Assembly: GCA_038143065.1 (NCBI GenBank)
Contig: JAYQLI010000012.1
Span: 64,001-128,000, forward strand
Length of the DNA: 64,000 bases
DNA from: Rhodospirillales bacterium
GTDB lineage: Bacteria > Pseudomonadota > Alphaproteobacteria > Bin95
Reading direction: 5' to 3'
Shown here one piece after another: positions 1 to 64,000 of the stretch. The notes under the pieces were generated by a model that saw only the letters and a program-made list of their open reading frames with translations, made no database searches and was not told the origin of the DNA. Position 1 is the stretch's first letter. Each line of letters starts with the position of its first letter. A program made the position numbers and the translations under genes.

Positions 1-1121
1 ACGAAGCAGATGGTAGTGCTTCTCAAGGAGATAAAGCAATTGAGTCACTTTTGCACGTCTACACTAAAAAATCAGCTTAGCGAGCTAGCTTTAAACCAGG
101 CCTTGATCACTGTCTTTCTTCTTCATCGTTATTTGGTGGAATAATGTCGCTGATTTTGGCCAATAGAATTTCAAGACCAATTACTGCCATTACAGAAGCT
201 ATCGGAGTGATTTCTAAGGGTGAATTGAATATTGAAATCAAAAACAAAGAAAGTCTCGGAAGGAACTATGGATCTGTCTTAGGATCTCCCACCAAATGAA
301 AGATAGCATCAAAGACAGAATTAACGATATTCAAATCATTAATTCTTCATATGAGCGATTTGTTCCTAAGGAATTTCCAAAGCACTCTCTTGGAAAAAAT
401 CAATAATGGATATGCTCTTGGTGGCGATGGTAGCATCGACAAAGATGCTCCGTTTTATTTTCTGATATGGGACTTTACAGGCTATCTTCTGAAAACATGT
501 CACCAAAAGAAAACTTGGTTTGAATAATTATTTGGACTCAATGACAATTCTGCCATCAACACAAAATAACGGCTTTATCGACAAATATATTTGACGCAGT
601 GATGGCTCTTTCCCCTACTTCCGCAGAAGACTCTGTAAAAGCAGCATTGGAAATGAACAAAGAATTAAGAAATTTTAATTCGGTTAGGGACTGCAGGTGG
701 TAGAGAAACATTTGATCAATATGGGGGTAGGTATTCATATTGGACAATTAGTTCTTGGTACTATTGGCAGAGAGACGAGGATGGAAACTACAGTCATAAG
801 CGACTGTTAACGCTTCTGCTAGATTTAAAGTCTAAACAAAGCTGGAACAAATGTTTTGATTTCAGGGATGTGCGAAATGAACTTTCACTGAAACACAGAA
901 AGCTGCAGGTTAGTGGACAGGACACAAGTTAAAGGTAAATCAGAATTTTTGATGTTTATGAAGTATTGTTCAGACGATACAGAATTTTAGAGGCACAATT
1001 TTCATCAATCAAAACGCTGAACAAGTAGTAACGAACTTTCGATGGATAAAAAGCGGCTGGTGCAGAATTTTCAAAAAATAAAAATCTGACTTATTTAGAT
1101 CGTCCTGTAATTTCATACTGA
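1..1121 (+). CDS. HAMP-domain class III adenylate/guanylate cyclase, 5'-truncated by the window and heavily frameshifted
   Basis: Fragments read across frames: ISRPITAITEAIGVISKGEL (HAMP), SYERFVPKEF, LFSD, GFIDKYI.DAVMAL, GVGIHIGQLVLGTIG, METTVISD.VN. Confidence 0.8.
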
Positions 1122-1501
1122 CCGTTACGCAAAAGATAGATGACATCGCATTGACACATCTTATCATCTTAGTATCGCCTTCTGGAGCCGAAACTTCTAG
1201 GAATTAACTTGGAAGAAGGAGAAGACTTTAATTAAAATCAAATTTTGCAGCAAAAATTTTTTGCAGTAGGCCGTAGCGTTACATAAATGAAATACTCTGG
1301 TTTTTCTGTCGTCACCTCTTGACACATCTTCATCACACATTATCCACATTGGCACACATCAAGAGATAGGTCATGTGTTGTGGAGCTGTCCTCTTCGTGT
1401 AGATCTATACGCAGGAATTGACGTAAGTGTCTGATAATGAACACGAAGCGAATTAGAATACTGATATTGTTCTGTTTTCGTTAACGGATACAGGATCGTA
1501 G

Positions 1502-2738
1502 TTGATGTCTTTGTTGTTGAATGTGCCTTATACCTATCGCAAAGATGGTATTTATTACTTGCAGCGGTATGTCCCTGAGGATGTTCGCCAGCATTACAAA
1601 ACCAATCGGATTTCCTTTTCGCTTAGAACAAAATTAGCACGGGACGCCATGGCTCTAGCTCGCAGTGCCAGTGCAAAGCTTGAAGCCTATTGGCATTCTC
1701 TCAGGCTTGCTTACGGCGAAGTGCCCGCTCAGCACTTAGTTGCTTTGCGAGATCAGGGTCAGCGGGGAGCAGGCAAGGTGGAGCAGTCTTTGGGTTTAAG
1801 CTTGGCTGAGGCTGGTGAGATGTACCTACGGCTCAAAGGTTCAAACAAGCCAAAAGACATTCCACAGCGCTACAGAGCGGGCCTTGAGTTACGTCGTAAA
1901 AGTGATCAGGAATAAACACCTGCACGCAATCTCCCGCAAGGATGCAGCAGCCGTGCGGGATGATCTTGTTGCCAAAGGCCTTGCTCCATCTTCAGTCACC
2001 CGTGTGCTTACGACAATCAAAGCCGTGATCCAATTTGCCATTCAAGAAGAAGGGTCAGAGCTCTCAAATCCATTTAAGGGCTTGTTCGTGGATAAAGCAT
2101 AAGGCCAAAGAAACGAATGCCTGTTCCATTGAAAGATTTGCGCAGAGTTCAACAGCAATGCTGGCACGCAGATGACGATTTGCGCTGGATCGTAGCAGCC
2201 ATCAGCGACACGGGTTGTAGAATGGCTGAGATCGTGGGGCTGAGTAAAACTGACATCCAGATTAGATGGCGATATTCCCATTTCGATCAGGCCCCGGCCG
2301 TAGCGAAGGCTTAAAACGGTTTCAAGTGAGCGGGATATACCGCTGGTTGGATCAGCTCTTTGGGGAATTACTCGTGCCTACCAATCAACGAATTCAGAAA
2401 TGTTATTCCCACGCTACAACGATGGAGTTTCTACGAACTCCAATAGTGCAACTGCTTTATCAAAATGGCTCAAGCAGCAAACTAATCCCGATTGCACGAT
2501 GCACAGCTTCAGGCATTTATTCCGAGATCGTTTGAGAGCGGTGGAGTGTCCTATCAGACTTACGGATGCACTTGGTGGTTGGAGTACTGATGGAATTGGG
2601 GCAGCTTATGGTCAGGGCTATGGCCTGCAGCAAACAAAAATGGTTGTCTGCTATCGTGTTAAAAACCTGATCAACGAACGACATCAACTACGATCCTGTA
2701 TCCCGTTAACGAAAACAGAACAATATCAGTCCTGTTAG
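1502..2738 (+). CDS. DUF6538-type tyrosine recombinase/integrase 1 (frameshifted)
   Basis: N-terminal YTYRKDGIYYLQRYVPEDVR; catalytic boxes DTGCRMAEI, HSFRHLFRDRLR and GGW...YG across ORFs 1502, 1815, 2117 and 2400. Confidence 0.88.
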
Positions 2739-2767
2739 ATGAATATGGCGCCTGTTGGCGGAGCCAC

Positions 2768-2786
2768 AGTCCTCTCCTGGGCACCA
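2768..2786 (+). mobile_element. att remnant: 3' end of an alphaproteobacterial tRNA-Leu
   Basis: AGTCCTCTCCTGGGCACCA matches, from memory, the T-arm/acceptor 3' end of tRNA-Leu(CAG) with CCA. No 5' tRNA half is present. It lies between two integrases. Confidence 0.75.
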
Positions 2787-2958
2787 AAATTCTAGTATAA
2801 TTTATAATAAAATAAGCAAAAACAGTGGTATAGATTTGAAGTGGACCACTTTTGGGACCGCTTGGAGGACCAGTTTGTCGAAACTGTTCGCTAAATTGTC
2901 AGTGTTAAACCACCAGTTTTACTTGCAACTAGGCAGCTAAGTCTCAAAGCTAACAGCT

Positions 2959-4254
2959 ATGAGTGATGATATGCCGCTTAAACTCCCACGCTATGTATTC
3001 CGCCGTGCCAATGGCAGCTTTCGATATAAACGCAACGTTCCCTTGCATCCTAAGAGCCCTGATTGGAAAGCAACGCTCTATCGCCAGCTTGGGGATAGCT
3101 ACAAAGAAGCCATGCAAAACCTGCCGCTGATACATGCTCGAATCGAAGCTCTGCTAGAAGGTGAGAAAGAGAAGTCAGCACGAGATCGCAGTATTGAGAT
3201 TATTGGGGTGCGCTGGGCGATGAAGTGGCGGATATGGTACTGGCTAATGCCGTACCTGAGTATTCTGAAATTGAGGATGCGCTTAATGAGTTGGGTAAGG
3301 CTCTGCATAAGCAAAAGCTTCCTTCAGAGATTGTAGAACAGGTTTATTCAGGCAAGTTAAAGCAAGAGGTCATAACGCTTGAGTCGGTTCTAAAAGACTA
3401 CGTTGCCTATAAGTCAGATACACCCAAAAGCAGAAAAGGAAATCAAACAGCGGGTTGAAAGGCTGCGTAAAGACATGCAGCACATCTACGGTAAGCAAAA
3501 GCTTAAGTATGTCTCGCTTAGTGATATCAGCAGGCAAGATGCCAATGATCTAAGGGATCACCTACTAACCCGTGTGTCGGCCAATAGCGCTGTTAGAATG
3601 CTGGGGGTTGTGAGAACGGCTATTAACCACGCAATCGTGGAGCACAGTCTCAACATCCCGAATGTCTTTACCAACCTTCGCATTAAAGGTGCAGGTGCAA
3701 GTAACTAGATAGGCTACCGCTGGTGATACTCAGATCGTTCATTTAGAACAGCTTATTCGAATGACACAACAGCCTGGGCGCTGTTTGTTTGTCTGAGAGA
3801 TACGGGTTGCAGAGTATCAGAAATAGCAGGCCTGAGGGTCAAAGACTGTGACACTGACAAAGAATGTTTAATCATATCCCCCACCCCTTGGAGAACGCTA
3901 AAAACCAATAACTCGCAGCGCTCTGTGCCACTCTCGCCAGAGGCTATTAAAGCGCTCGAGGAAGTATCTCAGGGCAAAGATCCTGAGGCACCTCTCTTTC
4001 CCCGATATGCAAAGGAGCGTGGAGGGGATAACTGCTCAGCCATGCTGATGAAGCGCCTAAGAACCATAATCACAGACAAGAAGCTTACGATGCATTCACT
4101 ACGCCACCGTATGAAGGACAAGCTGAGGAATACAGGCTGCCCGGAGGCCATCTCCATGGCTATACTAGGGCATGGTTCTAACACGGTCGCTGCGAACTAT
4201 GGCTCAGGCTATGCCCTAGACGTCATGAGAGAGCATATGGAAAAGGTGTGGTAG
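2959..4254 (+). CDS. DUF6538-type tyrosine recombinase/integrase 2 (frameshifted)
   Basis: YVFRRANGSFRYKRNVP N-terminus; DTGCRVSEI at about 3800; HSLRHRMKDKLR...ILGH...YGSGY C-terminus. Confidence 0.9.
4222..4251 (+). repeat. 30-bp direct repeat, copy 1 (last codons of integrase 2)
   Basis: GTCATGAGAGAGCATATGGAAAAGGTGTGG, 29/30 identical to 5156-5185. Confidence 0.95.
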
Positions 4255-4256
4255 TT

Positions 4257-5019
4257 TCAGAAGCTGTAAGAAAGCCCTAAAATTGCTGCTGTATTTGAAC
4301 CTTTGGTTATAATTGGGCTATTTTTTACCTTACTAGGTAAAAAATTTGTGGTGATGTTCGCAAAAGCACCAATATCAGGGGTGATATTGAAAAACGTATT
4401 CACAGAGAGGTAAGGTTATTGCCACCGAGCCAGGAGCATATGCCGCCCTGCCCACTACAGCCTCAGATGATTTCACGCCAAAAAAGTATTCTGAACGGTT
4501 GCTATCATAGTTTTTCGATCCCAGTGAGAATATTACCGGCTGTCCACCAACTGGAATGAACTGACTGAATGCGAGATCAACGAGTGTACCATTAAATTCA
4601 TTGGTGACTTCGCTTGCCATTTTCAGTTTGAGCGTGGAACCCCGAATGATATCTACCGAACCCATGATCACTCCATCAAATGTCATTTTGCGATCCATTC
4701 CTGAAAGTGTGGTTGAGTCTGAGCTATCATAGGGACGGAAATTGGGAGCGATAGCTGCACTCATATTAAAGGCCTCATTGTCTATGAATTGATAAGACAC
4801 ACCTTCTCGCAACCCCACTTTCACTTTATCATTCTCATATGCGATCGAGGGCATAAACCGTGAGGTTGAGCCAACTCCAGTGTAAATGGAGTTACTATTT
4901 ATGTAGGCAGCACCGACAGAAAAGTTCGAGGAAGTCTCTGCTAACAAACCACTGCCAAAACAGATCGACACCACACCAATCAAACGTAATAACACTTTAT
5001 CCACACTTTCGTCTCTCAT
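4257..5019 (-). CDS. MipA/OmpV family outer-membrane protein (one frameshift near 4400)
   Basis: Signal peptide, beta-strand pattern, YFFGV motif; the second frame ends ...NSPIITKGSNTAAILGLSYSF* with a C-terminal Phe. Confidence 0.8.
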
Positions 5020-5155
5020 ATGAGTGACGCATAAGTAAGCCGCTAATTAAAAATCCAAGGCCGAGATTTAATTGAGACTATGCAGATGCATAATCACCAT
5101 AGTACATGGTTCAAACACAGTCGCTTCAAACTGCGATAAAAACTGTGCACTACAT

Positions 5156-5185
5156 GTCATGCGAGAGCATATGGAAAAGGTGTGG
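5156..5185 (+). repeat. 30-bp direct repeat, copy 2 (orphan integrase 3' end)
   Basis: GTCATGCGAGAGCATATGGAAAAGGTGTGG followed by AGTTAA, reading VMREHMEKVWS*. Confidence 0.95.
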
Positions 5186-5606
5186 AGTTAAACTACATAA
5201 CGGAGCTATACCAGAGTGCCCCAGAGGCGGCACAAGGAGGCACTTAAAGGGCAAGCATAAGATACACTTGGGTATCAAAAAGGAAGTTTTTGATCCAAAC
5301 AAAGTAATAGCATTAGAGAGCAACCCTAAAGACATGTAAAAAATATCCCAAAGCTATGCGAAATAAAGACAGCTCTAATAGCAGACGATAAAGAATAAAT
5401 TGTAGTGTAGTTTGTTCTAAGCTGACAGGGTGTTCAGAGACACCCAAACCCTTATGTATTATATATTATATATTACGAATTAAGTATTATGACTTACATA
5501 TTACGTCTTACGAATTAACCCTTACAGCTTACCCTTTAACCCTGCCTTAGGAGCTTTTCCTAAGGTGTTTTTTATTTATGTATTAAGAACAGAAAGATAA
5601 TTTAGA

Positions 5607-6183
5607 ATGACCAAGTATATTGATCCAAAGCTCTCTCAAGAGACCCTAGAAACCTACCAAGGCTATAGCCTTCAGGTGTTTACCTCAGGGCGCATTAAGC
5701 TCAGCTTTCATAAAAGCCATAAAGACAGAGTTGAGTACTATGCAGTAAAGCCTAAGCGCTCCAGAGAAGCTTATAAGCGTCAGTATAATCGTAGTGCTTT
5801 AACTAAGCCCGAGCATTACCAGTTAATGGAAGAGCTACTGGCTGAACACCCCAACAGCCTCATCTACAAAATGCACCTTAAAGGGGATATCAATGCCACG
5901 GCTGATAATGCCCATGTGCTTGTAAACAAATAAGGAGCTCCTTCATCTGGTGCTCGATAAGCTAACTCCACCAATGGGCAACTACCAACTCAAGTCATAA
6001 ACGCCTTACTAACAGCAAGTGGTCCTAAGAAAGGACGCAGCGCTATCTTCAATGAGTACATGGCCAGCTATCAGCATGACTGGGTGGATATAATCTTCAC
6101 TGAGCAGGACTACAGAGATGGGTATCGTGACTTAAGAACTAAAACAGCTGCGTTCACACAGCACGACGAAGACGACGACTTAA
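5607..6183 (+). CDS. Hypothetical protein of the integrative element (probably frameshifted)
   Basis: 108-aa ORF plus coding-like continuation ending ...HDEDDD(F)*; function unknown. Confidence 0.5.
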
Positions 6184-6277
6184 GCTTTTAATTTAAAGCG
6201 GCTCACTCGATAAAACTTGATTTGAGTGAGCCATGGTCGCACCCTGAGACAACATTTAATTGAGATAAGTTTGTAAA

Positions 6278-8066
6278 ATGACAGATAAGAAAGAAAAAAC
6301 TCCAAAACAAAAAAGCATTTCTGAAAGAGAACGTGCAGAAACAGTTGCCCGGGCAATCTTGGCGCAACAACCCCAACTTTCGAAAACAGCGCCACGCAAA
6401 GAAAAACTCGCCTGGGACCAAACTCCTACCTTGCCCGGTCAAGTGGGGGATTGGATCGACCAACAACCCGTAGCATGTTGATCAATTCCCTCAGTTGGTC
6501 GAATGGTCAACACGTACCTGAGCAACTGGAACATATCCTGATGATTATGGCCCAATGGTATGTGCGCAAGGATGGTAAATATTATGACGTTGAGGAACCA
6601 GGGCCAATGTTATCCCGAGACGACGTAGAGCGGGTAATTATTCAAAAGATTAAAGGAAGAATTTCCGGCCAACGCTTTAAGCAACGATGCTGTAAGTCAA
6701 CTCCTACAAGTTTTGATTAAGGATCAGTTTGTCGACCCTAGGCGTTCAATCCCAATATGGTCGGGCTTACGTCAATCAATGCCTGGTAATACTCGCAAGC
6801 TTGCCTTCAAAGGATGGTCGCCACGATAAACACATGGAAAGCTCCAGAGTATCGCTCGTTGAATATCAACAAACCAAGCTGGGGACCCTTCGAGAAGTAT
6901 ATGGAGGTAACGTTTCCCAGACCCAAAGAACGAGAAATGCTGCTCAACTGGCTTGCCTGGTGCCTACAAAACGAAGGGGACAAACCTGGCTGGGCACCTT
7001 TCCTCTATTTCTCAACAAAGGGATCTGGAAAAAGTACTTTTGCAAAGATTGCAGGGTTGCTGTTTGGAACTCAAAACACAGCAACAGAAAAATAATATCA
7101 ATAAACTGGTTTCTAGGTTCAATGCACCAATCCTAGAAAGAAGCTGGTCGTCTGTGAAGAGCTTTACGTACCCCAGGGTCAGACAAAGCAAATGCAATCA
7201 AAACCTTCATAACTGAAAAAGAAACAGTAGCTGAACATAAGTACCAAGCAGTTCAGCAAGTAGAACAAGTTTGCGCGTTTATCTTTATAACCAATCACAA
7301 ACCCATCTGGCTCGAAGAAGATGATAGGCGTTTTTATGTCATAGAAGTCGACCATGATGGTCACAGATGGGGGCCAAATGGTGAAGCATATTCAAAACAA
7401 GTCGCATCCCTGATGGATTACCTCCAAGACAATACTAACCTGGCCAAACTCTACGGGGCGCTTATGCAACATGATATTCCCGTTGAGTTTGATGCTCCTC
7501 GCTTGATGTCCTTGGATCCTCCACGAGTGTAATGCAAAGAGATACGGCAGGCTTCAGGGGATATTGGACGCCAGATTGTTAAGGAGTGGCTAGATGGAAA
7601 CGGTGTAGTAGCCATAAACAATGTTGGAATTAAGGCTCTAGTCAAGGAAACTACATAAGTAAGGCCAGCGCGATGAAATATACTGAGCGATCTAGGCTGG
7701 ACCCAGGTACAAGCAAAATATGACGGTAAAGATTACCAAAAGTCCATCTGGCTAAGAGAAGGATATACCTTGAAGGCGGGAGTCCTGCATCACGCAGACG
7801 GTTGGTCTCGAGACACTGAAGAAGGCGAGCATCATTTCGATGACCGAATGGTTTCCGACGTATTCCGGGTCTATAGCCGTCGTGATTTGTTTGGGAAGGG
7901 ATTGAGCTTGATGATAAAGATGCTGGCTTCTGAACTGGAGCGAATTCGAGCGCGCCACAAAGTGTATATGCGAGAGCGTATGCAGGTATTGATAAGCGAT
8001 GCTCAATATCTCTGGTGGGATTGGGTGTTCGTCAATCGTTTCGAAGAGGCTCTTAAAGAAATATGA
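6278..8066 (+). CDS. Primase-associated helicase/NTPase (DUF5906/D5-like), frameshifted
   Basis: Motifs LLNWLAWCLQN...KPGWA, Walker A KGSGKSTF, FNAPIL, IFITNH, DDRRFYV across consecutive ORFs. Confidence 0.78.
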
Positions 8067-8355
8067 AGAGCTCATGACAAAGCGCGTGAAGATGACCCAC
8101 AACGAATGCATGAATGCAAAAACAATCAAACGTATGAGTATTCGCTTCGAAGAAAAGGATATCCTAGCCCATCGCTTCACATATGCGGTTGCCACGGTAC
8201 CCATTAAGCCGTGTAGATCTCATACGTCATGAGTGTAACAACGCACTTTGTATCAATCCGCGCCACCTCATGACGGGGGATCATCAAGAGAACTTCGATG
8301 ACTTCATTGCTGAGCAAGCTTATGGAACACGCTGGAAGATGCTAAAAAATTGAAG

Positions 8356-8500
8356 CACCCACTATAAACAAAAATACTACTCACCCTTTCACCCTAACGC
8401 ACTATAGTTGGCTATTACGCTTTCAAAAATCACCCTAGGGTGAATAAAAAACACCCTTACGTAAAAATATTGCGATAAAAATAAGAAAAGGTGAAAGGGA
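8356..8500. repeat. Iteron-like CACCCT/AGGGTG array, putative replication origin
   Basis: TCACCCTTTCACCCT (8381), palindrome TCACCCTAGGGTGA (8430-8443), ACACCCTT (8451), inverted AAGGTGAAAGGGA (8488), in AT-rich DNA downstream of the helicase. Confidence 0.55.
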
Positions 8501-8506
8501 GAGTTG

Positions 8507-9562
8507 CTAAATTAAACTCTTAGACCTTCCACTATTCCGCCCCTGCCGAAAGTCTTCGCAGGGGTATTTACAGATCGCGTCGGGTAAACTTAATGCAGTC
8601 CACCACTTTTTGACTTTATTGCTTAATTCTGTAATATTACCTGAGGTACTATCCCACGTGTTTGCAGTGCCTTCCTTAGTTGGACCACATTTCTGACCAA
8701 GTGACATCTGGAACTTCAAGTTGTTGTAGTTCTGACCAACTTGGAGTTGCTTCTTTGCTGCTTCCCAAGCTTTTCGGAGAAGCCTTTAGCTGCGACGTAT
8801 TTCCTCTTTGGGAGGCACTTGATTGAACAAACTTCAAGCTCTTCATCGCTTTGCATAAAGTCAGGATTAAAAGCGCGCTTTTAGTGCACTCATATCTTTT
8901 AAAGTTGCGCATAGATCATAAGATTTCTAAAGCGGTCACGCCTACAATGACTGCCGTTCCCAAATATGGGATTGCCTCTGCTGGCATCGACGTCACCTCA
9001 CGCCTTGCGGTTTTCAACTGCTCTTTTCCCAATTACATCCGCAGTTTCATCAACTGCTGTTTTGAATGCAACCTTCTTCCCTTTAAATGGAATAACACCC
9101 ATTCCAAAATCCCGTACTTGCGATTTTAATTGGCGATTTGTAACTCGAAAAAGTTGCCAATTCAGCAGCTGCTCAGTGACTTGACTCCTCCAATTCACGT
9201 TTTAACTGTCTCTCTGTGATGAGATCAGCAGATAATTCACGGGTCTCTTTTTGAAGTTTCCGGTTGGTAATACGAGTATCTGCTAGATCTGCACTAGTAT
9301 CTCTCAATTGCCCTTTAATTTCTCGTTTAGCGTTGCGCTCTAATACAATTTCTTCACCAAGCCCCGCTATCTCTGCCTTGTTCCGCGAGGCGATTGTTTG
9401 GATTCCCGTTAAGGCTTCAAATCCATTGTTTACAATAGAAAATAATGATCCCCCAAGGAATAAAACTATGTTTTAAAGCAAGCGAAATCAATAAAACTGC
9501 CGTAATTATTATTGTCTTAAGGTTCAAAAAATTCGCCACAAAAATCTAAAAATTTTATACAT
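8507..9562 (-). CDS. Hypothetical membrane-anchored coiled-coil protein (frameshifted)
   Basis: GGAGG RBS and ATG at 9562, hydrophobic N-terminus, coding-like fragments (SMPAEAIPYLGTAVIVGVTALEI). Confidence 0.55.
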
Positions 9563-9880
9563 TTATTGCCTCCTAGAAAGTCAGTTTAAGAGTACAAGCT
9601 TCTGGAAAGAACTTCATATAATACTATTTCATCAACTTGGTTTATTGACAACCTGCAATCACAGAGTAATTGTCAGTCCACAAAATATTCTGGTTGGGTG
9701 AAATGAGATTAACTGCTTCTTTACCTTCAAGTTATTCTCTCGAGGTGCCCAAAAAGTGGTAACGACCACTGCCGAGGTCGTGTCTAAAAACCCAGAGGCA
9801 GCTTCGTTAACAGAAACAGTAATTAAAGGGTCACCAATTATGCACATGTTGGTGAGCGTTTAATTCACTTTCACTTAATT

Positions 9881-10174
9881 GTGTTTGGAATAATGCTCGG
9901 CTTTACAATGATGACTTTAATCATTGCACTCGGAAAACTAGCAATAGCGTTAGAAGTTAAATTTTTTGCTGAGCATAGAGATCTTATTTTAAATTTTGGA
10001 TATTTTTCGTTCTTTGCCGGCATCCTGTACGGTTTCGTACGTCACTATATGTCAAAACATCACAAACGATTTATTGCTTCAGAAAAACGTAAATTAGAAA
10101 AAGAGTTTGAAGCCAAAAAACGAAAACTAGAAACTGACTTCAACGAGTTGAAGGTTGAATTGAAACAAAATTGA
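9881..10174 (+). CDS. Small hypothetical membrane protein with coiled-coil tail
   Basis: Two hydrophobic segments, then an EKRKLE/KKRKLE repeat. Confidence 0.5.
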   Translation: MFGIMLGFTMMTLIIALGKLAIALEVKFFAEHRDLILNFGYFSFFAGILYGFVRHYMSKHHKRFIASEKRKLEKEFEAKKRKLETDFNELKVELKQN

Positions 10175-10442
10175 GCTTGAGCATGCACGCTTAAAAGCAC
10201 TTGTAGATAGATCTAAAAATAAAGATGAAAGCTCATCGGTCTGGGATACGATTTCAGCGTATAACGGTTAGTGAGGACGTCGAAAAAAGAAACAAAAAGA
10301 AGAATAGAATACTGTCTTGACCAAAAATTCAATACGAACTTTTAGATTTTCCATGGTTATTAATTGCCCACTAGTCACAGCCCCGTTAAAACTGAGCATT
10401 TTTGAGCATCTATGATGGTAACAAGAAAAGGAGATTACCATC

Positions 10443-10673
10443 ATGCTTACCTTATTTTTGCTGCTCGCTGCTGCGGGCGGTATCCTTCGGCTTACCCTGG
10501 CCTGGCTGTTAAAACAGCGCTGGGGCGTATCTATTGGCGTCCCTCAAGCCTTAGCCGGTGCGCTTGTGGTGCTGGCAGGACTGCCTGAGTTCATTAAATC
10601 CATTCCCTTTCCAGTGCCTTTAGGCCTGACCATTGGCCTGCTGCTTCCAGACCTTTTGCTGAGAAGAGGCTGA
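10443..10673 (+). CDS. Small hydrophobic membrane protein
   Basis: AGGGAG RBS; 76 aa with about three TM segments. Confidence 0.65.
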   Translation: MLTLFLLLAAAGGILRLTLAWLLKQRWGVSIGVPQALAGALVVLAGLPEFIKSIPFPVPLGLTIGLLLPDLLLRRG

Positions 10674-10985
10674 TATGGGGCAGCTGGATATAAGACCAGG
10701 ATGCATCGTGCTGATAGCAGGCTTTGATGACATCCCAGAGCACAAATTCCTTATAGAAGAAATCTATGAGGGAGTTCGTTACAGGTATGGCTCTCTCGGT
10801 CCCTTTGCAGGGGGCCACGGAGAGCCAGACAAAGGATGATCCAGCTGTGATTACTCAGGGAACAACCAACGACAGCTGAGTGTAGCTGTCAGGGAAGGGC
10901 TTAAACCCAGCCCTTCATTGTTCTTACTCACAAAATCCCAACTCAACATCAAAACCAGGGCAATTGCCCCAGCAAGGGAGACAGT

Positions 10986-12239
10986 ATGTCTGCAGACATA
11001 AAATACGCCTATAAACGGCATAACACCTGGGTCTATCCCTTAGAACCTATCCCAAGGCGCTGCAACCCATCCTTGGTTCCAAGCCTCAAGCAATCCCTCA
11101 GAACAGCTGATGCCAAACAGGCAAAAGTCAGAGTGGCAGAGCTTAATCAAACATTCACAAACCTCGTAAAGGAGGCACAGGCTCATGCTGATGCTGCAAC
11201 AGATGAACCCAACCCTGAAACTACTCAGCTTGGTGTGGCTTCCTCGATATCAGCGCGCAAGGCTTCTGGGTGAGCAGCCTGTTCATGGGTTAGCGAGGAG
11301 ATATCTAAAAGAGCTATCTCTAACGCTTAGACCCGGCACCACAAAGTCCATTCGCTATGCGCTGGAGCTTCTAAGTTCTCATGTAGGCAAGAAGCAAAAG
11401 ATAGGGGAGCTTAGCACTGATACAGGAAGAGATATCTTAAAGCTAATATCCAAGCTCTCTCCCAATGTCAGGAAATACGCAAAGGCTAAGGAGGCCAGCC
11501 TAACAAAGCTAGTAGAGCTCTCACAAACCTATGAGGCCATATCCCTGACACCACAAACGCAGGGCCGTATCTTCAAACAATGCAGCGCTTCCTTGACTGG
11601 TGCGTGAGAGAAGGAGAGCTAGACAGCAACCCTTGGTCAACTCTCAGCATAAGAGCAAAGCCAGAGGTCTCCCCTCATGGCGTTCTAACAGATGAGCAAG
11701 TCTCAACCCTTCTCAAAGCCAAGGATAGGGTGCTTCACAGCGCCCTTCTCTTTGGCCTGCTCACGGGAATGCGCTCAGGGGAGATCTGCGGGCTCATGGC
11801 AGAGGATGTAACCCATAAAGGCAACCTTGGGCGGTTTATCAAATCAAGCCCAACGCTATTCGGCAGCTCAAGTCAAAAGCAGCTGAACGGGAAGTACCAC
11901 TTCATCAAATCCTAGAGCAGCTTCTGGATACATCCCTGCCAAAACAGGGAAGGCTATTTCCCTACCTAACAGTTGATGCTGTGGTGAAGCGGTATGCCAA
12001 GCTCAGAAGGCTCTACCCTGAACTCCAAGGCAGCGTGTTCCACTCTACCCGCAAGTGGTTCATCACTCCAGTGTGAGCGCACAGGCACCCCTGAGCACTT
12101 CACGGCCTCCCTTGTGGGACATCACTCTGCGAGGTCTGCCAATAAGCTTACCTATAGGCTTTACTCAGGAGGCATCAGTGATGCTCAGAAGAGAGCAATT
12201 GTGGATGGGGTGAGGTTGCCATCAGAGCTGGCGTTATAA
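10986..12239 (+). CDS. DUF6538-type tyrosine recombinase/integrase 3 (frameshifted)
   Basis: YAYKRHNTWVY N-terminus, SLRTAD, LTGMRSGEI, FHSTRKW, LVGH...TYRLYSGG. Confidence 0.88.
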
Positions 12240-12246
12240 CCCCTAA

Positions 12247-12306
12247 ATATCCCCCGTCTGGCTGCCCTTCGCGGGTGGTCAGGCGGGGGTATGACACTAA
12301 TTTTTT
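12247..12306 (+). terminator. GC-rich hairpin after integrase 3
   Basis: ATATCCCCCGTCTGGCTGCCC-TTCGC-GGGTGGTCAGGCGGGGGTAT, then a T-run. Confidence 0.65.
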
Positions 12307-12709
12307 GTAAAATACAACTGACCAAATGCGGACATTAGCATAAAGCGCAGCGAATGACTGGGTGAGCCCGAAGCAGAATTTAGCGATAAAGTCTAATGGT
12401 TACCTTATAAATCTAAACCTAGATCGAAATCATCACACATCAGCGAAGTGCTCACAAACATTTTACAACATACGAGAATATGCTGACATATTATGCCGGT
12501 GTAACAGTGGAAGTTGCTTTGTGTCCCAAAATAGCAACTGAAATTCAACGATTATCTCTCCACCGTTACACCAATATGATCAGTGTTGGGATGAGTTTTT
12601 GTTCTGTTAAATGAGGCATTCAGCACCTTGAATGCGGAAGACATAAACAAAAGTTTATGGAGATCATTCAACATTGGGCAAACGTTGCCAGTTTGCGACT
12701 GTAAGTAAA

Positions 12710-13445
12710 TCAACTTTTCTCGCTTAAAAATTCAGAAATGCCCGCCATGATTTTTTATCCGCATCTTCTAGATAATCACGAGATCCTTGCACCGTAAATG
12801 AATGACGAGCACCGCCATATACCCGCGCCGTGTGCTCCACACCGGCCTCTGTAAGCTCATTCAATAGCCCCGCTAAATCATCCATCCCTGATACTGGATC
12901 AGCGGAACCGTGCAATAAGATCGTTCCTTGAGTGTTCGAATAGTCTGGCCTTCCGGGGTCGCCAATCCTCCATGAAAACTTACAAAACCATCAAGTGGAA
13001 ACCCTGCACGCGCGCCTTCCAAGACAGCAGCACCGCCAAAACAATATCCTGCTAAGATGCTACGTGCTGTACCTTTTGAGGTTGCTTCAATCCCTTTTGA
13101 TATCCGAGCTCTGAATTCTGAGCGATCCTTGTAAAGTTTGCCTGTTTCACGACGATAATCATCAAATCCATCTAGTTTCGCATCTACACCAAACAGATCT
13201 AAGGCAACGGCCCGATAGCCTTGTTCCGCTAGCATTCTCGCTCGACCAATTTCATAGTCATCAAGTCCGTTCCAATCATGGATAATGTATACAGTTGTTG
13301 ATGCCGTGCCTTCTGGTTCGGCGACGAATGCTTTATATATGTTATCCCCGATTTGGTATGTGATCATGCTATTGTGCCCTGCCGCAATAGGTTGCGTGGC
13401 AACTAAAAGAAAAATGGATTGTAGAATTGATCTAATAAATATCAT
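12710..13445 (-). CDS. Dienelactone hydrolase family protein (frameshifted)
   Basis: IHDWNGL, nucleophile motif GYCFGG, SFHGGL, HGSADP, YGGARHSF. Confidence 0.92.
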
Positions 13446-13604
13446 CTCGTGAACTCCTTCAACATCGTAGGACTAAATAGCCTGAATATTTAGATCTGCA
13501 ACTACGTATCGATTGGGTTGAGCGCGAATGGTTTGATGGTAAATATCGAAAGTGTAATGCTGGTTCTGGTGGGGTGGCTTGCACGGCTTGGGATTATGCC
13601 AAAT

Positions 13605-13718
13605 AAAAAATGGCTGACCTAGAGGAGTAGGCCAGCCAGTATCTAACTACGGGACGCGGAGGGATTGCGTCACTAATAGGAAGACTGACTTCCCCAACCA
13701 TTGCCGAAAGCCAGTCAG
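13605..13718 (-). ncRNA. Candidate cuckoo-like multi-hairpin sRNA, copy 1
   Basis: On the - strand: hairpins with CUCCUC and UCCCUCC loops, ending in the stem TGGCTGGCCT...AGGTCAGCCA plus T6. Confidence 0.55.
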
Positions 13719-13850
13719 TGAAACAGTAACTGGTAGATACTTGTCTCAATCACCAAATCGCATCAAGCATCTGGGCGTCAAAGTTTGACCTAACGTCACA
13801 GATTTAAAATACTGATCATCTGCCTAATTTTTGTTCAACTAAAATAAAAG

Positions 13851-13956
13851 AAAAAATGGCTGACCTGTGGGAGTAGGCCAGCCAGTCTCCAACTGTCGAC
13901 ACTGGGATAGCGTCAAGGAGTAGAAGGCTGACCAGAGGGAAGTCAGGCAGCCTTCG
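13851..13956 (-). ncRNA. Candidate cuckoo-like multi-hairpin sRNA, copy 2
   Basis: Same terminal hairpin as copy 1 (CUCCCAC loop, T6) plus two further hairpins with UCCC-containing loops. Confidence 0.55.
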
Positions 13957-14223
13957 ATGACACAAAAAATTCACCTGCAGCTAGCAAGGAATTAGTAAAA
14001 TGCTAGTGTCAATTAAAGTTTACACACTTCAGATTCAGTATCAAGATAATATTTTATTTTTTTACGCTGTGTCAATCGCAGAGTAAAAAGGGCCAGATCG
14101 CATCAAGCTCAAACCAGTTAGGTATTTTCTTTGACAATGATAATATCTAATAAATTATCTTATTAAAAAGTTTCATCGGTGCTAAAAGAACACCTCAAAA
14201 TTAAAAAATGTAAAGCAAGCCAG

Positions 14224-14824
14224 ATGTACAAAATAATAGGTTCCGTCAAAAGTCGGGCGTTTCGAGTTTTATGGATGCTAGAAGAAATGGGTCTGACCCT
14301 ATGAATATACTCATGCTCCACCCCATTCAGAGTTAGTCAAACAATATAATCCCTCTGGCAAGATACCAATTCTTATAGACCGAGGCGCAGTTATTACAGA
14401 CTCAAATGCGATCATGACTTACCTAGCAGACAAACATAAGACATTGACTGCACCAGCCGGTTCAATTGAACGTGCACATCAGGATGCGCTTTCACATCAA
14501 ATCATAGACGAAATTGATGCTGTTTTGTGGGCCGCTTCTCGTCCTTCGTTAGGCCTTAAGGCATTAGAAAACTTCCCCAATATAAAAGACAGTTTCAAAC
14601 AAGAATATAAACGAAACCTTGACCGTCTTGAAAAACAGATAAAAGGGTCGTTTTTAATGGGTGACAATCTTTCTTTACCTGATTTCATCCTTGGCCATTG
14701 CGCGGGTTGGGCATATGTTGCAAAGTTTTACACTGGGAGTGAGAAATTTGGGGCATACGTTAAAAGCTTAAGAACACGACCGGCATACCAAGCTGCAGCT
14801 CGATTAGATATGTCTGACAGTTAA
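14224..14824 (+). CDS. Glutathione S-transferase (one frameshift near 14298)
   Basis: MYKIIGSVKSRAFRVLWMLEEMG, NPSGKIPIL, ITDSNAIMTYLA, FLMGDNLSLPD. Confidence 0.9.
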
Positions 14825-15161
14825 TAAGGTCCACATGTCCCATCAGGGGAAGGTGTGGAAGGTTTACAGATATAAGAATCTATCGAACCCAAAAGGGCAT
14901 TATCAGGCAACAAGAGCATACCGAAGGCGTTAAGACACGTTTGTATGAGATTTTGCGGACTACAAGACCCCAAATCACATACTAGCCAATAATAAATCGC
15001 TTTCTAGTGCGATACTAAATATACTTAATAAAATAAGATTAGTTTAGTTTAGTTAAAATATGCGGTGTGACTTAAGCAAAATATTTACTTCTTTAAACTA
15101 ATAGAACTGTCGCTTTCGGCAAAGAAAGCGTTTATGGCAAGCAATATCTTTGACAGACTGA

Positions 15162-16099
15162 TTGGAACAAAGATACTGGCCTGTTATGGAAGCCCGAAAG
15201 TTAGCTATTTGTTTAATTTTGGTATCTACGCTTGGGTTCGCGTTGCAAGACACGGTTGTGAAACTCCTAGCTAATATTGGTTCTTTGTGGCAATTGATGT
15301 TTCTGCGAGCAGTAATTGTCGTTTTAATTCTAATAACTTGGGCAGTACTTAAAAACCATCTAAATTTGATAAGACCAGCGGGCTGGAAGTGGCCAATTAT
15401 TCGCGCCTTTTTAATGAGTTGTGCGTACACTTTTTTTTATGCATCACTTCCTTTTACTTCACTAGCACAAGCGGCATCATGTTTTTTTATGGGCCCCATT
15501 TTTACCTGCCTATTTGCCGCCATAATATTAAAGGAAAAAATTGGAAGATGGAGAGTATCCTCAATTTTTTTGGGATTTTTAGGGGTACTTTACATTATTC
15601 AGCCCGGCACTTCTGGTATGCAGGCCATTTTGTTTTTGCCAGTTTTAGCGGGGGCATCTTACGCACTTGCAGTTGTAATAACTCGAGGATATTGCGCAGA
15701 TCACCCTGCCTTATCATTAACAATTATTCATAATGCATTTTATGCATTGATTGGCGCACTAATGATCACGGTTATTCCAATTTTCCCAATTGAAATAGAC
15801 ACACGAGTTTCAAATCCATTTGTTTTATCTGGTTGGGTACAACCAACATCAATGATACTTTTTTGATTGGAATTACATCGATCACTCATATTGTTGCAAT
15901 GACCGCCTCTATACGAGCCTATCAGTCAACCGAAAGTAGCTTTGTTGCCCCTCTAGAATACACATATTTAGTTTTTGCTCTAATAATTGATTACACGGTT
16001 TGGCAAACACTTCCTAATGCGCAGGGACTAATTGGTGTAACATTGGTTATTGGCGCAGGGGTCATGATTGCAATTAGAGAAGGAATAGAAAAGAAATAA
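15162..16099 (+). CDS. DMT/EamA family transporter (frameshift in a T-run near 15860)
   Basis: About 10 TM segments, LKEKIGRWR, GFLGVLYIIQPG, VAPLEYTYLVFA. Confidence 0.9.
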
Positions 16100-16373
16100 G
16101 TGGCACAATTACGCACATTTAAAGGCAGTACTAACTAGATTCTGACCTAGATAAGCGGGCATCGAAAAGCGATTGGAACAAAAAATTGCAAAACTCTTGA
16201 GAGCTGGCAAAAGTATCGTTCCCTTCACTTAAAACCTTCCACATGTTTCCACACCTTCCACCAAAGTATCCCCACCCCACCTCACATTACCAACCACTCA
16301 CCACAAAAGCGTTTAATGAGATCAGCTTGTTTGCTAAGAAAATAGCAAAGGCGAAACAGCCGCTCAGTTCTGT

Positions 16374-17052
16374 TTAAGTTCTGTTAACACCTGTTGGGTG
16401 CGCTGTGCCGTCAATTACAAGTTTCGGCTCTATACCTACATCAATTAACTCGGGTCGTTTTCCATATATTTCGACACTTTCATTAATGCTTTTTATATCC
16501 TCTACAAAATTTCATTAACCGAGGAAATCCATCTAATAATTTTGGATCAAGCTTCTTCGACAAATCTAGGTGGTGAAAACACGCAAACTCAGCAGCTCTG
16601 GGCGTGTCATCAACAAAATACTTTCCATCATGTTTGTTCAGATAACGCTCTAAATCGAAAAATCTGCTTTCCAAATCAGCTCTCATCGCATCTCGTTTAG
16701 CTTTAAAGTCTTCACCAACCGCAAAATTAACGGTTGGATTTAAAGGCGCAAATAATTCCTGTGAACTTTGTAATACAGCACTTGCTTCAGCGGCCTTTTC
16801 TGGATCAGGTATCGTAAGACCTGCTATTGCTTCTATATAATTTAAGATCGCTATGCTCTGAGCAATCTGAGTTCCATTATCTAACTCCAAAATTGGTAAT
16901 TGTTTAAATGGCACATTTGCTTTTACGTTAATCCATTGATCGTCAAAATGATCCCAAGACATCAGATACTTGTACTCTATGCCAGAAGAGCACATCAGCA
17001 TTTGTGGTGCCTCGGCAAGCGCCCGCATTTTAAAATAAATAAGCTTAATCAT
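16374..17052 (-). CDS. Glutathione S-transferase (C-terminal frameshift)
   Basis: KLIYFKMRALAE, PFKQLPIL, IAQSIAILNY; the second frame ends RPELIDVGIEPKLVIDGTAHPTGVNRT*. Confidence 0.9.
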
Positions 17053-17257
17053 CTGTCACCTTCACCAGTATGCACGATCCTAAAAGCGTAACGGCTAAAA
17101 AATAATTTTCAAAGAAATACCTTTTTCGAGAAAAAATGTGAGAGCAGGATACCTAGCAACTAGAGCGGCCGAGCTTTTTCTCCCCCCTTCTTTTTCTTGA
17201 TGTTGAACAATTCATTTGCTTAGGTTGATGCCTAATCTTTGAAGTTAAGGAAACAAA

Positions 17258-17521
17258 ATGTCATTGAACAAATATACTAAAGCCGAACTTCTTGAGATGC
17301 TTTCGTCTAGGGGCATTGATGCAAAGCCATCAATGAAGAAGGATGCGCTAATTGAATTGTTAGGAAATACCGTCGAGCCAGCGCGGGAAGAAGCAATGAT
17401 CGAAGCATCAGCGTCCGAGGAAAATACAAAGAGCACCACCAAACCAAGTGCATCTCAACCAGTATTTCTAGTAGTTGGTGTATTTATCGTACTCGCAATT
17501 CTTGCATGGATAATACTCTAA
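17258..17521 (+). CDS. Small protein with a helix-loop-helix N-terminus and a C-terminal TM anchor
   Basis: TKAELLEML...MKKDALIELL (Rho-N/SAP-like) and a hydrophobic tail; AAGGA RBS. Confidence 0.65.
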   Translation: MSLNKYTKAELLEMLSSRGIDAKPSMKKDALIELLGNTVEPAREEAMIEASASEENTKSTTKPSASQPVFLVVGVFIVLAILAWIIL

Positions 17522-17603
17522 TATTGTTGAGATAATGTTTGCCCAGCGTTTCCTCAGAAAAGCAAAGGCTCAGCGCTTTTCCGCTAAACCCTTGATATTA
17601 GCA

Positions 17604-17633
17604 GTGAGCTGTACAGGATTTGAACCTGTGACT
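17604..17633 (-). mobile_element. Degenerate tRNA 3' fragment (tRNA-Lys-like), att remnant
   Basis: - strand GTCACAGGTTCAAATCCTGTACAGCTCAC: intact T-arm hairpin and acceptor 3' strand, no D or anticodon arm. Confidence 0.6.
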
Positions 17634-17662
17634 CTCATCAATTTCAATGAACTACGCTTGTT

Positions 17663-17850
17663 GTCTTAGCCCCCTAGCTCTGTGCCTTTATATTTTGGCA
17701 AAGGGAGTAAGGAAACATGTCTCGAAAGCGTTATTCTGATGCAGATGTGTTGAAGTTATTACGCAAAATTGATGTTCATTTGCACGATGGTTTAGACGTA
17801 GTAAGTGCGTGTCGCAAAGCTGGGATTTCTGGACTGGTTTTGAAGTAGTC
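17663..17850 (+). mobile_element. IS3-family (IS407-like) left end and truncated orfA
   Basis: TGTCTTAGCCCCCT end; ATG at 17717 reads MSRKRYSDADVLKLLRKID...SACRKAGIS, then breaks off. Confidence 0.7.
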
Positions 17851-17914
17851 GAAAGGATACAGGGTTGGGCATGTCACAGAAGTTAATTTCCAAGATGCTG
17901 CTGGGCAAGGTGGT

Positions 17915-18945
17915 TTATTCTGACAAAGCCGATGCATGCATTGTAGCCTGTAACAAAAGTCTAGGCTGAGTTTGAGCTTCCTCTTGAAAATTTAATTTTG
18001 AGCGCCATCCTCTCCAATTCGCCTGAATAAGAGCTTGAGCCGTCGCACCGCCAAGCGTGGTGCCTGGGCCCAAAACGATAAAAACATCTGGCATAAATTC
18101 ACGCGCCGCTGTGCGAATAGCTGCCGTAAAGTCATAAGGTTCAACAACCTGATGCCCTAGCGTGTAGTTATATAGCGCGCTAATATCTGTCGAGTTGGGA
18201 TACCAAATTGCACCACGACCATCAATGAGCGGGATGGTCGGTTGGACAAATAGCTGCTCTGAAAGCGCGTCAAAGCCAAGTTTGGAAATAGGTCTTTGCA
18301 AATGGGTATGAAAACCTGCATGATTTTGTAGGCGCATCGGGAAACGCCCCTGTAAAGCTGGGACTGATCTTTCAAATGCGCTCAAACCTGCCTCGTTTCC
18401 CGCAAGTACCAACATGCCACCAAGATCAATGGATAGGCCCAGATCGTGATCTGGGCGGGCGTTGATCGTGGCGGCTTCAGACAGCAAATTGTCGCGTCTG
18501 CCAGGAATTTCTTGCCAATTATCGTCTAGAAAAGGATAGATCAATTGGCCACCAATCATGTGAACTTGCATGAGCGTTCCCATGGTGTTGACAACCTGCA
18601 TCCCACCCATGGGATCAAGTGCACCCGCGCAAGCCAACGCGATATACCAACCCATGGAATTGCCCGTTATCCCAACAATATCGAAAAGATCACGATCAAT
18701 GGAAACAAAATCAGAATAGGCGCAGGCATAAATAAGCGGTGCCGCATTGTCACCGCGCGTGTGTGTGGGACCAGAAAATTGGGAAAACGTATCTAGCTCA
18801 CTGATTTTTTTTGGCCAAGCGTGGCGCGGTAAGCATCAAATTGGTCAAGATTTGGAGCGTTCGGGTGATGCCGTTTCAGATAACCGAGTTCGTTTTTATT
18901 ATAAGTGCCCCGGCCAGGCGCGATAACAACTGCGGTTTGTTTCAT
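17915..18945 (-). CDS. FabD-like acyltransferase (ACP S-malonyltransferase family), frameshifted near 18810
   Basis: MKQTAVVIAPGRGTY start overlapping the upstream stop (ATGA); GNSMG nucleophile motif; HAGFH; YTLGHQV; LGPG. Confidence 0.85.
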
Positions 18946-21125
18946 AAGGTATTCCAAAGCTTCGTAGCAGCCGTGATTATACTCTCTCGACTGGGCATTG
19001 TGGCGGCATATGCTGGACCCGTCGCGATAAAGCTATCTTCCGCAGCAAGACGTGCCACGGGGAGATCGCTGCGTTCCGTAAGCATCGCAAATAAGGCTTC
19101 GGCCTGGCCACCGGTTCCGCGACATTCATCTACAACCAGAACTTTTTGTGCACCGTCAATGGCGGATAATATGCCCTCGGCAGGAAGAGGGGCAATCCAG
19201 CGGATGTCGACAATACGTACTTCAATTCCTTGTTTTTTCAGAACTTTAGCGGCTTGTTGTGATAAATAATGACCATTGCCATAAGTGATAATAGCCAAAG
19301 GGCCATTGCCTGTAACGCCGACTTCGCCCAATGAAATGCATTCATCCATTGCGGGGTAAGTGTGCATCCAACCGCCGTCTTTTTCATCGTGCAAATCACG
19401 CATTGGATACAGCGCGATGGGTTCTACAAACACCACAACACGCTGTTCTTCGCGCGCTAGTCGTAAGCATTCGCGCAGCATTTTAACAGCGTCAGCACCG
19501 TGGGATGGGCAAGCAACGATCACTCCAGGGATGTCGCGCAAGACTGCAAGCGAATTATCGTTATGGAAATGCCCACCAAAACCTTTTTGGTAACCCAATC
19601 CCGCTATGCGCAGCACCATAGGGTTTGTGAATTGTCCATTGGAAAAAAAAGAGAGCGTTGCGGCTTCGCCGCGAATTTGATCTTCAGCGTTGTGAAAATA
19701 AGCAAGGAACTGGATCTCAGGAAGTGGAATAAACCCGTTATGGGCCAAACCGATCGCCAAGCCGAGTATGGATTGCTCATCTAGCAATGTGTCGATCACC
19801 CGATCCTGACCGAAACGATCACAAAGCTTTTGGGTCACACCATAAACGCCTCCTTTACGGCCCACGTCTTCGCCCATCATTATAATTTCAGGATGTTCAA
19901 GCATAAGATCGGTCAATGCCCAGTTTATCAACTTCGACATATTTTGAGGTTTTTCCATTTGTTGTATGTCGCTGCCGAATGCAATCTCTCGTGCCTCTTT
20001 AGATGGACCGTTGGTGAGCTTACATTCTCTTTTGGGTGGCACGATAGAGGCCATGACCTCCCGCGATGTAGACAGACGTTGTTGTTGGATCACCTCCTCA
20101 GCGACTCGAGCGCATTGCTCTTCAGTCTCAAGATATATTGAGAGAACCTGGTCAGCCGTTAGAACGCCGCTTTCGGTAAGCAAGCGCGCCGAATGCAGCA
20201 GCGGATCGTTTTGCTCCCATTCCTCAAATATACTTTTCGCCAGATAAGTTTGTTGCAGATCTGCGCCTGCATGACCGTAAAGGCGAACCAGCGAAAGATG
20301 TAAAAATGCAGGTTTCTTTCTTTTGCGGACATATTCTGCAGATGCCTGTGCTACGCAAAAAGTGTCAAATAAATCAAGGCCGTTTGCTTTGAAGTATTTC
20401 AGACCTGGTTTATTGGCAAAGCTTGCGCCAATCCAACCTTGAGGTGTGCGCGTGGAAATGCCGATATCGTTGTCTTCACAAACAAACAATAGAGGTAGTG
20501 GGACAGATTGATAGGAGGTCCAGCAGGCTGTATTTATTGCCCCTTGCGCTGTGGAATGGTTCGCCGACGCATCACCAAACGAGCACATGACAATGCTATC
20601 ATCCTTCAAAACTTTGTGTTCAGGTGGATGTCGTTTGGCTAATGAAATGGAATATGCAGTACCGACCGCTTTGGGAAGGTGACTGGCAATCGTAGACGTT
20701 TGGGGCGGGATGTTCATAGCCTTGGATCCAAGTACCTTATGACGACCGCCAGACATAGGGTCCGATTTTGCGGTGGAGAAGCTGAGCAGCATATCCCAAG
20801 CAGGTGTTGTTCCAGGCACCATTGCAGAACGGCGCGTTTGAAACGCACCATCCCGATAATGCAGAAACGCCATATCATCGGGCCGTAATGCAGAAGCAAT
20901 CGCCGCCATGCCTTCGTGCCCGGATGAACCGATGGTATAAAACCCTTGTCCAGCGCTTTGCATTTTGCGCGAGCGTCGATCAAGATTTCGGCTCAGGCAT
21001 TGAGCCCGAAAAATCGCAACGGCCTCAAAGCTAGACAAAGGACCGTATGGCGCATCACCACTGGGAAATTCACCTGCACTCACTCTGGCAAGAAAAGCCT
21101 CGTGAACGATATCTGCGCGATCCAT
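18942..21125 (-). CDS. Fused alpha/beta TPP-dependent 2-oxoacid dehydrogenase E1
   Basis: GHEG, HYRD, TPP motif GDAS...EDN, GEDVGRKGGVY, LDEQ, EIQF, FGGHFHN. Confidence 0.92.
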   Translation of the reverse strand: MDRADIVHEAFLARVSAGEFPSGDAPYGPLSSFEAVAIFRAQCLSRNLDRRSRKMQSAGQGFYTIGSSGHEGMAAIASALRPDDMAFLHYRDGAFQTRRSAMVPGTTPAWDMLLSFSTAKSDPMSGGRHKVLGSKAMNIPPQTSTIASHLPKAVGTAYSISLAKRHPPEHKVLKDDSIVMCSFGDASANHSTAQGAINTACWTSYQSVPLPLLFVCEDNDIGISTRTPQGWIGASFANKPGLKYFKANGLDLFDTFCVAQASAEYVRKRKKPAFLHLSLVRLYGHAGADLQQTYLAKSIFEEWEQNDPLLHSARLLTESGVLTADQVLSIYLETEEQCARVAEEVIQQQRLSTSREVMASIVPPKRECKLTNGPSKEAREIAFGSDIQQMEKPQNMSKLINWALTDLMLEHPEIIMMGEDVGRKGGVYGVTQKLCDRFGQDRVIDTLLDEQSILGLAIGLAHNGFIPLPEIQFLAYFHNAEDQIRGEAATLSFFSNGQFTNPMVLRIAGLGYQKGFGGHFHNDNSLAVLRDIPGVIVACPSHGADAVKMLRECLRLAREEQRVVVFVEPIALYPMRDLHDEKDGGWMHTYPAMDECISLGEVGVTGNGPLAIITYGNGHYLSQQAAKVLKKQGIEVRIVDIRWIAPLPAEGILSAIDGAQKVLVVDECRGTGGQAEALFAMLTERSDLPVARLAAEDSFIATGPAYAATMPSRESIITAATKLWNTL

Positions 21126-21144
21126 AAATTATTTCCCTAGATGT

Positions 21145-22353
21145 TCAAAAAAAGGCCTGCAAGCCGGTCTGTGCGCGGCCCAAGATAAGGGCATGCACAT
21201 CATGGGTTCCTTCGTAGGTGTTAACCGTTTCCAGATTAACCATATGGCGGATCACCTGAAACTCCTCAGAAATTCCATTGCCTCCGTGCATGTCACGAGC
21301 ATGGCGAGCAATTTCTAAGGCTTTGCCGCAATTATTACGCTTCATAATACTGATCATTTCTGGCGCAGCCTTTGCCTCGTCCATCAGGCGGCCAATGCGC
21401 AAGCTTCCCTGCAAACCAAGTGTGATTTCAGTTTGCATATTGGCCAATTTCAATTGGAAAAGTTGTGTTTGAGCAAGTGGTTTATTGAACTGTTTACGAT
21501 CCAAACCATACTGGCGCGATGCATGCCAGCAGAATTCTGCAGCCCCCAGAACACCCCATGAAATACCGTAACGTGCCCGGTTCAAACACCCAAACGGCCC
21601 CTTAAGACCTTCGACATTCGGAAGCAGTGCATCTTCGCTCACTTCCAGGTTATCCATAACAATTTCGCCGGTGATTGAGGTACGCAATGACATTTTACCG
21701 CCAATTTTAGGTGCCGAAAGACCTTTCATACCTTTATCCAGAATGAAGCCGCGAATTTTATCGCCATGGGCGTTAGATTTTGCCCAAACCACAAATACAT
21801 CTGCGACTGGGCTGTTTGAAATCCACATTTTAGAACCGTTAAGGACATACCCGCCCTGCACTTTTTCTGCGCGGGTTTTCATATCACCCGGATCACTACC
21901 GGCATCTGGTTCAGTAAGCCCAAAACAACCGATGAATTCGCCACTGGCCAGTTTAGGTAAATATTTCTGACGCTGTTCTTCGGAGCCATAGGCATATATC
22001 GGATACATCACCAATGAGGATTGCACGGACATCATAGAACGGTACCCAGAATCAACACGTTCAATTTCGCGCGCAACCAGCCCGTAAGTGACATAAGATG
22101 CGCCTAAACCGCCGTATTCCTCAGGAACGGTAACGCCAAGCAAACCCATTTCTCCCATTTCACGGAAAATTTTTGTTTCTGTGGTTTCATTGGCATAGGC
22201 TTCAATAACGCGAGGCTGTAGTTTTTCTTGAGCAAAGGTACGGGCTGAATCCCGCATCATCCGTTCTTCCTCATTGAGTTGCTGCTCCAGAAAAAATGGG
22301 TCATCCCAGTTAAAACAAGACAAGCCTGGGACGTCTTTGGGTTTTAGTGACAT
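21145..22353 (-). CDS. gcdH: Glutaryl-CoA dehydrogenase
   Basis: [64 protein letters not shown]. Confidence 0.95.
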
Positions 22354-22364
22354 ATGACTATCCT

Positions 22365-23597
22365 TTATGAAAGTTTGGCCACGGCGTTAGCAATACGCGC
22401 ACAACCTTCTTTTAAATCCGCCATCGCATAGGCGTATGACAATCGAAAATGGCCGGACAAACCAAAAGCGCGCCCGGGCACAAGCGCAACGCCGGCACTG
22501 GCTAAGATGTATTCACAAAATTCGGCGTCAGTGGTTAGCTCGGTTCCATCTGGCGTTTTGAGGCCAAAGGTTTTCACACATGAGGGAAAAACATAAAACG
22601 CACCGCCCGGGGTGGGGCAATCAAGGCGCCGTGTTTTGTTCAATGCATCCACCACATAGTCTCGACGTTCTTTGAAAGACGCTAGGCGTTTGCTCAGAAC
22701 ATCTTGTGGCCCTGTAAGGGCAGCAATTGCGGCGGCCTGCGAAATTGAGCATGCTCCAGATGTGGATTGGCCCTGCACGCCCACCATTGTAGCGATAAGT
22801 TCACGCGGGCCAATGCCCCAGCCCAAACGCCAACCAGTCATGGCATAGGCTTTGGACACACCATTTACAATGAGCATGCGGGCCAAAAGGTCGGGCGCAA
22901 TTTCACGGAATGATGTGAAAGTATCATATGAGATATGTTGATAAATTTCATCTGCCAATATCCAAACATGCGGGTTTGCACGCAAAACATCAGCGAGAGC
23001 AGATAATTCTTGTGAAGAATATAACGCGCCAGACGGATTGCCAGGTGAATTCAGCAATAACCATTTTGTTTTTGATGTAATTGCGGCAGACAGTTGTGCT
23101 GGGGATAGCTTGAAATTTGTTTCGCCAGTGCATGCGACTGGCACTAAATTAGCCTGACAAAACGCTACTATGTCGGCGTATGATGTCCAATAAGGCGCAG
23201 GAACAATAACTTCGTCTCCTTGATTAAGCGTGGCCAGGAAAGCATTTGATAGCACCTGTTTCGCTCCTGTACAGACGATCACTTCGGTTTTGTCCGGTTT
23301 TCCGCTTGGGCCGGAAGCCGTGTGTTCTATAATGGCCTTCCTTAAAGAAGGTATGCCCTGCGTTGGTGGGTAAGTTGTTTGCCCTGCTAGCATAGCAGAA
23401 TGCGCGGCTTCGATGATATTCATTGGTGTTGGGAAATCTGGTTCGCCGGTACCAAAACTAAGAATATTCTCACCTTTAGCTTTGCGGGCTTGCACTGATT
23501 CTGAAATCCGAACGATTTCGGATAGTTTAACAGCTGCAGCGCGGTCAGATCTAGCAAACATAGGTGTTTTAATTTTTGTGTTCATTACGATACGCAA
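22365..23597 (-). CDS. PLP-dependent aminotransferase class I/II
   Basis: [32 protein letters not shown]. Confidence 0.93.
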
Positions 23598-23678
23598 TTA
23601 TTTTTGTTGATATGAAACAGATATCTTTATTAATATCGAATATTACGGACAAATTTTACGAAATTTTGGAATTAGATC

Positions 23679-24599
23679 ATGTCAAAATGGAATGATACTT
23701 CCATCCCGAGGAGGTTCCTACCTCCGTTTGCGTGGCTCGCCTCGTTCGAAGCAGTTGCAAGGCGCGGATCGGTCACAACTGCGGCCCATGAACTAAACCT
23801 TACGCAAGGCGCGGTCAGTCGCCATGTGCAAAAGCTGGAACAGCAAATCGGTGTGCAGTTGTTTGAACGGGATAAGCAGCGCCTGCATTTAACGGGGTCG
23901 GGTAAGACTTATGCAGAAGAGGTGCGCCAAGGCATAAGCCAAATAACCAACGCTGGCGTCAAATTGCATACTAACCCTAATGGGGGCGCGTTGAATTTAG
24001 CGGTGCTACCAGCATTCGGAACCCATTGGTTAGCGCCGCGTTTGGCGGATTTCATTGGCCAGTGTCCTGGCGTGACAGTCAATCTGTCAACGCGAACCCG
24101 TCCTTTTGACTTTTCGAACGAGAATTTTCACGCGGCCATACATTTTGGATTGAACGACTGGCCGGACGTGAACAGCTTGTTTTTAATGGAAGAAGAAGTA
24201 GTTGCCATTGCAGCACCCCTGATCGTGAAGCCAAGCGCCGCAAACGATATGGACGAGATTCTGAAAATGCCACTGTTGCATCTGCAGACACGGCCGGCAG
24301 CGTGGAGCCGTTGGTTTGCGCAACAAGATTTAGACGTGAAAAATATAACCGGCATTCAGTTTGACCAGTTTGCGACGATGATACAAGCAGTAGTTTCTGG
24401 CCTTGGCGCGGCAATTGTGCCCAAATATCTTGTCGAGAACGAGCTAAAACAAGGGAGACTGGTTGGGCTGGGCGGTTCTGCGACATCTGTAATTGGATCG
24501 TATTTTCTTGTATGGCCAGAACGCAGCGCACATCATCCCCCGGTTATGGCTTTCCAAAAGTGGATGAAATCCCTGGTAGGAGAAAACGCAATAATTTAA
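23679..24599 (+). CDS. LysR regulator (GcvA/GcdR-like), divergent from the gcdH operon
   Basis: HTH FEAVARRGSVTTAAHELNLTQGAVSR; LPAFGTHWLAPRL. Confidence 0.93.
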   Translation: MSKWNDTSIPRRFLPPFAWLASFEAVARRGSVTTAAHELNLTQGAVSRHVQKLEQQIGVQLFERDKQRLHLTGSGKTYAEEVRQGISQITNAGVKLHTNPNGGALNLAVLPAFGTHWLAPRLADFIGQCPGVTVNLSTRTRPFDFSNENFHAAIHFGLNDWPDVNSLFLMEEEVVAIAAPLIVKPSAANDMDEILKMPLLHLQTRPAAWSRWFAQQDLDVKNITGIQFDQFATMIQAVVSGLGAAIVPKYLVENELKQGRLVGLGGSATSVIGSYFLVWPERSAHHPPVMAFQKWMKSLVGENAII

Positions 24600-25108
24600 C
24601 CATCGGAGGTTGCCAGTTTTTTCTTAGATGGTTGTTGATTGGGACGCCAAGGTGCACGGCTACTGTGATCATTGGCAGAAATCAGTTTTTGGGTCAGCGT
24701 CATATACAAAGCGTATTCTTCATCTGTCAGAGGATCTATCAGCCGCCTTTGTGCTTTCACCATTCCAGGTTTCACTTTTTCGACAAGCTGGCGTCCCGCA
24801 AGGGTTATTTTGGCCAGCTTTGTGCGTTTGTCTGTCGGATTATCGGGCCGCTCCAGTAACTCGCGTTTGGCCAGACGTCTGATAACATCCGCAGCGGTGT
24901 TTCTGTCCACGCCAATCATTGAGGCAATGGTAACCTGATCGCGAACATTGCCATCTACAAGTACCGTAAGCACACCAAATTGGACAGGTGTTAGATCATG
25001 CTTGCCGCATTCCTCCAGAAAAAGGGCTACGTGGATTTGGTGCAACCGCCGAATAAGGTGTCCCGGTCGATCTGTAAGGTTTTGAAAAATCGAATCATCA
25101 ACTGACAT
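24596..25108 (-). CDS. MarR family regulator (PcaV/NicR-like)
   Basis: RPGHLIRRLHQIHVALF, LTPVQF, DKR...LAGR; divergent from the hydantoinase operon. Confidence 0.92.
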   Translation of the reverse strand: MSVDDSIFQNLTDRPGHLIRRLHQIHVALFLEECGKHDLTPVQFGVLTVLVDGNVRDQVTIASMIGVDRNTAADVIRRLAKRELLERPDNPTDKRTKLAKITLAGRQLVEKVKPGMVKAQRRLIDPLTDEEYALYMTLTQKLISANDHSSRAPWRPNQQPSKKKLATSDG

Positions 25109-25256
25109 AGAGGCTCTGGTTTTAATTACTGCTTAATCGGTATTATATACCAAAGCACCGTGATTTAAACCAGCGCTTGAAAATGTAAGGTACAGCGGGC
25201 CGCACACAGGAAGAGCCACAAGGTGTGTGGATGACGGATAAAAAAATGTCTTTTAT

Positions 25257-25286
25257 TTGACACCGCCAATTTCCGTAGTACACTAC
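25257..25286 (+). promoter_or_regulatory. sigma70-like promoter with overlapping palindromic operator
   Basis: TTGACA (25257), 16 bp, TACACT (25279); inverted repeat GTAGT-AC-ACTAC (25275-25286) covers the -10 box. Confidence 0.7.
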
Positions 25287-25321
25287 CTAATATTGTGTGT
25301 TCGAACTTTGGAGAAAACCGT

Positions 25322-27394
25322 ATGGGTTGGACAGTTGGTGTGGATGTCGGCGGGACATTTACTGATTTTTATGCAGCGAACGATCAAACCGGAGTGTTTC
25401 ACGTTCACAAAACGTCGTCCACGCCTTCGAACCCAGCTGAAGCAATTCTAAATGGTCTTGACGTAATGTGCACCAAGTTCGATATCCCAGCGGATGAAAT
25501 CGAACGGGTGTCCCATGGAACAACAGTTGGCACCAATGCGCTGATCCAGCGCACTGGAAGCCGTGTGGCCTTGGTAACAACCAAAGGGTTTTGCGATCTG
25601 TTGGAAGTTGGTCGCCAAACGCGCCCTCATATGTATGACTTGCAACGGGATCACCCCGATCCGCTAGTGGATCGGGAATACCGCATTGAACTGAATGAAC
25701 GTATCGGCGCAAAGGGTGAAATCGTTCGCGCTCCGAGTGCTGAGGATATCGATGCGGCTGTTGATGAAGTGATTTCTGTGGCTGCAGGCGCCTGCGCCAT
25801 TGGGTTTGTTTTTTCGTTCAGAAATGACAGCCACGAACAAGCGTTTGCAAAGGCCTTGCGCAAACGTGCACCAGAGATTGCGGTTTCGGTGTCCTCCGAA
25901 GTACAGCCAGAATTTCGCGAATATGAACGACTATCCACAACAGTTCTCAACGCCTATTTGCAGCCTGTTATGTGGCACTATTTGGAAACCTTGGAAGCAG
26001 GGATCGCAGAACGTGCGCCCAATGCCAGCCTTGGGATTAACCAATCAAGTGGTGGATTGATGTCGGTTCAGCGGTCAAGGGAATTTCCAGTGCGGACTGC
26101 TCTGTCTGGTCCTGCTGCAGGTGCAGTGGGCGCGGCCCATGCGGCACGTCAAACAGGACGCCGCAATATCATTACGCTCGATATGGGTGGCACCAGTGCC
26201 GATGTAGCGTTGATCCGTGACTACAGCGTTGATCTGGCGTTTGATCGTGATGTAGCTGGCTTTCCTATTCGGATGCCGTGCGTTGATGTGGAAACTGTTG
26301 GTGCGGGTGGTGGCTCGATTGCGTGGTTTGATCGTGATGGTCTGTTGAAGGTTGGTCCAAAATCCGCAGGGGCGTATCCCGGACCCGCGTGTTACGGCAA
26401 TGGCGGCGACGAACCGACAACAACGGATGCGAACCTATTGCTAGGTCGTTTGTCTTCACGCGGTTTGCTGGATGGTGAAATGGGGCTTGATCCAGAGTTA
26501 TCCCGTGCAGTTTTTAAGCCGATTGCGGATCAGTTGGGTTTTACCCTCGAAAAAACCGCACAGGGGATGCTGGGTATCGTAATTGCCAATATGGTGCGAA
26601 CGATCCGCACCATTTCTGTTGAGCGTGGACATGATCCGCGTGACTTTGTGCTGATGCCATTTGGTGGCGCTGGGCCTCTGCACGCCCGTGATGTGGCTGT
26701 AAGCCTCGGCATGAAAGAAATGGTTGTGCCCGCCGCACCTGGTATCGTTTGTGCTCAGGGTCTGTTAGTGTCTGATTTGAAAGAAGATTTTGTTGTCAGC
26801 CGCCGTATTGCATTGGATGACACTGGGATCGGTGTTTTGGCGCAAACATTAGCAGACTTGCACACCAAAGCCGTGGATTGGTTTGCCAAGGAGAAAGCCC
26901 CTGAAACTGGTCGTAGTGTTCAATTGATTGTGGATGCGCGGTATGTGGGTCAAAACTTTGAACTTGCAGTGCCCGTGGCCGCAGGTGCGCAGTTATCTGT
27001 AAACGATGTACCAAATGCCCAAACGGTGACCAAAGCATTCTGTGATGCGCATGATCAAGCTTATGGCTACGCCAGCGAAACTGATCCCGTTGAAATAGTG
27101 AATGTTCGCTTGTCGGCACGTGCAAAGTTACACACATTCGAGGACAAACCAGCCGTAGATAGTGAAATAGATGAACCACAGGTGCGCGACACTCGTTTAG
27201 TTTATTATGATAGCGATGCTCCTGTTGAATCGCGTATTTACGACAGTGCGGAAATGCGCCCGGGCCAACGGGTCACCGGCCCAGCGGTTCTGGAGCAAAT
27301 GGACACGACCACACCAGTTTACCCTGGTGATGTTGCTGAAATGACGCCCGATGGGCATTTGATTATCACCATAAAGCCGGAGGACCTTGCATGA
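25322..27394 (+). CDS. Hydantoinase/oxoprolinase A subunit (ATP-dependent lactamase)
   Basis: GVDVGGTFTD, HGTTVGTNA, SGPAAG, DMGGTSADV, GAGGGSIA, GGAGPLH. Confidence 0.95.
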   Translation: MGWTVGVDVGGTFTDFYAANDQTGVFHVHKTSSTPSNPAEAILNGLDVMCTKFDIPADEIERVSHGTTVGTNALIQRTGSRVALVTTKGFCDLLEVGRQTRPHMYDLQRDHPDPLVDREYRIELNERIGAKGEIVRAPSAEDIDAAVDEVISVAAGACAIGFVFSFRNDSHEQAFAKALRKRAPEIAVSVSSEVQPEFREYERLSTTVLNAYLQPVMWHYLETLEAGIAERAPNASLGINQSSGGLMSVQRSREFPVRTALSGPAAGAVGAAHAARQTGRRNIITLDMGGTSADVALIRDYSVDLAFDRDVAGFPIRMPCVDVETVGAGGGSIAWFDRDGLLKVGPKSAGAYPGPACYGNGGDEPTTTDANLLLGRLSSRGLLDGEMGLDPELSRAVFKPIADQLGFTLEKTAQGMLGIVIANMVRTIRTISVERGHDPRDFVLMPFGGAGPLHARDVAVSLGMKEMVVPAAPGIVCAQGLLVSDLKEDFVVSRRIALDDTGIGVLAQTLADLHTKAVDWFAKEKAPETGRSVQLIVDARYVGQNFELAVPVAAGAQLSVNDVPNAQTVTKAFCDAHDQAYGYASETDPVEIVNVRLSARAKLHTFEDKPAVDSEIDEPQVRDTRLVYYDSDAPVESRIYDSAEMRPGQRVTGPAVLEQMDTTTPVYPGDVAEMTPDGHLIITIKPEDLA

Positions 27395-29086
27395 GCGAGC
27401 GCACAGTAGAACTCGATCCGATCCGTCTGGAAATTATCGCCAATGGTCTGCGCTCAATTGCGGATGAATGCTTTGTGGCGTTGATGCGGTCTTCGTATTC
27501 GACCAACATCAAGGAGCGCAAAGACCATTCCATTGCGATTGTAGACAAAGTCGGCCGTTTGGTTGTTCAGGCGGAACTGACCCTGCCCATTCACATCGCC
27601 TCGATGGGGGGATTGATGAAATGTGTGTTGGAAAAATTTGGCGACGACATCAATGAAGGCGATATCTTTGTAGCCAACGATCCACACACGGCGGGCGGCA
27701 CACACTTGCCTGATATTAACTACGCAATGCCGATCTTTATTGACGGCGAGATCGTAGCTTTTGTGTGCAACATCGCCCACCACGCCGATATCGGTGGTAT
27801 GGTTCCGGGTTCTATGGCGGGTGGCATGTCGGAGATTTATCAGGAAGGGCTGCGTATTCCCGCTGTCCGCCTGTTTAACAAAGGTATTTTGCAACAAGAT
27901 ATCATGGATATCATGTTGTTGAACGTTCGAGTTCCCGAAGAACGCCAAAGGCGATCACAACGCACAAATTGCGTCGTGTCGATTGGGCGAACGGCGGTTC
28001 AAAGAAGTTGTCGGAGTTCATGGATTGTCAAGCGTTGTGACAGCGTTTGATGAAATTATCAGCCGTACAAACCAGCGGATGAAAGACACTATCGCGCAGA
28101 TACCTGATGGAGTTTATGAATTCAAAGACTACATGGATTCAGATGGTCTCTCGACCTACGATATTCCGATTTGCCTGAAACTGACGGTTAAAGGCGAACG
28201 TATCCATCTGGATTTTGCGGGCACCAGCCCACAGGTTAGAGGTAACATCAACACGACATTAAATGCAGTACAGGCCAGTGTGAGTTATGCGTTGATCGGG
28301 GCATTAGACAGCGAAATGCCATCCAACCAAGGTGTGTTGGACGCGGTTGATATTTCATGTGGATCTGGCACGATTTTGAACTGTGTCTTCCCAGCCCCCG
28401 TAGCGGCGCGTGCGCATGCCTGCCAACGGGTGATTGATATTGTTCTTGGCGCCTTGTCCAAAGCGATCCCAGACAAGGTGATTGCAGCGGCGAACGGAGC
28501 CAATACAACGGCTGTTTTTTCGGGCGTCGATCCTCGCACTGGTAAACCGTATCTGTACTTTGAAACCATCGGAGGTGGTATGGGTGCACGGGCGACCAAA
28601 GACGGCAAAGATGGCGTTCAAGTTGGCATAACCAACACATCAAACCTGCCAGTGGAATCCATTGAACAAGAATACCCGCTGCGGGTCGAAGAATACGGCT
28701 TTGTCGAAAACTCTGGCGGCGCGGGTGAATTTCGTGGGGGCATGGGATTGCGCCGCGTGTTAACACCTGTGGACCATGAATGTGTGTTCAACGGCGCGGG
28801 CGAACGGTTCCGGTATCAACCTTGGGGGTTGTTTGGCGGCGAAGCAGGTGCGTCTGGCCAATTCCAGATCGAAGACGCTGATGGCATACGCCGTTTGGAC
28901 GACAAACCGAATGAGGTTGAAGTCAAACTGGGCACGCGCATAACAGTGGAAACACCGGGCGCGGGTGGCTATGGCAAACCTGCTAAGCGGAATGCAGAAG
29001 CTGTAAAACGAGACCAAGAGAGCGGAAAATATTCGCCAGAGTTCATAAAAGAAAACTATGCAGAAACCAACTTCGGGGAGCAATAA
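27391..29086 (+). CDS. Hydantoinase/oxoprolinase B subunit (one frameshift near 27950)
   Basis: LDPIRLEII, NDPH..GTHLPD, HHADIGG, EIYQEGL, SGGAGEFRGG, TPGAGGYG. Confidence 0.93.
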
Positions 29087-29087
29087 C

Positions 29088-30125
29088 ATGCGTGTCTACT
29101 CTATGGTACGGCCCAAGAAACTGTCGGAAATGCCAGAAGCAATGGCACGGGCAGAACGGCTTGGCTATGACGGGACAACTTTGCTGGAACTGACTGTTCC
29201 ACCAACCTTGTCTGCTGCGGCTGGAGCGATGCTAACCAAAGATATCAAGATGATGTCTGGCGTTTTTGTTGCCTTTCCCCGTAGCCCGATGGCAACCGCC
29301 TATGATGCGTGGTCGTTGAATGAATTGTCGGGTGGGCGTTTCCAGCTTGGCCTTGGCAGCCAGATCAAGGCCCACATTACGCGCCGCTTTGGTATGGAGT
29401 ATTTGCCGGTGATCCGTCGGATGAAAGACTACATCAACGCTTTGAACGCAATTTGGGATTGTTGGCAGGATGGAACTAAACTGGATTATGATGGCGTGTA
29501 TTACAAACACAACCTCATGATACCGTATTACAACCCTGGCCCATTAACGACCGGCAAGCCGGAAATCCATTTGGCCGCGATCAACAAATTAATGTGTCGG
29601 TTGTGTGGTGAGGTTGCAAACGGCCATTTACCCGGTGATCCGATCACATGGAAATGGCACGAGGAAGTCATGTTGCCCAACCTTGAGATAGGTTTGGAAC
29701 GTTCCGGTCGCACGCTCAAAGACCTCGATCTGGGTGGCTATGGCTTCATCGGCTGTGCGACAAATACCGAGGGGCTGGATCGCGTTGCCAATGGTTTGAA
29801 AGAGCGGGTTGCATTATATGCGTCGACGCCAGAATATGCAGAAATGTTGTCAATGTTTGGTTGGTCGGTGAGCCAAGAAGATTTCGCCAATCTGTCCCGT
29901 CAAGGTAAATGGGCCGAAATGGGAAATCTGGTAACTGATGATATGCTTGAAGCCTATTCGGTGATTACAACACCGGAAGACCTGCCTTCTGCTTTGGCCA
30001 AAAGGTATGGTGGAAAAGTTGATCGCATCCCAATTGATGAAACATGGTTTGATGGTTTGACTGATGATCAAGTTGAAACACTGGTAACTGAAATTAAGAA
30101 AATACCCAGCCATGCTGACGGTTGA
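29088..30125 (+). CDS. F420-dependent LLM-class oxidoreductase (TIGR03617-like)
   Basis: VAFPRSPM..AYDAWSL..LSGGRFQLGLGSQIKAHITRRFG, YASTPEY, GKWAEM; co-located with cof genes. Confidence 0.88.
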   Translation: MRVYSMVRPKKLSEMPEAMARAERLGYDGTTLLELTVPPTLSAAAGAMLTKDIKMMSGVFVAFPRSPMATAYDAWSLNELSGGRFQLGLGSQIKAHITRRFGMEYLPVIRRMKDYINALNAIWDCWQDGTKLDYDGVYYKHNLMIPYYNPGPLTTGKPEIHLAAINKLMCRLCGEVANGHLPGDPITWKWHEEVMLPNLEIGLERSGRTLKDLDLGGYGFIGCATNTEGLDRVANGLKERVALYASTPEYAEMLSMFGWSVSQEDFANLSRQGKWAEMGNLVTDDMLEAYSVITTPEDLPSALAKRYGGKVDRIPIDETWFDGLTDDQVETLVTEIKKIPSHADG

Positions 30126-31623
30126 ACCCTTTCTTCAAAACGCCGATACCAGAGACTTTGCAGCTGAAGAATGGGATCGACTGTGCGCCCGTGATCCGTC
30201 AGCTTTGGCGGTTGCCGAAATTGACCGTGAAATCACTGTTGGTGAACTGATCAAACAGGCTCGTGTGCGGGCGGGACAGTTTATTGCACAAGGCGCGGAG
30301 CCAGGATCTCGGGTGATTGTTGCGCGCCCGAACGTGATCGAATTTGTGGTGGATTATCTCGCGGTTCGTCTTTGTGGTGCTGTATTGGTCAACCTTCCTT
30401 GGGCCGCAGGGACCAGCATCACGGAATTGGCAGAAATTCTGGACGCCAAAGTGGTTGTGCTGACCGAACATCTTGTTGGCGACAATCCTTTGTTTGATCA
30501 ACTGGGAGATCGTCGTTTTCGTGAAGATGAAACCACCGACATCGGACCAGAACGCCCTGTTGCACGGAGCGGCGAAGAATTGGCTTGGTTGGCCTGCACG
30601 TCTGGCACCACAGGTACGCCCAAGGCGGCGATGCATACGGGCGCCACGTGGCAGCGCCAAACCGAGGTATTTGCCCAACATTTTAGGCTGACCAAAGACG
30701 ACCCGATTTTGGTGTCTGCGCCTGTCGGTCACGCAGTTGCATTGTTGTTCGGTGTGCGGTTCTCGCTGTTGCTGGATTCACCGATGATTTTGGTGTCTCG
30801 TTGGAAAATCGACACGGCGGTGGATTTGATTGAGCGTTATAATTGTACCTTCACAGTTGCGCCGACGCCGTTTCTGATTGATATGGTTTCCTTTGCTGAA
30901 CAAAACGGCAACGAGCGAGTGAAATCGCTGAAATTCTTTCCATCTGCTGGTGCGCCTGTGCCACGCACATTGGTGCGTCGTGGCTTGGATGCTTTGCCCG
31001 GGTGTCAGGTTTGGTCCTATTTTGGAACGTCGGAAGCGGGCGCGGTAACGGCCTGCCCGTTGGACGCTGATTTGGAGAATCGTCTAGAGACAGATGGAAT
31101 AGCGATGCCCGGCACAACAACCCGTGTCGTTGATAATGAGCTGCAAGTGCACTGCCCTGAACAAATGATGACAGGGTATTGGAGCGGCGATCCGAATGGG
31201 CGGCTGCATGATGATGGCTGGTATCAAACTGGCGATGCTTGCGAACAGCGTGAAGATGGCTATATCAAGATGGTAGGACGTGCGCAGGATATCATTCTGC
31301 GTGGCGGAGAGAACATCTCACCGTTAGAGATCGAAAACACGTTGCTGAGCCATACTAGCGTCGAAGATGTTGCCATTATTGGCTATCCTGATGAGCGTCT
31401 GGGCTCTCGATTGGCGGCAGTAGTTGTTCAAACGGCTGATGTGACGCTGGACGATTTGCGTGATCATTGTAAAGGTGTTGGGCTTGATAAGGCAAAGTGG
31501 CCGGAATTCATGACATGCATCGACAAAATTCCACTGTCCGCAATTGGCAAAGTCCAACGCGGCGTTTTGGAAGATTACGTTTGGGATGAAGTCAAGAAAA
31601 CCGCAAAGAAAGGTGTTTCCTAA
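30112..31623 (+). CDS. AMP-binding acyl-CoA ligase
   Basis: TSGTTGTPKAAMH, YFGTSE, WYQTGD, IILRGGENISPLEIE, GKVQR. Confidence 0.93.
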   Translation: MLTVEPFLQNADTRDFAAEEWDRLCARDPSALAVAEIDREITVGELIKQARVRAGQFIAQGAEPGSRVIVARPNVIEFVVDYLAVRLCGAVLVNLPWAAGTSITELAEILDAKVVVLTEHLVGDNPLFDQLGDRRFREDETTDIGPERPVARSGEELAWLACTSGTTGTPKAAMHTGATWQRQTEVFAQHFRLTKDDPILVSAPVGHAVALLFGVRFSLLLDSPMILVSRWKIDTAVDLIERYNCTFTVAPTPFLIDMVSFAEQNGNERVKSLKFFPSAGAPVPRTLVRRGLDALPGCQVWSYFGTSEAGAVTACPLDADLENRLETDGIAMPGTTTRVVDNELQVHCPEQMMTGYWSGDPNGRLHDDGWYQTGDACEQREDGYIKMVGRAQDIILRGGENISPLEIENTLLSHTSVEDVAIIGYPDERLGSRLAAVVVQTADVTLDDLRDHCKGVGLDKAKWPEFMTCIDKIPLSAIGKVQRGVLEDYVWDEVKKTAKKGVS

Positions 31624-31624
31624 T

Positions 31625-32065
31625 ATGGGAATGCGTCACAACAATCTGACGATTGATGACATACAGGAACGGATCAACCGCTCCAAATACCATCAATTAT
31701 TCCAACCAAAAGTGCTGGAACTGGACAACGAAATAGAAAGGCTAAAGCTGCGGGTATCGATGTGTGATGAGTTTGAACGCCAGCCAGAAACAAATCAGTG
31801 GCATGGTGGCGTAATTGGATCCTTGGTGGATATCACTGGATGCTATGCGTTGATGCTGGTCGCTGGTGGCCCGATGCTTACGCTGAATTTCAGCACGGAT
31901 TTCCTGCGCCTTGCAGTGTCAGACCATCTGTATGCCATTGCAACCGTGCGGCGCATTGGGAGCACAGTTGGATTTGTAGATGTTGAAATCGAAGATGATG
32001 TAGGGGTGACAGTTGTAACGGGTCGTGCCTGTTATGCCATCCGCGCAAACAAAACAGAGGTATAA
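31625..32065 (+). CDS. PaaI-family thioesterase
   Basis: WHGGVIGSLVD hotdog motif. Confidence 0.88.
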   Translation: MGMRHNNLTIDDIQERINRSKYHQLFQPKVLELDNEIERLKLRVSMCDEFERQPETNQWHGGVIGSLVDITGCYALMLVAGGPMLTLNFSTDFLRLAVSDHLYAIATVRRIGSTVGFVDVEIEDDVGVTVVTGRACYAIRANKTEV

Positions 32066-32082
32066 GCCTGAGAGGTGAAGAC

Positions 32083-32766
32083 ATGACTGAATATTCCGAA
32101 AGTATGAACATTGCTATCATCGGTGGTACCGGCGCATTGGGCGCTGGGTTGGCACTGCGTTGGGCGCGAGCTGGCCACAACGTGGCCATCGGGTCGCGCG
32201 ATGGCGGGCGTGCTACTGATAGAGCCGCCGAGTTGTCCGCGCAAGCAGGTGCGAAAATTACAGGACATGACAATGCAACGGCTGCAGCCGGTGGCGATCT
32301 AGTCGTTATGGCAGTGCCTTATGCAAGCCACACGGCGACGTTGAACAGCATCAAACCGCATCTAGAAGGTAAAATTTACGTTGATGTTACCGTTCCATTG
32401 ATACCCCCAAAAGTGCGCACAGTTCAATTACCAGAGAGCGGTTCGGTCGCCAAGAATGTGCAAAAGGAACTGGGCGAAACTGTTCGTGTTGTTTCTGCGT
32501 TTCAGAACGTCGCAGCGGCTCATTTGAATGATCTGGATCACAGTATTGATTGCGACGTATTTGTTTGTGGTAACGACAAGCCTGCGCGCGGAACGGTTAT
32601 CAAGCTGGCCCAAGACGCGGATATGAAAGCTTGGCACGCAGGACGGATTGACAATTCCGCCGTAGCTGAAGCATTGACCTCTGTTTTGATCTTCATCAAT
32701 GGAGCCTACAAAATCGACGGCGCAGGCATCAAAATCATTGGCAAACCACAACTTCAAGACGACTAA
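32083..32766 (+). CDS. npdG: F420H2:NADP+ oxidoreductase (Fno)
   Basis: IIGGTGALGAGLALRWARAGH..AIGSR, DVTVPL, VVSAFQNV. Confidence 0.93.
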   Translation: MTEYSESMNIAIIGGTGALGAGLALRWARAGHNVAIGSRDGGRATDRAAELSAQAGAKITGHDNATAAAGGDLVVMAVPYASHTATLNSIKPHLEGKIYVDVTVPLIPPKVRTVQLPESGSVAKNVQKELGETVRVVSAFQNVAAAHLNDLDHSIDCDVFVCGNDKPARGTVIKLAQDADMKAWHAGRIDNSAVAEALTSVLIFINGAYKIDGAGIKIIGKPQLQDD

Positions 32767-32784
32767 GTCAACGAAGGAATTCGC

Positions 32785-33564
32785 GTGTCAATCCAAATTA
32801 CCCTTACGGCGCTACAGGATCTCCCGCTTGTAAAATCGGGGGACGATCTTTGCAGTTTGATAACAGACGGTTTGACACGTTTGCCACTAGTGCTGTGTGA
32901 TGGCGACATCATTGTCGTGGCGCAGAAAATAATTTCCAAAGCCGAAGGGCGTACAGTAAATTTGAACACTATCTCTCCCAGCGCGCGGGCGATGGAATTG
33001 GCGGGTGAAACGCAAAAAGATGCCCGTGTTGTTGAGTTGATCCTCAGCGAAAGCAAATCCATCGTTCGCAAGAAACCAGGCGTGATGATTGTTGAACACA
33101 ATCGCGGCTGGATCATGGCAAACGCGGGAATTGATACGTCGAATGTTCGGTCCGACAGTGGTGAAGAAAACGTTCTATTACTGCCACTGGATCCAGAACA
33201 GAGTGCAACAAACTTGCGCGATGCATTGATGCAGCGGCACGGTTGCGATGTCGCTGTGGTTGTTTCTGACAGTTTCGGACGGCCCTGGCGGTTAGGTACA
33301 ACGGGTGTCGCAATTGGCGCCTCTGGACTACCGAGCCTGTGGGACAGACGCGGCGAAGTTGATTTGTTTGGACGCAAACTGATTGTCACACAACAAGCCA
33401 TCGCAGACGAAGTCGCTACGGCCGCATCATTATTGCAGGGGCAAACCGCCGAAGGGCGACCTGTGGTGCATATGCGGGGGCTGGAATTTGGAGGTCATGC
33501 CTCGGCGCATCATCGCCCTGCCTCTGATCTGATCCGTGATATCGCCGAGGATATGTTCCGATGA
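32785..33564 (+). CDS. cofE: F420-0:gamma-glutamyl ligase (no fused nitroreductase domain)
   Basis: VAQKIISKAEGR, ANAGIDTSN, SDSFGRPWRLG, DLFGR, ADEVA. Confidence 0.95.
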   Translation: MSIQITLTALQDLPLVKSGDDLCSLITDGLTRLPLVLCDGDIIVVAQKIISKAEGRTVNLNTISPSARAMELAGETQKDARVVELILSESKSIVRKKPGVMIVEHNRGWIMANAGIDTSNVRSDSGEENVLLLPLDPEQSATNLRDALMQRHGCDVAVVVSDSFGRPWRLGTTGVAIGASGLPSLWDRRGEVDLFGRKLIVTQQAIADEVATAASLLQGQTAEGRPVVHMRGLEFGGHASAHHRPASDLIRDIAEDMFR

Positions 33565-34508
33565 GCGGAGCCGTTGTAACCTTGTCTGGTGGCGTCGGCG
33601 GTGCCAAACTGGTGCTGGGCATGTCCTATGTTGTTGCGGGCAGAGAACTGGTCGTTGTTTGCAATACTGGCGATGATTTCACGCATCTCGGTCTGCGAGT
33701 ATGCCCCGATATCGATTCCGTTCTATATGCGCTGTCTGGCCTGTCTGATCAGACGCGGGGTGGGGAAGAAAAAGACGAATCTTGGACCTTTATGTCCGCG
33801 ATGAAGGATTTGCAGGGACCAGATTGGTTCAATCTGGGTGACAGAGATTTGGCCACGCATGTTTTGCGCACAGATATGTTGGCGCAGAATAAAACGATGA
33901 CGGAAGTGACCGGTAATTTGGCGCTGCGGATGGGTATCGAGGCGGATATTCTGCCGATGAGCGATGATCCCGTTGCGACTATTGTTCATACAGACGCAGG
34001 TGATCTGGCATTTCAGCATTATTTTGTGCGCGAGCAATGCGGACCGCGTGTTGCTGGGTTCTCTTTTGATGGAACCGAAAATGCGGAACCACAGCCGCAG
34101 ATATTGGACGTGCTGCAATCTGACCCAGAATCTATTATCATCGCGCCGTCTAACCCTTACGTTAGTGTTGATCCCATTTTGCAGCTGAAAGGAATGAAGA
34201 CGGCGCTGAAAAATGCAGGCGCTCCCATTGTGGCCGTCTCGCCGATTATTGGTGGGAAAGCCATCAAAGGGCCAGCTGCCAAGATGATGCAAGAGTTGGG
34301 CAAAGACGTTTCGGTGCTTAGCATTGCAGCTCACTATCAAGATTTGATCGACGGTCTGGTGATTGATGTTAAGGACGCAGAATTGGCACCGCAAATTCGC
34401 GAGATGGGGATAAAAACCCTCGTCACACAATCAGTCATGACTGATCTGAACAGTCGCATTGAATTGGCACAAGCGACGCTGGATTTCGCACGGGACTGTG
34501 GGTCATGA
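33561..34508 (+). CDS. cofD: 2-phospho-L-lactate/PEP transferase
   Basis: LSGGVGGAKL, NTGDDF, CPDIDS, WFNLGDRDLATH, SNPYVSVDPI, KGPAAKMM. Confidence 0.96.
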   Translation: MSGAVVTLSGGVGGAKLVLGMSYVVAGRELVVVCNTGDDFTHLGLRVCPDIDSVLYALSGLSDQTRGGEEKDESWTFMSAMKDLQGPDWFNLGDRDLATHVLRTDMLAQNKTMTEVTGNLALRMGIEADILPMSDDPVATIVHTDAGDLAFQHYFVREQCGPRVAGFSFDGTENAEPQPQILDVLQSDPESIIIAPSNPYVSVDPILQLKGMKTALKNAGAPIVAVSPIIGGKAIKGPAAKMMQELGKDVSVLSIAAHYQDLIDGLVIDVKDAELAPQIREMGIKTLVTQSVMTDLNSRIELAQATLDFARDCGS

Positions 34509-35173
34509 CCGATGTCATAATTCCAGTCAAAGATTTGTCACGAGCCAAAGGACGGTTGCAAAACATCTTGACCCCCGCCGAGCGTGCGGGTCTTGTTTTG
34601 GCAATGTTACACGATCTGCTAACGACGCTTAATCAGTGTGCTTTGGGAGATATCTGGCTTGTCGCATGTGATGAAGCTGTGTTTGATCTCGGGGCAGAAT
34701 TCGGGGTCCATGATATCCGTGAACACGTTTCAAAGGGTTACAATCACGGCGTTTCTGCGGGATTGCAGTCCGTTAACGCAAAGAATTCAGTTGTTATTCT
34801 TCCCGCTGATCTGCCATTGGCAAAGCCCCACGACATTGCGCAGTTGATTCAAGCAGGAGCTGGTATCAATCCAACGGTTGCGATTGTGCCTGATCGTCAC
34901 AATCGTGGGACAAATGGGTTGTTTCTATCTGCTCCTGATTTGATCACACCTGACTTCGGTGAAAGCAGTCTTTTCAATCACAAGGTTGCCGCCGCACAAC
35001 TCAGTATTTCCGCACATGTCGTTCCTATCGAAGCAATGGCGATGGATATTGATAGCCCAGAGGATCTTTTTGCGGTGGCTCAATCGACGACATCCAATTC
35101 CACTACGAATTTTCTGGCATCCATTGCGTTTGGACAAGATGCGTGGACTTCACATAAATGGGAGGTCGCATGA
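34505..35173 (+). CDS. cofC: 2-phospho-L-lactate/PEP guanylyltransferase
   Basis: IIPVK....AKGRL, PADLPL, PDRHNRGTNGL, DIDSPEDL. Confidence 0.93.
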   Translation: MTDVIIPVKDLSRAKGRLQNILTPAERAGLVLAMLHDLLTTLNQCALGDIWLVACDEAVFDLGAEFGVHDIREHVSKGYNHGVSAGLQSVNAKNSVVILPADLPLAKPHDIAQLIQAGAGINPTVAIVPDRHNRGTNGLFLSAPDLITPDFGESSLFNHKVAAAQLSISAHVVPIEAMAMDIDSPEDLFAVAQSTTSNSTTNFLASIAFGQDAWTSHKWEVA

Positions 35174-37512
35174 CCTACGCTTCAAGCCAATCCACACTGC
35201 CCCATTACGTATCCGCTGACGAGGCAAAAGTATTTCTGAATAGGCCGATCGATACTCTGATGGCATGTGCAACCCAAATACGAGACGAGGGGCATGGGCG
35301 GCTGGTCAGCTATTCGCGCAAAGTGTTCATTCCTTTGACCAAATTGTGCCGTGATGTTTGTCATTATTGCACTTTTGCCAAAACGCCCAAAAAGATTGAT
35401 GCGCCATTTCTAAGCCCTGAACAAGTGCTTGAGATCGCGCGCGCTGGTCAGGTTGCTGGATGTAAAGAAGCCTTGTTCACGCTCGGCGACAAACCGGAAC
35501 TGCGATATTCCGTTGCGCTTGAAGCTTTGGCGGAAATGGGCTATGAAACCGACGCTGGATTACCTGCATGCAATGGCGGAATTGGTGATCAACGAAACCG
35601 GTCTTTTGCCCCATCTTAATCCCGGCGTGATGACCCGCAATGAACTGGCGAAGTTGCGCGAAGTTTCAGTTTCTATGGGAATTATGCTGGAGTCGACCTC
35701 GTTGCGGTTAATGGAGCAGGGAGGGTGCCACTTTGGCTCACCTGACAAAGATCCTGCTGTTCGATTGAAACGATCCGTAATGCGGGCGAACTGAAAATCC
35801 CGTTCACCAGCGGCATTTTGATTGGAATCGGAGAAACGCGTGCGGATAGAATTGAAAGCCTTCTGGCCTTGCGCGATTTGCACCAAGAATTTGGCCACAT
35901 TCAGGAAATAATTATCCAGAATTTCCGCGCCAAGCCAAATACGAAAATGGCCGATGTGCCCGAACCTGATTTGACTGACTTGCAGTGGACCATCGCGATT
36001 GCGCGGGTTATTTTTGGGGCTGAGATGTCAATACAAGCGCCCCCAAATTTGTCTGATGGTGGTGCAGGGTTGATCGCTGCGGGGATAAACGATTGGGGTG
36101 GTGTTTCACCTGTTACGCCGGATCATGTGAACCCAGAGGCCCCTTGGCCTCTTTTGGATCAACTTGCTGATGATACCGCAGGTTGTGGAAAGATATTGGT
36201 AGAACGGTTGGGGATTTACCCGAACTATGCGCATCAAAATACGGTTTGGCTGGATAAAAAGCTGCGTAAACCAGTGCTTGATCTGATTGATGCCGATGGA
36301 TTGGCACGCACGGACAGTTGGGTTCCAGGTGATGCATCCCAAGATTTACCCAAGCTGCCGAAATCGCCTGCGGTCATTCCAGACATGGGTCTGTCACGCG
36401 TTTTGGTGAAGGCAAATAAGGGTGAGAACCTGTCCGAAGCAGATATCTGCCGCCTTTTGACCGCACGGGATTGCGAAGTTCATGAGGTCATGCAAGCCGC
36501 AGATGACGTTCGCAAACGGGTGAGTGGCGAAACGGTGAGTTATGTTGTAACACGCAACATCAACTATACCAATATCTGTTATTTTAAATGCAAATTCTGC
36601 GCCTTTTCCAAAGGCAAGATGAGCGATAACCTGCGCGGTCGCCCCTACAATTTGGGCGCTGATGTTGTGGTTGAGCGTGCGCGCGAAGCATGGGATCGCG
36701 GCGCGGTTGAGGTTTGTTTACAGGGCGGTATTCATCCCGAATATACAGGCCAAACCTATCTTGATATTCTGAGTGCAATCAAATCTGAGCTGCCTGATAT
36801 GCACGTCCATGCGTTTTCCCCGCTAGAGGTGCACCAAGGGGCCGCTACGTTGGGTGTTTCAGTCTATGATTTTATTGGGCAGTTAATTGACGAAGGATTG
36901 GGCAGCTTGCCTGGCACTGCGGCAGAAATTTTGGACGATGAAGTGCGACGTGATTTGTGCCACGACAAGATCAATACAGCCGAATGGTTCGAAGTGGTGA
37001 ACGCGGCACATAAACAGGGGCTAAAAACTACTGCAACAATCATGTTTGGCCATATTGACCGACCCGTGCATTGGGCGCGGCATATGCTGCGTCTGCGGGA
37101 TCAACAGACTAAAACTGGTGGATTTACCGAATTAGTACCCTTGCCGTTTGTTCATATGGAATCACCGATTTACTTGAAGGGTGGGTCGCGTAAAGGGCCA
37201 ACTTGGCGGGAATCCGTGTTGGTTCATTCCGTTGCGCGTTTGGCGTTGAACCCGCTGATCCCAAACATTCAGGCCTCTTGGGTCAAGCTCGGCCCGGAGG
37301 GCGTCGCGGCTTGTTTGTCCGCCGGAGTGAACGACATTGGCGGCACTTTGATGGATGAGACCATCACACGCTCTGCTGGGGCGGCGCATGGGCAGGAAAT
37401 GACACCTTCCGCGATGGAAGAGTTGTTGTTGCGCCAAGGCCGCCCATCGCGGCAACGCACGACACTATATCAAGATGCGGCAAAGGATCGGCGTTTAGCT
37501 TCATTTGCTTAG
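35170..37512 (+). CDS. fbiC: Fused FO synthase CofG-CofH (two frameshifts in the CofG half)
   Basis: [21 protein letters not shown] and [17 protein letters not shown] radical-SAM motifs; the CofG C-terminus and CofH share one ORF (35818-37512). Confidence 0.93.
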
Positions 37513-37537
37513 CCTTTGCAGTTCTATGGTTGGATTG

Positions 37538-38851
37538 TTAGCCGACCTGATTAGGCAGCCACGTGGCAATAGCTGGAAAAGCGACAATCAGCGCTATACC
37601 CAACAAGAACAGCGCGACAAACGGCCAGGTTGCGCGGTAAACTTGACTGATGCTCATGTCTGGCACGACGGCCTTGAACGCGAACAACGTATATCCGAAT
37701 GGCGGAGTGATCGCGCCAAGGGTAATGTTGACGAGGAACAGCAGCCAGAACCAAACTGGATCAAACTCCAGCGCAGTGACGACGGGTTGGTAGATCGGGA
37801 TCGTCAGTAAGATCACTGCGATCGTGTCGATGAACATACACAGAATAAACGGGACCGCTAGCATGACAAGCAACATCGCAATCGGAGAGTATCCAAGATT
37901 GGCAACTAGATTAACCAGTTCACCGGTCGCGCCGGTGAAAGCGAGCAGCTGTGTGAACATCTTAGACATCGCCATAATGGCTAAGATCATTGCAGAAACT
38001 TTTATCGCGGCCATTAGCGAGTCCAAGATCATCTGTAATGAAAGCTTCCGGTAGATAGCTGCGGTTAACAACGATCCAACTACGCCGGTTGCGGCCGATT
38101 CAGATGGAGTTGCGATACCCAACATAATAAAGCCCATAACCGAAAAGATCACGATCAAGAAGGGCATGGTGCGGACAATAGCTATGAGTTTCTCCATCGG
38201 TGTGACTTCGGCCCGCTCGCCTGCAACATTGCCCGGAGCAAGTGAGGGGTTCATGCCGATCCGTACAAAGACGTAAACCAAGAAAATCCCACCGATAAAG
38301 AGACCAGGGATAACACCTGCAATCAGCAGTTTTGCAATCGACACGTCAGCTATAGAGCCAACAATAATCGCCAGTAGACTAGGTGGGATAATCGGAGCAA
38401 GGCTCGCACCGCCGATAATCAGGCCCGCCGCGATACTACGATCGTAACCGCGATCGTGCATCCCCGGCATAATGGCCCGCCCAAGCATCGCAGCCACGGC
38501 CATGGCAACACCGGAGAGCGCGCCAAAGACAGCGGATAAGACGACGACCAGAACGTATTGGCGGCCCCGTACTTTGCCCACCAGTTTGTCAATTGAATCG
38601 AACAAAACGTCCATTGTTCCAGATCGAAACAGCAATTCACCCATTAGGATGAACAAGGGTATTGAGGCCAAAGAAGTAGTTGTGGCCGTGTCGAGCACCG
38701 AATTTGCAAACAATGGAAATCCGGCGGGGCCAATGACGAAATACACGCCCAGCAAAATCGCTGCCAGAAAGGCAAGAAAGATTGGAGCGCCCGACAAAAA
38801 CAAAACGAAGAGGATCGCCATCCCCAAAATAAGCGTTGTGTACCATTCCAT
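37538..38851 (-). CDS. dctM: TRAP transporter large permease
   Basis: SIPLFILMG, LAPIIPPS, GIATPSESAA, ITPPFG. Confidence 0.95.
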   Translation of the reverse strand: MEWYTTLILGMAILFVLFLSGAPIFLAFLAAILLGVYFVIGPAGFPLFANSVLDTATTTSLASIPLFILMGELLFRSGTMDVLFDSIDKLVGKVRGRQYVLVVVLSAVFGALSGVAMAVAAMLGRAIMPGMHDRGYDRSIAAGLIIGGASLAPIIPPSLLAIIVGSIADVSIAKLLIAGVIPGLFIGGIFLVYVFVRIGMNPSLAPGNVAGERAEVTPMEKLIAIVRTMPFLIVIFSVMGFIMLGIATPSESAATGVVGSLLTAAIYRKLSLQMILDSLMAAIKVSAMILAIMAMSKMFTQLLAFTGATGELVNLVANLGYSPIAMLLVMLAVPFILCMFIDTIAVILLTIPIYQPVVTALEFDPVWFWLLFLVNITLGAITPPFGYTLFAFKAVVPDMSISQVYRATWPFVALFLLGIALIVAFPAIATWLPNQVG

Positions 38852-39372
38852 TAATCTGCTTGCTCGCTTGCATCAACACCGCTAATGCGGTGTTTAGGGG
38901 ATAAATAAAGCAGCAGGTAAATTGCGCTTAAACCTAGCCCGAAAGTGATAAATGAAGACACCCACCATTGCGGAATTGGCACAATGGCAAGGGTATGAAT
39001 CCCACGGGTGAATTGCCGGATGTTTTCCTGCAAACTAACCCAAGCAGCGAAAGAGAGGCATAAGAAACCTAAGATGCTGATGATGACATGCAAAATGTTG
39101 GCGATGGGTTTTGGAGCGATGTCGACCAAAATCGTAACGGCAACATGGGCTTTATCTTTGGTGACGTGGGGCAGCGCAAGAAATGCTGATGCGCAAAGGG
39201 CATATGCCACAAAATCGCTGGCCCATGCTGTTGGTGATTGAAAAACATACCGCGAAACGACTTCGTAGATGTAGGAACAGACAATCATGGCAAGACCGGT
39301 TGCAGCGAGGACTGATGCCGCCAGCGTCAGGAAGTCAACCACCTTTTTAACATTTGTGACAATCACGGTCAT
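38851..39372 (-). CDS. dctQ: TRAP transporter small permease
   Basis: Four TM segments, YEVVSRYVF, HVAV; lies between dctP and dctM. Confidence 0.92.
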   Translation of the reverse strand: MTVIVTNVKKVVDFLTLAASVLAATGLAMIVCSYIYEVVSRYVFQSPTAWASDFVAYALCASAFLALPHVTKDKAHVAVTILVDIAPKPIANILHVIISILGFLCLSFAAWVSLQENIRQFTRGIHTLAIVPIPQWWVSSFITFGLGLSAIYLLLYLSPKHRISGVDASEQAD

Positions 39373-39408
39373 TTGGAGCCCTATTTACGTTTGTTTTTGA
39401 CTAAAAAC

Positions 39409-39443
39409 AAAAAAGTGCCCGGCCCCTATCAGGAACCAGGCAC
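39409..39443 (-). terminator. Hairpin plus T-run after dctP
   Basis: - strand GTGCCTGGTTCCT-GAT-AGGGGCCGGGCAC-TTTTTT. Confidence 0.7.
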
Positions 39444-39457
39444 AAGATCACTATAAT

Positions 39458-40432
39458 TTACATGCCTTTTGAAGCAACAAAGTCCCGGAAGGCTTCGCCT
39501 GTTGCGCCTGATGCTTCAACGGCCACTTCCATTGCACGATCTGCGAACAATGCATTTGCTTCTTCCAGTGTGTACCCAATGGAAGTTTTCTTTGCACCAG
39601 CCGCCATCATCGCTGCGTTTTCTTGTTCCAGAAGCGCATTGAAGATATCGATCGAGTTTTGTTCCAGCTTGTGACCCGCTTCGAGCATTGCTGTCTGCTG
39701 GGCTTCATTCAAGCTGTTCCATTTGTCTAAGTTCATCATGATCAAATAGGAAACTGTGCCAAACGCTGGCTCTGCCAGATAAGGTGTAACTTCGTGGAAT
39801 TTATAGCCTACAGCGCCAACAGAAGGCCACACCAGCCCGTCAATTACGCCTTTTTCAGCAGCTGAGTAAAGTTCGCCAAACGGGATAACAACCGCAGTAC
39901 CACCCAAAGATCCAACAATTTTATTGTAGGATGGCAGGGCACGAATTTTTGTACCGTTAAGTTTATTGGTTTCATCCATTGGCTCTTTTAGGAAGAAACG
40001 GAACCCGGTTGTTGCTGTTGGAATTGACAGAACTTTCAGGTTTTGCGTTTCCTGGTAGTGCGCATCCACCCAATCCCAAATACCAGACGTACGGCGTTTT
40101 TCGATGTCACCGTTTACGGCGTCAATCGCAGCACCGACGCCTGTGTCACCAGTGTGGTACAAGCCGTGCGTGTAGATGATGTCAAAGACACCAGCCGAAA
40201 CTGGTTGAATTTGTTTACCACCTGGCACAACTTCTGGTCCGCTTGGCGTAATATTGATGTCGCCGCCAGAGATTTCTTTGACTAGATCAATGTAACCGTA
40301 AGCCATATTGGCTGTGCCAGAGTGATTGCCACCCCAAGCTGTCAACATTTTCATGTCTTCAGCAAAACTTGCTGACGCGGACAAAGCTAAGCCCAAGGTG
40401 GCCGCAACCAGTGATTTTGATATATTGTTCAT
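39458..40432 (-). CDS. dctP: TRAP substrate-binding protein
   Basis: Signal peptide, GTKIRA, LGG...IPFGELYSAAEKGVIDG. Confidence 0.93.
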   Translation of the reverse strand: MNNISKSLVAATLGLALSASASFAEDMKMLTAWGGNHSGTANMAYGYIDLVKEISGGDINITPSGPEVVPGGKQIQPVSAGVFDIIYTHGLYHTGDTGVGAAIDAVNGDIEKRRTSGIWDWVDAHYQETQNLKVLSIPTATTGFRFFLKEPMDETNKLNGTKIRALPSYNKIVGSLGGTAVVIPFGELYSAAEKGVIDGLVWPSVGAVGYKFHEVTPYLAEPAFGTVSYLIMMNLDKWNSLNEAQQTAMLEAGHKLEQNSIDIFNALLEQENAAMMAAGAKKTSIGYTLEEANALFADRAMEVAVEASGATGEAFRDFVASKGM

Positions 40433-40801
40433 TTAGCAGTCTCCCATTTTTTCTATCGCCGAACCGAGGGGTCTACCCTCTGAAACAAGTGACTTCAGCG
40501 GTGTTGGTGTTCAAATTATGTAGTATACGTCTTATTATGTCGAATCATATTTTTAAACCTAATTAAACTACTGTAATGATGTGTTTTTTTTGGATGCAGA
40601 AGTAAGTTCCGTAGCAAAAACGGCAAATTCCTAGTACGAAACATGTAAATTTTATTGATGACAAGACGCCGGTAAGCCTACAGATAAAGCAATAGGAAAA
40701 TGCCAGATCGTAACGCCTAAATTGACGCGGATTTTGTTATTAAGTTGTTAGTAGGGGTTACGGTTTTTGTAGACTTTTGAGTCATATGGCTGATAACTAA
40801 C

Positions 40802-40813
40802 GTAGTGTACTAC
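40802..40813. promoter_or_regulatory. Second copy of the GTAGT-N2-ACTAC operator
   Basis: GTAGTGTACTAC is the exact reverse complement of 25275-25286. Confidence 0.7.
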
Positions 40814-40853
40814 GTGTTTAATGTTGACGCCAAATTTGGATTGGAAATGCACT

Positions 40854-41528
40854 ATGAGTGATGAATTTAAAATACTGTCTGGCATCATGGACAGCCGTTA
40901 TAGCTGCCGAGCATATCTTGATAGAGAGGTGAGTGATGCCGACATCAACCAAATTGTCAAAACCGCATCAAAGGTTCCGACGTGGTGCAATGCTCAGCCA
41001 TGGAAAATTTTGGTTACCAAAGGTGATGAAACAAAATCTTTTGCAAAAACGATGGTAGACGCCGCCAACGCTGGCCCAATGGAACCCGATTTTGATTGGC
41101 CCAAGCAATATACGGGTGATTATCAAGATCGCAGACGTGTGTGCGGGTATCAGCTGTATGAATCCTTGGGTATTGCGCGAGATGATCGGGAAAAGCGCGC
41201 AGAACAAATGATGCAAAATTTCAAATTTTTTGGTGCTCCACATGTTGCGATTGTAACAACAGAAGCTGATCTAGGCCACTATGGTGCAATGGATTGTGGT
41301 GGGTTCATAGCATTGTTCACATTGGCCGCCCGCGCGTTAGGGGTAGCATCAGTTGTTCAAGCTTCTGTAACGGGTTATGCACCAATCATTCGCAGTCATT
41401 TTGGAATTTCAGAAAACAGGCTTATTCAAACAGCAATTTCATTTGGATATGAAAACAAAGACCATCCCGCTAACAGTTTTCGCACACAGCGAGCAATAAT
41501 CGAAGATGTTTTGAACATTGTCTCTTAA
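40854..41528 (+). CDS. Nitroreductase family protein
   Basis: RYSCRAY, PTWCNAQPW, FFGAPH, DCGGF, AISFGY. Confidence 0.93.
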   Translation: MSDEFKILSGIMDSRYSCRAYLDREVSDADINQIVKTASKVPTWCNAQPWKILVTKGDETKSFAKTMVDAANAGPMEPDFDWPKQYTGDYQDRRRVCGYQLYESLGIARDDREKRAEQMMQNFKFFGAPHVAIVTTEADLGHYGAMDCGGFIALFTLAARALGVASVVQASVTGYAPIIRSHFGISENRLIQTAISFGYENKDHPANSFRTQRAIIEDVLNIVS

Positions 41529-41542
41529 TGAAATGAGCTAAT

Positions 41543-41585
41543 GCACACGGACTCGAACTCCCTGACCCACTGATTACAAATCAGT
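41543..41585 (-). mobile_element. Degenerate tRNA-Thr(TGT) 3' fragment, att remnant
   Basis: - strand ACTGAT-TTGTA-ATCAGT anticodon arm, GGGTC, GTTCGAGTCC T-loop; no 5' half and no CCA. Confidence 0.65.
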
Positions 41586-44500
41586 GCTTCTGTTTCTTTG
41601 TTATTCATCTGCCTAATTCCATTCTAACTATGCCTCTCTAAAGAAAGCACAATACCATTGTTGTTTTGATCTTTGCCTCGCGATCATCAAATTCACGCTG
41701 AGACAAAGCGATTATGTCTGCTACTCGCTCTTTAGATAGCGATACGGGCGCTGTTTCATTCATCAGCTATAGCCTCCTTGATTGCTCGAAAATTTATCCA
41801 GAGTGATGCCTTATCGCTTAGCTTGTGCGCGAGGCTTGGCCGGTGGATGAAAATTGGAACATATTCATCCAAATCTTTGCGAAGTAACAAAACGCCTTCA
41901 ATATCATCGCGATATTGCCAAGCATGCAGAATGTGATCTTTTGCTGAGCTATTAAGGCGCATCCACGTCGTAGCTGGGCCAGTTCTCCATTCAGCTGGCA
42001 AACATCAAATAGAGCGTCAGCCAAATCGATAGAAAGCTCAGCATAGCAGTTCCGCATGCGCTGACGGTTGATTTGTGCGCTGCGCTTGGCCGTTTGCAGT
42101 ATTTGATCTGGGGGTTAAGAACATTAGAAAACCCTTGAGTTTTGCGCGTAAAAATGTCCGATAAATCTATCGGTATGGAATTTTACGCAGCCGTCATCAG
42201 CAAAAGCAAACTCCTTCCAGCCCGTGACTACTGTAGAGAATTCTTTATCTAAATCAGATTGTTGCGGGAACGCAGATAATCAACTTATCGGTAACCAGCT
42301 CAAATCATCTAATACGGCGCGCAGAACCTCTAAGTTGATCCGCTTAACAAGATTGACCAACAGCCATCGGAAAGCCGTAAGCTTTTAACTCACCTAATTA
42401 CGAGCCAACGTCAATACTTTGATCAAACCATAGCGATTTGAGCCTGGATGATCCGTTTTGCCTCTATTGGCAGGTGATAACGCGCAACTTCATTAAGAAA
42501 TATGCGTGGATCTGGGTAATGCAGCGGCCATTGCCAGCTCCTTTGAAGAATATATCATATGTGCCTCAATATTGATGCTTAATATATTGAAAATATATCA
42601 CATTTAGTGATTTTAGGTAATAGCGCTATTGGGCAAATATGAGTGCTCCCCTTGTTGAAAGTCGCAGTCTGCCTGGAAAAAGGGTGAGAACGCTACAAGC
42701 ATAGCGTGACTAGAGTACCTTTTGTTCTGAACTGTAACCTGATCTGAAAATCTGAATGGCCAGATTGTTGGCGACTGAACGTACCCGCAAGACAGGGATT
42801 GTCAGAAGGACCTGTAGTGGTAGGTTCATGCAAAGATTTAATCATGGAGGAAAACTTAAGTTAATGGCTTTCGAAAAATGGTTCTGGAGTTCTTATCCTA
42901 TATTGGCTTTTTGACCGGGAGAGTAGAAAACCTCTCGATGATCACGAAAAAGCTTGCCAATAGAGATTTGGGAAAGCGCGGGCGATAGTGGGCCATCTGA
43001 TAAAGTGCTCCTTCCTTATGCATCAAAATTTGAACGCTGCTAGATCGCAAAGATCAACGAGGAACACAGAAGTTTTGATCATGCTTCTGGTAATTGCTTT
43101 CTTGGTTGATGCAGCGGGGGTCGCTTACTGGCAACGCTAGGTTCTCCCAACCGCAATCCATCGCGGGTACGCCGGATGCTAGACACCTGCCTAGCGGTTT
43201 AGCTTTTGCTAGGGGGTTTAGCGCAGTTTTGATGCTGTCCCAGAACAAATGGTGTCACCGTTGTCACTGCAGACGCAACGTGTTCAGAGGCAAAGTCGAA
43301 GCCAACATTAAAAAGATGGGAGAAGACATCTTTATATTGGCGCGCAAGATGAGATATTGGTGACAAAACTCACGAGTTCTGCCCTTCCCAGCGACTGCAT
43401 CAAGGCGACAGAACCATGCGCGCGGCTTATTGATCAGCACGCCAGCAAATTTATATGCACTTGAGCATTAACAAGCATGAAGGAGGTTTGTTTGGGTTCT
43501 TATCTTCGCTTACCCGCACCCAAACACAGCGCAGCCAATTGCTCAAACAGAGCGCGCGTCACGGTGATCCAGCGTTTGAGCTTACGTGTGCTTCTGCTCA
43601 AGTTTAGATAGGTGAGAACATCAAGCTTTTTAGATAAAATAAATCCCGCAATATCGGTCAGCGTGTCGTGATTATCCGCAACGCTCACCAATGCCTCCAT
43701 AAAGTGCCATGTCATTTGGCAGTTTATAATCAAACAAAAGGTGTCTGATTGCTTGAACGTATCCAGATCACATCAGACAGAACGTATTTGAACATTCTTA
43801 ATGCAGTACCAAAGGCAGAGCCGAACAAATAGTCCGTCATATTTAGGAAACCAACGTACGCCAACTTTCCATTAAATGTTTCAACAGACAATAACTGATG
43901 ATTTTTCGCAATCATTGAACTCGCTGCGCGGTATTCTTGAGCATCAGGGGAAAAGATCACCCATGACTGCCATCTATTACTTTTTTCGGAAATCTCTTGA
44001 AAGATCCCTAATAAGAACTTCATAGCTGCTCACTGACCGGTGGGATGGGTTCATCCCTTCCAAACAGAAGGCGCCAAAAAGACAGGCGTCATCCTTGCAA
44101 TAAGCCGTCCTCTGGCAGGCTATCTGCTATCTTTCGGCGGATCTTGGAATGCCACCAATTAAACAAAGGGAAGCATGCGGCAATATTGTCTTCGCCCGAA
44201 ATCTTCCACCGGATATGAACCGCCATTGTAGCAACGCAACCAAAACGCCCTATCAGCGCCACTGCCTTTGCCACCACCATATTTATCAAGGCGACCAAAC
44301 AATCCAGAAAGCTCATCGTGGCTACGCCCAATCCCTCGAGGCATTATCATGCATGACATTCTGCATCGTAGGGATGTGGCATCATCCACGCGCTTACGTT
44401 TGCAGATCATTTTCGTCGCGATCTTCCTCTTTCTGCTCCTGCCACGCCTTAAGCTCTTTTAAGTATTCTTGATAAATCGGCATCGATTTTCTTAACGGCT

Positions 44501-45189
44501 TTTCGGCTGCATTTGGAATAGGCGATTTCTTTGCACTGGGCGGCCCGATTTTGACCGTAAAGCCTAGCGCACCAAGCTCCAATAATCGTGACACTTCACC
44601 TTTAGCTGTAACTGGTCTGGGCTCATGCTGCACAGACAGTTAGCGCATCCATTGCTAGCCCCGCTGGATCGCAGCCCATTGTGGAGCCTAAAGCAAAAGC
44701 AAACTCATATTCACAGGCGGTAAAAGCCCGCGAGGAATGCAGGGTATTAGCTAAATTACCCCATAGATCAAACTGGCTTATACTTTTGCCTGTCTGTAGT
44801 CTCCACAGCCGCTTTAGGGCAACATTACGCCTCTTAGCACGAATTTATCAAGTGTATTTCCAACCCGCTGCTTTAATGCGCGTTGCCCATCAGGTGACGT
44901 CCAGCGATCATCGCCGGCTGTATTATCTAAGAATGTTGGGAAGCATTCATCAAACAGCTGATCGACACGAGGCCATCAATCATGATTTTGCAGCCAGTTT
45001 GCCAGAGTCTCTAACAATGCTGCGCCAATATATTTCACGGCCATCTATTACCTTGCCATCATCGTCGTCTGAAAGACCAATTTAAAGAGACCCCGGTCAA
45101 TCTTAGAGCTTAGCATTGTGTCCATTCGGGATGCGGCTTTAAGTTAGGGAGGCTAAACTATGCATTCACAGGCGGGCTTTCAGATAGTT

Positions 45190-45832
45190 TCATTGGGCAA
45201 TTTGTTCTTCAGCGTAGCCTTTTGCCTTCTTGCTCAATGACGGGTAACTATCTGTCCCAGCCAACCTGAAAAGGTGTGTTCCCGTATCAATGCTGTTTGC
45301 ATCGCCGCAGATGGCAGCATTTAAGATAGGTGCAGCCTCTCGGATGGTTTCAATGTCATCCGTCACCTGATCAAGCTCAAACCAAACTTGCACTCTGGGT
45401 TCTGGCTTGCTGCCCGTCAAAACACCTAAGCGATAATTCAAGCCAAGCGCTTTGACTGCATCGCGGCTACGCTCCCACTTTTCGTCAACATCAGCCACCA
45501 AAAACTTAGAAGGCGAAAAAGTGTGAAGAATATGGATCGGCCCCGGCATTCCCTTAAAGCACTGGCTGGAAACAATGTAGATATTGCTGGATTGGTTTTT
45601 TATAACACAAAGTCTTTAGCCTGATCAATCTTATCGGGTGAGAAATTACACGTTTGCCATGGCGTGTTTGCATTTCTGTAAGCAATCTCAAAGCTGCCAT
45701 CTTCAATGGCTCTGAAATTGTCTGGATTAAAGACAGTTTCGCAGATGCAGGCGCATGTGTTTTCTGTTCATCAGCGAATTTCCTCTTTAGGCTTTGCCGC
45801 AGCAGAAAAATCGCGTATAGTCAGGGTGTCAT
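45190..45832 (-). CDS. RepB-like DNA primase (frameshifted)
   Basis: FLVADVD, VLTGSKPEPRVQVWFEL, GDANSID..HLFRLAGT. Confidence 0.7.
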
Positions 45833-45892
45833 AAGCTCCTTGGCCCGTCGCGCTTTTCCCTTCTGTGCGGCGGGTTTTTTATTTGGAGTTTT

Positions 45893-46138
45893 TTAGCAGA
45901 TCCGCAGCAGCAGCTTTTGCGCCTAGTTTTCTTGTGCAGTATCTTGTTTAAGCAAAAACTCTTCTGCGTCGTCATATTTGATGATTTTGAGGCTTTTTAC
46001 CCTGATGAACTTTGGCACCTCGCGACGGGCAAATTTTGCCTTAGTCGTTTCTTTGTTCCAGTTGTTTAACTCGGCCCAATCTGTGTCTAACAGAATGCGC
46101 TTCTCCAGCAGAAAATTTTGTAGCCTTCGGTAGGGACA
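45893..46138 (-). CDS. Small excisionase/DNA-binding-like protein
   Basis: GGAG RBS; MSLPKATKFLLEKR...VPKFIRVKSLKIIKYDDAEEFL; position between integrase and primase. Confidence 0.45.
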
Positions 46139-46315
46139 TGATCAAACTCCTTTAGTGCAAAGCGTTTGATCAGACCCTACTTAAAACCGATTATTCTAAG
46201 CACTGGGGGTTATTTGTCGGACAATTTATTTTTTTGTACCAGATATCCCTGATATACGTTTCACCACGCCCAACTGCATCAGCAACAAAGATCATTGCCT
46301 CCTCAACGCCAAAAT

Positions 46316-46623
46316 CTAGCTCTCTTCGCTTAATATTTTAATGAAACGTCTTATTGTATGGTGCAAAGCGTAAGCCGGTTTGCGACCTGCTTTTTGTTGC
46401 AGCAATTTTGGATCTTTAACTCTTTCAGCGATCCACTTGACTACGTCAGCCGGTAATTCACCACCATCAGCCAAGTAATCGGCAATTGCGTTATGCATCA
46501 CTGCTGCTGGCAACAAATTGACTGCTTCACTCGGATCTTCCTTTAAAAAACCTTAAAGCCAATCCCCCAAGCGGTATATCTGGCAATTTAGTATCTGCTT
46601 TTTTATGTATTGCTTGAGTTCAT
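46316..46623 (-). CDS. Hypothetical protein downstream of integrase 4
   Basis: Coding-like fragments (IADYL...KAGRKP). Confidence 0.35.
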
Positions 46624-46704
46624 TTTCAGATAGGCCGCGCAAATAGTTAGCTTCCCGCTCTGAAGCATCAATTAATGCTTTAACCCCTTTTGATACCATT
46701 GACC

Positions 46705-47719
46705 CTACCCCAGCAATTCAACAACTGATTGCGGCTGTACTTGCGTATATCGCCTCAGTTGCGCCAAAGTTTTATGACCACTAATCAATGAAACTTGCTC
46801 AATGCTCAGACCTTCAGCGAACAAATCAGTAATCGCTCGGTGCCTTAAATCGTGAAATGTGGCATGTTCAATCTTTGCTATTTTGCGCGCGTAGATCCAA
46901 GCCACAGAAATACTTTCGGCTCTGTATGGAAAAATTCGACCTTCAGTAGTTTTTTGATCTGCAATTATTTTGCGAGCCACAGAAGACAAAGGTACGCGCA
47001 TGTGATTACCCAACTTGCGCTTAGGATCTTTCCGGTCTCGAATAATTATTGTGCCTTCATTATGCGAAAAGTCTTCGTGTGTAATTCTACAAATCTCACC
47101 TAATCGCATCGCTGTGGCCATTGCAAAATCCATTAAATCCGACATTGGCAGCTTTAGCTTGTCCTGATGATCAAACGTATGGCGCATCAATTCTATTTCC
47201 TGATCTGTCAGGTATCGATCACGCTCTTGACTGTGGGTATCTATTTTTGCGGCACTAAGAGAAGCGCGAGCGTTTTTGGTCAAGCTTAGATCAACGTCAA
47301 GGTGACGGTTATACCGGAGCCACTTTAGCAATCCAGAAATTAAACCAATATTGTGAGCAACAGTAGCGCCAGCCACGCCCTTTGTTTAAGACGATGATCA
47401 ATCCAGTGCTGCATCGTCGCTGCATTCAAGTCACGCAAACTAAGCGAAGATAAAACCTTCCCAAACGCCCTTAAAGAAGCTTGGTTAGCCGGTTTGAGCG
47501 ATACGCTTCTGAAGATATGCCCCAATCGCCTGAGCAAGCGTCATGGCCGCTGGCACATCGACTGCACCATTTACTGCTTTTTGCTTCAGGGCAACTTCAG
47601 TCGCTTGCGCCCAATCCTGAGCCTCAGCTTTTTTATCAAAACGTTCGGGAATAGCTAGATCCGTTGCGCCGTACTTGGCCGCGCCATCTACCTGATGGGA
47701 GTTGCTGAAAACTTGGCAT
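46705..47719 (-). CDS. Phage-type tyrosine integrase 4 (frameshifted)
   Basis: MPSFQQLPSGRWRGQVRRNG start; ATAMRLGEI, FHDLRH, SGHK...LRRY. Confidence 0.92.
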
Positions 47720-47821
47720 GTGCAATCTTGATGTGTGCAATATATGCAATCGAAATATCATCAAATAGGTGTGAATTTAAATATATGTAAATAAACAGTT
47801 TTTATATTATAAATAAAATCA

Positions 47822-48359
47822 TATAGATGATTTAGAAACATCTCTTTGGTCAATGTGGTTCCCTTTGCGCAGCGAAAGAAGTTCTAACATTTGATATTCT
47901 TTTCCAGTCAGATGTACGCTTTTTCCATCCACCTCTACAGTTTTTGCATCCAAATTAAGTGCTATTTTACCTGTTTCAATGATCGATTGAGAATGCCCTT
48001 CGACCGCCGGATAATCGCATGGATCCGCGCAACCAGCTCTTCACGGTGAAAGGGTTTGATCAAATAATCATCTGCACCAGAGCCCAAACCCCGAATTTTG
48101 CTATCTGTGTTATCATCGCCCGATAATATCAGTGTTGGCGTATCAATCCGCGCCAAGCGCAATTGTCGCAACACCTCATGCCCGCTCTGTTATCCGGCAA
48201 TTTCAAATCTAGAAGTATCAGGTCAAAATCATAAAGTTTGGCCAAGTCGATCGCTTCTTCGCCAAGATCTGTCGTATACACGTTCAAACTAGCATGAGAT
48301 AGCAACATCTCGATACTTTTCGATGTTGTCGCATCGTCTTCAACCAATAGAATACGCAT
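47822..48359 (-). pseudogene. ctrA: ctrA, 3'-truncated inside the DNA-binding domain
   Basis: MRILLVEDD...[66 protein letters not shown], then AT-rich non-CtrA DNA. Confidence 0.9.
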
Positions 48360-48406
48360 CAAAATCTCCAACACTTACGCGCGTCACCAAAGCTTCACCA
48401 TAAAGG

Positions 48407-48421
48407 TTAACCACTCGTTAC
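48407..48421. promoter_or_regulatory. CtrA-box-like site upstream of ctrA
   Basis: TTAA-CCACTCG-TTAC (consensus TTAA-N7-TTAA) with adjacent TTAAC half sites at 48432-48441. Confidence 0.6.
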
Positions 48422-48475
48422 CATAACGTAATTAACTTAACTCTAGCGTGAAATATTGCTGCGCGACGTTATTGT

Positions 48476-49050
48476 AAGACCTCTGCGTGACGACGGGATT
48501 CCCTGAACTGTCTGGAGCTTGTATGGTTTTCGCAGTTTTTCGAGGATGTTTTCATGGACCTATTTTTGCGTGAAGCGGTGGATCGGATTGGGGTCGATGA
48601 TGCCTTGGCCAAGATTGATGCGCTGATGGATTGGTCGTCGTTTTCGCCCATTCTCAAACGCGGTCTTGGACGTTCCGGTGTCGGCCCCCAAGGTTATGAT
48701 CCACTGGTCCTGTTCAAGTGCCTGCTGATTGGACAATGGCACGGTCTGAGCGACCCTGGGCTGGAGCGGGCGCTGAAGGTCTGGCTGGATTTCATGATCT
48801 TTTGCGGGCTCAATCTGCACGCTCCCGTACCGGATGAGACGACCCATTGTCGCTTTCGCAACGCCTTGGTGAAAGGTGGTGTTTACGACGATCTTCTGGC
48901 TGAGGTTTGCCGTCAGATCGAGGCGCATGGGCTGAAGCTCAGGAGGCCGAGGCCGCGATCATCGACGCGACTTTGGTGGAAAGCGCTGCCCCGCACCTGA
49001 TATCGACGCGCCTGAAGATCGGGCCGAAGGCGAAGCCCCGGATGATCCGC
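48476..49050 (+). mobile_element. IS5-family remnant (left end plus 5' half of transposase)
   Basis: YDPLVLFKCLLIGQWHGLSD..LE, VPDETTHCRFR, IIDATLV; GC-rich; truncated. Confidence 0.88.
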
Positions 49051-49067
49051 AGTTAAAGTTTTCAATT

Positions 49068-50137
49068 TCACTCTAATGCGCAATAGGGTTCTGACATTCC
49101 AAAGCTTCTGGGCCAAACTGCCTGAGAGCGGCTTCAGATCGCATAATGGGCGGAACCCGGACAGCCATCACTTTGACCCGTTGGCCATAGCGCAGAGTTT
49201 CATTGGTGATGGGCATTGCGGTCTCTGCGTCGAGAATTGAGATGATATCGGGCACAATTGCCAGCAGATCGCCGTCAGCGCGGGCGATGAGGTTTTCGTT
49301 TTGGAATTCGATGACGCAGCGACCGTTCGGGTTGTCGATCGAAACACTGCCTAAGGTAAAGCCTTCACTTGTGCGCCGGTCCACATCGGTTATTTTGCCA
49401 TCAAAGATAACGCGCGCAACTGCATAACTTGTCGTCGCCAGAAAACGGCACAATTCGTCAAAGGGATCCTGCTTGCGGGACCGGGAATTGCGGATAATCT
49501 CTCCAATATGCCGTGCAAGTGTCAAAGTGTGTTTGACAGCGCTGCGTTTCACATCGGCGCCACTCATGGGGTAGTTGGCGAAATATGCGGTACCGCCGAA
49601 GCGGATGGTGATGCCGCGGGCGATCCATTCCATGCGATGATTGTTATCCGTCATAACCAGTGACGTGTCACCCTTTTCGTCAGAAATCCCTAATGGGCAG
49701 CCTTTGACACCTTCGATGGCGAAGGTCTCCATCTGCAGTTCGGGAAAAGCCCGCCCTTGACCATCCGCATCGACCACGGGGATTCCCAGCCTTGCGCCCA
49801 CAAACAGCGGTATGGTCGAGTTAATGCCGCCAACTTCGGTCGGCATAGTCGCGTCAGCCTGTCGCCCAAGCTCGTTTTCAACAACCCGCAGAGCGCGAAT
49901 TGGCTCTTCGCCTGATGGTATCTTCTCAAGTAACACGGTGGGTGCACCCATCATTGCCGTTGGGATAATCAGCTTGGAGTCATCCAACCCGTCTGGGTCA
50001 ATAATCTCGATCCTCCGTCCAGCGGCCAGTTCCTGTTTGACCATTAGTCCACCGATATAGGGATCGCCGCCGCCACCGGCGCCCAAAAAAGCTGCGCCGA
50101 TACAGAGGTCGTCAACATCTTTGCATTTCAGTTCCAT
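49068..50137 (-). CDS. DUF917 family protein (thiohydantoin desulfhydrase-like)
   Basis: GAAFLGAGGGGDP, MGAP, EVGGINS, DADGQGRAFPELQM, FQNENL, VPDII, LRYGQRV. Confidence 0.9.
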
Positions 50138-50145
50138 TTGGCTTC

Positions 50146-51681
50146 CTATATTGGTAGATCGCCGACAGCTTTGACGCGCAATCGTGTGGGGTTTCCGGGC
50201 AAGTAGCTGATGGGCACCTGCTCCACTTCGATAATCTCAACACTCGCGGCAGTGGCGCCTGCGCTGATTGTCTTGTCTTTGGCCTCCTGGCGGGCGTCAT
50301 CCAGCACCGTCTTCCGATTAGTCTCGTTCAAGGTCACCACACGTTCAACTTCGCCTGACACTTGCGCAATGGCCGCGCCGACGGCATTGGCAACAGATGA
50401 GAACTCGGGGCGCAGCACATCCGAGACCGACTGTACCGGCCAATCCACGAGGATTGCGCCGCCGCCGACGACCAGCAAGGGCAGGTCCGCAGCTTCGGTT
50501 TTCATGCGCTCGACATTCCTATCCAGCAATAGGCGCATCGATGCGCGGGCGGCGTCAATGGTTACCTTGTCTGCGCGAACCAGCGATCGGTCTCCGACAT
50601 CGGCCCACCCTCCAGCGGCGGCAATATCAGTGGCCGTTAGCGTGTCGCCGCCAAAACATTGCGCGCGACTGGTCAACTCGTATCCAACTGAGTCCGGTCC
50701 AACCAGTCGCCCTTCATCGCGGACAAGACTGCCACCACCGAGACCAACTGCCAGGACGTCGGGCATGCGAAAGTTCGTTTTGACCCCACCCACATCAACA
50801 AAATTGGTCGATTGGCGCGGGAAACCGTTGCGCAGCATGCCGATGTCCGAGGTCGTGCCGCCAATATCCACCACCATCGCGTCCTGAATCCCGGCCAGAT
50901 AGACCGCGCCTCGCATAGAGTTGGTGGGCCCAGATGCAAATGTCAGCACCGGATACCGCTGCACATCATCCGCGCGCATCAGGGTGCCGTCATTCTGGCT
51001 GATGAACAGGGGCACATTGATGGCTAGTTCCTGCAGGGCGCGACGGAAGGCCTGCACCACATGGCTGGATAGTTCGGAAAGTGCGGCATTAATGATCGTG
51101 GAATTCTCTCGCGGTAACAGGCCAAACTGGCCCAATTCGCAAGACAGCGAAATCGCTATATCCGGCACCTCGTTTTGCACAATTTCAGCTGCGCGGCGCT
51201 CCATGTCACCGTTCATCGGCGAAAACACTGAGGTAATCGCTGCCGTTCGAATACCATCGCAGCGGAAAGACCGTGCAGCTTTGGCAACTGCTACTTCATC
51301 CAGTGGCGCGATCTCTCTACCGTCAAATTCGTAACCACCGCCAACAAGATGCGCGTTTCGGCCAATCTCGGTGATCAGGTCATTGGGCCAGTCCGTCAGC
51401 GGTGGGATGGCCGACGTCGCAGGCAGCGCGAGACGGATAATGCCAACCGGCAGTAAAGATCGGCGCTGGATAACGGCATTGGTGAACTGGGTGGTACCAA
51501 TCATCACACAATCCACATCGGCGCTATCGACCGAAGCGTCAGCTATGGCATGCGTAATGGCCGCGACAATGCCGCTATAAACATCTGCCGTGGTCGGCGT
51601 CTTGCGCCATCCAAGTACGCCATTTGGGCCCAGCACAACAGCATCCGTGTTTGTACCCCCGACATCCACACCAATTTTCAT
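50146..51681 (-). CDS. Short hydantoinase/oxoprolinase-family protein (DUF917 partner type)
   Basis: GVDVGGTNTDA, IGTTQFTNA, SGPTNSMRGA, DIGGTTSD, ANAVGAA. Confidence 0.92.
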   Translation of the reverse strand: MKIGVDVGGTNTDAVVLGPNGVLGWRKTPTTADVYSGIVAAITHAIADASVDSADVDCVMIGTTQFTNAVIQRRSLLPVGIIRLALPATSAIPPLTDWPNDLITEIGRNAHLVGGGYEFDGREIAPLDEVAVAKAARSFRCDGIRTAAITSVFSPMNGDMERRAAEIVQNEVPDIAISLSCELGQFGLLPRENSTIINAALSELSSHVVQAFRRALQELAINVPLFISQNDGTLMRADDVQRYPVLTFASGPTNSMRGAVYLAGIQDAMVVDIGGTTSDIGMLRNGFPRQSTNFVDVGGVKTNFRMPDVLAVGLGGGSLVRDEGRLVGPDSVGYELTSRAQCFGGDTLTATDIAAAGGWADVGDRSLVRADKVTIDAARASMRLLLDRNVERMKTEAADLPLLVVGGGAILVDWPVQSVSDVLRPEFSSVANAVGAAIAQVSGEVERVVTLNETNRKTVLDDARQEAKDKTISAGATAASVEIIEVEQVPISYLPGNPTRLRVKAVGDLPI

Positions 51682-52748
51682 GGCATCGCCACACCGCTAT
51701 CCGCGTTCCAGTAGACCTCAACGTCGTCATCCAGATCGAGCCGGGCCAGATCGGGACGGTTGGCGACCTCCACCATCACGTGCTGATGTCCAACTTGAAT
51801 GCGGTAGCGCATAACGGACCCCTGATAGATGATTTCGCGGACTGTCCCGTTCAGTTTGGGCTTTTCACTGGCATCCAGCGAATGCAGCCGGATCATTTCT
51901 GGGCGCACAAGCAATGTGACCGCCTGACCTTTTATGGCCGCATTGTTCTGGGTCAGCCGTCCGGTGACGGTGGTGCCGTCGATATCAATCGAACAAACCG
52001 CGCCGTGAACGTCTAAGGCGGTGCCGTCCAACAAATTGGATTCACCAATAAATTCTGCGATGAACCGTGAGGCGGGCTGTTCGTAAATCTCGACCGGGGT
52101 GCCAATTTGGAGCACGCGACCCTGATCCATGACGGCAATCCGATCTGACATCGTCAGCGCCTCGGACTGGTCATGGGTCACATAAATTGTCGTGATGCCA
52201 ACAGATTTTTGGATGTTTTTTATCCAGAACTTCATCTCTTCGCGCATCTTCTTGTCTAGCGCAGACAAAGGTTCATCCAGCAACAAAATCTCAGGCTCGA
52301 TCACAAGCACGCGGGCCAACGCCACTCGTTGTTTCTGGCCACCCGAAAGTTCTCGCTCGTACCTGTCTTCGAAGCCGGTCATACCGACTTCGGCCAACGC
52401 AGCATCAACTTTTTGCTTAATTTCGGCGCGTGGCAACTTGCGTTCAACAAGGCCGAAAGCAATGTTGTCAAAGACGGTCATATGCGGGAAAATTGCGTAA
52501 TTCTGGAAGACGATTCCGATGTCGCGGGCCTCTGGCGGCAAGGCCGTCACATTGCGTCCATTGACACGGATTTGGCCTGTGGTCGGCTTCACGAACCCAG
52601 CCAACATGCGTAGCGTAGTGGACTTACCGCAGCCAGAGGGCCCAAGCAGCGAAAAGAATTCACCTTGCTCGATTTGCAGATCCAAATCCGCGACGGCAAC
52701 CGAAGTGCCGAAGTGTTTCGAGATCGTGCTGAATTCTACATAAACCAT
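51678..52748 (-). CDS. ABC transporter ATPase (PotA-like)
   Basis: GPSGCGKS, LSGGQKQR, LLLDEPLSALD, TOBE tail. Confidence 0.95.
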   Translation of the reverse strand: MVYVEFSTISKHFGTSVAVADLDLQIEQGEFFSLLGPSGCGKSTTLRMLAGFVKPTTGQIRVNGRNVTALPPEARDIGIVFQNYAIFPHMTVFDNIAFGLVERKLPRAEIKQKVDAALAEVGMTGFEDRYERELSGGQKQRVALARVLVIEPEILLLDEPLSALDKKMREEMKFWIKNIQKSVGITTIYVTHDQSEALTMSDRIAVMDQGRVLQIGTPVEIYEQPASRFIAEFIGESNLLDGTALDVHGAVCSIDIDGTTVTGRLTQNNAAIKGQAVTLLVRPEMIRLHSLDASEKPKLNGTVREIIYQGSVMRYRIQVGHQHVMVEVANRPDLARLDLDDDVEVYWNADSGVAMP

Positions 52749-52798
52749 CAGATTTCCTTAGGGCGTGACCGGGAACCAATGCCCCCGGTCATGATTTT

Positions 52799-53905
52799 TT
52801 AAAGACCGAAGATCTGGTTCAACCTGTCGGTAATGTCGGCCTTGTTTTCCACGAAGAAATCCCAGTCTGGAACCCAATAGGCGGATACAGCATCAACCGT
52901 ATTAGTCGCCCCTTCGGCAGCAAGCGCGGAGGGCATGGCGGCTTTGCCATTGGTCGGACGCCACAAGAATTCCTCGCCAAATGGCTCAAGGAAATCTGGC
53001 GAAAGCGTGCGGTTCAACAGGGCAAGCGCAAGCTTTTTCTGCATCGGATCCGAATACCGGCTGATGGTTTTGGTCTGAGTCAGAATTGGCTTGCTATCCC
53101 ATTCCCAGACATCAACAGGCGCCCCTTGCTTTTTCAGCGTCAAAGCCTCGCCTTCGATATGTACCGCGATATCAACTTCGCCTCGTTCCAACAGCGACAG
53201 CATGTTGAATGTGAATTCGCTGATCTTCATCGGCATGGCGCCCTCAAGAGCTGTGAAAGCGGCTTCCATGTCATACTGATCTTTGCCGAACTCCTTTGCC
53301 GTCGCCATAAAAAATGCGTGCATTAACCCATTTTCGGTGGCGTAAGTGCCGCGTTTGTTGACGAAACGTTCCGCAAAGAAGTCGCGGAAATTACTGACTG
53401 GCGCACCACGATCTGTGCGGTAGGCATATACATAAGGTTGATATGCCCAAGTCACACCCGCCCCGCTGGCAAAGGCAAAGTCCCAGCAATCGGCTGCGTT
53501 AGGAACGTTGGCTTTGATTTCTTCTGTTGTTAAGAAAAAATCTCCCGCTGCATTGGTTTGCATCAAGTTTGGCAGGTTCCAGTTGGCCACGTCGTAAACC
53601 GGATCGTTGGCACCCTGGGTAACAAATTTTGGAAACCACGGGAACGAGCTGTCCCAGTTCAGTTTGCAATTGAAGTCTTTTTCAAACTGGTCGGTCAATC
53701 CCTTGCGTACAAACTCTTCCCATCCGCCGCCCCACTCCGCGACATTCAGGGTGGCACCGCCCGCATCAAACACTTCGCCGTCGTAAACGACGTCCTGTGC
53801 CCAAGCGTGGTTGATGTAGAACATGTTGGGGATGGTTGCCGCCGCTCCGAGAGCCGCACCACCTTTCAAAATGAATCGTCTGCTATGTTTCTTTTCAATG
53901 GTCAT
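52799..53905 (-). CDS. Tat-exported ABC substrate-binding protein
   Basis: SRRFILKGG twin-arginine signal, WGGGWE; operon position. Confidence 0.9.
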   Translation of the reverse strand: MTIEKKHSRRFILKGGAALGAAATIPNMFYINHAWAQDVVYDGEVFDAGGATLNVAEWGGGWEEFVRKGLTDQFEKDFNCKLNWDSSFPWFPKFVTQGANDPVYDVANWNLPNLMQTNAAGDFFLTTEEIKANVPNAADCWDFAFASGAGVTWAYQPYVYAYRTDRGAPVSNFRDFFAERFVNKRGTYATENGLMHAFFMATAKEFGKDQYDMEAAFTALEGAMPMKISEFTFNMLSLLERGEVDIAVHIEGEALTLKKQGAPVDVWEWDSKPILTQTKTISRYSDPMQKKLALALLNRTLSPDFLEPFGEEFLWRPTNGKAAMPSALAAEGATNTVDAVSAYWVPDWDFFVENKADITDRLNQIFGL

Positions 53906-53934
53906 CTGTCTTACTCCTTTGGTTGGTTTTGATA

Positions 53935-54742
53935 TTAGCCGTCCTGCCGTTCCAGCAATCGGCGGATGTTCACCAGCCGGTTCGTTAGAAGAACCGAGGC
54001 GATAACGAGGGTGATGGCAAAGATGCCGGCGGCGGCGGCATCAGGTTCAAATTTGTAGCGCAGTGAATTGTACATTGCGATGGGCAGCGGTTCGGAATTG
54101 GGCGCGGATAAGAACAGCGAGACCTCGAACTGACCAAAGCTGACGATGAAGGCGAAGATTGACCCTGCCTGAATGCCTTGGGCGATGTTGGGGAAAGTGA
54201 TCTTGCGAAAGGCGCGCATGGGCGATGCACCAAGGCTGCGCGCGGCCTCTTCTAGCGAGACATCGAATGTTGCCAACGATGCACCGACCGTGCCGATAAC
54301 GTAAGGTGTTGAGTACAGGATGTGCCCAATCCACAAGCCCCAGATCGTGCGCGATATGCCCAATCCGCTGGTGATAAAGAACGCGTAAAGGGCAAACCCG
54401 ACGACCACGCCCGGTAGGACCACCGGCGATAGGAATGAAGGCTCTAAGGGCGGTGCGACCGACGAAGCTAGATCGTGCAATGAACAAGGCCGCCGCCGTG
54501 CCCAAGATGGTCGAGACGATCATCGTCATCAGGGCCAGCTTGAACGAAAAGAAGAAGGCAGAGAGGTACTTTTCTGAGTTCAGGAAAGAGATCACCCAGC
54601 GTAGGGACAATCCTTTGGGGGGAAAGGTCAAGAACTCTCCGGTTGTTAGGCCCGCAAGCACCACAACAAGGATCGGAAACAGCAGATAGCAAAAGCCCAA
54701 GATTGCAAGGATTAACATTGGCAGCGGGATTTTGCGTTCCAT
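53935..54742 (-). CDS. ABC permease (PotC-like; frameshift near 54435)
   Basis: FPPKGLSLRW, LEEAARSLGAS, FIVSFGQF. Confidence 0.92.
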
Positions 54743-55632
54743 CAGGCAAGTCCACCAGAACTGCGGTTGCCCAGTTTCAGATAAACCGCGACGGCCGTGG
54801 CGCTGATCAAAAACAGGATCACGGCAATTGTGGCTCCAAACTGAAATCGCGCGCTTTCAGCGACCTGCTGATAGATGTGGATCGGCAAGACGCCGACGCG
54901 AAATCCGCCCATCAGCGCCGGCACGATATAAGACGAGATCGACAAGGCAAAGACCAGCAGGGAACCCGACAGAATACCAGGCATTGAGGCGGGTAAAGTC
55001 ACCCGCATGAACGCCCTTCGGCGTGAGGCCCCTAGAGAGCGCGCGGCCTCTTCAAGACTGGGCGGAATGCCCATAATCACGCCAACAAGGGTCAGGATCA
55101 TGAAAGGCAACGCGAACTGAACCAGTCCGAAGACCACGCCACGAAAGTTATACATCAGCGCGACCGGACCATCCGTCAGCGCCATGCTTCGAAGAATTTG
55201 GTTGATCAGCCCATTGTCGCCAAGAATCACCATCATCCCATACAGTCGGATCACCATGTCCAACTGCATCGACGCCAGCACGAGGATCAGCAGAAAAGTG
55301 TTTCGCGCCGGGTTTTCTGTTTTGGCAATCACAAAAGCCATCGGATAGGCGACGATTAAGGTGATCGCAGAAACGATGCTGGCCAGCAGGATCGATCGCC
55401 CCGCCGCTATTAGGTAATTCGAACGCGAGAAGAAGCGGATGTAATTGTCAAACGTCAGGTCGGAAACCAATGCAACCTGCCCAACCTTCGCCGGATTGAA
55501 AGACGTTGCGAACAGTAGTCCGACCGGAATCACAAAGAACAAAACGAAAAACGCGACCAGCGGGACGACCAAAAGCCATTTAAATTGATGTTGGGAAAGG
55601 CCGCTTGCCCTGACTGCCGTAGCTTTAGTCAT
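54742..55632 (-). CDS. ABC permease (PotB-like)
   Basis: AYPMA, LPFMIL, LEEAARSLGAS. Confidence 0.93.
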   Translation of the reverse strand: MTKATAVRASGLSQHQFKWLLVVPLVAFFVLFFVIPVGLLFATSFNPAKVGQVALVSDLTFDNYIRFFSRSNYLIAAGRSILLASIVSAITLIVAYPMAFVIAKTENPARNTFLLILVLASMQLDMVIRLYGMMVILGDNGLINQILRSMALTDGPVALMYNFRGVVFGLVQFALPFMILTLVGVIMGIPPSLEEAARSLGASRRRAFMRVTLPASMPGILSGSLLVFALSISSYIVPALMGGFRVGVLPIHIYQQVAESARFQFGATIAVILFLISATAVAVYLKLGNRSSGGLA

Positions 55633-56362
55633 CCGCTTGGCTCCGCATCAAGGCATCCAAAGCTGCCCATTCACGAAAACCGACGATGGGTTTTGCGTCC
55701 GGGTAAGGGTAGACTGCTTTGTCAGTGGTTTGACTGTTTTGGATCGCGTCATGGGCGGCTGTTATAGCATTTGGTAAAGGGTCGATGACTTTGAGCCCGT
55801 GGAGGGCACTACTGACTTCATCAGCAAACCCAAGCATTCCGGTACAGCCAAAGACAACGGATTTTGCCCCGCGTTCCATGGCCCGACTTGAGCCCTCAAT
55901 AGTCGCCGCGAGCGCTGTCTTTCGGTCCGATTTCAAGGCAAGAACAGGGACACCGATACCGATGATTTCAGTCATCCGGTCAGCCATCCCATATCTCCGC
56001 GCCAGATCGGCAAAGGCGCGTTCTTGACGCTGCAATACTGTCACGATGGCGAAATTTGTACCTGCTGCACGCATCGCAGCCTCACCACAGCCAATAACAG
56101 GGATCGAGACCGCCTCGCGTGCCGCGTCAAGGCCGGGATCAAGCATGCAATCAATTACGACGGCCTGCACGCCGTCTTCGTCGGCCTTGATCGCGGAATT
56201 GACCACTCCGGGTGCCGCCAGAACTTCATCAACCGCAGATTCTATCGAGGTCGGGCCCTGTTTGATCTGAAAATTCGTCACTCTGCGTCCGTTTGGTGCG
56301 GGCAAGGCAGCGACGCGAAAGCCTGTCGTGACGATTGGCGTGATGACGTGGACCCAGCTCAA
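55625..56362 (-). CDS. Asp/Glu/hydantoin racemase family protein
   Basis: GPTSIES, IDCMLDPGLDAARE, GCTGM (two catalytic Cys). Confidence 0.9.
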   Translation of the reverse strand: MSWVHVITPIVTTGFRVAALPAPNGRRVTNFQIKQGPTSIESAVDEVLAAPGVVNSAIKADEDGVQAVVIDCMLDPGLDAAREAVSIPVIGCGEAAMRAAGTNFAIVTVLQRQERAFADLARRYGMADRMTEIIGIGVPVLALKSDRKTALAATIEGSSRAMERGAKSVVFGCTGMLGFADEVSSALHGLKVIDPLPNAITAAHDAIQNSQTTDKAVYPYPDAKPIVGFREWAALDALMRSQADD

Positions 56363-56428
56363 AACGAATCCCCCTGATCCAACTGTTTCTCTTGCGGATC
56401 ATCCTGCTTAAGAAGTGATGTGGAGACG

Positions 56429-56446
56429 ACTACCCAATCGGGTAGT
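56429..56446. promoter_or_regulatory. Palindromic operator, probably for the adjacent LuxR-type activator
   Basis: ACTACCC-AATC-GGGTAGT about 70 bp upstream of the racemase start. Confidence 0.6.
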
Positions 56447-58068
56447 TAGTCATCAATTATACCCAGCATTCTGGCCTGACTGACCGCACGTGCCCGATTA
56501 TGAACGTGCAATTCGCCGTAAATTTGTTTGAGATGATATTTGACCGTGTTAGAGGAAACCCCCATGACGCGACCAATTTCCTTGTTGGAAAAACCCTGCG
56601 CCAATAGCTCTAAATAACGCCTCTTGGAATCACCTTGTCGGTCGCGTGATTGCCCCTCGGTCGATGAAATTCCGCCCGATGACCAATGATGCATGATTTC
56701 TGACAGCTGATGGCGTTGCACCGTGTCGATGGGTACTTTCACCCGTTCGCCGTCCAAAGCGGCCTGAACTACGGGTTGAAGCGACAGCCCCTCATCAAGA
56801 ATAAATCGCCGAAAAGGCTGTTTCCCAAGAAGGCGAATCGACGACAAAAGCGCGCTGGTTGCGTCGCTGCGCCCGTTCAACTGCAAATGGGCCTGAGCGC
56901 GGATCACACGGAGTTTGGCCAGAGACAACAGTTGTCCGCCTCTGATCGCGTTTTCTTCAGCCAGATCCACAAAATCAAGCGCACGTTTGGCGCGGCGTGC
57001 ACGAACCAGCCAACGGGCGATAGCAACGTTGGTGGTGCCGTGGCGAAGACCCCAATCCATTTGCGGCTGATTTGCATCCAGCTTTCCTGGATCCAAACCA
57101 ATACGTTGCATCTCGATGTTGGCTGTCTTGATCTCGTCACTGAGCGTCAGCGCACGTATGCGCTCGACGGCCATCAATCGCGCTAAACGCGGCATCTGAC
57201 GGTCGCGGGCCGCAGCATCTGCATGAGCAAGTTCGTTTAAAGCACCCGGCAGTCCGGCCTGCACAAAGGCAAGTCGGGCACGAACGCGGTAGGTTGCCGC
57301 TAAAACATCAAGCCACGCATCCGTTTGCTCGATACTTGTCAACGCATCGGCCAACAGCGATTGAGCGTCTCCCATTTTATTCATCTCGTAGTAAACTTCG
57401 GATTTCAGCGCCTTACAGATCGCACGAAGCCCCTGCGGGTCACCATCCAACTGGTCTAGGCTTCTTTCCATCTGGTCATATTGGGCTATGGCGCCGGTCA
57501 GATCCCCGCGCATCATACGAATTTGTCCCAGATGGGTATGCATGTGTAACGAGCCGAACTGCGCCCCGCCTAACAGATAAAGCCGAATTGCGTTTTCAGC
57601 GTGATCCTGCGCGCGGTCGAATTCTCCGCGATGAAGCGCTGCAGTGGACAGGTGATTGAACGTTAGCGCTTGACCGACCTGATCACTCGCCGGTAGCGTC
57701 GACAACAATCTTTTCAAACGCGCCGAGTGCTCCTCGGTCAGAGCGCGGTCCTCGTATACCCTGACATGGGCATCAACAAGCAGCAGGTCCGCAGCGTGCG
57801 TCCCAACAGCAGGATCAGTTTCGTTAGTCGCGGACGTCATGTGTCTCAGTTGTTCGCGCGCTCCAGTCGGATCGCCAATCTTGGCAAGAACAAATGCTGA
57901 AGCGAGCATTGCCTGCGGCGAGACACCGTCTCTAGGCCGGTCCGTGGCAATCGCATCCAAGCCGGGCATATTTGGCACACGCATGTAGGAACGCCAGTCA
58001 TTATTGTGATCAGTGTGCCCGACAGTCGAGGTTGCCCGTTTAGGCTTTTCTAAATTGTTTTGCACCAT
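56446..58068 (-). CDS. MalT-like TPR/LuxR transcriptional regulator
   Basis: C-terminal LLAQGFSNKEIG...VSSNTVKYHLKQIYGEL.V.NR; helical repeats. Confidence 0.9.
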   Translation of the reverse strand: MVQNNLEKPKRATSTVGHTDHNNDWRSYMRVPNMPGLDAIATDRPRDGVSPQAMLASAFVLAKIGDPTGAREQLRHMTSATNETDPAVGTHAADLLLVDAHVRVYEDRALTEEHSARLKRLLSTLPASDQVGQALTFNHLSTAALHRGEFDRAQDHAENAIRLYLLGGAQFGSLHMHTHLGQIRMMRGDLTGAIAQYDQMERSLDQLDGDPQGLRAICKALKSEVYYEMNKMGDAQSLLADALTSIEQTDAWLDVLAATYRVRARLAFVQAGLPGALNELAHADAAARDRQMPRLARLMAVERIRALTLSDEIKTANIEMQRIGLDPGKLDANQPQMDWGLRHGTTNVAIARWLVRARRAKRALDFVDLAEENAIRGGQLLSLAKLRVIRAQAHLQLNGRSDATSALLSSIRLLGKQPFRRFILDEGLSLQPVVQAALDGERVKVPIDTVQRHQLSEIMHHWSSGGISSTEGQSRDRQGDSKRRYLELLAQGFSNKEIGRVMGVSSNTVKYHLKQIYGELHVHNRARAVSQARMLGIIDD

Positions 58069-58302
58069 CTGTGGAATATACCGCCGCTCAACGGAAAATC
58101 AACGGTGGGTCACTTACCCTGTTGGTGCACATTCGAAAATTGGAACAAGCAACTTGGATAGTTTTGGTGGCCAACGTTTTATCGCAAACAATACCTTCAG
58201 ATAAAATGCGTGAATGGTAGTTTGGAGCCTTCCAGTTCTGATGCAATTGAATAGCCGGTTCGGGGAAAATCACCGCATTATTGAATTTCTTGTGCCGAAT
58301 TC

Positions 58303-58335
58303 GCGCAGCGAATGCTGCGCGAGCATTCGCTGCGC
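58303..58335. repeat. Perfect 14-bp inverted repeat at an island junction
   Basis: GCGCAGCGAATGCT-GCGCG-AGCATTCGCTGCGC. Confidence 0.8.
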
Positions 58336-58575
58336 CTGCAAAAGGCCACTTCTTCCGCATGTCTGACATTCATGTTTGTAACCGCGAAGGTCCGCTCTGC
58401 CTGCCAAGAGCTAAACAGCAGCATGTTTTTTGCGCTCTTTGGTCTTTTTAAGTAGAGCTACAACACACATCCAAAGCAGAAACGGAACCATTTATGGACC
58501 AACTTTTAGAAAGTCATAAATTTCATGCAGGCTTTATACGGCAGTGCGCGCATTCTTATAACTTAACTGACTAAA

Positions 58576-59797
58576 CTATTTCTCCTCAACATTAGGCTGG
58601 CTTCCAATCGGCACAGTCGCACCTTGGATCAGTAGGTCATCGCCATTTTGACGGGGTTCTAATTCTTCCAAATCCCCGCACCTCGTTTGGTGTCTTAATG
58701 CCGTTCTGGATCGCGGTCGCATGAGCTTCCATGCGGGTTTTCAAATCGCCGCGCAGTAAGCTATCCACGTTAAAGCGAACGCTCATATCGCTCTCGCGGC
58801 CAAATAGCTTAAGGTTCATTTCCTGCTCGGCCTGCTCAATCCAGCGCCGCAGCGTATGCTTTACGAAATGCAAATCCTGCTGCTCAACATTGCTGAACGT
58901 GCCAGTCGATAAATCTTGCAGAAACACAGGCGGCAGTGAATATATCCGCGCTACTTGCTCAATGCAGAATTTCTGCAACTCTATCAGCTGCATTTCCTCT
59001 GGCGAAAACCCAATTGATTTTAGCTCATGGCCTGCAGGCAATGCCATGACAGGGCGACCCTCACGGGCCAGTTTGATCGTGGCACTGGCAACATCCTCTG
59101 ATGCGCGCTGAGCTGCTGCCCCACTGGCAAACGGGCCTTGCAGCGCCACTGGTGGAATGCCGCCAGATTGAAACGCTTTTGATCCGTAGCGCGATGATGC
59201 AATTGCCAGCCCAATGACGTCCTTGTTGGTCATGATTGGGCCGCGCACATCGATCATATTGTGTTTGAGCATAAAGCTCAGATCAATGATTTCTGTGGCT
59301 TCATAGATTGCCGTTTTGGTTCTGTAGCCTTTTGTCGGGTAGCCTTGCTCACTGGTCTTGGAGTAGACACTAAGATCGGTTGGATCGAGCGGCACCAAGT
59401 CGGTAATTACGCCCTGCCCGTTCCGCACAATCAGCGTAACAGATCGGCCACCCGTTAGTGTTTGCTCAAAGCTATATTTGCGCCACGCAAAGCTGCTCAG
59501 AGAGGGGTTTACGGCCCTATCAAGCCAAGTTCCCATTCCGTCAGTTACGCGCTCTGTGCCGCTCTGTGTGCGCCGCATAACCTCCAAAGGTAAGCTGGCT
59601 AAAGTGCCGCTGATAAAGTTGACCGCAGCCCAGATGGCTGGAACGCCCAACGCGCTTTCAACGTTAACGACAACGCCTGAGCTGGAGTTAAAATCGCCCC
59701 ACCCCATTAGGTGCAGGAAGTTATCGGCAGACACGGGGATATTAGGGTTTTCGAGTGACCTAACGTCGACTTTTTTAAAGTTGTCAAAAAGGCCCAT
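58576..59797 (-). CDS. HK97-family phage portal protein (C-terminal frameshift)
   Basis: ALGVPAIWAAVNFIS, QVARIYSLPP, TFSNVEQQ, LLRGDLKTR, TPNEVR. Confidence 0.93.
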
Positions 59798-59840
59798 GCT
59801 GTGGTTTCCTAGTCTTATCTTTTACAAGGGAGAGAACGAA

Positions 59841-60134
59841 ATGGCGAAGTATGCAGTTTATACAAAGTGGTCGTGGCCCAACGGCGTTCCAAGCGCAGAA
59901 ACGATGCAACAAAAGCATCGTGAGGTTAAATCAAACACAAAAGCTGAAGATATTATTTGGTTTAAGATTGACGAAAACACTCATCAGTCGGTTATCATTT
60001 ATTCCTCTGAGGCAGACGCGAAGGAAGAAAACGCAAGGCGTCAAGAATTGCGCAAACAAACAATTGAAGAAACTGGTCACTCAATGATTGAAGAAACTAT
60101 GGGACCAATTCTTTCTATTATGTCTGAAGTCTAA
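59841..60134 (+). CDS. Small hypothetical protein, antisense between portal and terL
   Basis: GGGGAG RBS, 97 aa from MAKYAVYTKW; stop codon overlaps the terL stop. Confidence 0.75.
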   Translation: MAKYAVYTKWSWPNGVPSAETMQQKHREVKSNTKAEDIIWFKIDENTHQSVIIYSSEADAKEENARRQELRKQTIEETGHSMIEETMGPILSIMSEV

Positions 60135-61647
60135 ACCGCCATTTTAAACTCAGGATCGTCCCACGGGCTTGTCGGCATTGTCATATCTTCTGCGCTCATT
60201 GATCCAAGAGCCATGGCCAGCGCCACCAGCCCATCAATCTTTGAGTAACTTTTTGACTTGTGCAGTTTGCGATTGCCCGCAGGATCGCTTTGCACAACCG
60301 CTCCAGCTGCGCACATGTTAAGGATCGGGTTGCCGCCGTGGCGCAGCTTGCGCTCTGCAACATGTTGCTCAACCTTATCGACCGCTGGCGACATATCGCG
60401 AAAGCCTTGACCAAACGGCTGCATTGGAACTTGTCGCTGCCGATCTTTTCTAGCTCGCGCCTAAAGTCATTGATGCGCCACCTGTCATAGGCGAGCAGCT
60501 GCAGCTGATATTCCTCAACTATCTCTGCCACCGTTCTGGCGATCACCTCTGGCTGGATAACTGGCCCCGCGATCGTGGTTAGATAACCTTGGTCGGCCCA
60601 TATATCCCACGGCACTTTTTCGCTCTGTGCCTTATCTCTCAGCCCGTCCTCTGGCAGCCAGAAATGCGGAACAACGTGTAGCTGGTCATCTTTTGGAAAT
60701 ACCAAAACCAGCGCCGTTAAATCTCGACTTGCCGAAAGATCGAGGCCAGCGAAACAAACATCACCAGCCTCGACAAGTGCAGGAGAACAACACGCCTCCC
60801 ATTCTGCCCGTGACAGAAACGGAGACTGAGCCTCGATCCGCTGATTAAGGAATAGCCAGCGGAAAGAGTTTGCTTTTGCCGGGAGCCTTTCAGCTTGCTT
60901 GGCAAAATCCTTCATATCTTGTTTTGAGCGAAACTTACCCAGTGCAGGGTTCGCTATTTTCCACGCTTTCTGGTCAGAAAGTTCGCAATCTTTCGGAGCC
61001 GAATAAACGTGCGAAACAATGCGCCGATCTTTTGCAGCCGCCGCGTCATCCAACCAAATGCTAAAGAGGTCAGCATCCGTGGCAGCTTGCGTAGAAATCG
61101 CGATAAGTAACGGGTTAGCATGTGCGCCCTGTGCAGTTTCGACTGCTTCAATAAACGCATCGTGTGGGCCGCGTACTTGCCCCACTTCATCTAAGATGGC
61201 TAAGACAGGAGAAAGCCCGTGCGCGGTCCCACTCTCTGCGCTTATGGCTTTAAATTCAACATTACAAATCAAACCCACCAGCATCTTCTGCGATGGAACG
61301 ATCCGCACAATCTTTGACAGATCAGGCGACAGTCTGACCATTTTTTCAGCCAGTTTAAAAACCAAGCTGGCCTGATCGCGTGATCTAGCACCACTGATGA
61401 TCTGGCTGTTTTGCCTTGCTTCTGGCCCAACCAAATGCGCTAGCAATATGGCTGCGATCAGCGCAGACTTGCCATTCTTTCTCGCCACCGACAGATAAGC
61501 GCGACTGGTGCCGTGCGGGTTATCAAAGACATCCAAAATAAACTTGCGCTGAAACTTCATCAGCTTGATTGGCTGCCCCACCTGAGCGCCTTCTGGAATT
61601 AGGCAATAATGCTCAATAAATGCGCATATTTTTTCGCCGCGTGTCAT
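60131..61647 (-). CDS. terL: Terminase large subunit (frameshift near 60425)
   Basis: VARKNGKS, ILDEVG, ISTQ, ANPALG, GLDLS...DLTA, YDRW, KIDGLVALAMA. Confidence 0.95.
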
Positions 61648-61732
61648 GTTGATATTATCTTTCGTGGCGTAATATTTGACAGAAACGGATCAAACTTTTC
61701 GATAGCTGTAGCCATAACTAGGGAGAGAAAAA

Positions 61733-62117
61733 ATGTCGGATATTATGAACATTGCAGCGGATCGTGATCGACGTCAATAATGAATGGAGCTACGAGGGGG
61801 CGAGACTTATACTGGGGATTTACAATCGCAATATTCAGTAATTTAGTTACGCTATTTATCATTTCAGCAGGGTGGAGACTTACCTTCAAATGCTATTTGT
61901 AATGGTCGTGGCAACGTTTATTTTTGTCATGATTAATTCTTTTGATTGCATGGATGACCTTAAGGCAAATGCTGATGATATGGATGCAGAGGAAGCTGCT
62001 TCAAACTTTGGAGCAAAGTTCCTTAAAGCACCTTGGGGCATGTTTAAGACTGTTTTAACGATTTTGTTCGGAGCTATCGCACTTACACAGCTTGATGCCA
62101 TTTGGGGCATCTTTTGA
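61733..62117 (+). CDS. Small membrane protein, antisense between terL and terS (likely frameshifted 5' part)
   Basis: GGGAG RBS and ATG at 61733; hydrophobic 81-aa ORF 61872-62117; stop abuts the terS stop. Confidence 0.65.
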
Positions 62118-62587
62118 TTAATGAGCGGGCTGAGCGATTAGCCCCTCAACTCCAACATCCTTAAAGCCGCTCTAGCATCGCCCTCAACCTTAGCCGATCC
62201 ATTGATTGTGCGCGGATCAGAGGCCGTTTGGTTTAGCGACATTGATCGAATAACCGCCAGCTGACGCCGCTCAAGTGTATCTATGACTGACAGCAGCGGA
62301 TTTGGTATCGGAGTGCCGCGCTTATTTTTAACCATCATACCCATAGCATCCAGCTCAATCTGAGCAGCTCGGATGTCCGCTTCCATCTTCACGATTTTCG
62401 CCAAGAAGATTAGGTCCATATCCCGCCAGTCTGACCTCGCGCGGGCGCGGGTGAACTGGTGCCAAATTATCAGCTCAGCCTCGCTGCGCAGCTCCACTCC
62501 AGCAGGCAATGGAATGCGATCATTAATGGCACCAACAAATCCTGCCACCGCAGAGGTCGCGCTGTTTTTGTCAGATCGTTTTTTCAT
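62118..62587 (-). CDS. Terminase small subunit (P27-like)
   Basis: PLPAG, W...D...LA, NKRGTPIPNPLL, upstream of terL; alternative frame ends GLIAQPAH* at 62118. Confidence 0.75.
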
Positions 62588-62689
62588 AATTCTGTTACGA
62601 CCTCTCGTTATCCAAAGACTACCTGTACCCTTTGTACTCACCCGCTTTTTGATCTCATTCAAAGAGCGGGTTTTTTTCGTAAACGCAAA

Positions 62690-62752
62690 GAAAGTTTGAT
62701 GTGGACGCCGGTTTCTTAAACGTAGCTTTTAGCCTTTGACCCACCCCCCCGT
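62690..62752 (-). other. Putative cos/packaging region
   Basis: - strand GGGGGGGTGGGTCAAA...ACCGGCGTCC between HNH and terS, the usual position and look in HK97-like modules. Confidence 0.4.
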
Positions 62753-62768
62753 TGTCGTACATAATTGC

Positions 62769-63110
62769 ATGATGAAAAACTTTATGGCTATTCACGACGC
62801 ACACAGTGATGCGGCAAGAGAAGAGTATAAATCTTACTTTAAAAGTATTTACTCAAGCGAAACGACACATGGCGAGTGGGCCAAGAGTAGTGTTGGAGAA
62901 TTTGCAACGGCGCACCAAGTTTGGATGGGCGCAGAGAGTGATTTCTTTTGCACACACTTTTTAGCCAGCAGCAAAGACAACGTTTTTAAGCAAATTGAGC
63001 TGTGGGGCATGTCCAGATTTTTCACCACAATGGTCATTGAGACAGATCGATTTACTTCTGCTTTGATGCCACCTGACCAAAGAATTGATCAATCCTATTT
63101 TAACGATTGA
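62769..63110 (+). CDS. Small hypothetical protein, antisense between terS and the orphan HNH 3' end
   Basis: 113-aa ORF MMKNFMAIHDAHSD...; stop overlaps the orphan HNH tail. Confidence 0.7.
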   Translation: MMKNFMAIHDAHSDAAREEYKSYFKSIYSSETTHGEWAKSSVGEFATAHQVWMGAESDFFCTHFLASSKDNVFKQIELWGMSRFFTTMVIETDRFTSALMPPDQRIDQSYFND

Positions 63111-63115
63111 CGGAC

Positions 63116-63144
63116 GGATGCTTTGGGTCGCTAGGCCACCCATC
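63116..63144 (-). repeat. 29-bp direct repeat, orphan copy of the HNH 3' end
   Basis: GGATGCTTTGGGTCGCTAGGCCACCCATC, 28/29 identical to 63954-63982. Confidence 0.95.
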
Positions 63145-63317
63145 GTCTCCGGTATTCAGAAAAGTTTTACGCTGCGTTAAGATCACTGAGACCCGCTATA
63201 GGTACTGCTGACAAAGCGTAATTTTAAAAATACTTAGCGTCTGCCCGACGGTTTGAATAAGCCCACCCAATGGAAGAATGGATCACAAACTGACAAAGTC
63301 ACAAATATCTTAGCTAA

Positions 63318-63824
63318 TTAAAACATATCACCATCGTAGTGATCTGGATGATACTTCTTCATATACCAACGAAAAAACCAGAGGATAAACCAAGAGCAGA
63401 CCATACCTAGAAATATTTTAGGGTTGGTCTCGTATCCTCTTTCCAGCGACTTGTCATTTATTCTAAGCATAACCCCAACGGCAAACATATTCCCTAGAAT
63501 AACAAGCATTGTTCCACTCATTGTGAACATGAAAGTGAAGATAAAACCATCAAGCTTTCTAAAAAACAAACGTGCGTACGTCACAAGCTTTGTATCAGAC
63601 GCAAGTACATCTAACGGCTGCGATTGCTTCTGCGTTTTCCTTTTTCTGTAGGGGTAAATAATTATCACCAGTATAGATAATACAACCGCGATAGATATGA
63701 TGGTGATACTTGCCTCGGGGAATTTGCCGTACAGTACAATCACCACCGGAAATGCTAGGACCCAAATTAAAATAAGGCCCCGCAGGCTAGCTATATAATT
63801 CTTGTGGTTTTTATTCTCACTCAT
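63318..63824 (-). CDS. AT-rich four-TM hypothetical protein (cargo)
   Basis: 168 aa with four hydrophobic segments, between the direct repeats. Confidence 0.7.
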   Translation of the reverse strand: MSENKNHKNYIASLRGLILIWVLAFPVVIVLYGKFPEASITIISIAVVLSILVIIIYPYRKRKTQKQSQPLDVLASDTKLVTYARLFFRKLDGFIFTFMFTMSGTMLVILGNMFAVGVMLRINDKSLERGYETNPKIFLGMVCSWFILWFFRWYMKKYHPDHYDGDMF

Positions 63825-63949
63825 GACAACAAAAGCTTACTCGGTTTTTTGTTTTTTCAGTGTGCCTCGCCAGAGAAGCCTCATTTATCTGTTATAATTC
63901 ACGGCCTCAGCTTAAGACAGATTGGTTTATCAAAAAAGTTAGAATTTAC

Positions 63950-64000
63950 TCATGGGTGCTTTGGGTCGCTAGGCCACCCATCAGCTCCAATAGTCGTGTC
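63950..64000 (-). CDS. 3' end of a phage HNH endonuclease (runs off the window)
   Basis: ...DTTIGADGWPSDPKHP*, a typical C-terminus of packaging-associated HNH proteins, upstream of terS. Confidence 0.65.
   Translation of the reverse strand, partial: DTTIGADGWPSDPKHP

Follow-up and report, generated by a model that had tools for sequence, protein, structure and literature searches.

The window, a 64,000-nt stretch of a Rhodospirillales contig, carries a core gene cluster at 24596-41528 and, beside it, an aminotransferase-GcdH-E1-FabD-like module at 17915-24599. The features are listed below with coordinates, strand and profile or structure matches.

17915..18945, minus: FabD-like acyltransferase, ~343 aa (PDB malonyl-CoA:ACP transacylase, E 1.2e-11; TIGR00128 55 bits, below cut-off)
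18942..21125, minus: fused E1 alpha+beta 2-oxoacid dehydrogenase component, 727 aa (PF00676, PF02779, PF02780)
21145..22353, minus: GcdH, glutaryl-CoA dehydrogenase (three ACAD domains; PDB 4w9u, E 2.4e-212)
22365..23597, minus: class I/II PLP aminotransferase, AspC-like (PF00155 244.8 bits; NF004769 457 bits, below the 617 cut-off)
23679..24599, plus: LysR-family regulator, divergent from the aminotransferase-gcdH operon (PF00126 and PF03466; GcvA-type 244 bits, below the 288 cut-off)
24596..25108, minus: MarR-family regulator, divergent from hyuA (PF01047; position kept in most of 39 loci)
25275..25286, no strand: candidate palindromic operator GTAGTACACTAC, upstream of hyuA
25295..27394, plus: HyuA, ATP-dependent hydantoinase/oxoprolinase subunit A (PF01968, Hydantoinase_A, 318.8 bits; PF05378; PF19278)
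27391..29086, plus: HyuB, subunit B (PF02538 positions 1-177 and 189-519, in two frames)
29103..30125 (alternative start 29058), plus: LLM1, F420-dependent LLM oxidoreductase (TIGR03617 325.7 bits, cut-off 278.15)
30112..31623, plus: ANL-family acyl-CoA ligase (PF00501 and PF13193)
31544..32065, plus: hotdog thioesterase, 4HBT/PaaI-type (PF03061; TIGR00369 48.8 bits, cut-off 36.6; PDB 3e29, E 5e-13)
32083..32766, plus: Fno, NADPH:F420 oxidoreductase (TIGR01915 204.6 bits, cut-off 149.8)
32785..33564, plus: CofE (TIGR01916 273.4 bits, cut-off 180.65)
33561..34508, plus: CofD (TIGR01819 291.5 bits, cut-off 257.45)
34505..35173, plus: CofC (TIGR03552 152.4 bits, cut-off 105)
35158..37512, plus: FbiC, a CofG+CofH fusion (NF006687 in two pieces; CofH domain 502.5 bits, cut-off 374.1)
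37538..38851, minus: DctM, TRAP large membrane subunit (PF06808, 251.7 bits)
38851..39372, minus: DctQ, TRAP small membrane subunit (PF04290, 83.1 bits)
39458..40432, minus: DctP, TRAP solute-binding protein (NF037995 71.2 bits, cut-off 50; PF03480)
40802..40813, no strand: second copy of the candidate operator, GTAGTGTACTAC, 8 nt ahead of the nitroreductase start codon
40821..41528, plus: nitroreductase-family flavoprotein (PF00881 83.7 bits; PDB 3gr3, E 3.9e-33, and NfnB)

Pfam and NCBIfam profiles recover every gene class that an earlier note on this DNA had named at 17915-41528. Its description of a self-contained F420-dependent catabolic unit also holds, as importer, regulator, Fno recharging and cofactor synthesis all lie within the cluster. 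The LysR and MarR regulators, the FabD-like acyltransferase and the nitroreductase went unnamed in that note, which likewise lacked the four frameshifts, the second LLM (LLM2) of the canonical operon and the replacement of LLM2 by the nitroreductase. LLM1, Fno, CofC, CofD, CofE and the CofH domain of FbiC all score above the curated cut-offs of their F420 families. The solved structures closest to LLM1 are those of Mer (E 3e-16), and its 340-aa form, starting at 29103, matches a database entry exactly. The true start of the thioesterase probably lies downstream of 31544.

The gene order MarR-HyuA-HyuB-LLM-ligase-(LLM2)-thioesterase-Fno-CofE-CofD-CofC-FbiC-DctMQP recurs in 39 other loci (L011-L048 and L057), drawn from species-level genomes of named Alpha- and Gammaproteobacteria, so the arrangement is not due to chance. 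The cluster is thus a real, conserved operon, common to many marine bacteria, and a literature search did not find a description of it. F420 biosynthesis genes are always found in the same genome as the cluster; where cof genes do not adjoin it, CofD above the cut-off is encoded elsewhere in the genome (3/3). The LLM and ligase pair is also retained in all eight of the more distant loci, indicating that the LLM probably acts on the product of the ligase.

The ligase-thioesterase junction is visible in 33 loci; in 30 of these, and in L046 as well, it is occupied by LLM2 (TIGR03619 180.8 bits, cut-off 166.9). The loci without LLM2 are the window, L011, L012 and L047, and wherever the flank of such a cluster is visible (window, genome of L012, L047) a PF00881 nitroreductase adjoins it. 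A nitroreductase of this family also adjoins the cluster in L013, where the ligase-thioesterase junction is unseen, and is found beside the cluster in none of the 31 LLM2 loci. On this distribution, the nitroreductase is proposed to stand in for LLM2 in the window lineage. In the LLM tree the window clade and L047 fall into separate, well supported clades, which implies that the replacement happened at least twice. The candidate operator GTAGTNNACTAC, with ≤1 mismatch allowed, precedes hyuA in 30 of the 37 loci whose sequence includes the hyuA 5' end. The exact box stands at the equivalent position in 16 cluster loci, and the nitroreductase genes of L136 and L013 are preceded by related boxes. 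The window holds two exact sites against 0.55 expected, an expectation that allows ≤1 mismatch.

The base composition of the island (GC 0.48-0.52) departs from that of its flanks (0.38-0.47), and the cluster was not found in 40 relatives, where the best LLM match is 40% identical. Island DNA is 90-97% identical to a contig of another genome, and the sole other long match of that genome, to window positions 44001-64000, is 79% identical. These comparisons support the notion that the cluster behaves as a mobile island here. Because the host chromosome carries its own fno, cofC, cofD, cofE and fbiC, the cofactor genes of the island are redundant in this host.

In the assembly, four 1-nt indels, all at short homopolymers (27947, ~35549-35551, 35767 and ~18805), divide hyuB into two ORFs and fbiC into three frame segments and interrupt the FabD-like gene as well. 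The hyuB break is an extra A at 27947, and the fbiC breaks are +1 at ~35549-35551 and -1 at 35767; all three are absent from L011. The FabD-like gene lacks a base beside a T8/A8 run near 18805, and its orthologues in L120 and L125 are intact (344/345 aa). Contigs from three DNA and one RNA public runs, 95-99% alike, cover the hyuB and fbiC sites: the indels at 27947 and 35766/7 are corrected in all four runs and that at 35549/35551 in the three that cover it. Relative to L011, cofD carries a compensated -1/+1 pair at 33757/33769, and long run contigs spanning this site show no gap. It is highly improbable that the frameshifts are real and the island copy decaying and non-functional. Three broken genes, and flanks with few long ORFs and many repeats and gene fragments, would be consistent with decay, but in the same assembly the essential rpoB is likewise split, in two frames, a comparison with a genome of the same genus shows ~31 of 120 conserved chromosomal genes to be split, and the run contigs keep intact frames. 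Since rpoB and these conserved genes are broken too, and the run contigs lack the three indels that they cover in hyuB and fbiC, all four breaks are assembly errors.

We propose the following sequence of events for the core operon. The TRAP system would import a carboxylate, which the ANL ligase would convert to a CoA thioester, activating a conjugated, probably heterocyclic, ring. LLM1 would then add hydride from F420H2, and a second reduction would be carried out by the F420-dependent LLM2 in most genomes and by the nitroreductase-family flavoprotein here, with Fno recharging F420 from NADPH. The hotdog thioesterase would release the acid, or may be a mere safety valve for trapped CoA. The two-subunit HyuAB would finally open the ring amide (lactam) using ATP, yielding an amino-dicarboxylic acid; HyuAB could also act first, on an imported lactam. 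In the window lineage the product would probably pass to the LysR-controlled aminotransferase/E1/FabD-like/GcdH module, for which a C6 skeleton would fit (2-aminoadipate to 2-oxoadipate to glutaryl-CoA), and this hand-over is the weakest step of the proposal. We give an even chance to the reading of 24596-41528 as a copy of a MarR-controlled operon that has spread horizontally and degrades an imported organic acid. For the ligase and for DctP, all solved relatives are distant: malonyl-, feruloyl- and 4-chlorobenzoyl-CoA ligases lie at the same distance from the former, and the best PDB match of DctP is 4mnc (E 1.6e-19).

In the neighbouring module, GcdH matches bacterial and human GCDH structures at E 3.9e-191 to 1.3e-169, the E1 matches PDH/BCKDH E1-beta (E 2.6e-40) with no E2 or E3 gene nearby, and the FabD-like protein, encoded by the final gene of the aminotransferase-gcdH-E1 operon, has no Pfam match. 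The earlier note had joined this module to the core in a single pathway, and a co-occurrence analysis bears this out in part. Of 35 genomes that carry the cluster, 4 have the E1 and FabD-like pair directly beside it, in three distinct arrangements, and 13 have an E1 orthologue, as against 6 of 120 background genomes (1/40 and 5/80), figures that overstate the signal because related genomes are not independent. Against the link, the E1 orthologue was not found in the other 22 carriers, GcdH and aminotransferase are missing in two of the four adjacent cases, and in nine genomes with both modules the GcdH-E1-FabD-like trio lies far from the cluster. The trio occurs without the cluster in six genomes, namely G040 and five of an 80-genome sample of another family; all five of the latter lack the LLM, and the one genome of that sample with the LLM lacks E1. 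The two modules stand under separate regulators, LysR and MarR, with no shared operator, and the window scan found no copy of the cluster operator at the aminotransferase-gcdH-E1 module; a LysR gene adjoins the trio in L102 as well. The host chromosome also carries a second GcdH-like gene (65% identical). The two halves may therefore be functionally unrelated, the aminotransferase-GcdH-E1-FabD-like operon being a lysine/aminoadipate or glutarate module in its own right, carried along by the same island. We rate this somewhat below even, given the repeated adjacency and the excess of E1 among carriers.

As for the chemistry, the match scores suggest that HyuAB is hydrolase-type rather than carboxylase-type. 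HyuA finds the N-methylhydantoinase 7hk5 (E 2.3e-146, 492 bits) and 6yra (E 2.3e-113), and the caprolactamase model CapA at 551 bits, though far below its 1000 cut-off, whereas its carboxylase matches are much weaker (275 and 213 bits, the latter to acetone carboxylase). Unlikely, then, is a different chemistry in which the LLMs oxidise a hydroxy acid, Fno passes the electrons to NADP+ and HyuAB carboxylates the ketone, or in which the carboxyl group itself is reduced, by ligase and LLMs, through acyl-CoA and aldehyde to an alcohol. Some F420-dependent LLM enzymes are indeed alcohol or sugar-phosphate dehydrogenases, and Fno can work in both directions (PMC8498797). Acetone and acetophenone carboxylases are also among the relatives of HyuAB, but the cluster holds no gamma-subunit gene, a TRAP importer implies that the substrate is already an acid, and the capacity of a nitroreductase-fold enzyme to replace LLM2 points to a reduction step.

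Within the proposed reductive, lactam-opening route, 6-hydroxypicolinate is one of several options for the substrate. It would be CoA-activated, reduced twice to 6-oxopipecolyl-CoA, released and opened by HyuAB to 2-aminoadipate, which would be transaminated; E1 would then decarboxylate the product to glutaryl-CoA, which GcdH would oxidise. The two C=C bonds of the ring would call for two reductions, and each cluster has two reductases (LLM1 with LLM2 or with the nitroreductase); the C2=C3 bond would be expected to gain reactivity from a C2 thioester. Here the cluster adjoins an aminotransferase, a ThDP E1 and a true GcdH, the E1 pair recurs beside it as described, and in L047 another ThDP enzyme adjoins it. 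Nevertheless, we consider this full route very unlikely: the data do not single the compound out among ring acids, E1 is absent from most carriers, GcdH and aminotransferase are not constant even where E1 is adjacent, the E1 is of PDH/BCKDH type without an E2, and the 25 papers listed, of 66 that matched the compound names, include none on bacterial catabolism. A five-membered ring is also improbable, though less so. Here an unsaturated 5-oxoproline-type acid (a pyrrolinone or hydroxypyrrole carboxylate) would be reduced as its CoA ester to 5-oxoproline, and HyuAB, as a 5-oxoprolinase, would yield glutamate with no dedicated lower pathway. The best solved relative of HyuA, deposited as an N-methylhydantoinase, has 1288 aa and a fused A-B layout that presumably match eukaryotic 5-oxoprolinases. 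A chromosomal HyuAB paralogue (54-67% identical) sits among housekeeping genes, and a look at the genes flanking the core in the 39 loci revealed no conserved catabolic neighbours, which would fit a product that is already a central metabolite. This option, however, leaves the E1 and FabD-like enrichment and repeated adjacency unexplained.

The earlier statement that no oxygenase-free route of this kind is known in marine Alphaproteobacteria needs qualifying. For Eubacterium barkeri and an alphaproteobacterium, Azorhizobium caulinodans, a reductive, hydrolytic 6-hydroxynicotinate route is described (PMC9304392), but it uses enzymes other than those of this operon. The operon offers a testable role for F420 in its marine bacterial carriers. 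Near-identical contigs occur in 20 public runs, six of which are RNA libraries.

Each gene class that the earlier note had named is present where that note had placed it, as confirmed by an ORF listing together with Pfam and NCBIfam scans. Its observations thus hold after corrections, for example to split genes, and its interpretation is supported in part. The features are arranged as follows:

17915-23597, minus strand, left of the core: operon of a class-I aminotransferase, GcdH, a fused E1 (alpha+beta) and a FabD-like acyltransferase, with a divergent LysR gene
From 25295, plus strand: HyuA, HyuB, LLM1, ANL ligase and hotdog thioesterase, then Fno, CofE, CofD, CofC and FbiC, with marR divergent from hyuA
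Downstream of FbiC, minus strand: DctM, DctQ and DctP
40821-41528, right end of the range: nitroreductase gene

LLM1 belongs to the TIGR03617 family (325.7 bits, cut-off 278.15). Its gene is linked to fno and the cof genes across the cluster loci, and its cofactor is predicted to be F420 rather than FMN. Scores above the respective cut-offs are likewise found for CofE (273.4 bits, cut-off 180.65), CofD (291.5, cut-off 257.45), CofC (152.4, cut-off 105), the CofH domain of FbiC (502.5, cut-off 374.1) and Fno (204.6 against TIGR01915, the npdG model, cut-off 149.8). Because of assembly frameshifts, FbiC matches its full-length model (cut-off 1018) in two pieces only, of 153.5 and 801.2 bits. All three components of the TRAP importer DctPQM are found (PF06808, PF04290, PF03480; NF037995 at 71.2 bits, cut-off 50). 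Inference of the DctP ligand from solved TRAP binding proteins was dropped, as the top match, 4mnc, which probably binds an aromatic 2-oxoacid, reaches only E 1.6e-19. Ligase specificity could similarly not be drawn from solved structures, the relatives being all equidistant.

HyuA and HyuB resemble CapAB, 5-oxoprolinase and N-methylhydantoinase in their two-subunit A + B organization, in the full-length Pfam domains of both subunits and in their hydrolase-type top matches, which places them in the hydrolase-type superfamily. HyuA scores 551 bits against CapA versus 275.6 bits against the carboxylase ApcC in NCBIfam, and 492 and 383 bits against hydrolase relatives in the PDB versus 258 and 213 bits against carboxylase relatives. 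No additional ORF for a gamma subunit lies between hyuB and the LLM1 gene. By these comparisons HyuAB is a predicted hydrolase-type enzyme, not a carboxylase-type one. It differs from a caprolactamase in that it is not a CapAB equivalog: the HyuA score and those of the HyuB pieces (126.6 and 152.4 bits) lie below the cut-off of 1000 bits (NF050156/NF050157).

These genes can be assembled into a proposed pathway, the steps of which may run in another order. The TRAP importer would take up a carboxylate, and the ligase would activate the imported acid with CoA. Two reductions would be carried out, by LLM1 with F420H2 and then by either the nitroreductase or LLM2, a second F420 LLM that the canonical operon has and the window lacks; Fno would recharge F420. 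The thioesterase would hydrolyse the thioester, and HyuAB would open a lactam at the expense of ATP. It may be, although we hold this only tentatively, that the operon gives F420 its first defined physiological role in Proteobacteria, by way of a widespread marine pathway that is traded horizontally. In this pathway F420H2 would dearomatise or saturate the CoA ester of an N-heterocyclic carboxylate without an oxygenase, before HyuAB opens the lactam in an ATP-driven reaction. Because the operon carries its own cofactor genes, it would, on the same tentative reading, function even in hosts without F420 of their own. Why Proteobacteria produce this cofactor is named as an open question in the consulted portion of a 2021 review (PMC8498797), and in this operon the synthesis and recharging of F420 are tied to a specific catabolic function.

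The distribution of the cluster was traced by scanning an LLM-orthologue alignment against one genome per species, which gave 400 pattern matches, of which 292 were confirmed and the best 80 kept. Among these best 80 of 292, 47 are at least 57% identical to LLM1 and the others at most 42%. A tblastn search of the window proteins against the 47 loci finds the same genes in the same order in 39 (L011-L048 and L057), so that the operon is carried by at least 39 species-level genomes, from Alpha- and Gammaproteobacteria of marine and estuarine habitats. The alphaproteobacterial carriers comprise Paracoccaceae/Rhodobacteraceae, Rhizobiaceae including Hoeflea isolates, Hyphomicrobiales, Geminicoccaceae, Kordiimonadaceae and Magnetovibrio; the gammaproteobacterial ones comprise Candidatus Njordibacter, Oceanospirillaceae, Granulosicoccaceae, Acidiferrobacteraceae and Piscirickettsiaceae. 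The two classes are intermixed in the LLM tree. By record title, the carriers include two cultured strains, Hoeflea sp. TYP-13 (L017) and Hoeflea poritis E7-10 (L022), as well as Candidatus Njordibacter with a complete genome (L032), and the existence of cultured carriers makes the F420 role directly testable. The remaining eight loci all show just the LLM and an adjoining ANL ligase, one of them (L056) also with HyuA/HyuB matches at 55-66% identity. Three loci (L044, L047, L048) have no adjoining cof genes, and CofD scores above its cut-off elsewhere in all three genomes; the cluster co-occurs obligately with F420 synthesis.

When the ORFs of the 39 loci are clustered, LLM2 is the sole conserved family outside the known core. 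It matches TIGR03619 (180.8 bits, cut-off 166.9) and lies between the ligase and the thioesterase in 30 of the 33 loci in which both neighbours are visible, as well as in L046. It is absent from the window, from L011 (a UBA4479 contig), from L012 and from L047. A PF00881 nitroreductase adjoins the cluster in the window, in the L012 genome (70% identical) and in L047 (31% identical, 115 bits), and beside none of the 31 LLM2 loci. At L013 a nitroreductase of this family, 66% identical, also lies beside the cluster, in a locus whose ligase-thioesterase junction is not visible, and the L011 contig stops before the position where the gene would show. In the LLM tree the window groups with L011, L012 and L013 (support 100/99), well apart from L047, and L040, the sister of L047, retains LLM2. 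As the window clade and L047 are separate in the tree, the exchange of LLM2 for a nitroreductase has taken place at least twice. Such an exchange between an F420 LLM and a nitroreductase fold identifies one of the steps as a reduction open to either of two cofactor systems. An alternative role for the nitroreductase, as the C-terminal dehydro-F420-0 reductase of FbiB, was rejected: the protein resembles general nitroreductases (3gr3, NfnB) and TIGR03553 gives no match.

A candidate MarR operator box, GTAGTAYACTAC, occurs as GTAGTACACTAC in the marR-hyuA spacer of the window, and the sole other exact match to GTAGTNNACTAC in the window lies 8 nt upstream of the nitroreductase start. Allowing one mismatch, the window holds three matches versus 0.55 expected. 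The motif is exact at the equivalent position in 16 cluster loci and is found with at most one mismatch in 30 of the 37 loci that contain the hyuA 5' end; in L023 it stands additionally upstream of dctP, and related boxes precede the nitroreductase gene in loci L136 and L013. The hyuA and nitroreductase genes share this putative operator. The aminotransferase-LysR spacer has no such motif.

As the substrate, a six-membered pyridone acid yielding 2-aminoadipate would fit the neighbouring GcdH module, and a five-membered ring yielding 5-oxoproline and then glutamate would fit the missing lower pathway in most loci. The assignment of GcdH comes from its nearest relatives in the PDB, with E values between 3.9e-191 and 1.3e-169 for bacterial and human GCDH (residues 12-402) versus 1e-67 or weaker for other ACADs; the protein reaches no NCBIfam equivalog cut-off. 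A 2-oxoadipate dehydrogenase complex is not recognized, the E1 being a fused alpha+beta protein of the PDH/BCKDH type, not of the SucA/DHTKD1 type. No ORF for an E2 or E3 occurs in this operon, the FabD-like acyltransferase being found there instead. Homarine was considered as a substrate and rejected, since the published homABCDER operon, which in the portion of PMC13236597 consulted encodes an FAD protein, HomB, a peptidase and an aldehyde dehydrogenase, is unrelated to the cluster. Bacterial catabolism of 6-oxopipecolate and related compounds was not found among the matches listed, which are mostly human and animal metabolomics.

That the cluster co-occurs with the aminotransferase, E1 and gcdH genes in other genomes is borne out as an enrichment and fails as a requirement. 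The E1 is found in 13 of 35 carrier genomes versus 6 of 120 background genomes, a comparison in which related genomes are not independent, and it adjoins the cluster in four of the 35, in three arrangements. The first of these is common to the window and to genomes G041 and G062; in G072 the E1 is directly divergent from hyuA, and in G074 it lies with the FabD-like gene beside marR-dctP, GcdH and the aminotransferase being missing from both. Of the 25 loci whose upstream flank is complete, just L011 and L012 have the aminotransferase, GcdH and E1 in the 10 kb before the LLM; with L024, where the E1 and FabD-like genes lie upstream, such loci number three of 25. The trio of GcdH, E1 and FabD-like genes stands away from the cluster in nine other carrier genomes, and genome G040 has the trio and LysR with no LLM match. 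Another 80 genomes from the G066 family include five with the E1 and one with the LLM, none having both. The E1 is therefore enriched among carriers and repeatedly adjacent, yet neither module requires the other.

The trio itself (window 17915-22353; L102 and L120-L132 elsewhere) is kept in 11 other genomes without E2 or E3. Its FabD-like acyltransferase, of about 344 aa, has a GNSMG motif and no Pfam match. Possibly the acyltransferase replaces E2, which would make the trio an unusual 2-oxoacid-to-acyl-CoA system. At L047 (8-1588), a cluster variant without LLM2 and cof genes, an acetolactate-synthase-like ThDP enzyme lies beside the nitroreductase-MarR end and is possibly an analogue of the E1 link.

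The cluster has the character of an island in its host. GC content is 0.48-0.52 inside it versus 0.38-0.47 in the flanks. No LLM match above 40% identity occurs in 40 relatives of the source genome, only one of which has the fused E1, and no HyuA match above 43% occurs in twenty relatives of the L011 genome. The flanks (window 1-17900 and 41500-48500) contain very few long ORFs, with fragments of GST, EamA and dienelactone-hydrolase genes, and their repeats are 80-97% identical to copies on the small contigs C1, C2, C5, C7, C13 and C50. An integrase fragment lies in the right flank (46705-47376), and no counterparts of the flanks were found among the relatives searched. A sequence after 41528 looks tRNA-like by eye, and a tRNA at this edge was rejected, as ARAGORN finds none in the window.

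The main chromosome contig (C35) carries its own fno, cofE, cofD, cofC and fbiC, at 34-64% identity to the island copies and dispersed over 1735786-1739844, 2367392-2368045 and 2582775-2584419, with cofE and cofD together. The island cofactor genes are consequently redundant in this host. About 10-30 LLM matches per genome are seen in the source genome and its family relatives, and F420 or LLM chemistry seems, from such matches, to be a family trait apart from the island. The same contig (2596001-2616000) also holds a HyuAB paralogue, 54-67% identical, amid glycolate-oxidase-like, phosphoribosyltransferase and MeaB genes, which is possibly a housekeeping 5-oxoprolinase.

Among known systems, the npd module for picrate and 2,4-dinitrophenol in Rhodococcus and Nocardioides combines NpdG, an Fno, with the F420H2-dependent hydride transferases NpdI and NpdC. 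The cluster is similar in pairing an Fno-type recharger, which matches the npdG model, with Mer-like LLMs that would transfer hydride twice in succession to an electron-poor ring; the LLMs are likened to NpdI and NpdC by description, Fno alone being matched by model. Unlike npd, the cluster adds a CoA ligase, a thioesterase, HyuAB, a TRAP importer and its own F420 biosynthesis genes, occurs in Proteobacteria, and has one reductase that is exchangeable for a nitroreductase-fold enzyme. The 4-chlorobenzoate dehalogenation operon, consisting of a ligase, a dehalogenase and a 4HBT thioesterase, offers a parallel in which an aromatic acid becomes a CoA ester, the ring is modified and a hotdog thioesterase releases the product. 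Its ligase is among the closest solved relatives of the cluster ligase (E 1e-36), a homology at the superfamily level only, and the ring step of the cluster differs in being a proposed F420-dependent reduction. Reductive nicotinate catabolism involves a ferredoxin-dependent reductase, and in Azorhizobium caulinodans nicotinate carbon ends in glutaryl-CoA. In the nicotinate route of Eubacterium barkeri and A. caulinodans, as given in the consulted portion of PMC9304392, a hydroxypyridine carboxylate ring is partly saturated before hydrolytic C-N opening, a logic parallel to that proposed for the cluster; the enzymes differ, an enamidase being named, and that portion mentions neither F420 nor CoA. 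F420 is made by Proteobacteria such as Paracoccus, Oligotropha and Paraburkholderia (PMC8498797, consulted in part). The cluster shares with proteobacterial F420 operons cofC, cofD, cofE, a fused fbiC and fno, and differs from them in that the biosynthesis genes sit inside a specific catabolic operon. The full-text literature on F420, searched with the names of the other cluster enzymes or homarine, yielded no description of the operon, nor was a HyuAB-type lactam hydrolase linked to F420 enzymes found in this literature. The cluster belongs with F420-dependent catabolic clusters, in a form not described in the literature searched.

In the assembly, hyuB falls into two ORFs and fbiC into three frame segments, and the FabD-like gene is broken as well. 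Comparison with the L011/L120 contig, 90-97% identical, traces these breaks to four 1-nt indels at short homopolymers, at 27947, ~35549-35551, 35767 and ~18805. Such breaks could indicate decaying genes, a reading that was rejected. Logan contigs from four runs, three of DNA and one of an RNA library, aligned to window 27800-37600, lack the additional base at 27947 in all four runs, have one base fewer at 35549/35551 in all three runs covering the site, and restore the missing G after 35766 in all four. The indel at ~18805 is outside the aligned stretch and is judged by L120 alone. When 187 long ORFs from 300 kb of a same-genus genome were used as queries, 120 matched at 55% identity or more, 37 of them in pieces in different frames; after subtraction of five tandem paralogues and one shadow ORF, about 31 of the 120 are split. 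The essential rpoB gene (C35, 2660058-2664196) is likewise spread over two overlapping frames, and rpoC is intact. As the same type of break occurs genome-wide and the run contigs are without the indels, the breaks are assembly errors, not decay, and any 'pseudogene' call in this assembly needs independent reads.

Across 15 studies (estuary, salt marsh, marine), 20 public metagenome or metatranscriptome runs hold a near-identical stretch, whole or in part, and fourteen of these runs contain at least half of its words. Six of the 20 are RNA libraries, whose contigs are no proof of transcription. Within cofD (33757/33769), a compensated -1/+1 pair 12 nt apart alters four codons relative to L011; long contigs of two DNA runs cross the site gap-free and therefore agree with the window, and either the pair is genuine or the L011 record is in error. 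The contig of one public run (X1) omits 35634-35896 (261 nt, 87 codons) within fbiC, which may reflect either strain variation or a chimeric assembly.

Follow-up and report, generated by a model that had tools for sequence, protein, structure and literature searches.

The window, a 64,000-nucleotide stretch of DNA, contains a group of phage packaging genes in which portal, terL and terS all lie on the - strand, as an earlier note on this DNA had stated and as profile matches show (Table 1). Every gap between the packaging genes is occupied, also as described there, by a + strand gene of low GC content that meets the upstream packaging gene stop-to-stop; the GC content is 39.4-41.8% in the inserted genes and 51.5-52.6% in the packaging genes. 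Because the inserted genes differ in GC and the same architecture recurs in relatives, this arrangement is not due to chance. The overlap of slot1 (terL-portal gap) with the terL stop at 60131-60134 was borne out, the TAA of slot1 and the TAG of terL lying within CTAA, and slot3 (HNH-terS gap) indeed ends at 63110, close to the orphan HNH tail. The proposed abutment of slot2 (terS-terL gap) and terS at 62117/62118 holds for the ancestral terS frame, but not for the listed ORF, which ends at 62138.

Table 1. Features of the packaging gene region (positions in the window)
Feature	Position	Strand	Remarks
portal, full length	58576-59797	-	PF04860 E 2e-74; phrog_12
slot1 leader	59798-59840	+	Shine-Dalgarno AAGGGAGAG, read from sequence
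slot1	59841-60134	+	97-aa cassette gene; stop overlaps terL stop (CTAA)
terL, HK97-type large terminase	60131-61647	-	PF03354 and PF20441 in two frames
terS-terL slot leader	61648-61733	+	TTGACA box 61676-61681; Shine-Dalgarno AGGGAGAG before cassette ATG
slot2	61734-62117	+	remnant of ~127-aa small membrane-protein cassette
terS 3'-end element	62118-62157	.	last 13 terS codons, ancestral frame; hairpin GGGCTGA/TTAGCCC
terS, small terminase	62118-62662	-	phrog_5601 E 9e-19
intrinsic terminator	62640-62680	+	just upstream of terS; 13-bp stem, then T-run
slot3	62769-63110	+	113-aa cassette gene; 124 aa if from TTG 62736
orphan HNH 3'-end copy	63116-63150	-	encodes ...DGWPSDPKHP; direct repeat of 63954-63988
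fourth inserted gene	63318-63824	- (sense)	168-aa membrane protein, between two HNH 3'-end copies
real HNH endonuclease gene, 3' end	63950-64000	-	runs past window to C12:128411

HNH lies upstream of terS and terS upstream of terL, which is the gene order of an HK97-type cos module; HNH proteins have a role in cos cleavage. The 153-aa HNH ORF matches PF01844 (E 1.5e-6), its orthologue in the related locus L024 matches PHROG HNH families, and the orphan tail copy (35 nt) is 91% identical to the end of the real gene. TerS scores 22.6 bits with the Pfam Terminase_4 model, under the cut-off of 24.7. Its start is likely the ATG at 62587, and its relatives begin at MKKRSDKNS. The ancestral terS frame, used by all relatives, finishes with ...KDVGVEGLIAQPAH* at 62118, and the listed ORF stops early because a G-run near 62158 is one G short. 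Insertion of two nucleotides, CT at 60430, breaks the frame of terL; the CT is extra with respect to 7 of 7 relatives and also to contigs from DNA and RNA libraries, which prove neither transcription nor strand. The ATPase and nuclease domains of terL (PF03354, E 3e-16; PF20441, E 6e-24 and 5e-12) are spread across the two frames. Over 99% of its length, the intact terL orthologue of a relative shows 53.6% identity with HK97 TerL. In portal, a C-run at 58674 is one C longer than in 5 of 5 relatives and in metagenome contigs, which moves the last ~33 codons into a 48-aa ORF (58576-58722), and homology to the relatives on this side stops at 58577. These breaks in terL, portal and terS may be assembly errors. 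In relatives without an insertion, the PF04860 portal is directly downstream of terL (in 49 of 74 loci the two are 3-78 nt apart).

slot1 (GC 40.5%) has homologues in 206 protein clusters, with identities of 68-97% and a conserved length of 97, and its dN/dS of 0.12-0.24 indicates purifying selection. Its model (pLDDT 91) gives Foldseek matches to NosA, YdhR and SnoaB at TM 0.5-0.67, and the predicted fold is a dimeric alpha+beta barrel (ABM/Dabb-like). slot3 has three close homologues and, with a profile, 143 representative clusters; PF14026 matches 6 of 38 family members with a best E of 3e-4, below the cut-off. The slot3 model has a pLDDT of 94 and weak PDB matches (E about 1e-3), its predicted fold being ferredoxin-like alpha+beta and distantly SCO4226-like. 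Both slot1 and slot3 are genuine genes whose ferredoxin-like models are confident. The claim that the three slot genes are unrelated stands in that slot1 and slot3 have no sequence similarity, but not as regards structure, since both are predicted to share a ferredoxin-like alpha+beta fold. slot2 contains a premature TAA and three indels (61777, 61866 and 61899) compared with the intact 127-codon version of L029, to which it is 96.8% identical, and the listed 81-aa ORF (61872-62117) is its C-terminal part. The differences from L029 recur in metagenome contigs, and C48 has a frameshifted slot2 homologue. A reading of the + strand ORFs as fortuitous frames or as debris of a decaying prophage would agree with this broken gene and with the frame breaks that terL, portal and terS show in this assembly, although it is barely credible: slot1 is under purifying selection, widely conserved and constant in length, slot3 belongs to a large family with a confident fold, and the complete phages L036, L030 and L035 carry the same backward cassettes. 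For slot1 and slot3, selection, family size and confident models led to its rejection. A fourth inserted gene lies in the HNH-terS interval, just beyond the end coordinate of the earlier note; it has a GC content of 39.4%, is found in L025 and L029, and is absent or replaced in L024, L027, L028 and L040.

The description of the region as a phage packaging operon is right for gene content, but the window copy is a defective phage fragment and not a working operon, a conclusion that rests mainly on missing genes. The window holds no head, tail or lysis genes, and neither the window nor the whole assembly contains a protease or capsid homologue. A prohead protease and an HK97-fold major capsid protein are present in L036, L064, L035, L037, L041 and L061, and in distant relatives protease, major capsid and adaptors continue after portal. 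In the window, a LuxR/MalT gene follows portal, and an IS6-type element adjoins the other end of the fragment. We consider it probable, taking the explanation as a whole, that the fragment (a DUF6362-like ORF, HNH, terS, terL and portal) belongs to a family of temperate HK97-type siphophages that is common among Rhodobacteraceae-like marine bacteria, and that the HNH-terS, terS-terL and terL-portal junctions are moron hot spots with exchange by recombination.

In capsid-less close relatives, terL and portal are under strong purifying selection (omega 0.02-0.11), which is easier to reconcile with a functional element than with a simple remnant. Close relatives could be a working capsid-less phage satellite carrying integrase, primase, HNH, terS, terL, portal and lysis genes, which would obtain head and tail proteins from a helper and use the slots as cargo bays, the window copy being a truncated descendant; this seems unlikely to us. 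Four copies (L024, L028, L032 and L034) share a deletion endpoint at protease codon ~17-20, the homology of all four to L036 stopping at 6213-6221, and among them omega is 0.03-0.06 for terL (at dS 0.17-0.25) and 0.02-0.11 for portal. A 24.1-kb provirus, G037, contains a P4-type integrase (domains PF13356, PF22022 and PF00589), DUF3631, a primase (phrog_906), packaging genes, holin and endolysin, with no capsid match; it is the only case found of a small tail-less element with integrase and replication gene, the window copy being without them. However, many copies are truncated at differing points (L020, L021, L022, L025, L040, C41, C5, C7 and C11), and L061, a complete-type phage with protease and capsid, has a terL 96-99% identical to that of the window, so that low omega could persist through recombination with working phages. 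To our knowledge there is no satellite family with terminase and portal but without a capsid gene, which also counts against this reading. The close relatives resemble capsid-forming PICIs in being small and integrated, in carrying P4-type integrase, primase, HNH, terS, terL and portal, and in having no tail genes, but they differ in having no capsid or protease gene.

Exchange at the three junctions, as the siphophage explanation proposes, was followed in 84 related loci. HNH-terS is filled in 14 of 19 loci and empty in 5 (11 states), terS-terL is filled in 43 of 53 (276-5372 nt), with 10 gaps of <=130 nt and 33 distinct states, and terL-portal is filled in 25 of 74 and empty in 49 (15 states), counts that are not independent because the loci are redundant and come from a single tblastn-seeded search. 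The three junctions are insertion hot spots in these 84 loci; of the three, the terL-portal junction is already known as a common site of accessory slots. Backbone identity between relatives is 85-98%, while a given slot holds the same gene, an allele (82%) or an unrelated gene. Among close relatives, slot1 is the same gene, an 82% allele or replaced, and slot2 and slot3 are shared with L029 only, so the set of three genes is not invariant among the homologues. Environmental contigs have their joints exactly at ORF limits (59810->60125, 61693->62117, 62733->63115 and 62748->63972). Slot polymorphism and these joints support the earlier idea of exchangeable slots flanked by conserved packaging genes, and its "single-gene slots" are correct in part, but not strictly: up to three cassettes are stacked per slot, each carrying a duplicate of the upstream packaging gene's 3' end.

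Each of the 63 gap-ORF families is confined to one junction type. Families below 200 aa comprise 37 antisense and 13 sense, and large ones 12 sense and 1 antisense; these ORFs were picked greedily, the longest first, and several of the small sense ones are probably shadows. Requiring a Shine-Dalgarno site leaves 25 antisense and 6 sense families among the small ones. In distant relatives, the slots contain large genes on the sense strand. Most cassette products are tiny proteins of the alpha+beta barrel or NTF2-like type, or small membrane proteins. In the clade of the window, the slots house small low-GC genes on the opposite strand behind a short conserved Shine-Dalgarno leader. The slot1 leader, whose other strand is the portal ribosome-binding region, is kept in relatives with other cassettes and is 93-100% identical in L025, L026, L028, L032 and L040; the terS-terL leader is kept before differing cassettes in L029, L032, L025, L024, L021 and the C5/C7 arrays. 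Cassettes are probably swapped between related phages and resident prophage remnants via homologous recombination in the conserved flanks, which would account for the ORF-precise and slot-specific replacement. New cassettes may be stacked by recombination at copies of packaging-gene 3' ends, in a PeSL-like manner, the orphan gene tails being the scars. We infer this recombination route from its end products.

The terS 3'-end element, whose hairpin has -20.2 kcal/mol (z -1.84), is copied behind each stacked cassette in L024, L031 (3 copies), L032, L021, C5 and C7, and environmental contigs contain array junctions 62157->61437/61440. L096, L097, L100, L101, L103 and L020 carry a repeated terL 3' fragment, and the HNH 3' end occurs in two copies in 5 of the 10 related loci that hold it, as well as in the window. 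Scars measure about 27-70 nt, and fragments of the terL 5' end accompany some of them; because scar length varies, part of the stacking must be illegitimate recombination. Like integrons, these are one-way arrays of mostly promoterless small ORFs, each with its own Shine-Dalgarno and a hairpin-containing repeat behind it, and environmental array junctions cluster at 62157-62159, as site-specific, integron-like capture acting on the terS-end hairpin would predict. Such capture is nevertheless very improbable: the repeated sequence belongs to the coding 3' end of an essential gene, differs by junction (HNH, terS or terL tail) and is retained at the variable lengths given above, in some units with added terL 5' fragments; cassette families are slot-specific and remain in one slot type; the motif occurs in the assembly only at these loci (5 hits at <=5 mismatches); and the module and its surroundings, in the window and in L024, contain no recombinase gene, integrase or attC-type site. 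The mechanism looks like homologous exchange with PeSL-like stacking and not like site-specific capture.

As described in a report on T4-type phages (PMC2839356), PeSLs are short conserved motifs with a stop codon, a stem-loop and a Shine-Dalgarno/start that flank small orphan ORFs and seem to direct how these are inserted, lost or replaced at permissive intergenic positions. Similarly, here packaging-gene 3'-end copies stand behind the stacked ORFs and similar Shine-Dalgarno leaders before them, although what is repeated here is coding sequence, from the 3' end of an essential packaging gene of a temperate siphophage, and the stacked cassettes of L024 and L032 are preceded by scar and Shine-Dalgarno only, instead of a strong early promoter per motif.

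The cassettes are probably expressed from their own candidate promoters and independently of the late operon, and their backward orientation would avoid read-through into late genes. A promoter-like TTGACC-18-CATAAT (62736-62765) precedes slot3; a sigma-70 promoter scan gave 6 sites against 7.3 expected from shuffled sequence, no better than chance. The intrinsic terminator just upstream of terS is placed where it would stop + strand transcripts after antisense passage through this gene. At the same site, L029 has an identical hairpin, L027 one with stem changes, and L021, L028 and L025 unrelated hairpins, each followed by a T-run; a further + strand terminator is predicted at 62094-62111. The + strand terminator upstream of terS is the only hint of possible antisense silencing. 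Instead of lysogeny cargo, the backward cassettes could be counter-defence or host-takeover genes expressed early in the lytic cycle from host-type promoters, a tentative and somewhat unlikely alternative. In distant relatives, the terS-terL slot holds a ParB-methyltransferase (20 loci) and a TET/JBP oxygenase with a glycosyltransferase, DNA-modification genes that are typical anti-restriction cargo. However, no small cassette matches a PHROG family, and none of 42 cassettes matches PADLOC models, a null result that says little because PADLOC holds defence and not anti-defence proteins; moreover, the cassette arrays C5, C7 and C48 outlast the phage genes in the host assembly, suggesting a benefit to the host.

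A moron is an extra, independently transcribed gene between genes that are adjacent in relatives. The slots of this siphophage family share with morons small non-virion genes, present or absent between otherwise adjacent late genes of an HK97-type backbone, whose GC is about 11 points off that of the flanking phage genes. They differ in that all three successive packaging-module junctions are occupied, orientation is near-uniformly backward in the clade and stop-to-stop without spacer, and copies of neighbour-gene 3' ends persist as scars. P2-like phages and P4-like satellites also carry varying cargo at fixed inter-gene positions, one P2 hot spot adjoining portal (10.1101/2024.10.15.618418), and different relatives here likewise hold different cargo at fixed positions. 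Unlike those hot spots, the slots hold single tiny genes (0/42 defence-model matches) and not multi-gene defence systems, and three of them lie inside one operon. The locus neatly illustrates a type of phage cargo slot that is already known.

The packaging operon of the window is composed of genes coding for the portal, the large terminase (terL) and the small terminase (terS), followed by HNH sequences, and it is interrupted by small + strand genes in the terL|portal, terS|terL and HNH|terS gaps (slot1, slot2 and slot3, respectively). ORF listing and family scans confirm the - strand location that the earlier note gave for portal, terL and terS, while the HNH gene it placed in the operon is represented there by an orphan tail alone, the real gene lying further on. 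Its claim of one small + strand gene per gap stands for the three slots, and a fourth inserted gene, in sense orientation, is found just past the region it described. The stop-to-stop contacts hold as well: the stops of slot1 and terL overlap within CTAA, the slot2 stop (62117) abuts the end of the ancestral terS frame present in all relatives (62118), and the slot3 stop is 5 nt from the HNH tail. The terS ORF listed in the window stops early because one G of a G-run is missing. The GC content of the four inserted genes is 39.4-41.8%, against 51.5-52.6% for the packaging genes. Just past the portal end there is a repeat of ~90-140 nt (58339-58475), with copies 74-83% identical on other contigs of the source assembly (C2:15324-15460, C50:6769-6859) and on the contig of the window itself (C12:37142-37221); environmental contigs break inside this repeat, at 58383 and 58415.

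Packaging genes, inserted genes, repeated gene ends and frame breaks (positions in the window; L-numbers are related loci)
Feature	Position	Strand	Remarks
Portal	58576-59797	-	PF04860, E 2e-74
Portal frame break	58674		extra C in C-run
slot1	59841-60134	+	97 aa; Shine-Dalgarno AAGGGAGAG in front
terL	60131-61647	-	ATPase and nuclease domains, split across two frames
terL frame break	60430		extra CT
terL 3' fragment			repeated in L020, L096, L097, L100, L101, L103
slot2	61734-62117	+	indels relative to relatives
terS	end at 62118 or 62138	-	phrog_5601, E 9e-19
terS 3' element	62118-62157		hairpin GGGCTGA/TTAGCCC; repeated in L024, L031, L032, L021
terS frame break	~62158		near terS end; missing G in G-run
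slot3	62769-63110	+	
Orphan HNH 3' end, 35 nt	63116-63150		repeat of the real gene's end; tail repeated in window and 5/10 loci
Fourth inserted gene	63318-63824	sense	168-aa membrane protein, between both HNH-end copies
Real HNH gene	from 63950, past window edge		PF01844

The intact TerL orthologue shares 53.6% identity with TerL of HK97 and HK022 and 55.8% with that of phage AP-16-3, a close relative of phage 16-3. The set of related loci comprises 84 members, four from bacterial genomes (Paracoccaceae, Rhodobacteraceae and an uncultured alphaproteobacterium) and 80 kept of 205 IMG/VR matches. Its distant members are ordinary HK97-like phages, in which the portal is followed by protease, major capsid and adaptor genes; among them, L064 lacks inserted genes and L036 has its slots filled. 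The closest copies of the element belong to Paracoccaceae or Rhodobacteraceae records, and it was not found in the family and order comparison sets (37 genomes in 3 genera), where terL matches (E 1e-10 or better) occur in six of the 36 other genomes, one of them close (74%, at a contig end), and slot1 is absent from all 36. The small contigs of the source assembly show tetranucleotide correlations of 0.6-0.92 with its 2.86-Mb contig, whose own chunks reach at least 0.93, and they may represent plasmids, accessory DNA or part of a mixed bin.

The proposal of exchangeable slots on conserved packaging genes is supported: over a backbone 85-98% identical between the window and its close relatives (segment comparison), they hold the same, allelic or unrelated genes. 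L028, L032, L034 and L040 carry the slot1 gene itself (98-99.7%), L025 and L026 an 82% allele of it and L024 an unrelated gene, and slot2 and slot3 are common to the window and L029 only, so the three genes are not invariant among homologues. Joints of metagenome contigs relative to the window (59810->60125, 61693->62117, 62733->63115 and 62748->63972) coincide with the slot borders: those of slot1, slot2 and slot3 in the first three, and those of slot3 together with the membrane protein gene in the fourth. Within a few bases of each cassette (inserted gene) stop, the sequence passes into the conserved 3' end of the packaging gene upstream, and in the terS|terL slot a conserved leader (TTGACA box and AGGGAGAG-type Shine-Dalgarno) precedes unrelated ORFs.

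The tabulation of slot content and orientation in homologous loci that the earlier note proposed was carried out by mapping the window proteins onto the 84 loci by tblastn, and the three junctions are variably filled, with bimodal gap lengths. The terS|terL junction, scored in 53 loci, is empty (130 nt or less) in 10 and filled (276-5372 nt) in 43, with 33 distinct filled states; terL|portal (74 loci) is empty in 49 and filled in 25 (15 states), and HNH|terS (19 loci) is empty in five and filled in 14 (11 states), counts to be read in the light of the redundancy of the loci, which are not independent. Greedy calling of gap ORFs of 60 aa or more gave 145 ORFs in 63 families, every one confined to a single junction type. 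Small families (<200 aa) are antisense in 37 cases and sense in 13 (25 and 6 after a Shine-Dalgarno filter), whereas large families are sense in 12 cases and antisense in one. Among distant phages, the large sense-strand insertions are a ParB-DNA methyltransferase (20 loci), DUF7220, a TET/JBP oxygenase with glycosyltransferase, glycine-rich proteins and an HNH_3 endonuclease. DNA-modification cargo shares the terS|terL hot spot: the ParB-N6/N4 DNA methyltransferase of the 20 loci lies there with DUF7220, and in L045, L057 and L086 a TET/JBP-type oxygenase lies alongside TET-associated glycosyltransferases. Small antisense cassettes include DUF1330, DUF3303, DUF3764, GYD and SnoaL-like proteins, the majority having no Pfam family; none of them matched PHROG, 0 of 42 cassettes matched PADLOC and the NCBIfam search returned two weak matches only.

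Several observations indicate that the cassettes are genes. slot1 has homologues in 206 clusters at 68-97% identity, with a length of 97 residues in almost all of them, and a dN/dS of 0.12-0.24 against five relatives. Structure prediction, another of the proposed checks, gave confident models for slot1 and slot3 (pLDDT 91 and 94). The former is a dimeric alpha+beta barrel fold like that of ABM proteins (Foldseek E from 5e-4, TM up to 0.67); its profile had no match among PDB sequences at E up to 1, and its nearest named protein-atlas cluster, with ABM in 25% of members (score 0.93), is a lead only. The slot3 model is of the ferredoxin-like alpha+beta type, and its PDB matches are weak; slot3 has three close homologues, yet a profile search reached 143 representative clusters, and six of 38 family members match PF14026 (SCO4226-like) at scores under its cut-off. 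slot2 is what is left of a small membrane protein of ~127 aa, intact in L029 and carrying here a premature stop and three indels.

Slots with two or three cassettes carry, behind each of them, an own copy of the packaging-gene 3' end, retained at variable length (a scar). In L021 and on two contigs of the source assembly, C5 and C7, the units additionally hold terL 5' fragments, and the terS-3'|terL-5' joint 62157->61437/61440 recurs in environmental contigs. Because scar lengths vary and no recombinase is present at the cassette module, these structures are read as the result of homologous exchange and stacking: cassettes would be swapped by homologous exchange in the conserved flanks and would stack at the repeated gene ends. 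Integron-type capture, which was also considered, is disfavoured by the variable scars and the lack of a recombinase. The earlier view of packaging genes as recombination scaffolds is kept as flank-guided exchange and 3'-end stacking, and its slots are not strictly single-gene, since stacks of two or three cassettes also occur. The closest described process is PeSL-mediated shuffling in T4-type phages (PMC2839356). The terS hairpin, searched as a genome-wide repeat, gave five matches, every one at these loci. Of the three stop-to-stop junctions that were folded, two gave mildly stable elements, namely the terS element (+ strand, z -1.84) and the HNH tail (- strand, z -1.85), and the slot1/terL junction did not. 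L031:3120-3897 contains three terS 3' elements downstream of terL and slot1, on a contig without portal match, a rearranged cassette array.

A promoter and terminator scan of 58400-64000 was no better than shuffled sequence (6 sites against 7.3, and 7 against 6.3). Three RNA-library runs and a DNA run were examined as assembled contigs, from which strand and level are unreadable and whose uncovered parts are uninformative. slot3 is covered by window-identical RNA-library contigs (62800-63103 and 62793-63036) and slot1 by one with a single mismatch (59370-60022), coverage that is no proof of transcription. A strong + strand intrinsic terminator is predicted at 62640-62680, just upstream of terS; at this place the hairpin is shared with L029 and, with an altered stem, with L027, and L021, L028 and L025 have unrelated hairpins, each followed by a T-run. 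This is one hint of expression: transcripts starting at the terS|terL cassette and crossing terS antisense would stop there, and such RNA might silence terS, in line with the silencing suggested in the earlier note. In the relatives, a conserved CGTAAACGCAAAGAAAGTTTGAT follows the differing hairpins, and the cos site of this phage family may be located nearby.

The state of the window copy was scored against 5-7 close relatives and environmental contigs. Two packaging-gene breaks (58674 and ~62158) fall in homopolymer runs, the pattern expected of long-read assembly errors, and none of the frame breaks was used as a basis for a defective state. The robust points are that homology to relatives ends at the portal stop codon (a LuxR/MalT regulator comes next), that no protease or capsid homologue is present in the whole assembly, and that an IS6-type element adjoins a DUF6362-like ORF upstream of HNH, as in L020. 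Further partial copies and cassette arrays occur on contigs C5, C7, C41, C11 and C48. C5:15971-23752 and C7:18638-26436 (L104 and L105) are a duplicated 7.8-kb segment (95% identity) with about ten small cassette genes (SnoaL-like, ABM-like, slot3-like), three scar units of the terS-3'|terL-5' type, a terS with a frameshift and what is left of an HNH gene, bounded in C5 by 127-nt direct repeats (15736-15862, 23570-23695). C48:12698-14103 (L107:3698-5103) contains four cassette genes in one operon, with neither packaging genes nor scars between them, in the phage slot order (terL|portal, terS|terL and HNH|terS types) and between IS6/IS240 transposase fragments; two of the four are frameshifted.

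The closest relatives (L024, L028, L032 and L034) all lack head and tail genes, and their deletions share one endpoint within the protease gene, at codon ~17-20. Despite this, their terL and portal differ almost only synonymously (omega 0.02-0.11, dS about 0.16-0.25), a strong purifying selection that would suit a functional capsid-less satellite, as would the 24.1-kb provirus record of L024, where a P4-type integrase and a primase, DUF3631, the packaging genes and a holin-endolysin lysis module are present and a capsid gene is missing. Such a satellite is possible but rather unlikely; alternatively, alleles repeatedly imported from complete phages could leave the same signature, and L061, whose terL is 96-99% identical to that of the window, is one such phage. 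Should function be demonstrated for this capsid-less lineage, the known satellites would gain a new type.

Taken as a whole, one rather unlikely reading is that a recombination-based cassette platform operates in marine HK97-type phages whose hosts are Rhodobacteraceae-like. The last codons of HNH, terS and terL, all essential genes, would at the same time be docking repeats for swapping and stacking small backward genes, and the capsid-less lineage, with terL and portal under strong purifying selection, would be a new kind of satellite with the cassettes as its main payload, these outliving the phage in host replicons as arrays linked to IS6. Accessory slots are well known in temperate phages, as morons and as the P2/P4 hot spots. 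One of the latter lies beside the portal (10.1101/2024.10.15.618418). The literature searched contained no description of three consecutive occupied junctions inside one packaging operon, of stop-to-stop abutment, of a neighbour gene's own 3' end as repeated border or of cassettes surviving as arrays after the phage genes are gone, and these four features are taken to be new here. Dozens of small protein families, most of them lacking a Pfam family, make up the cassette pool and pass between marine phages and the replicons of hosts; phage exclusion, counter-defence and stress are possible roles worth testing. The locus shows unusually cleanly how temperate phages load cargo into an essential, tight operon without breaking it: insertion is limited to gene ends, borders track ORFs and scars record the stacking route, which extends the known biology of morons and hot spots and does not overturn it.
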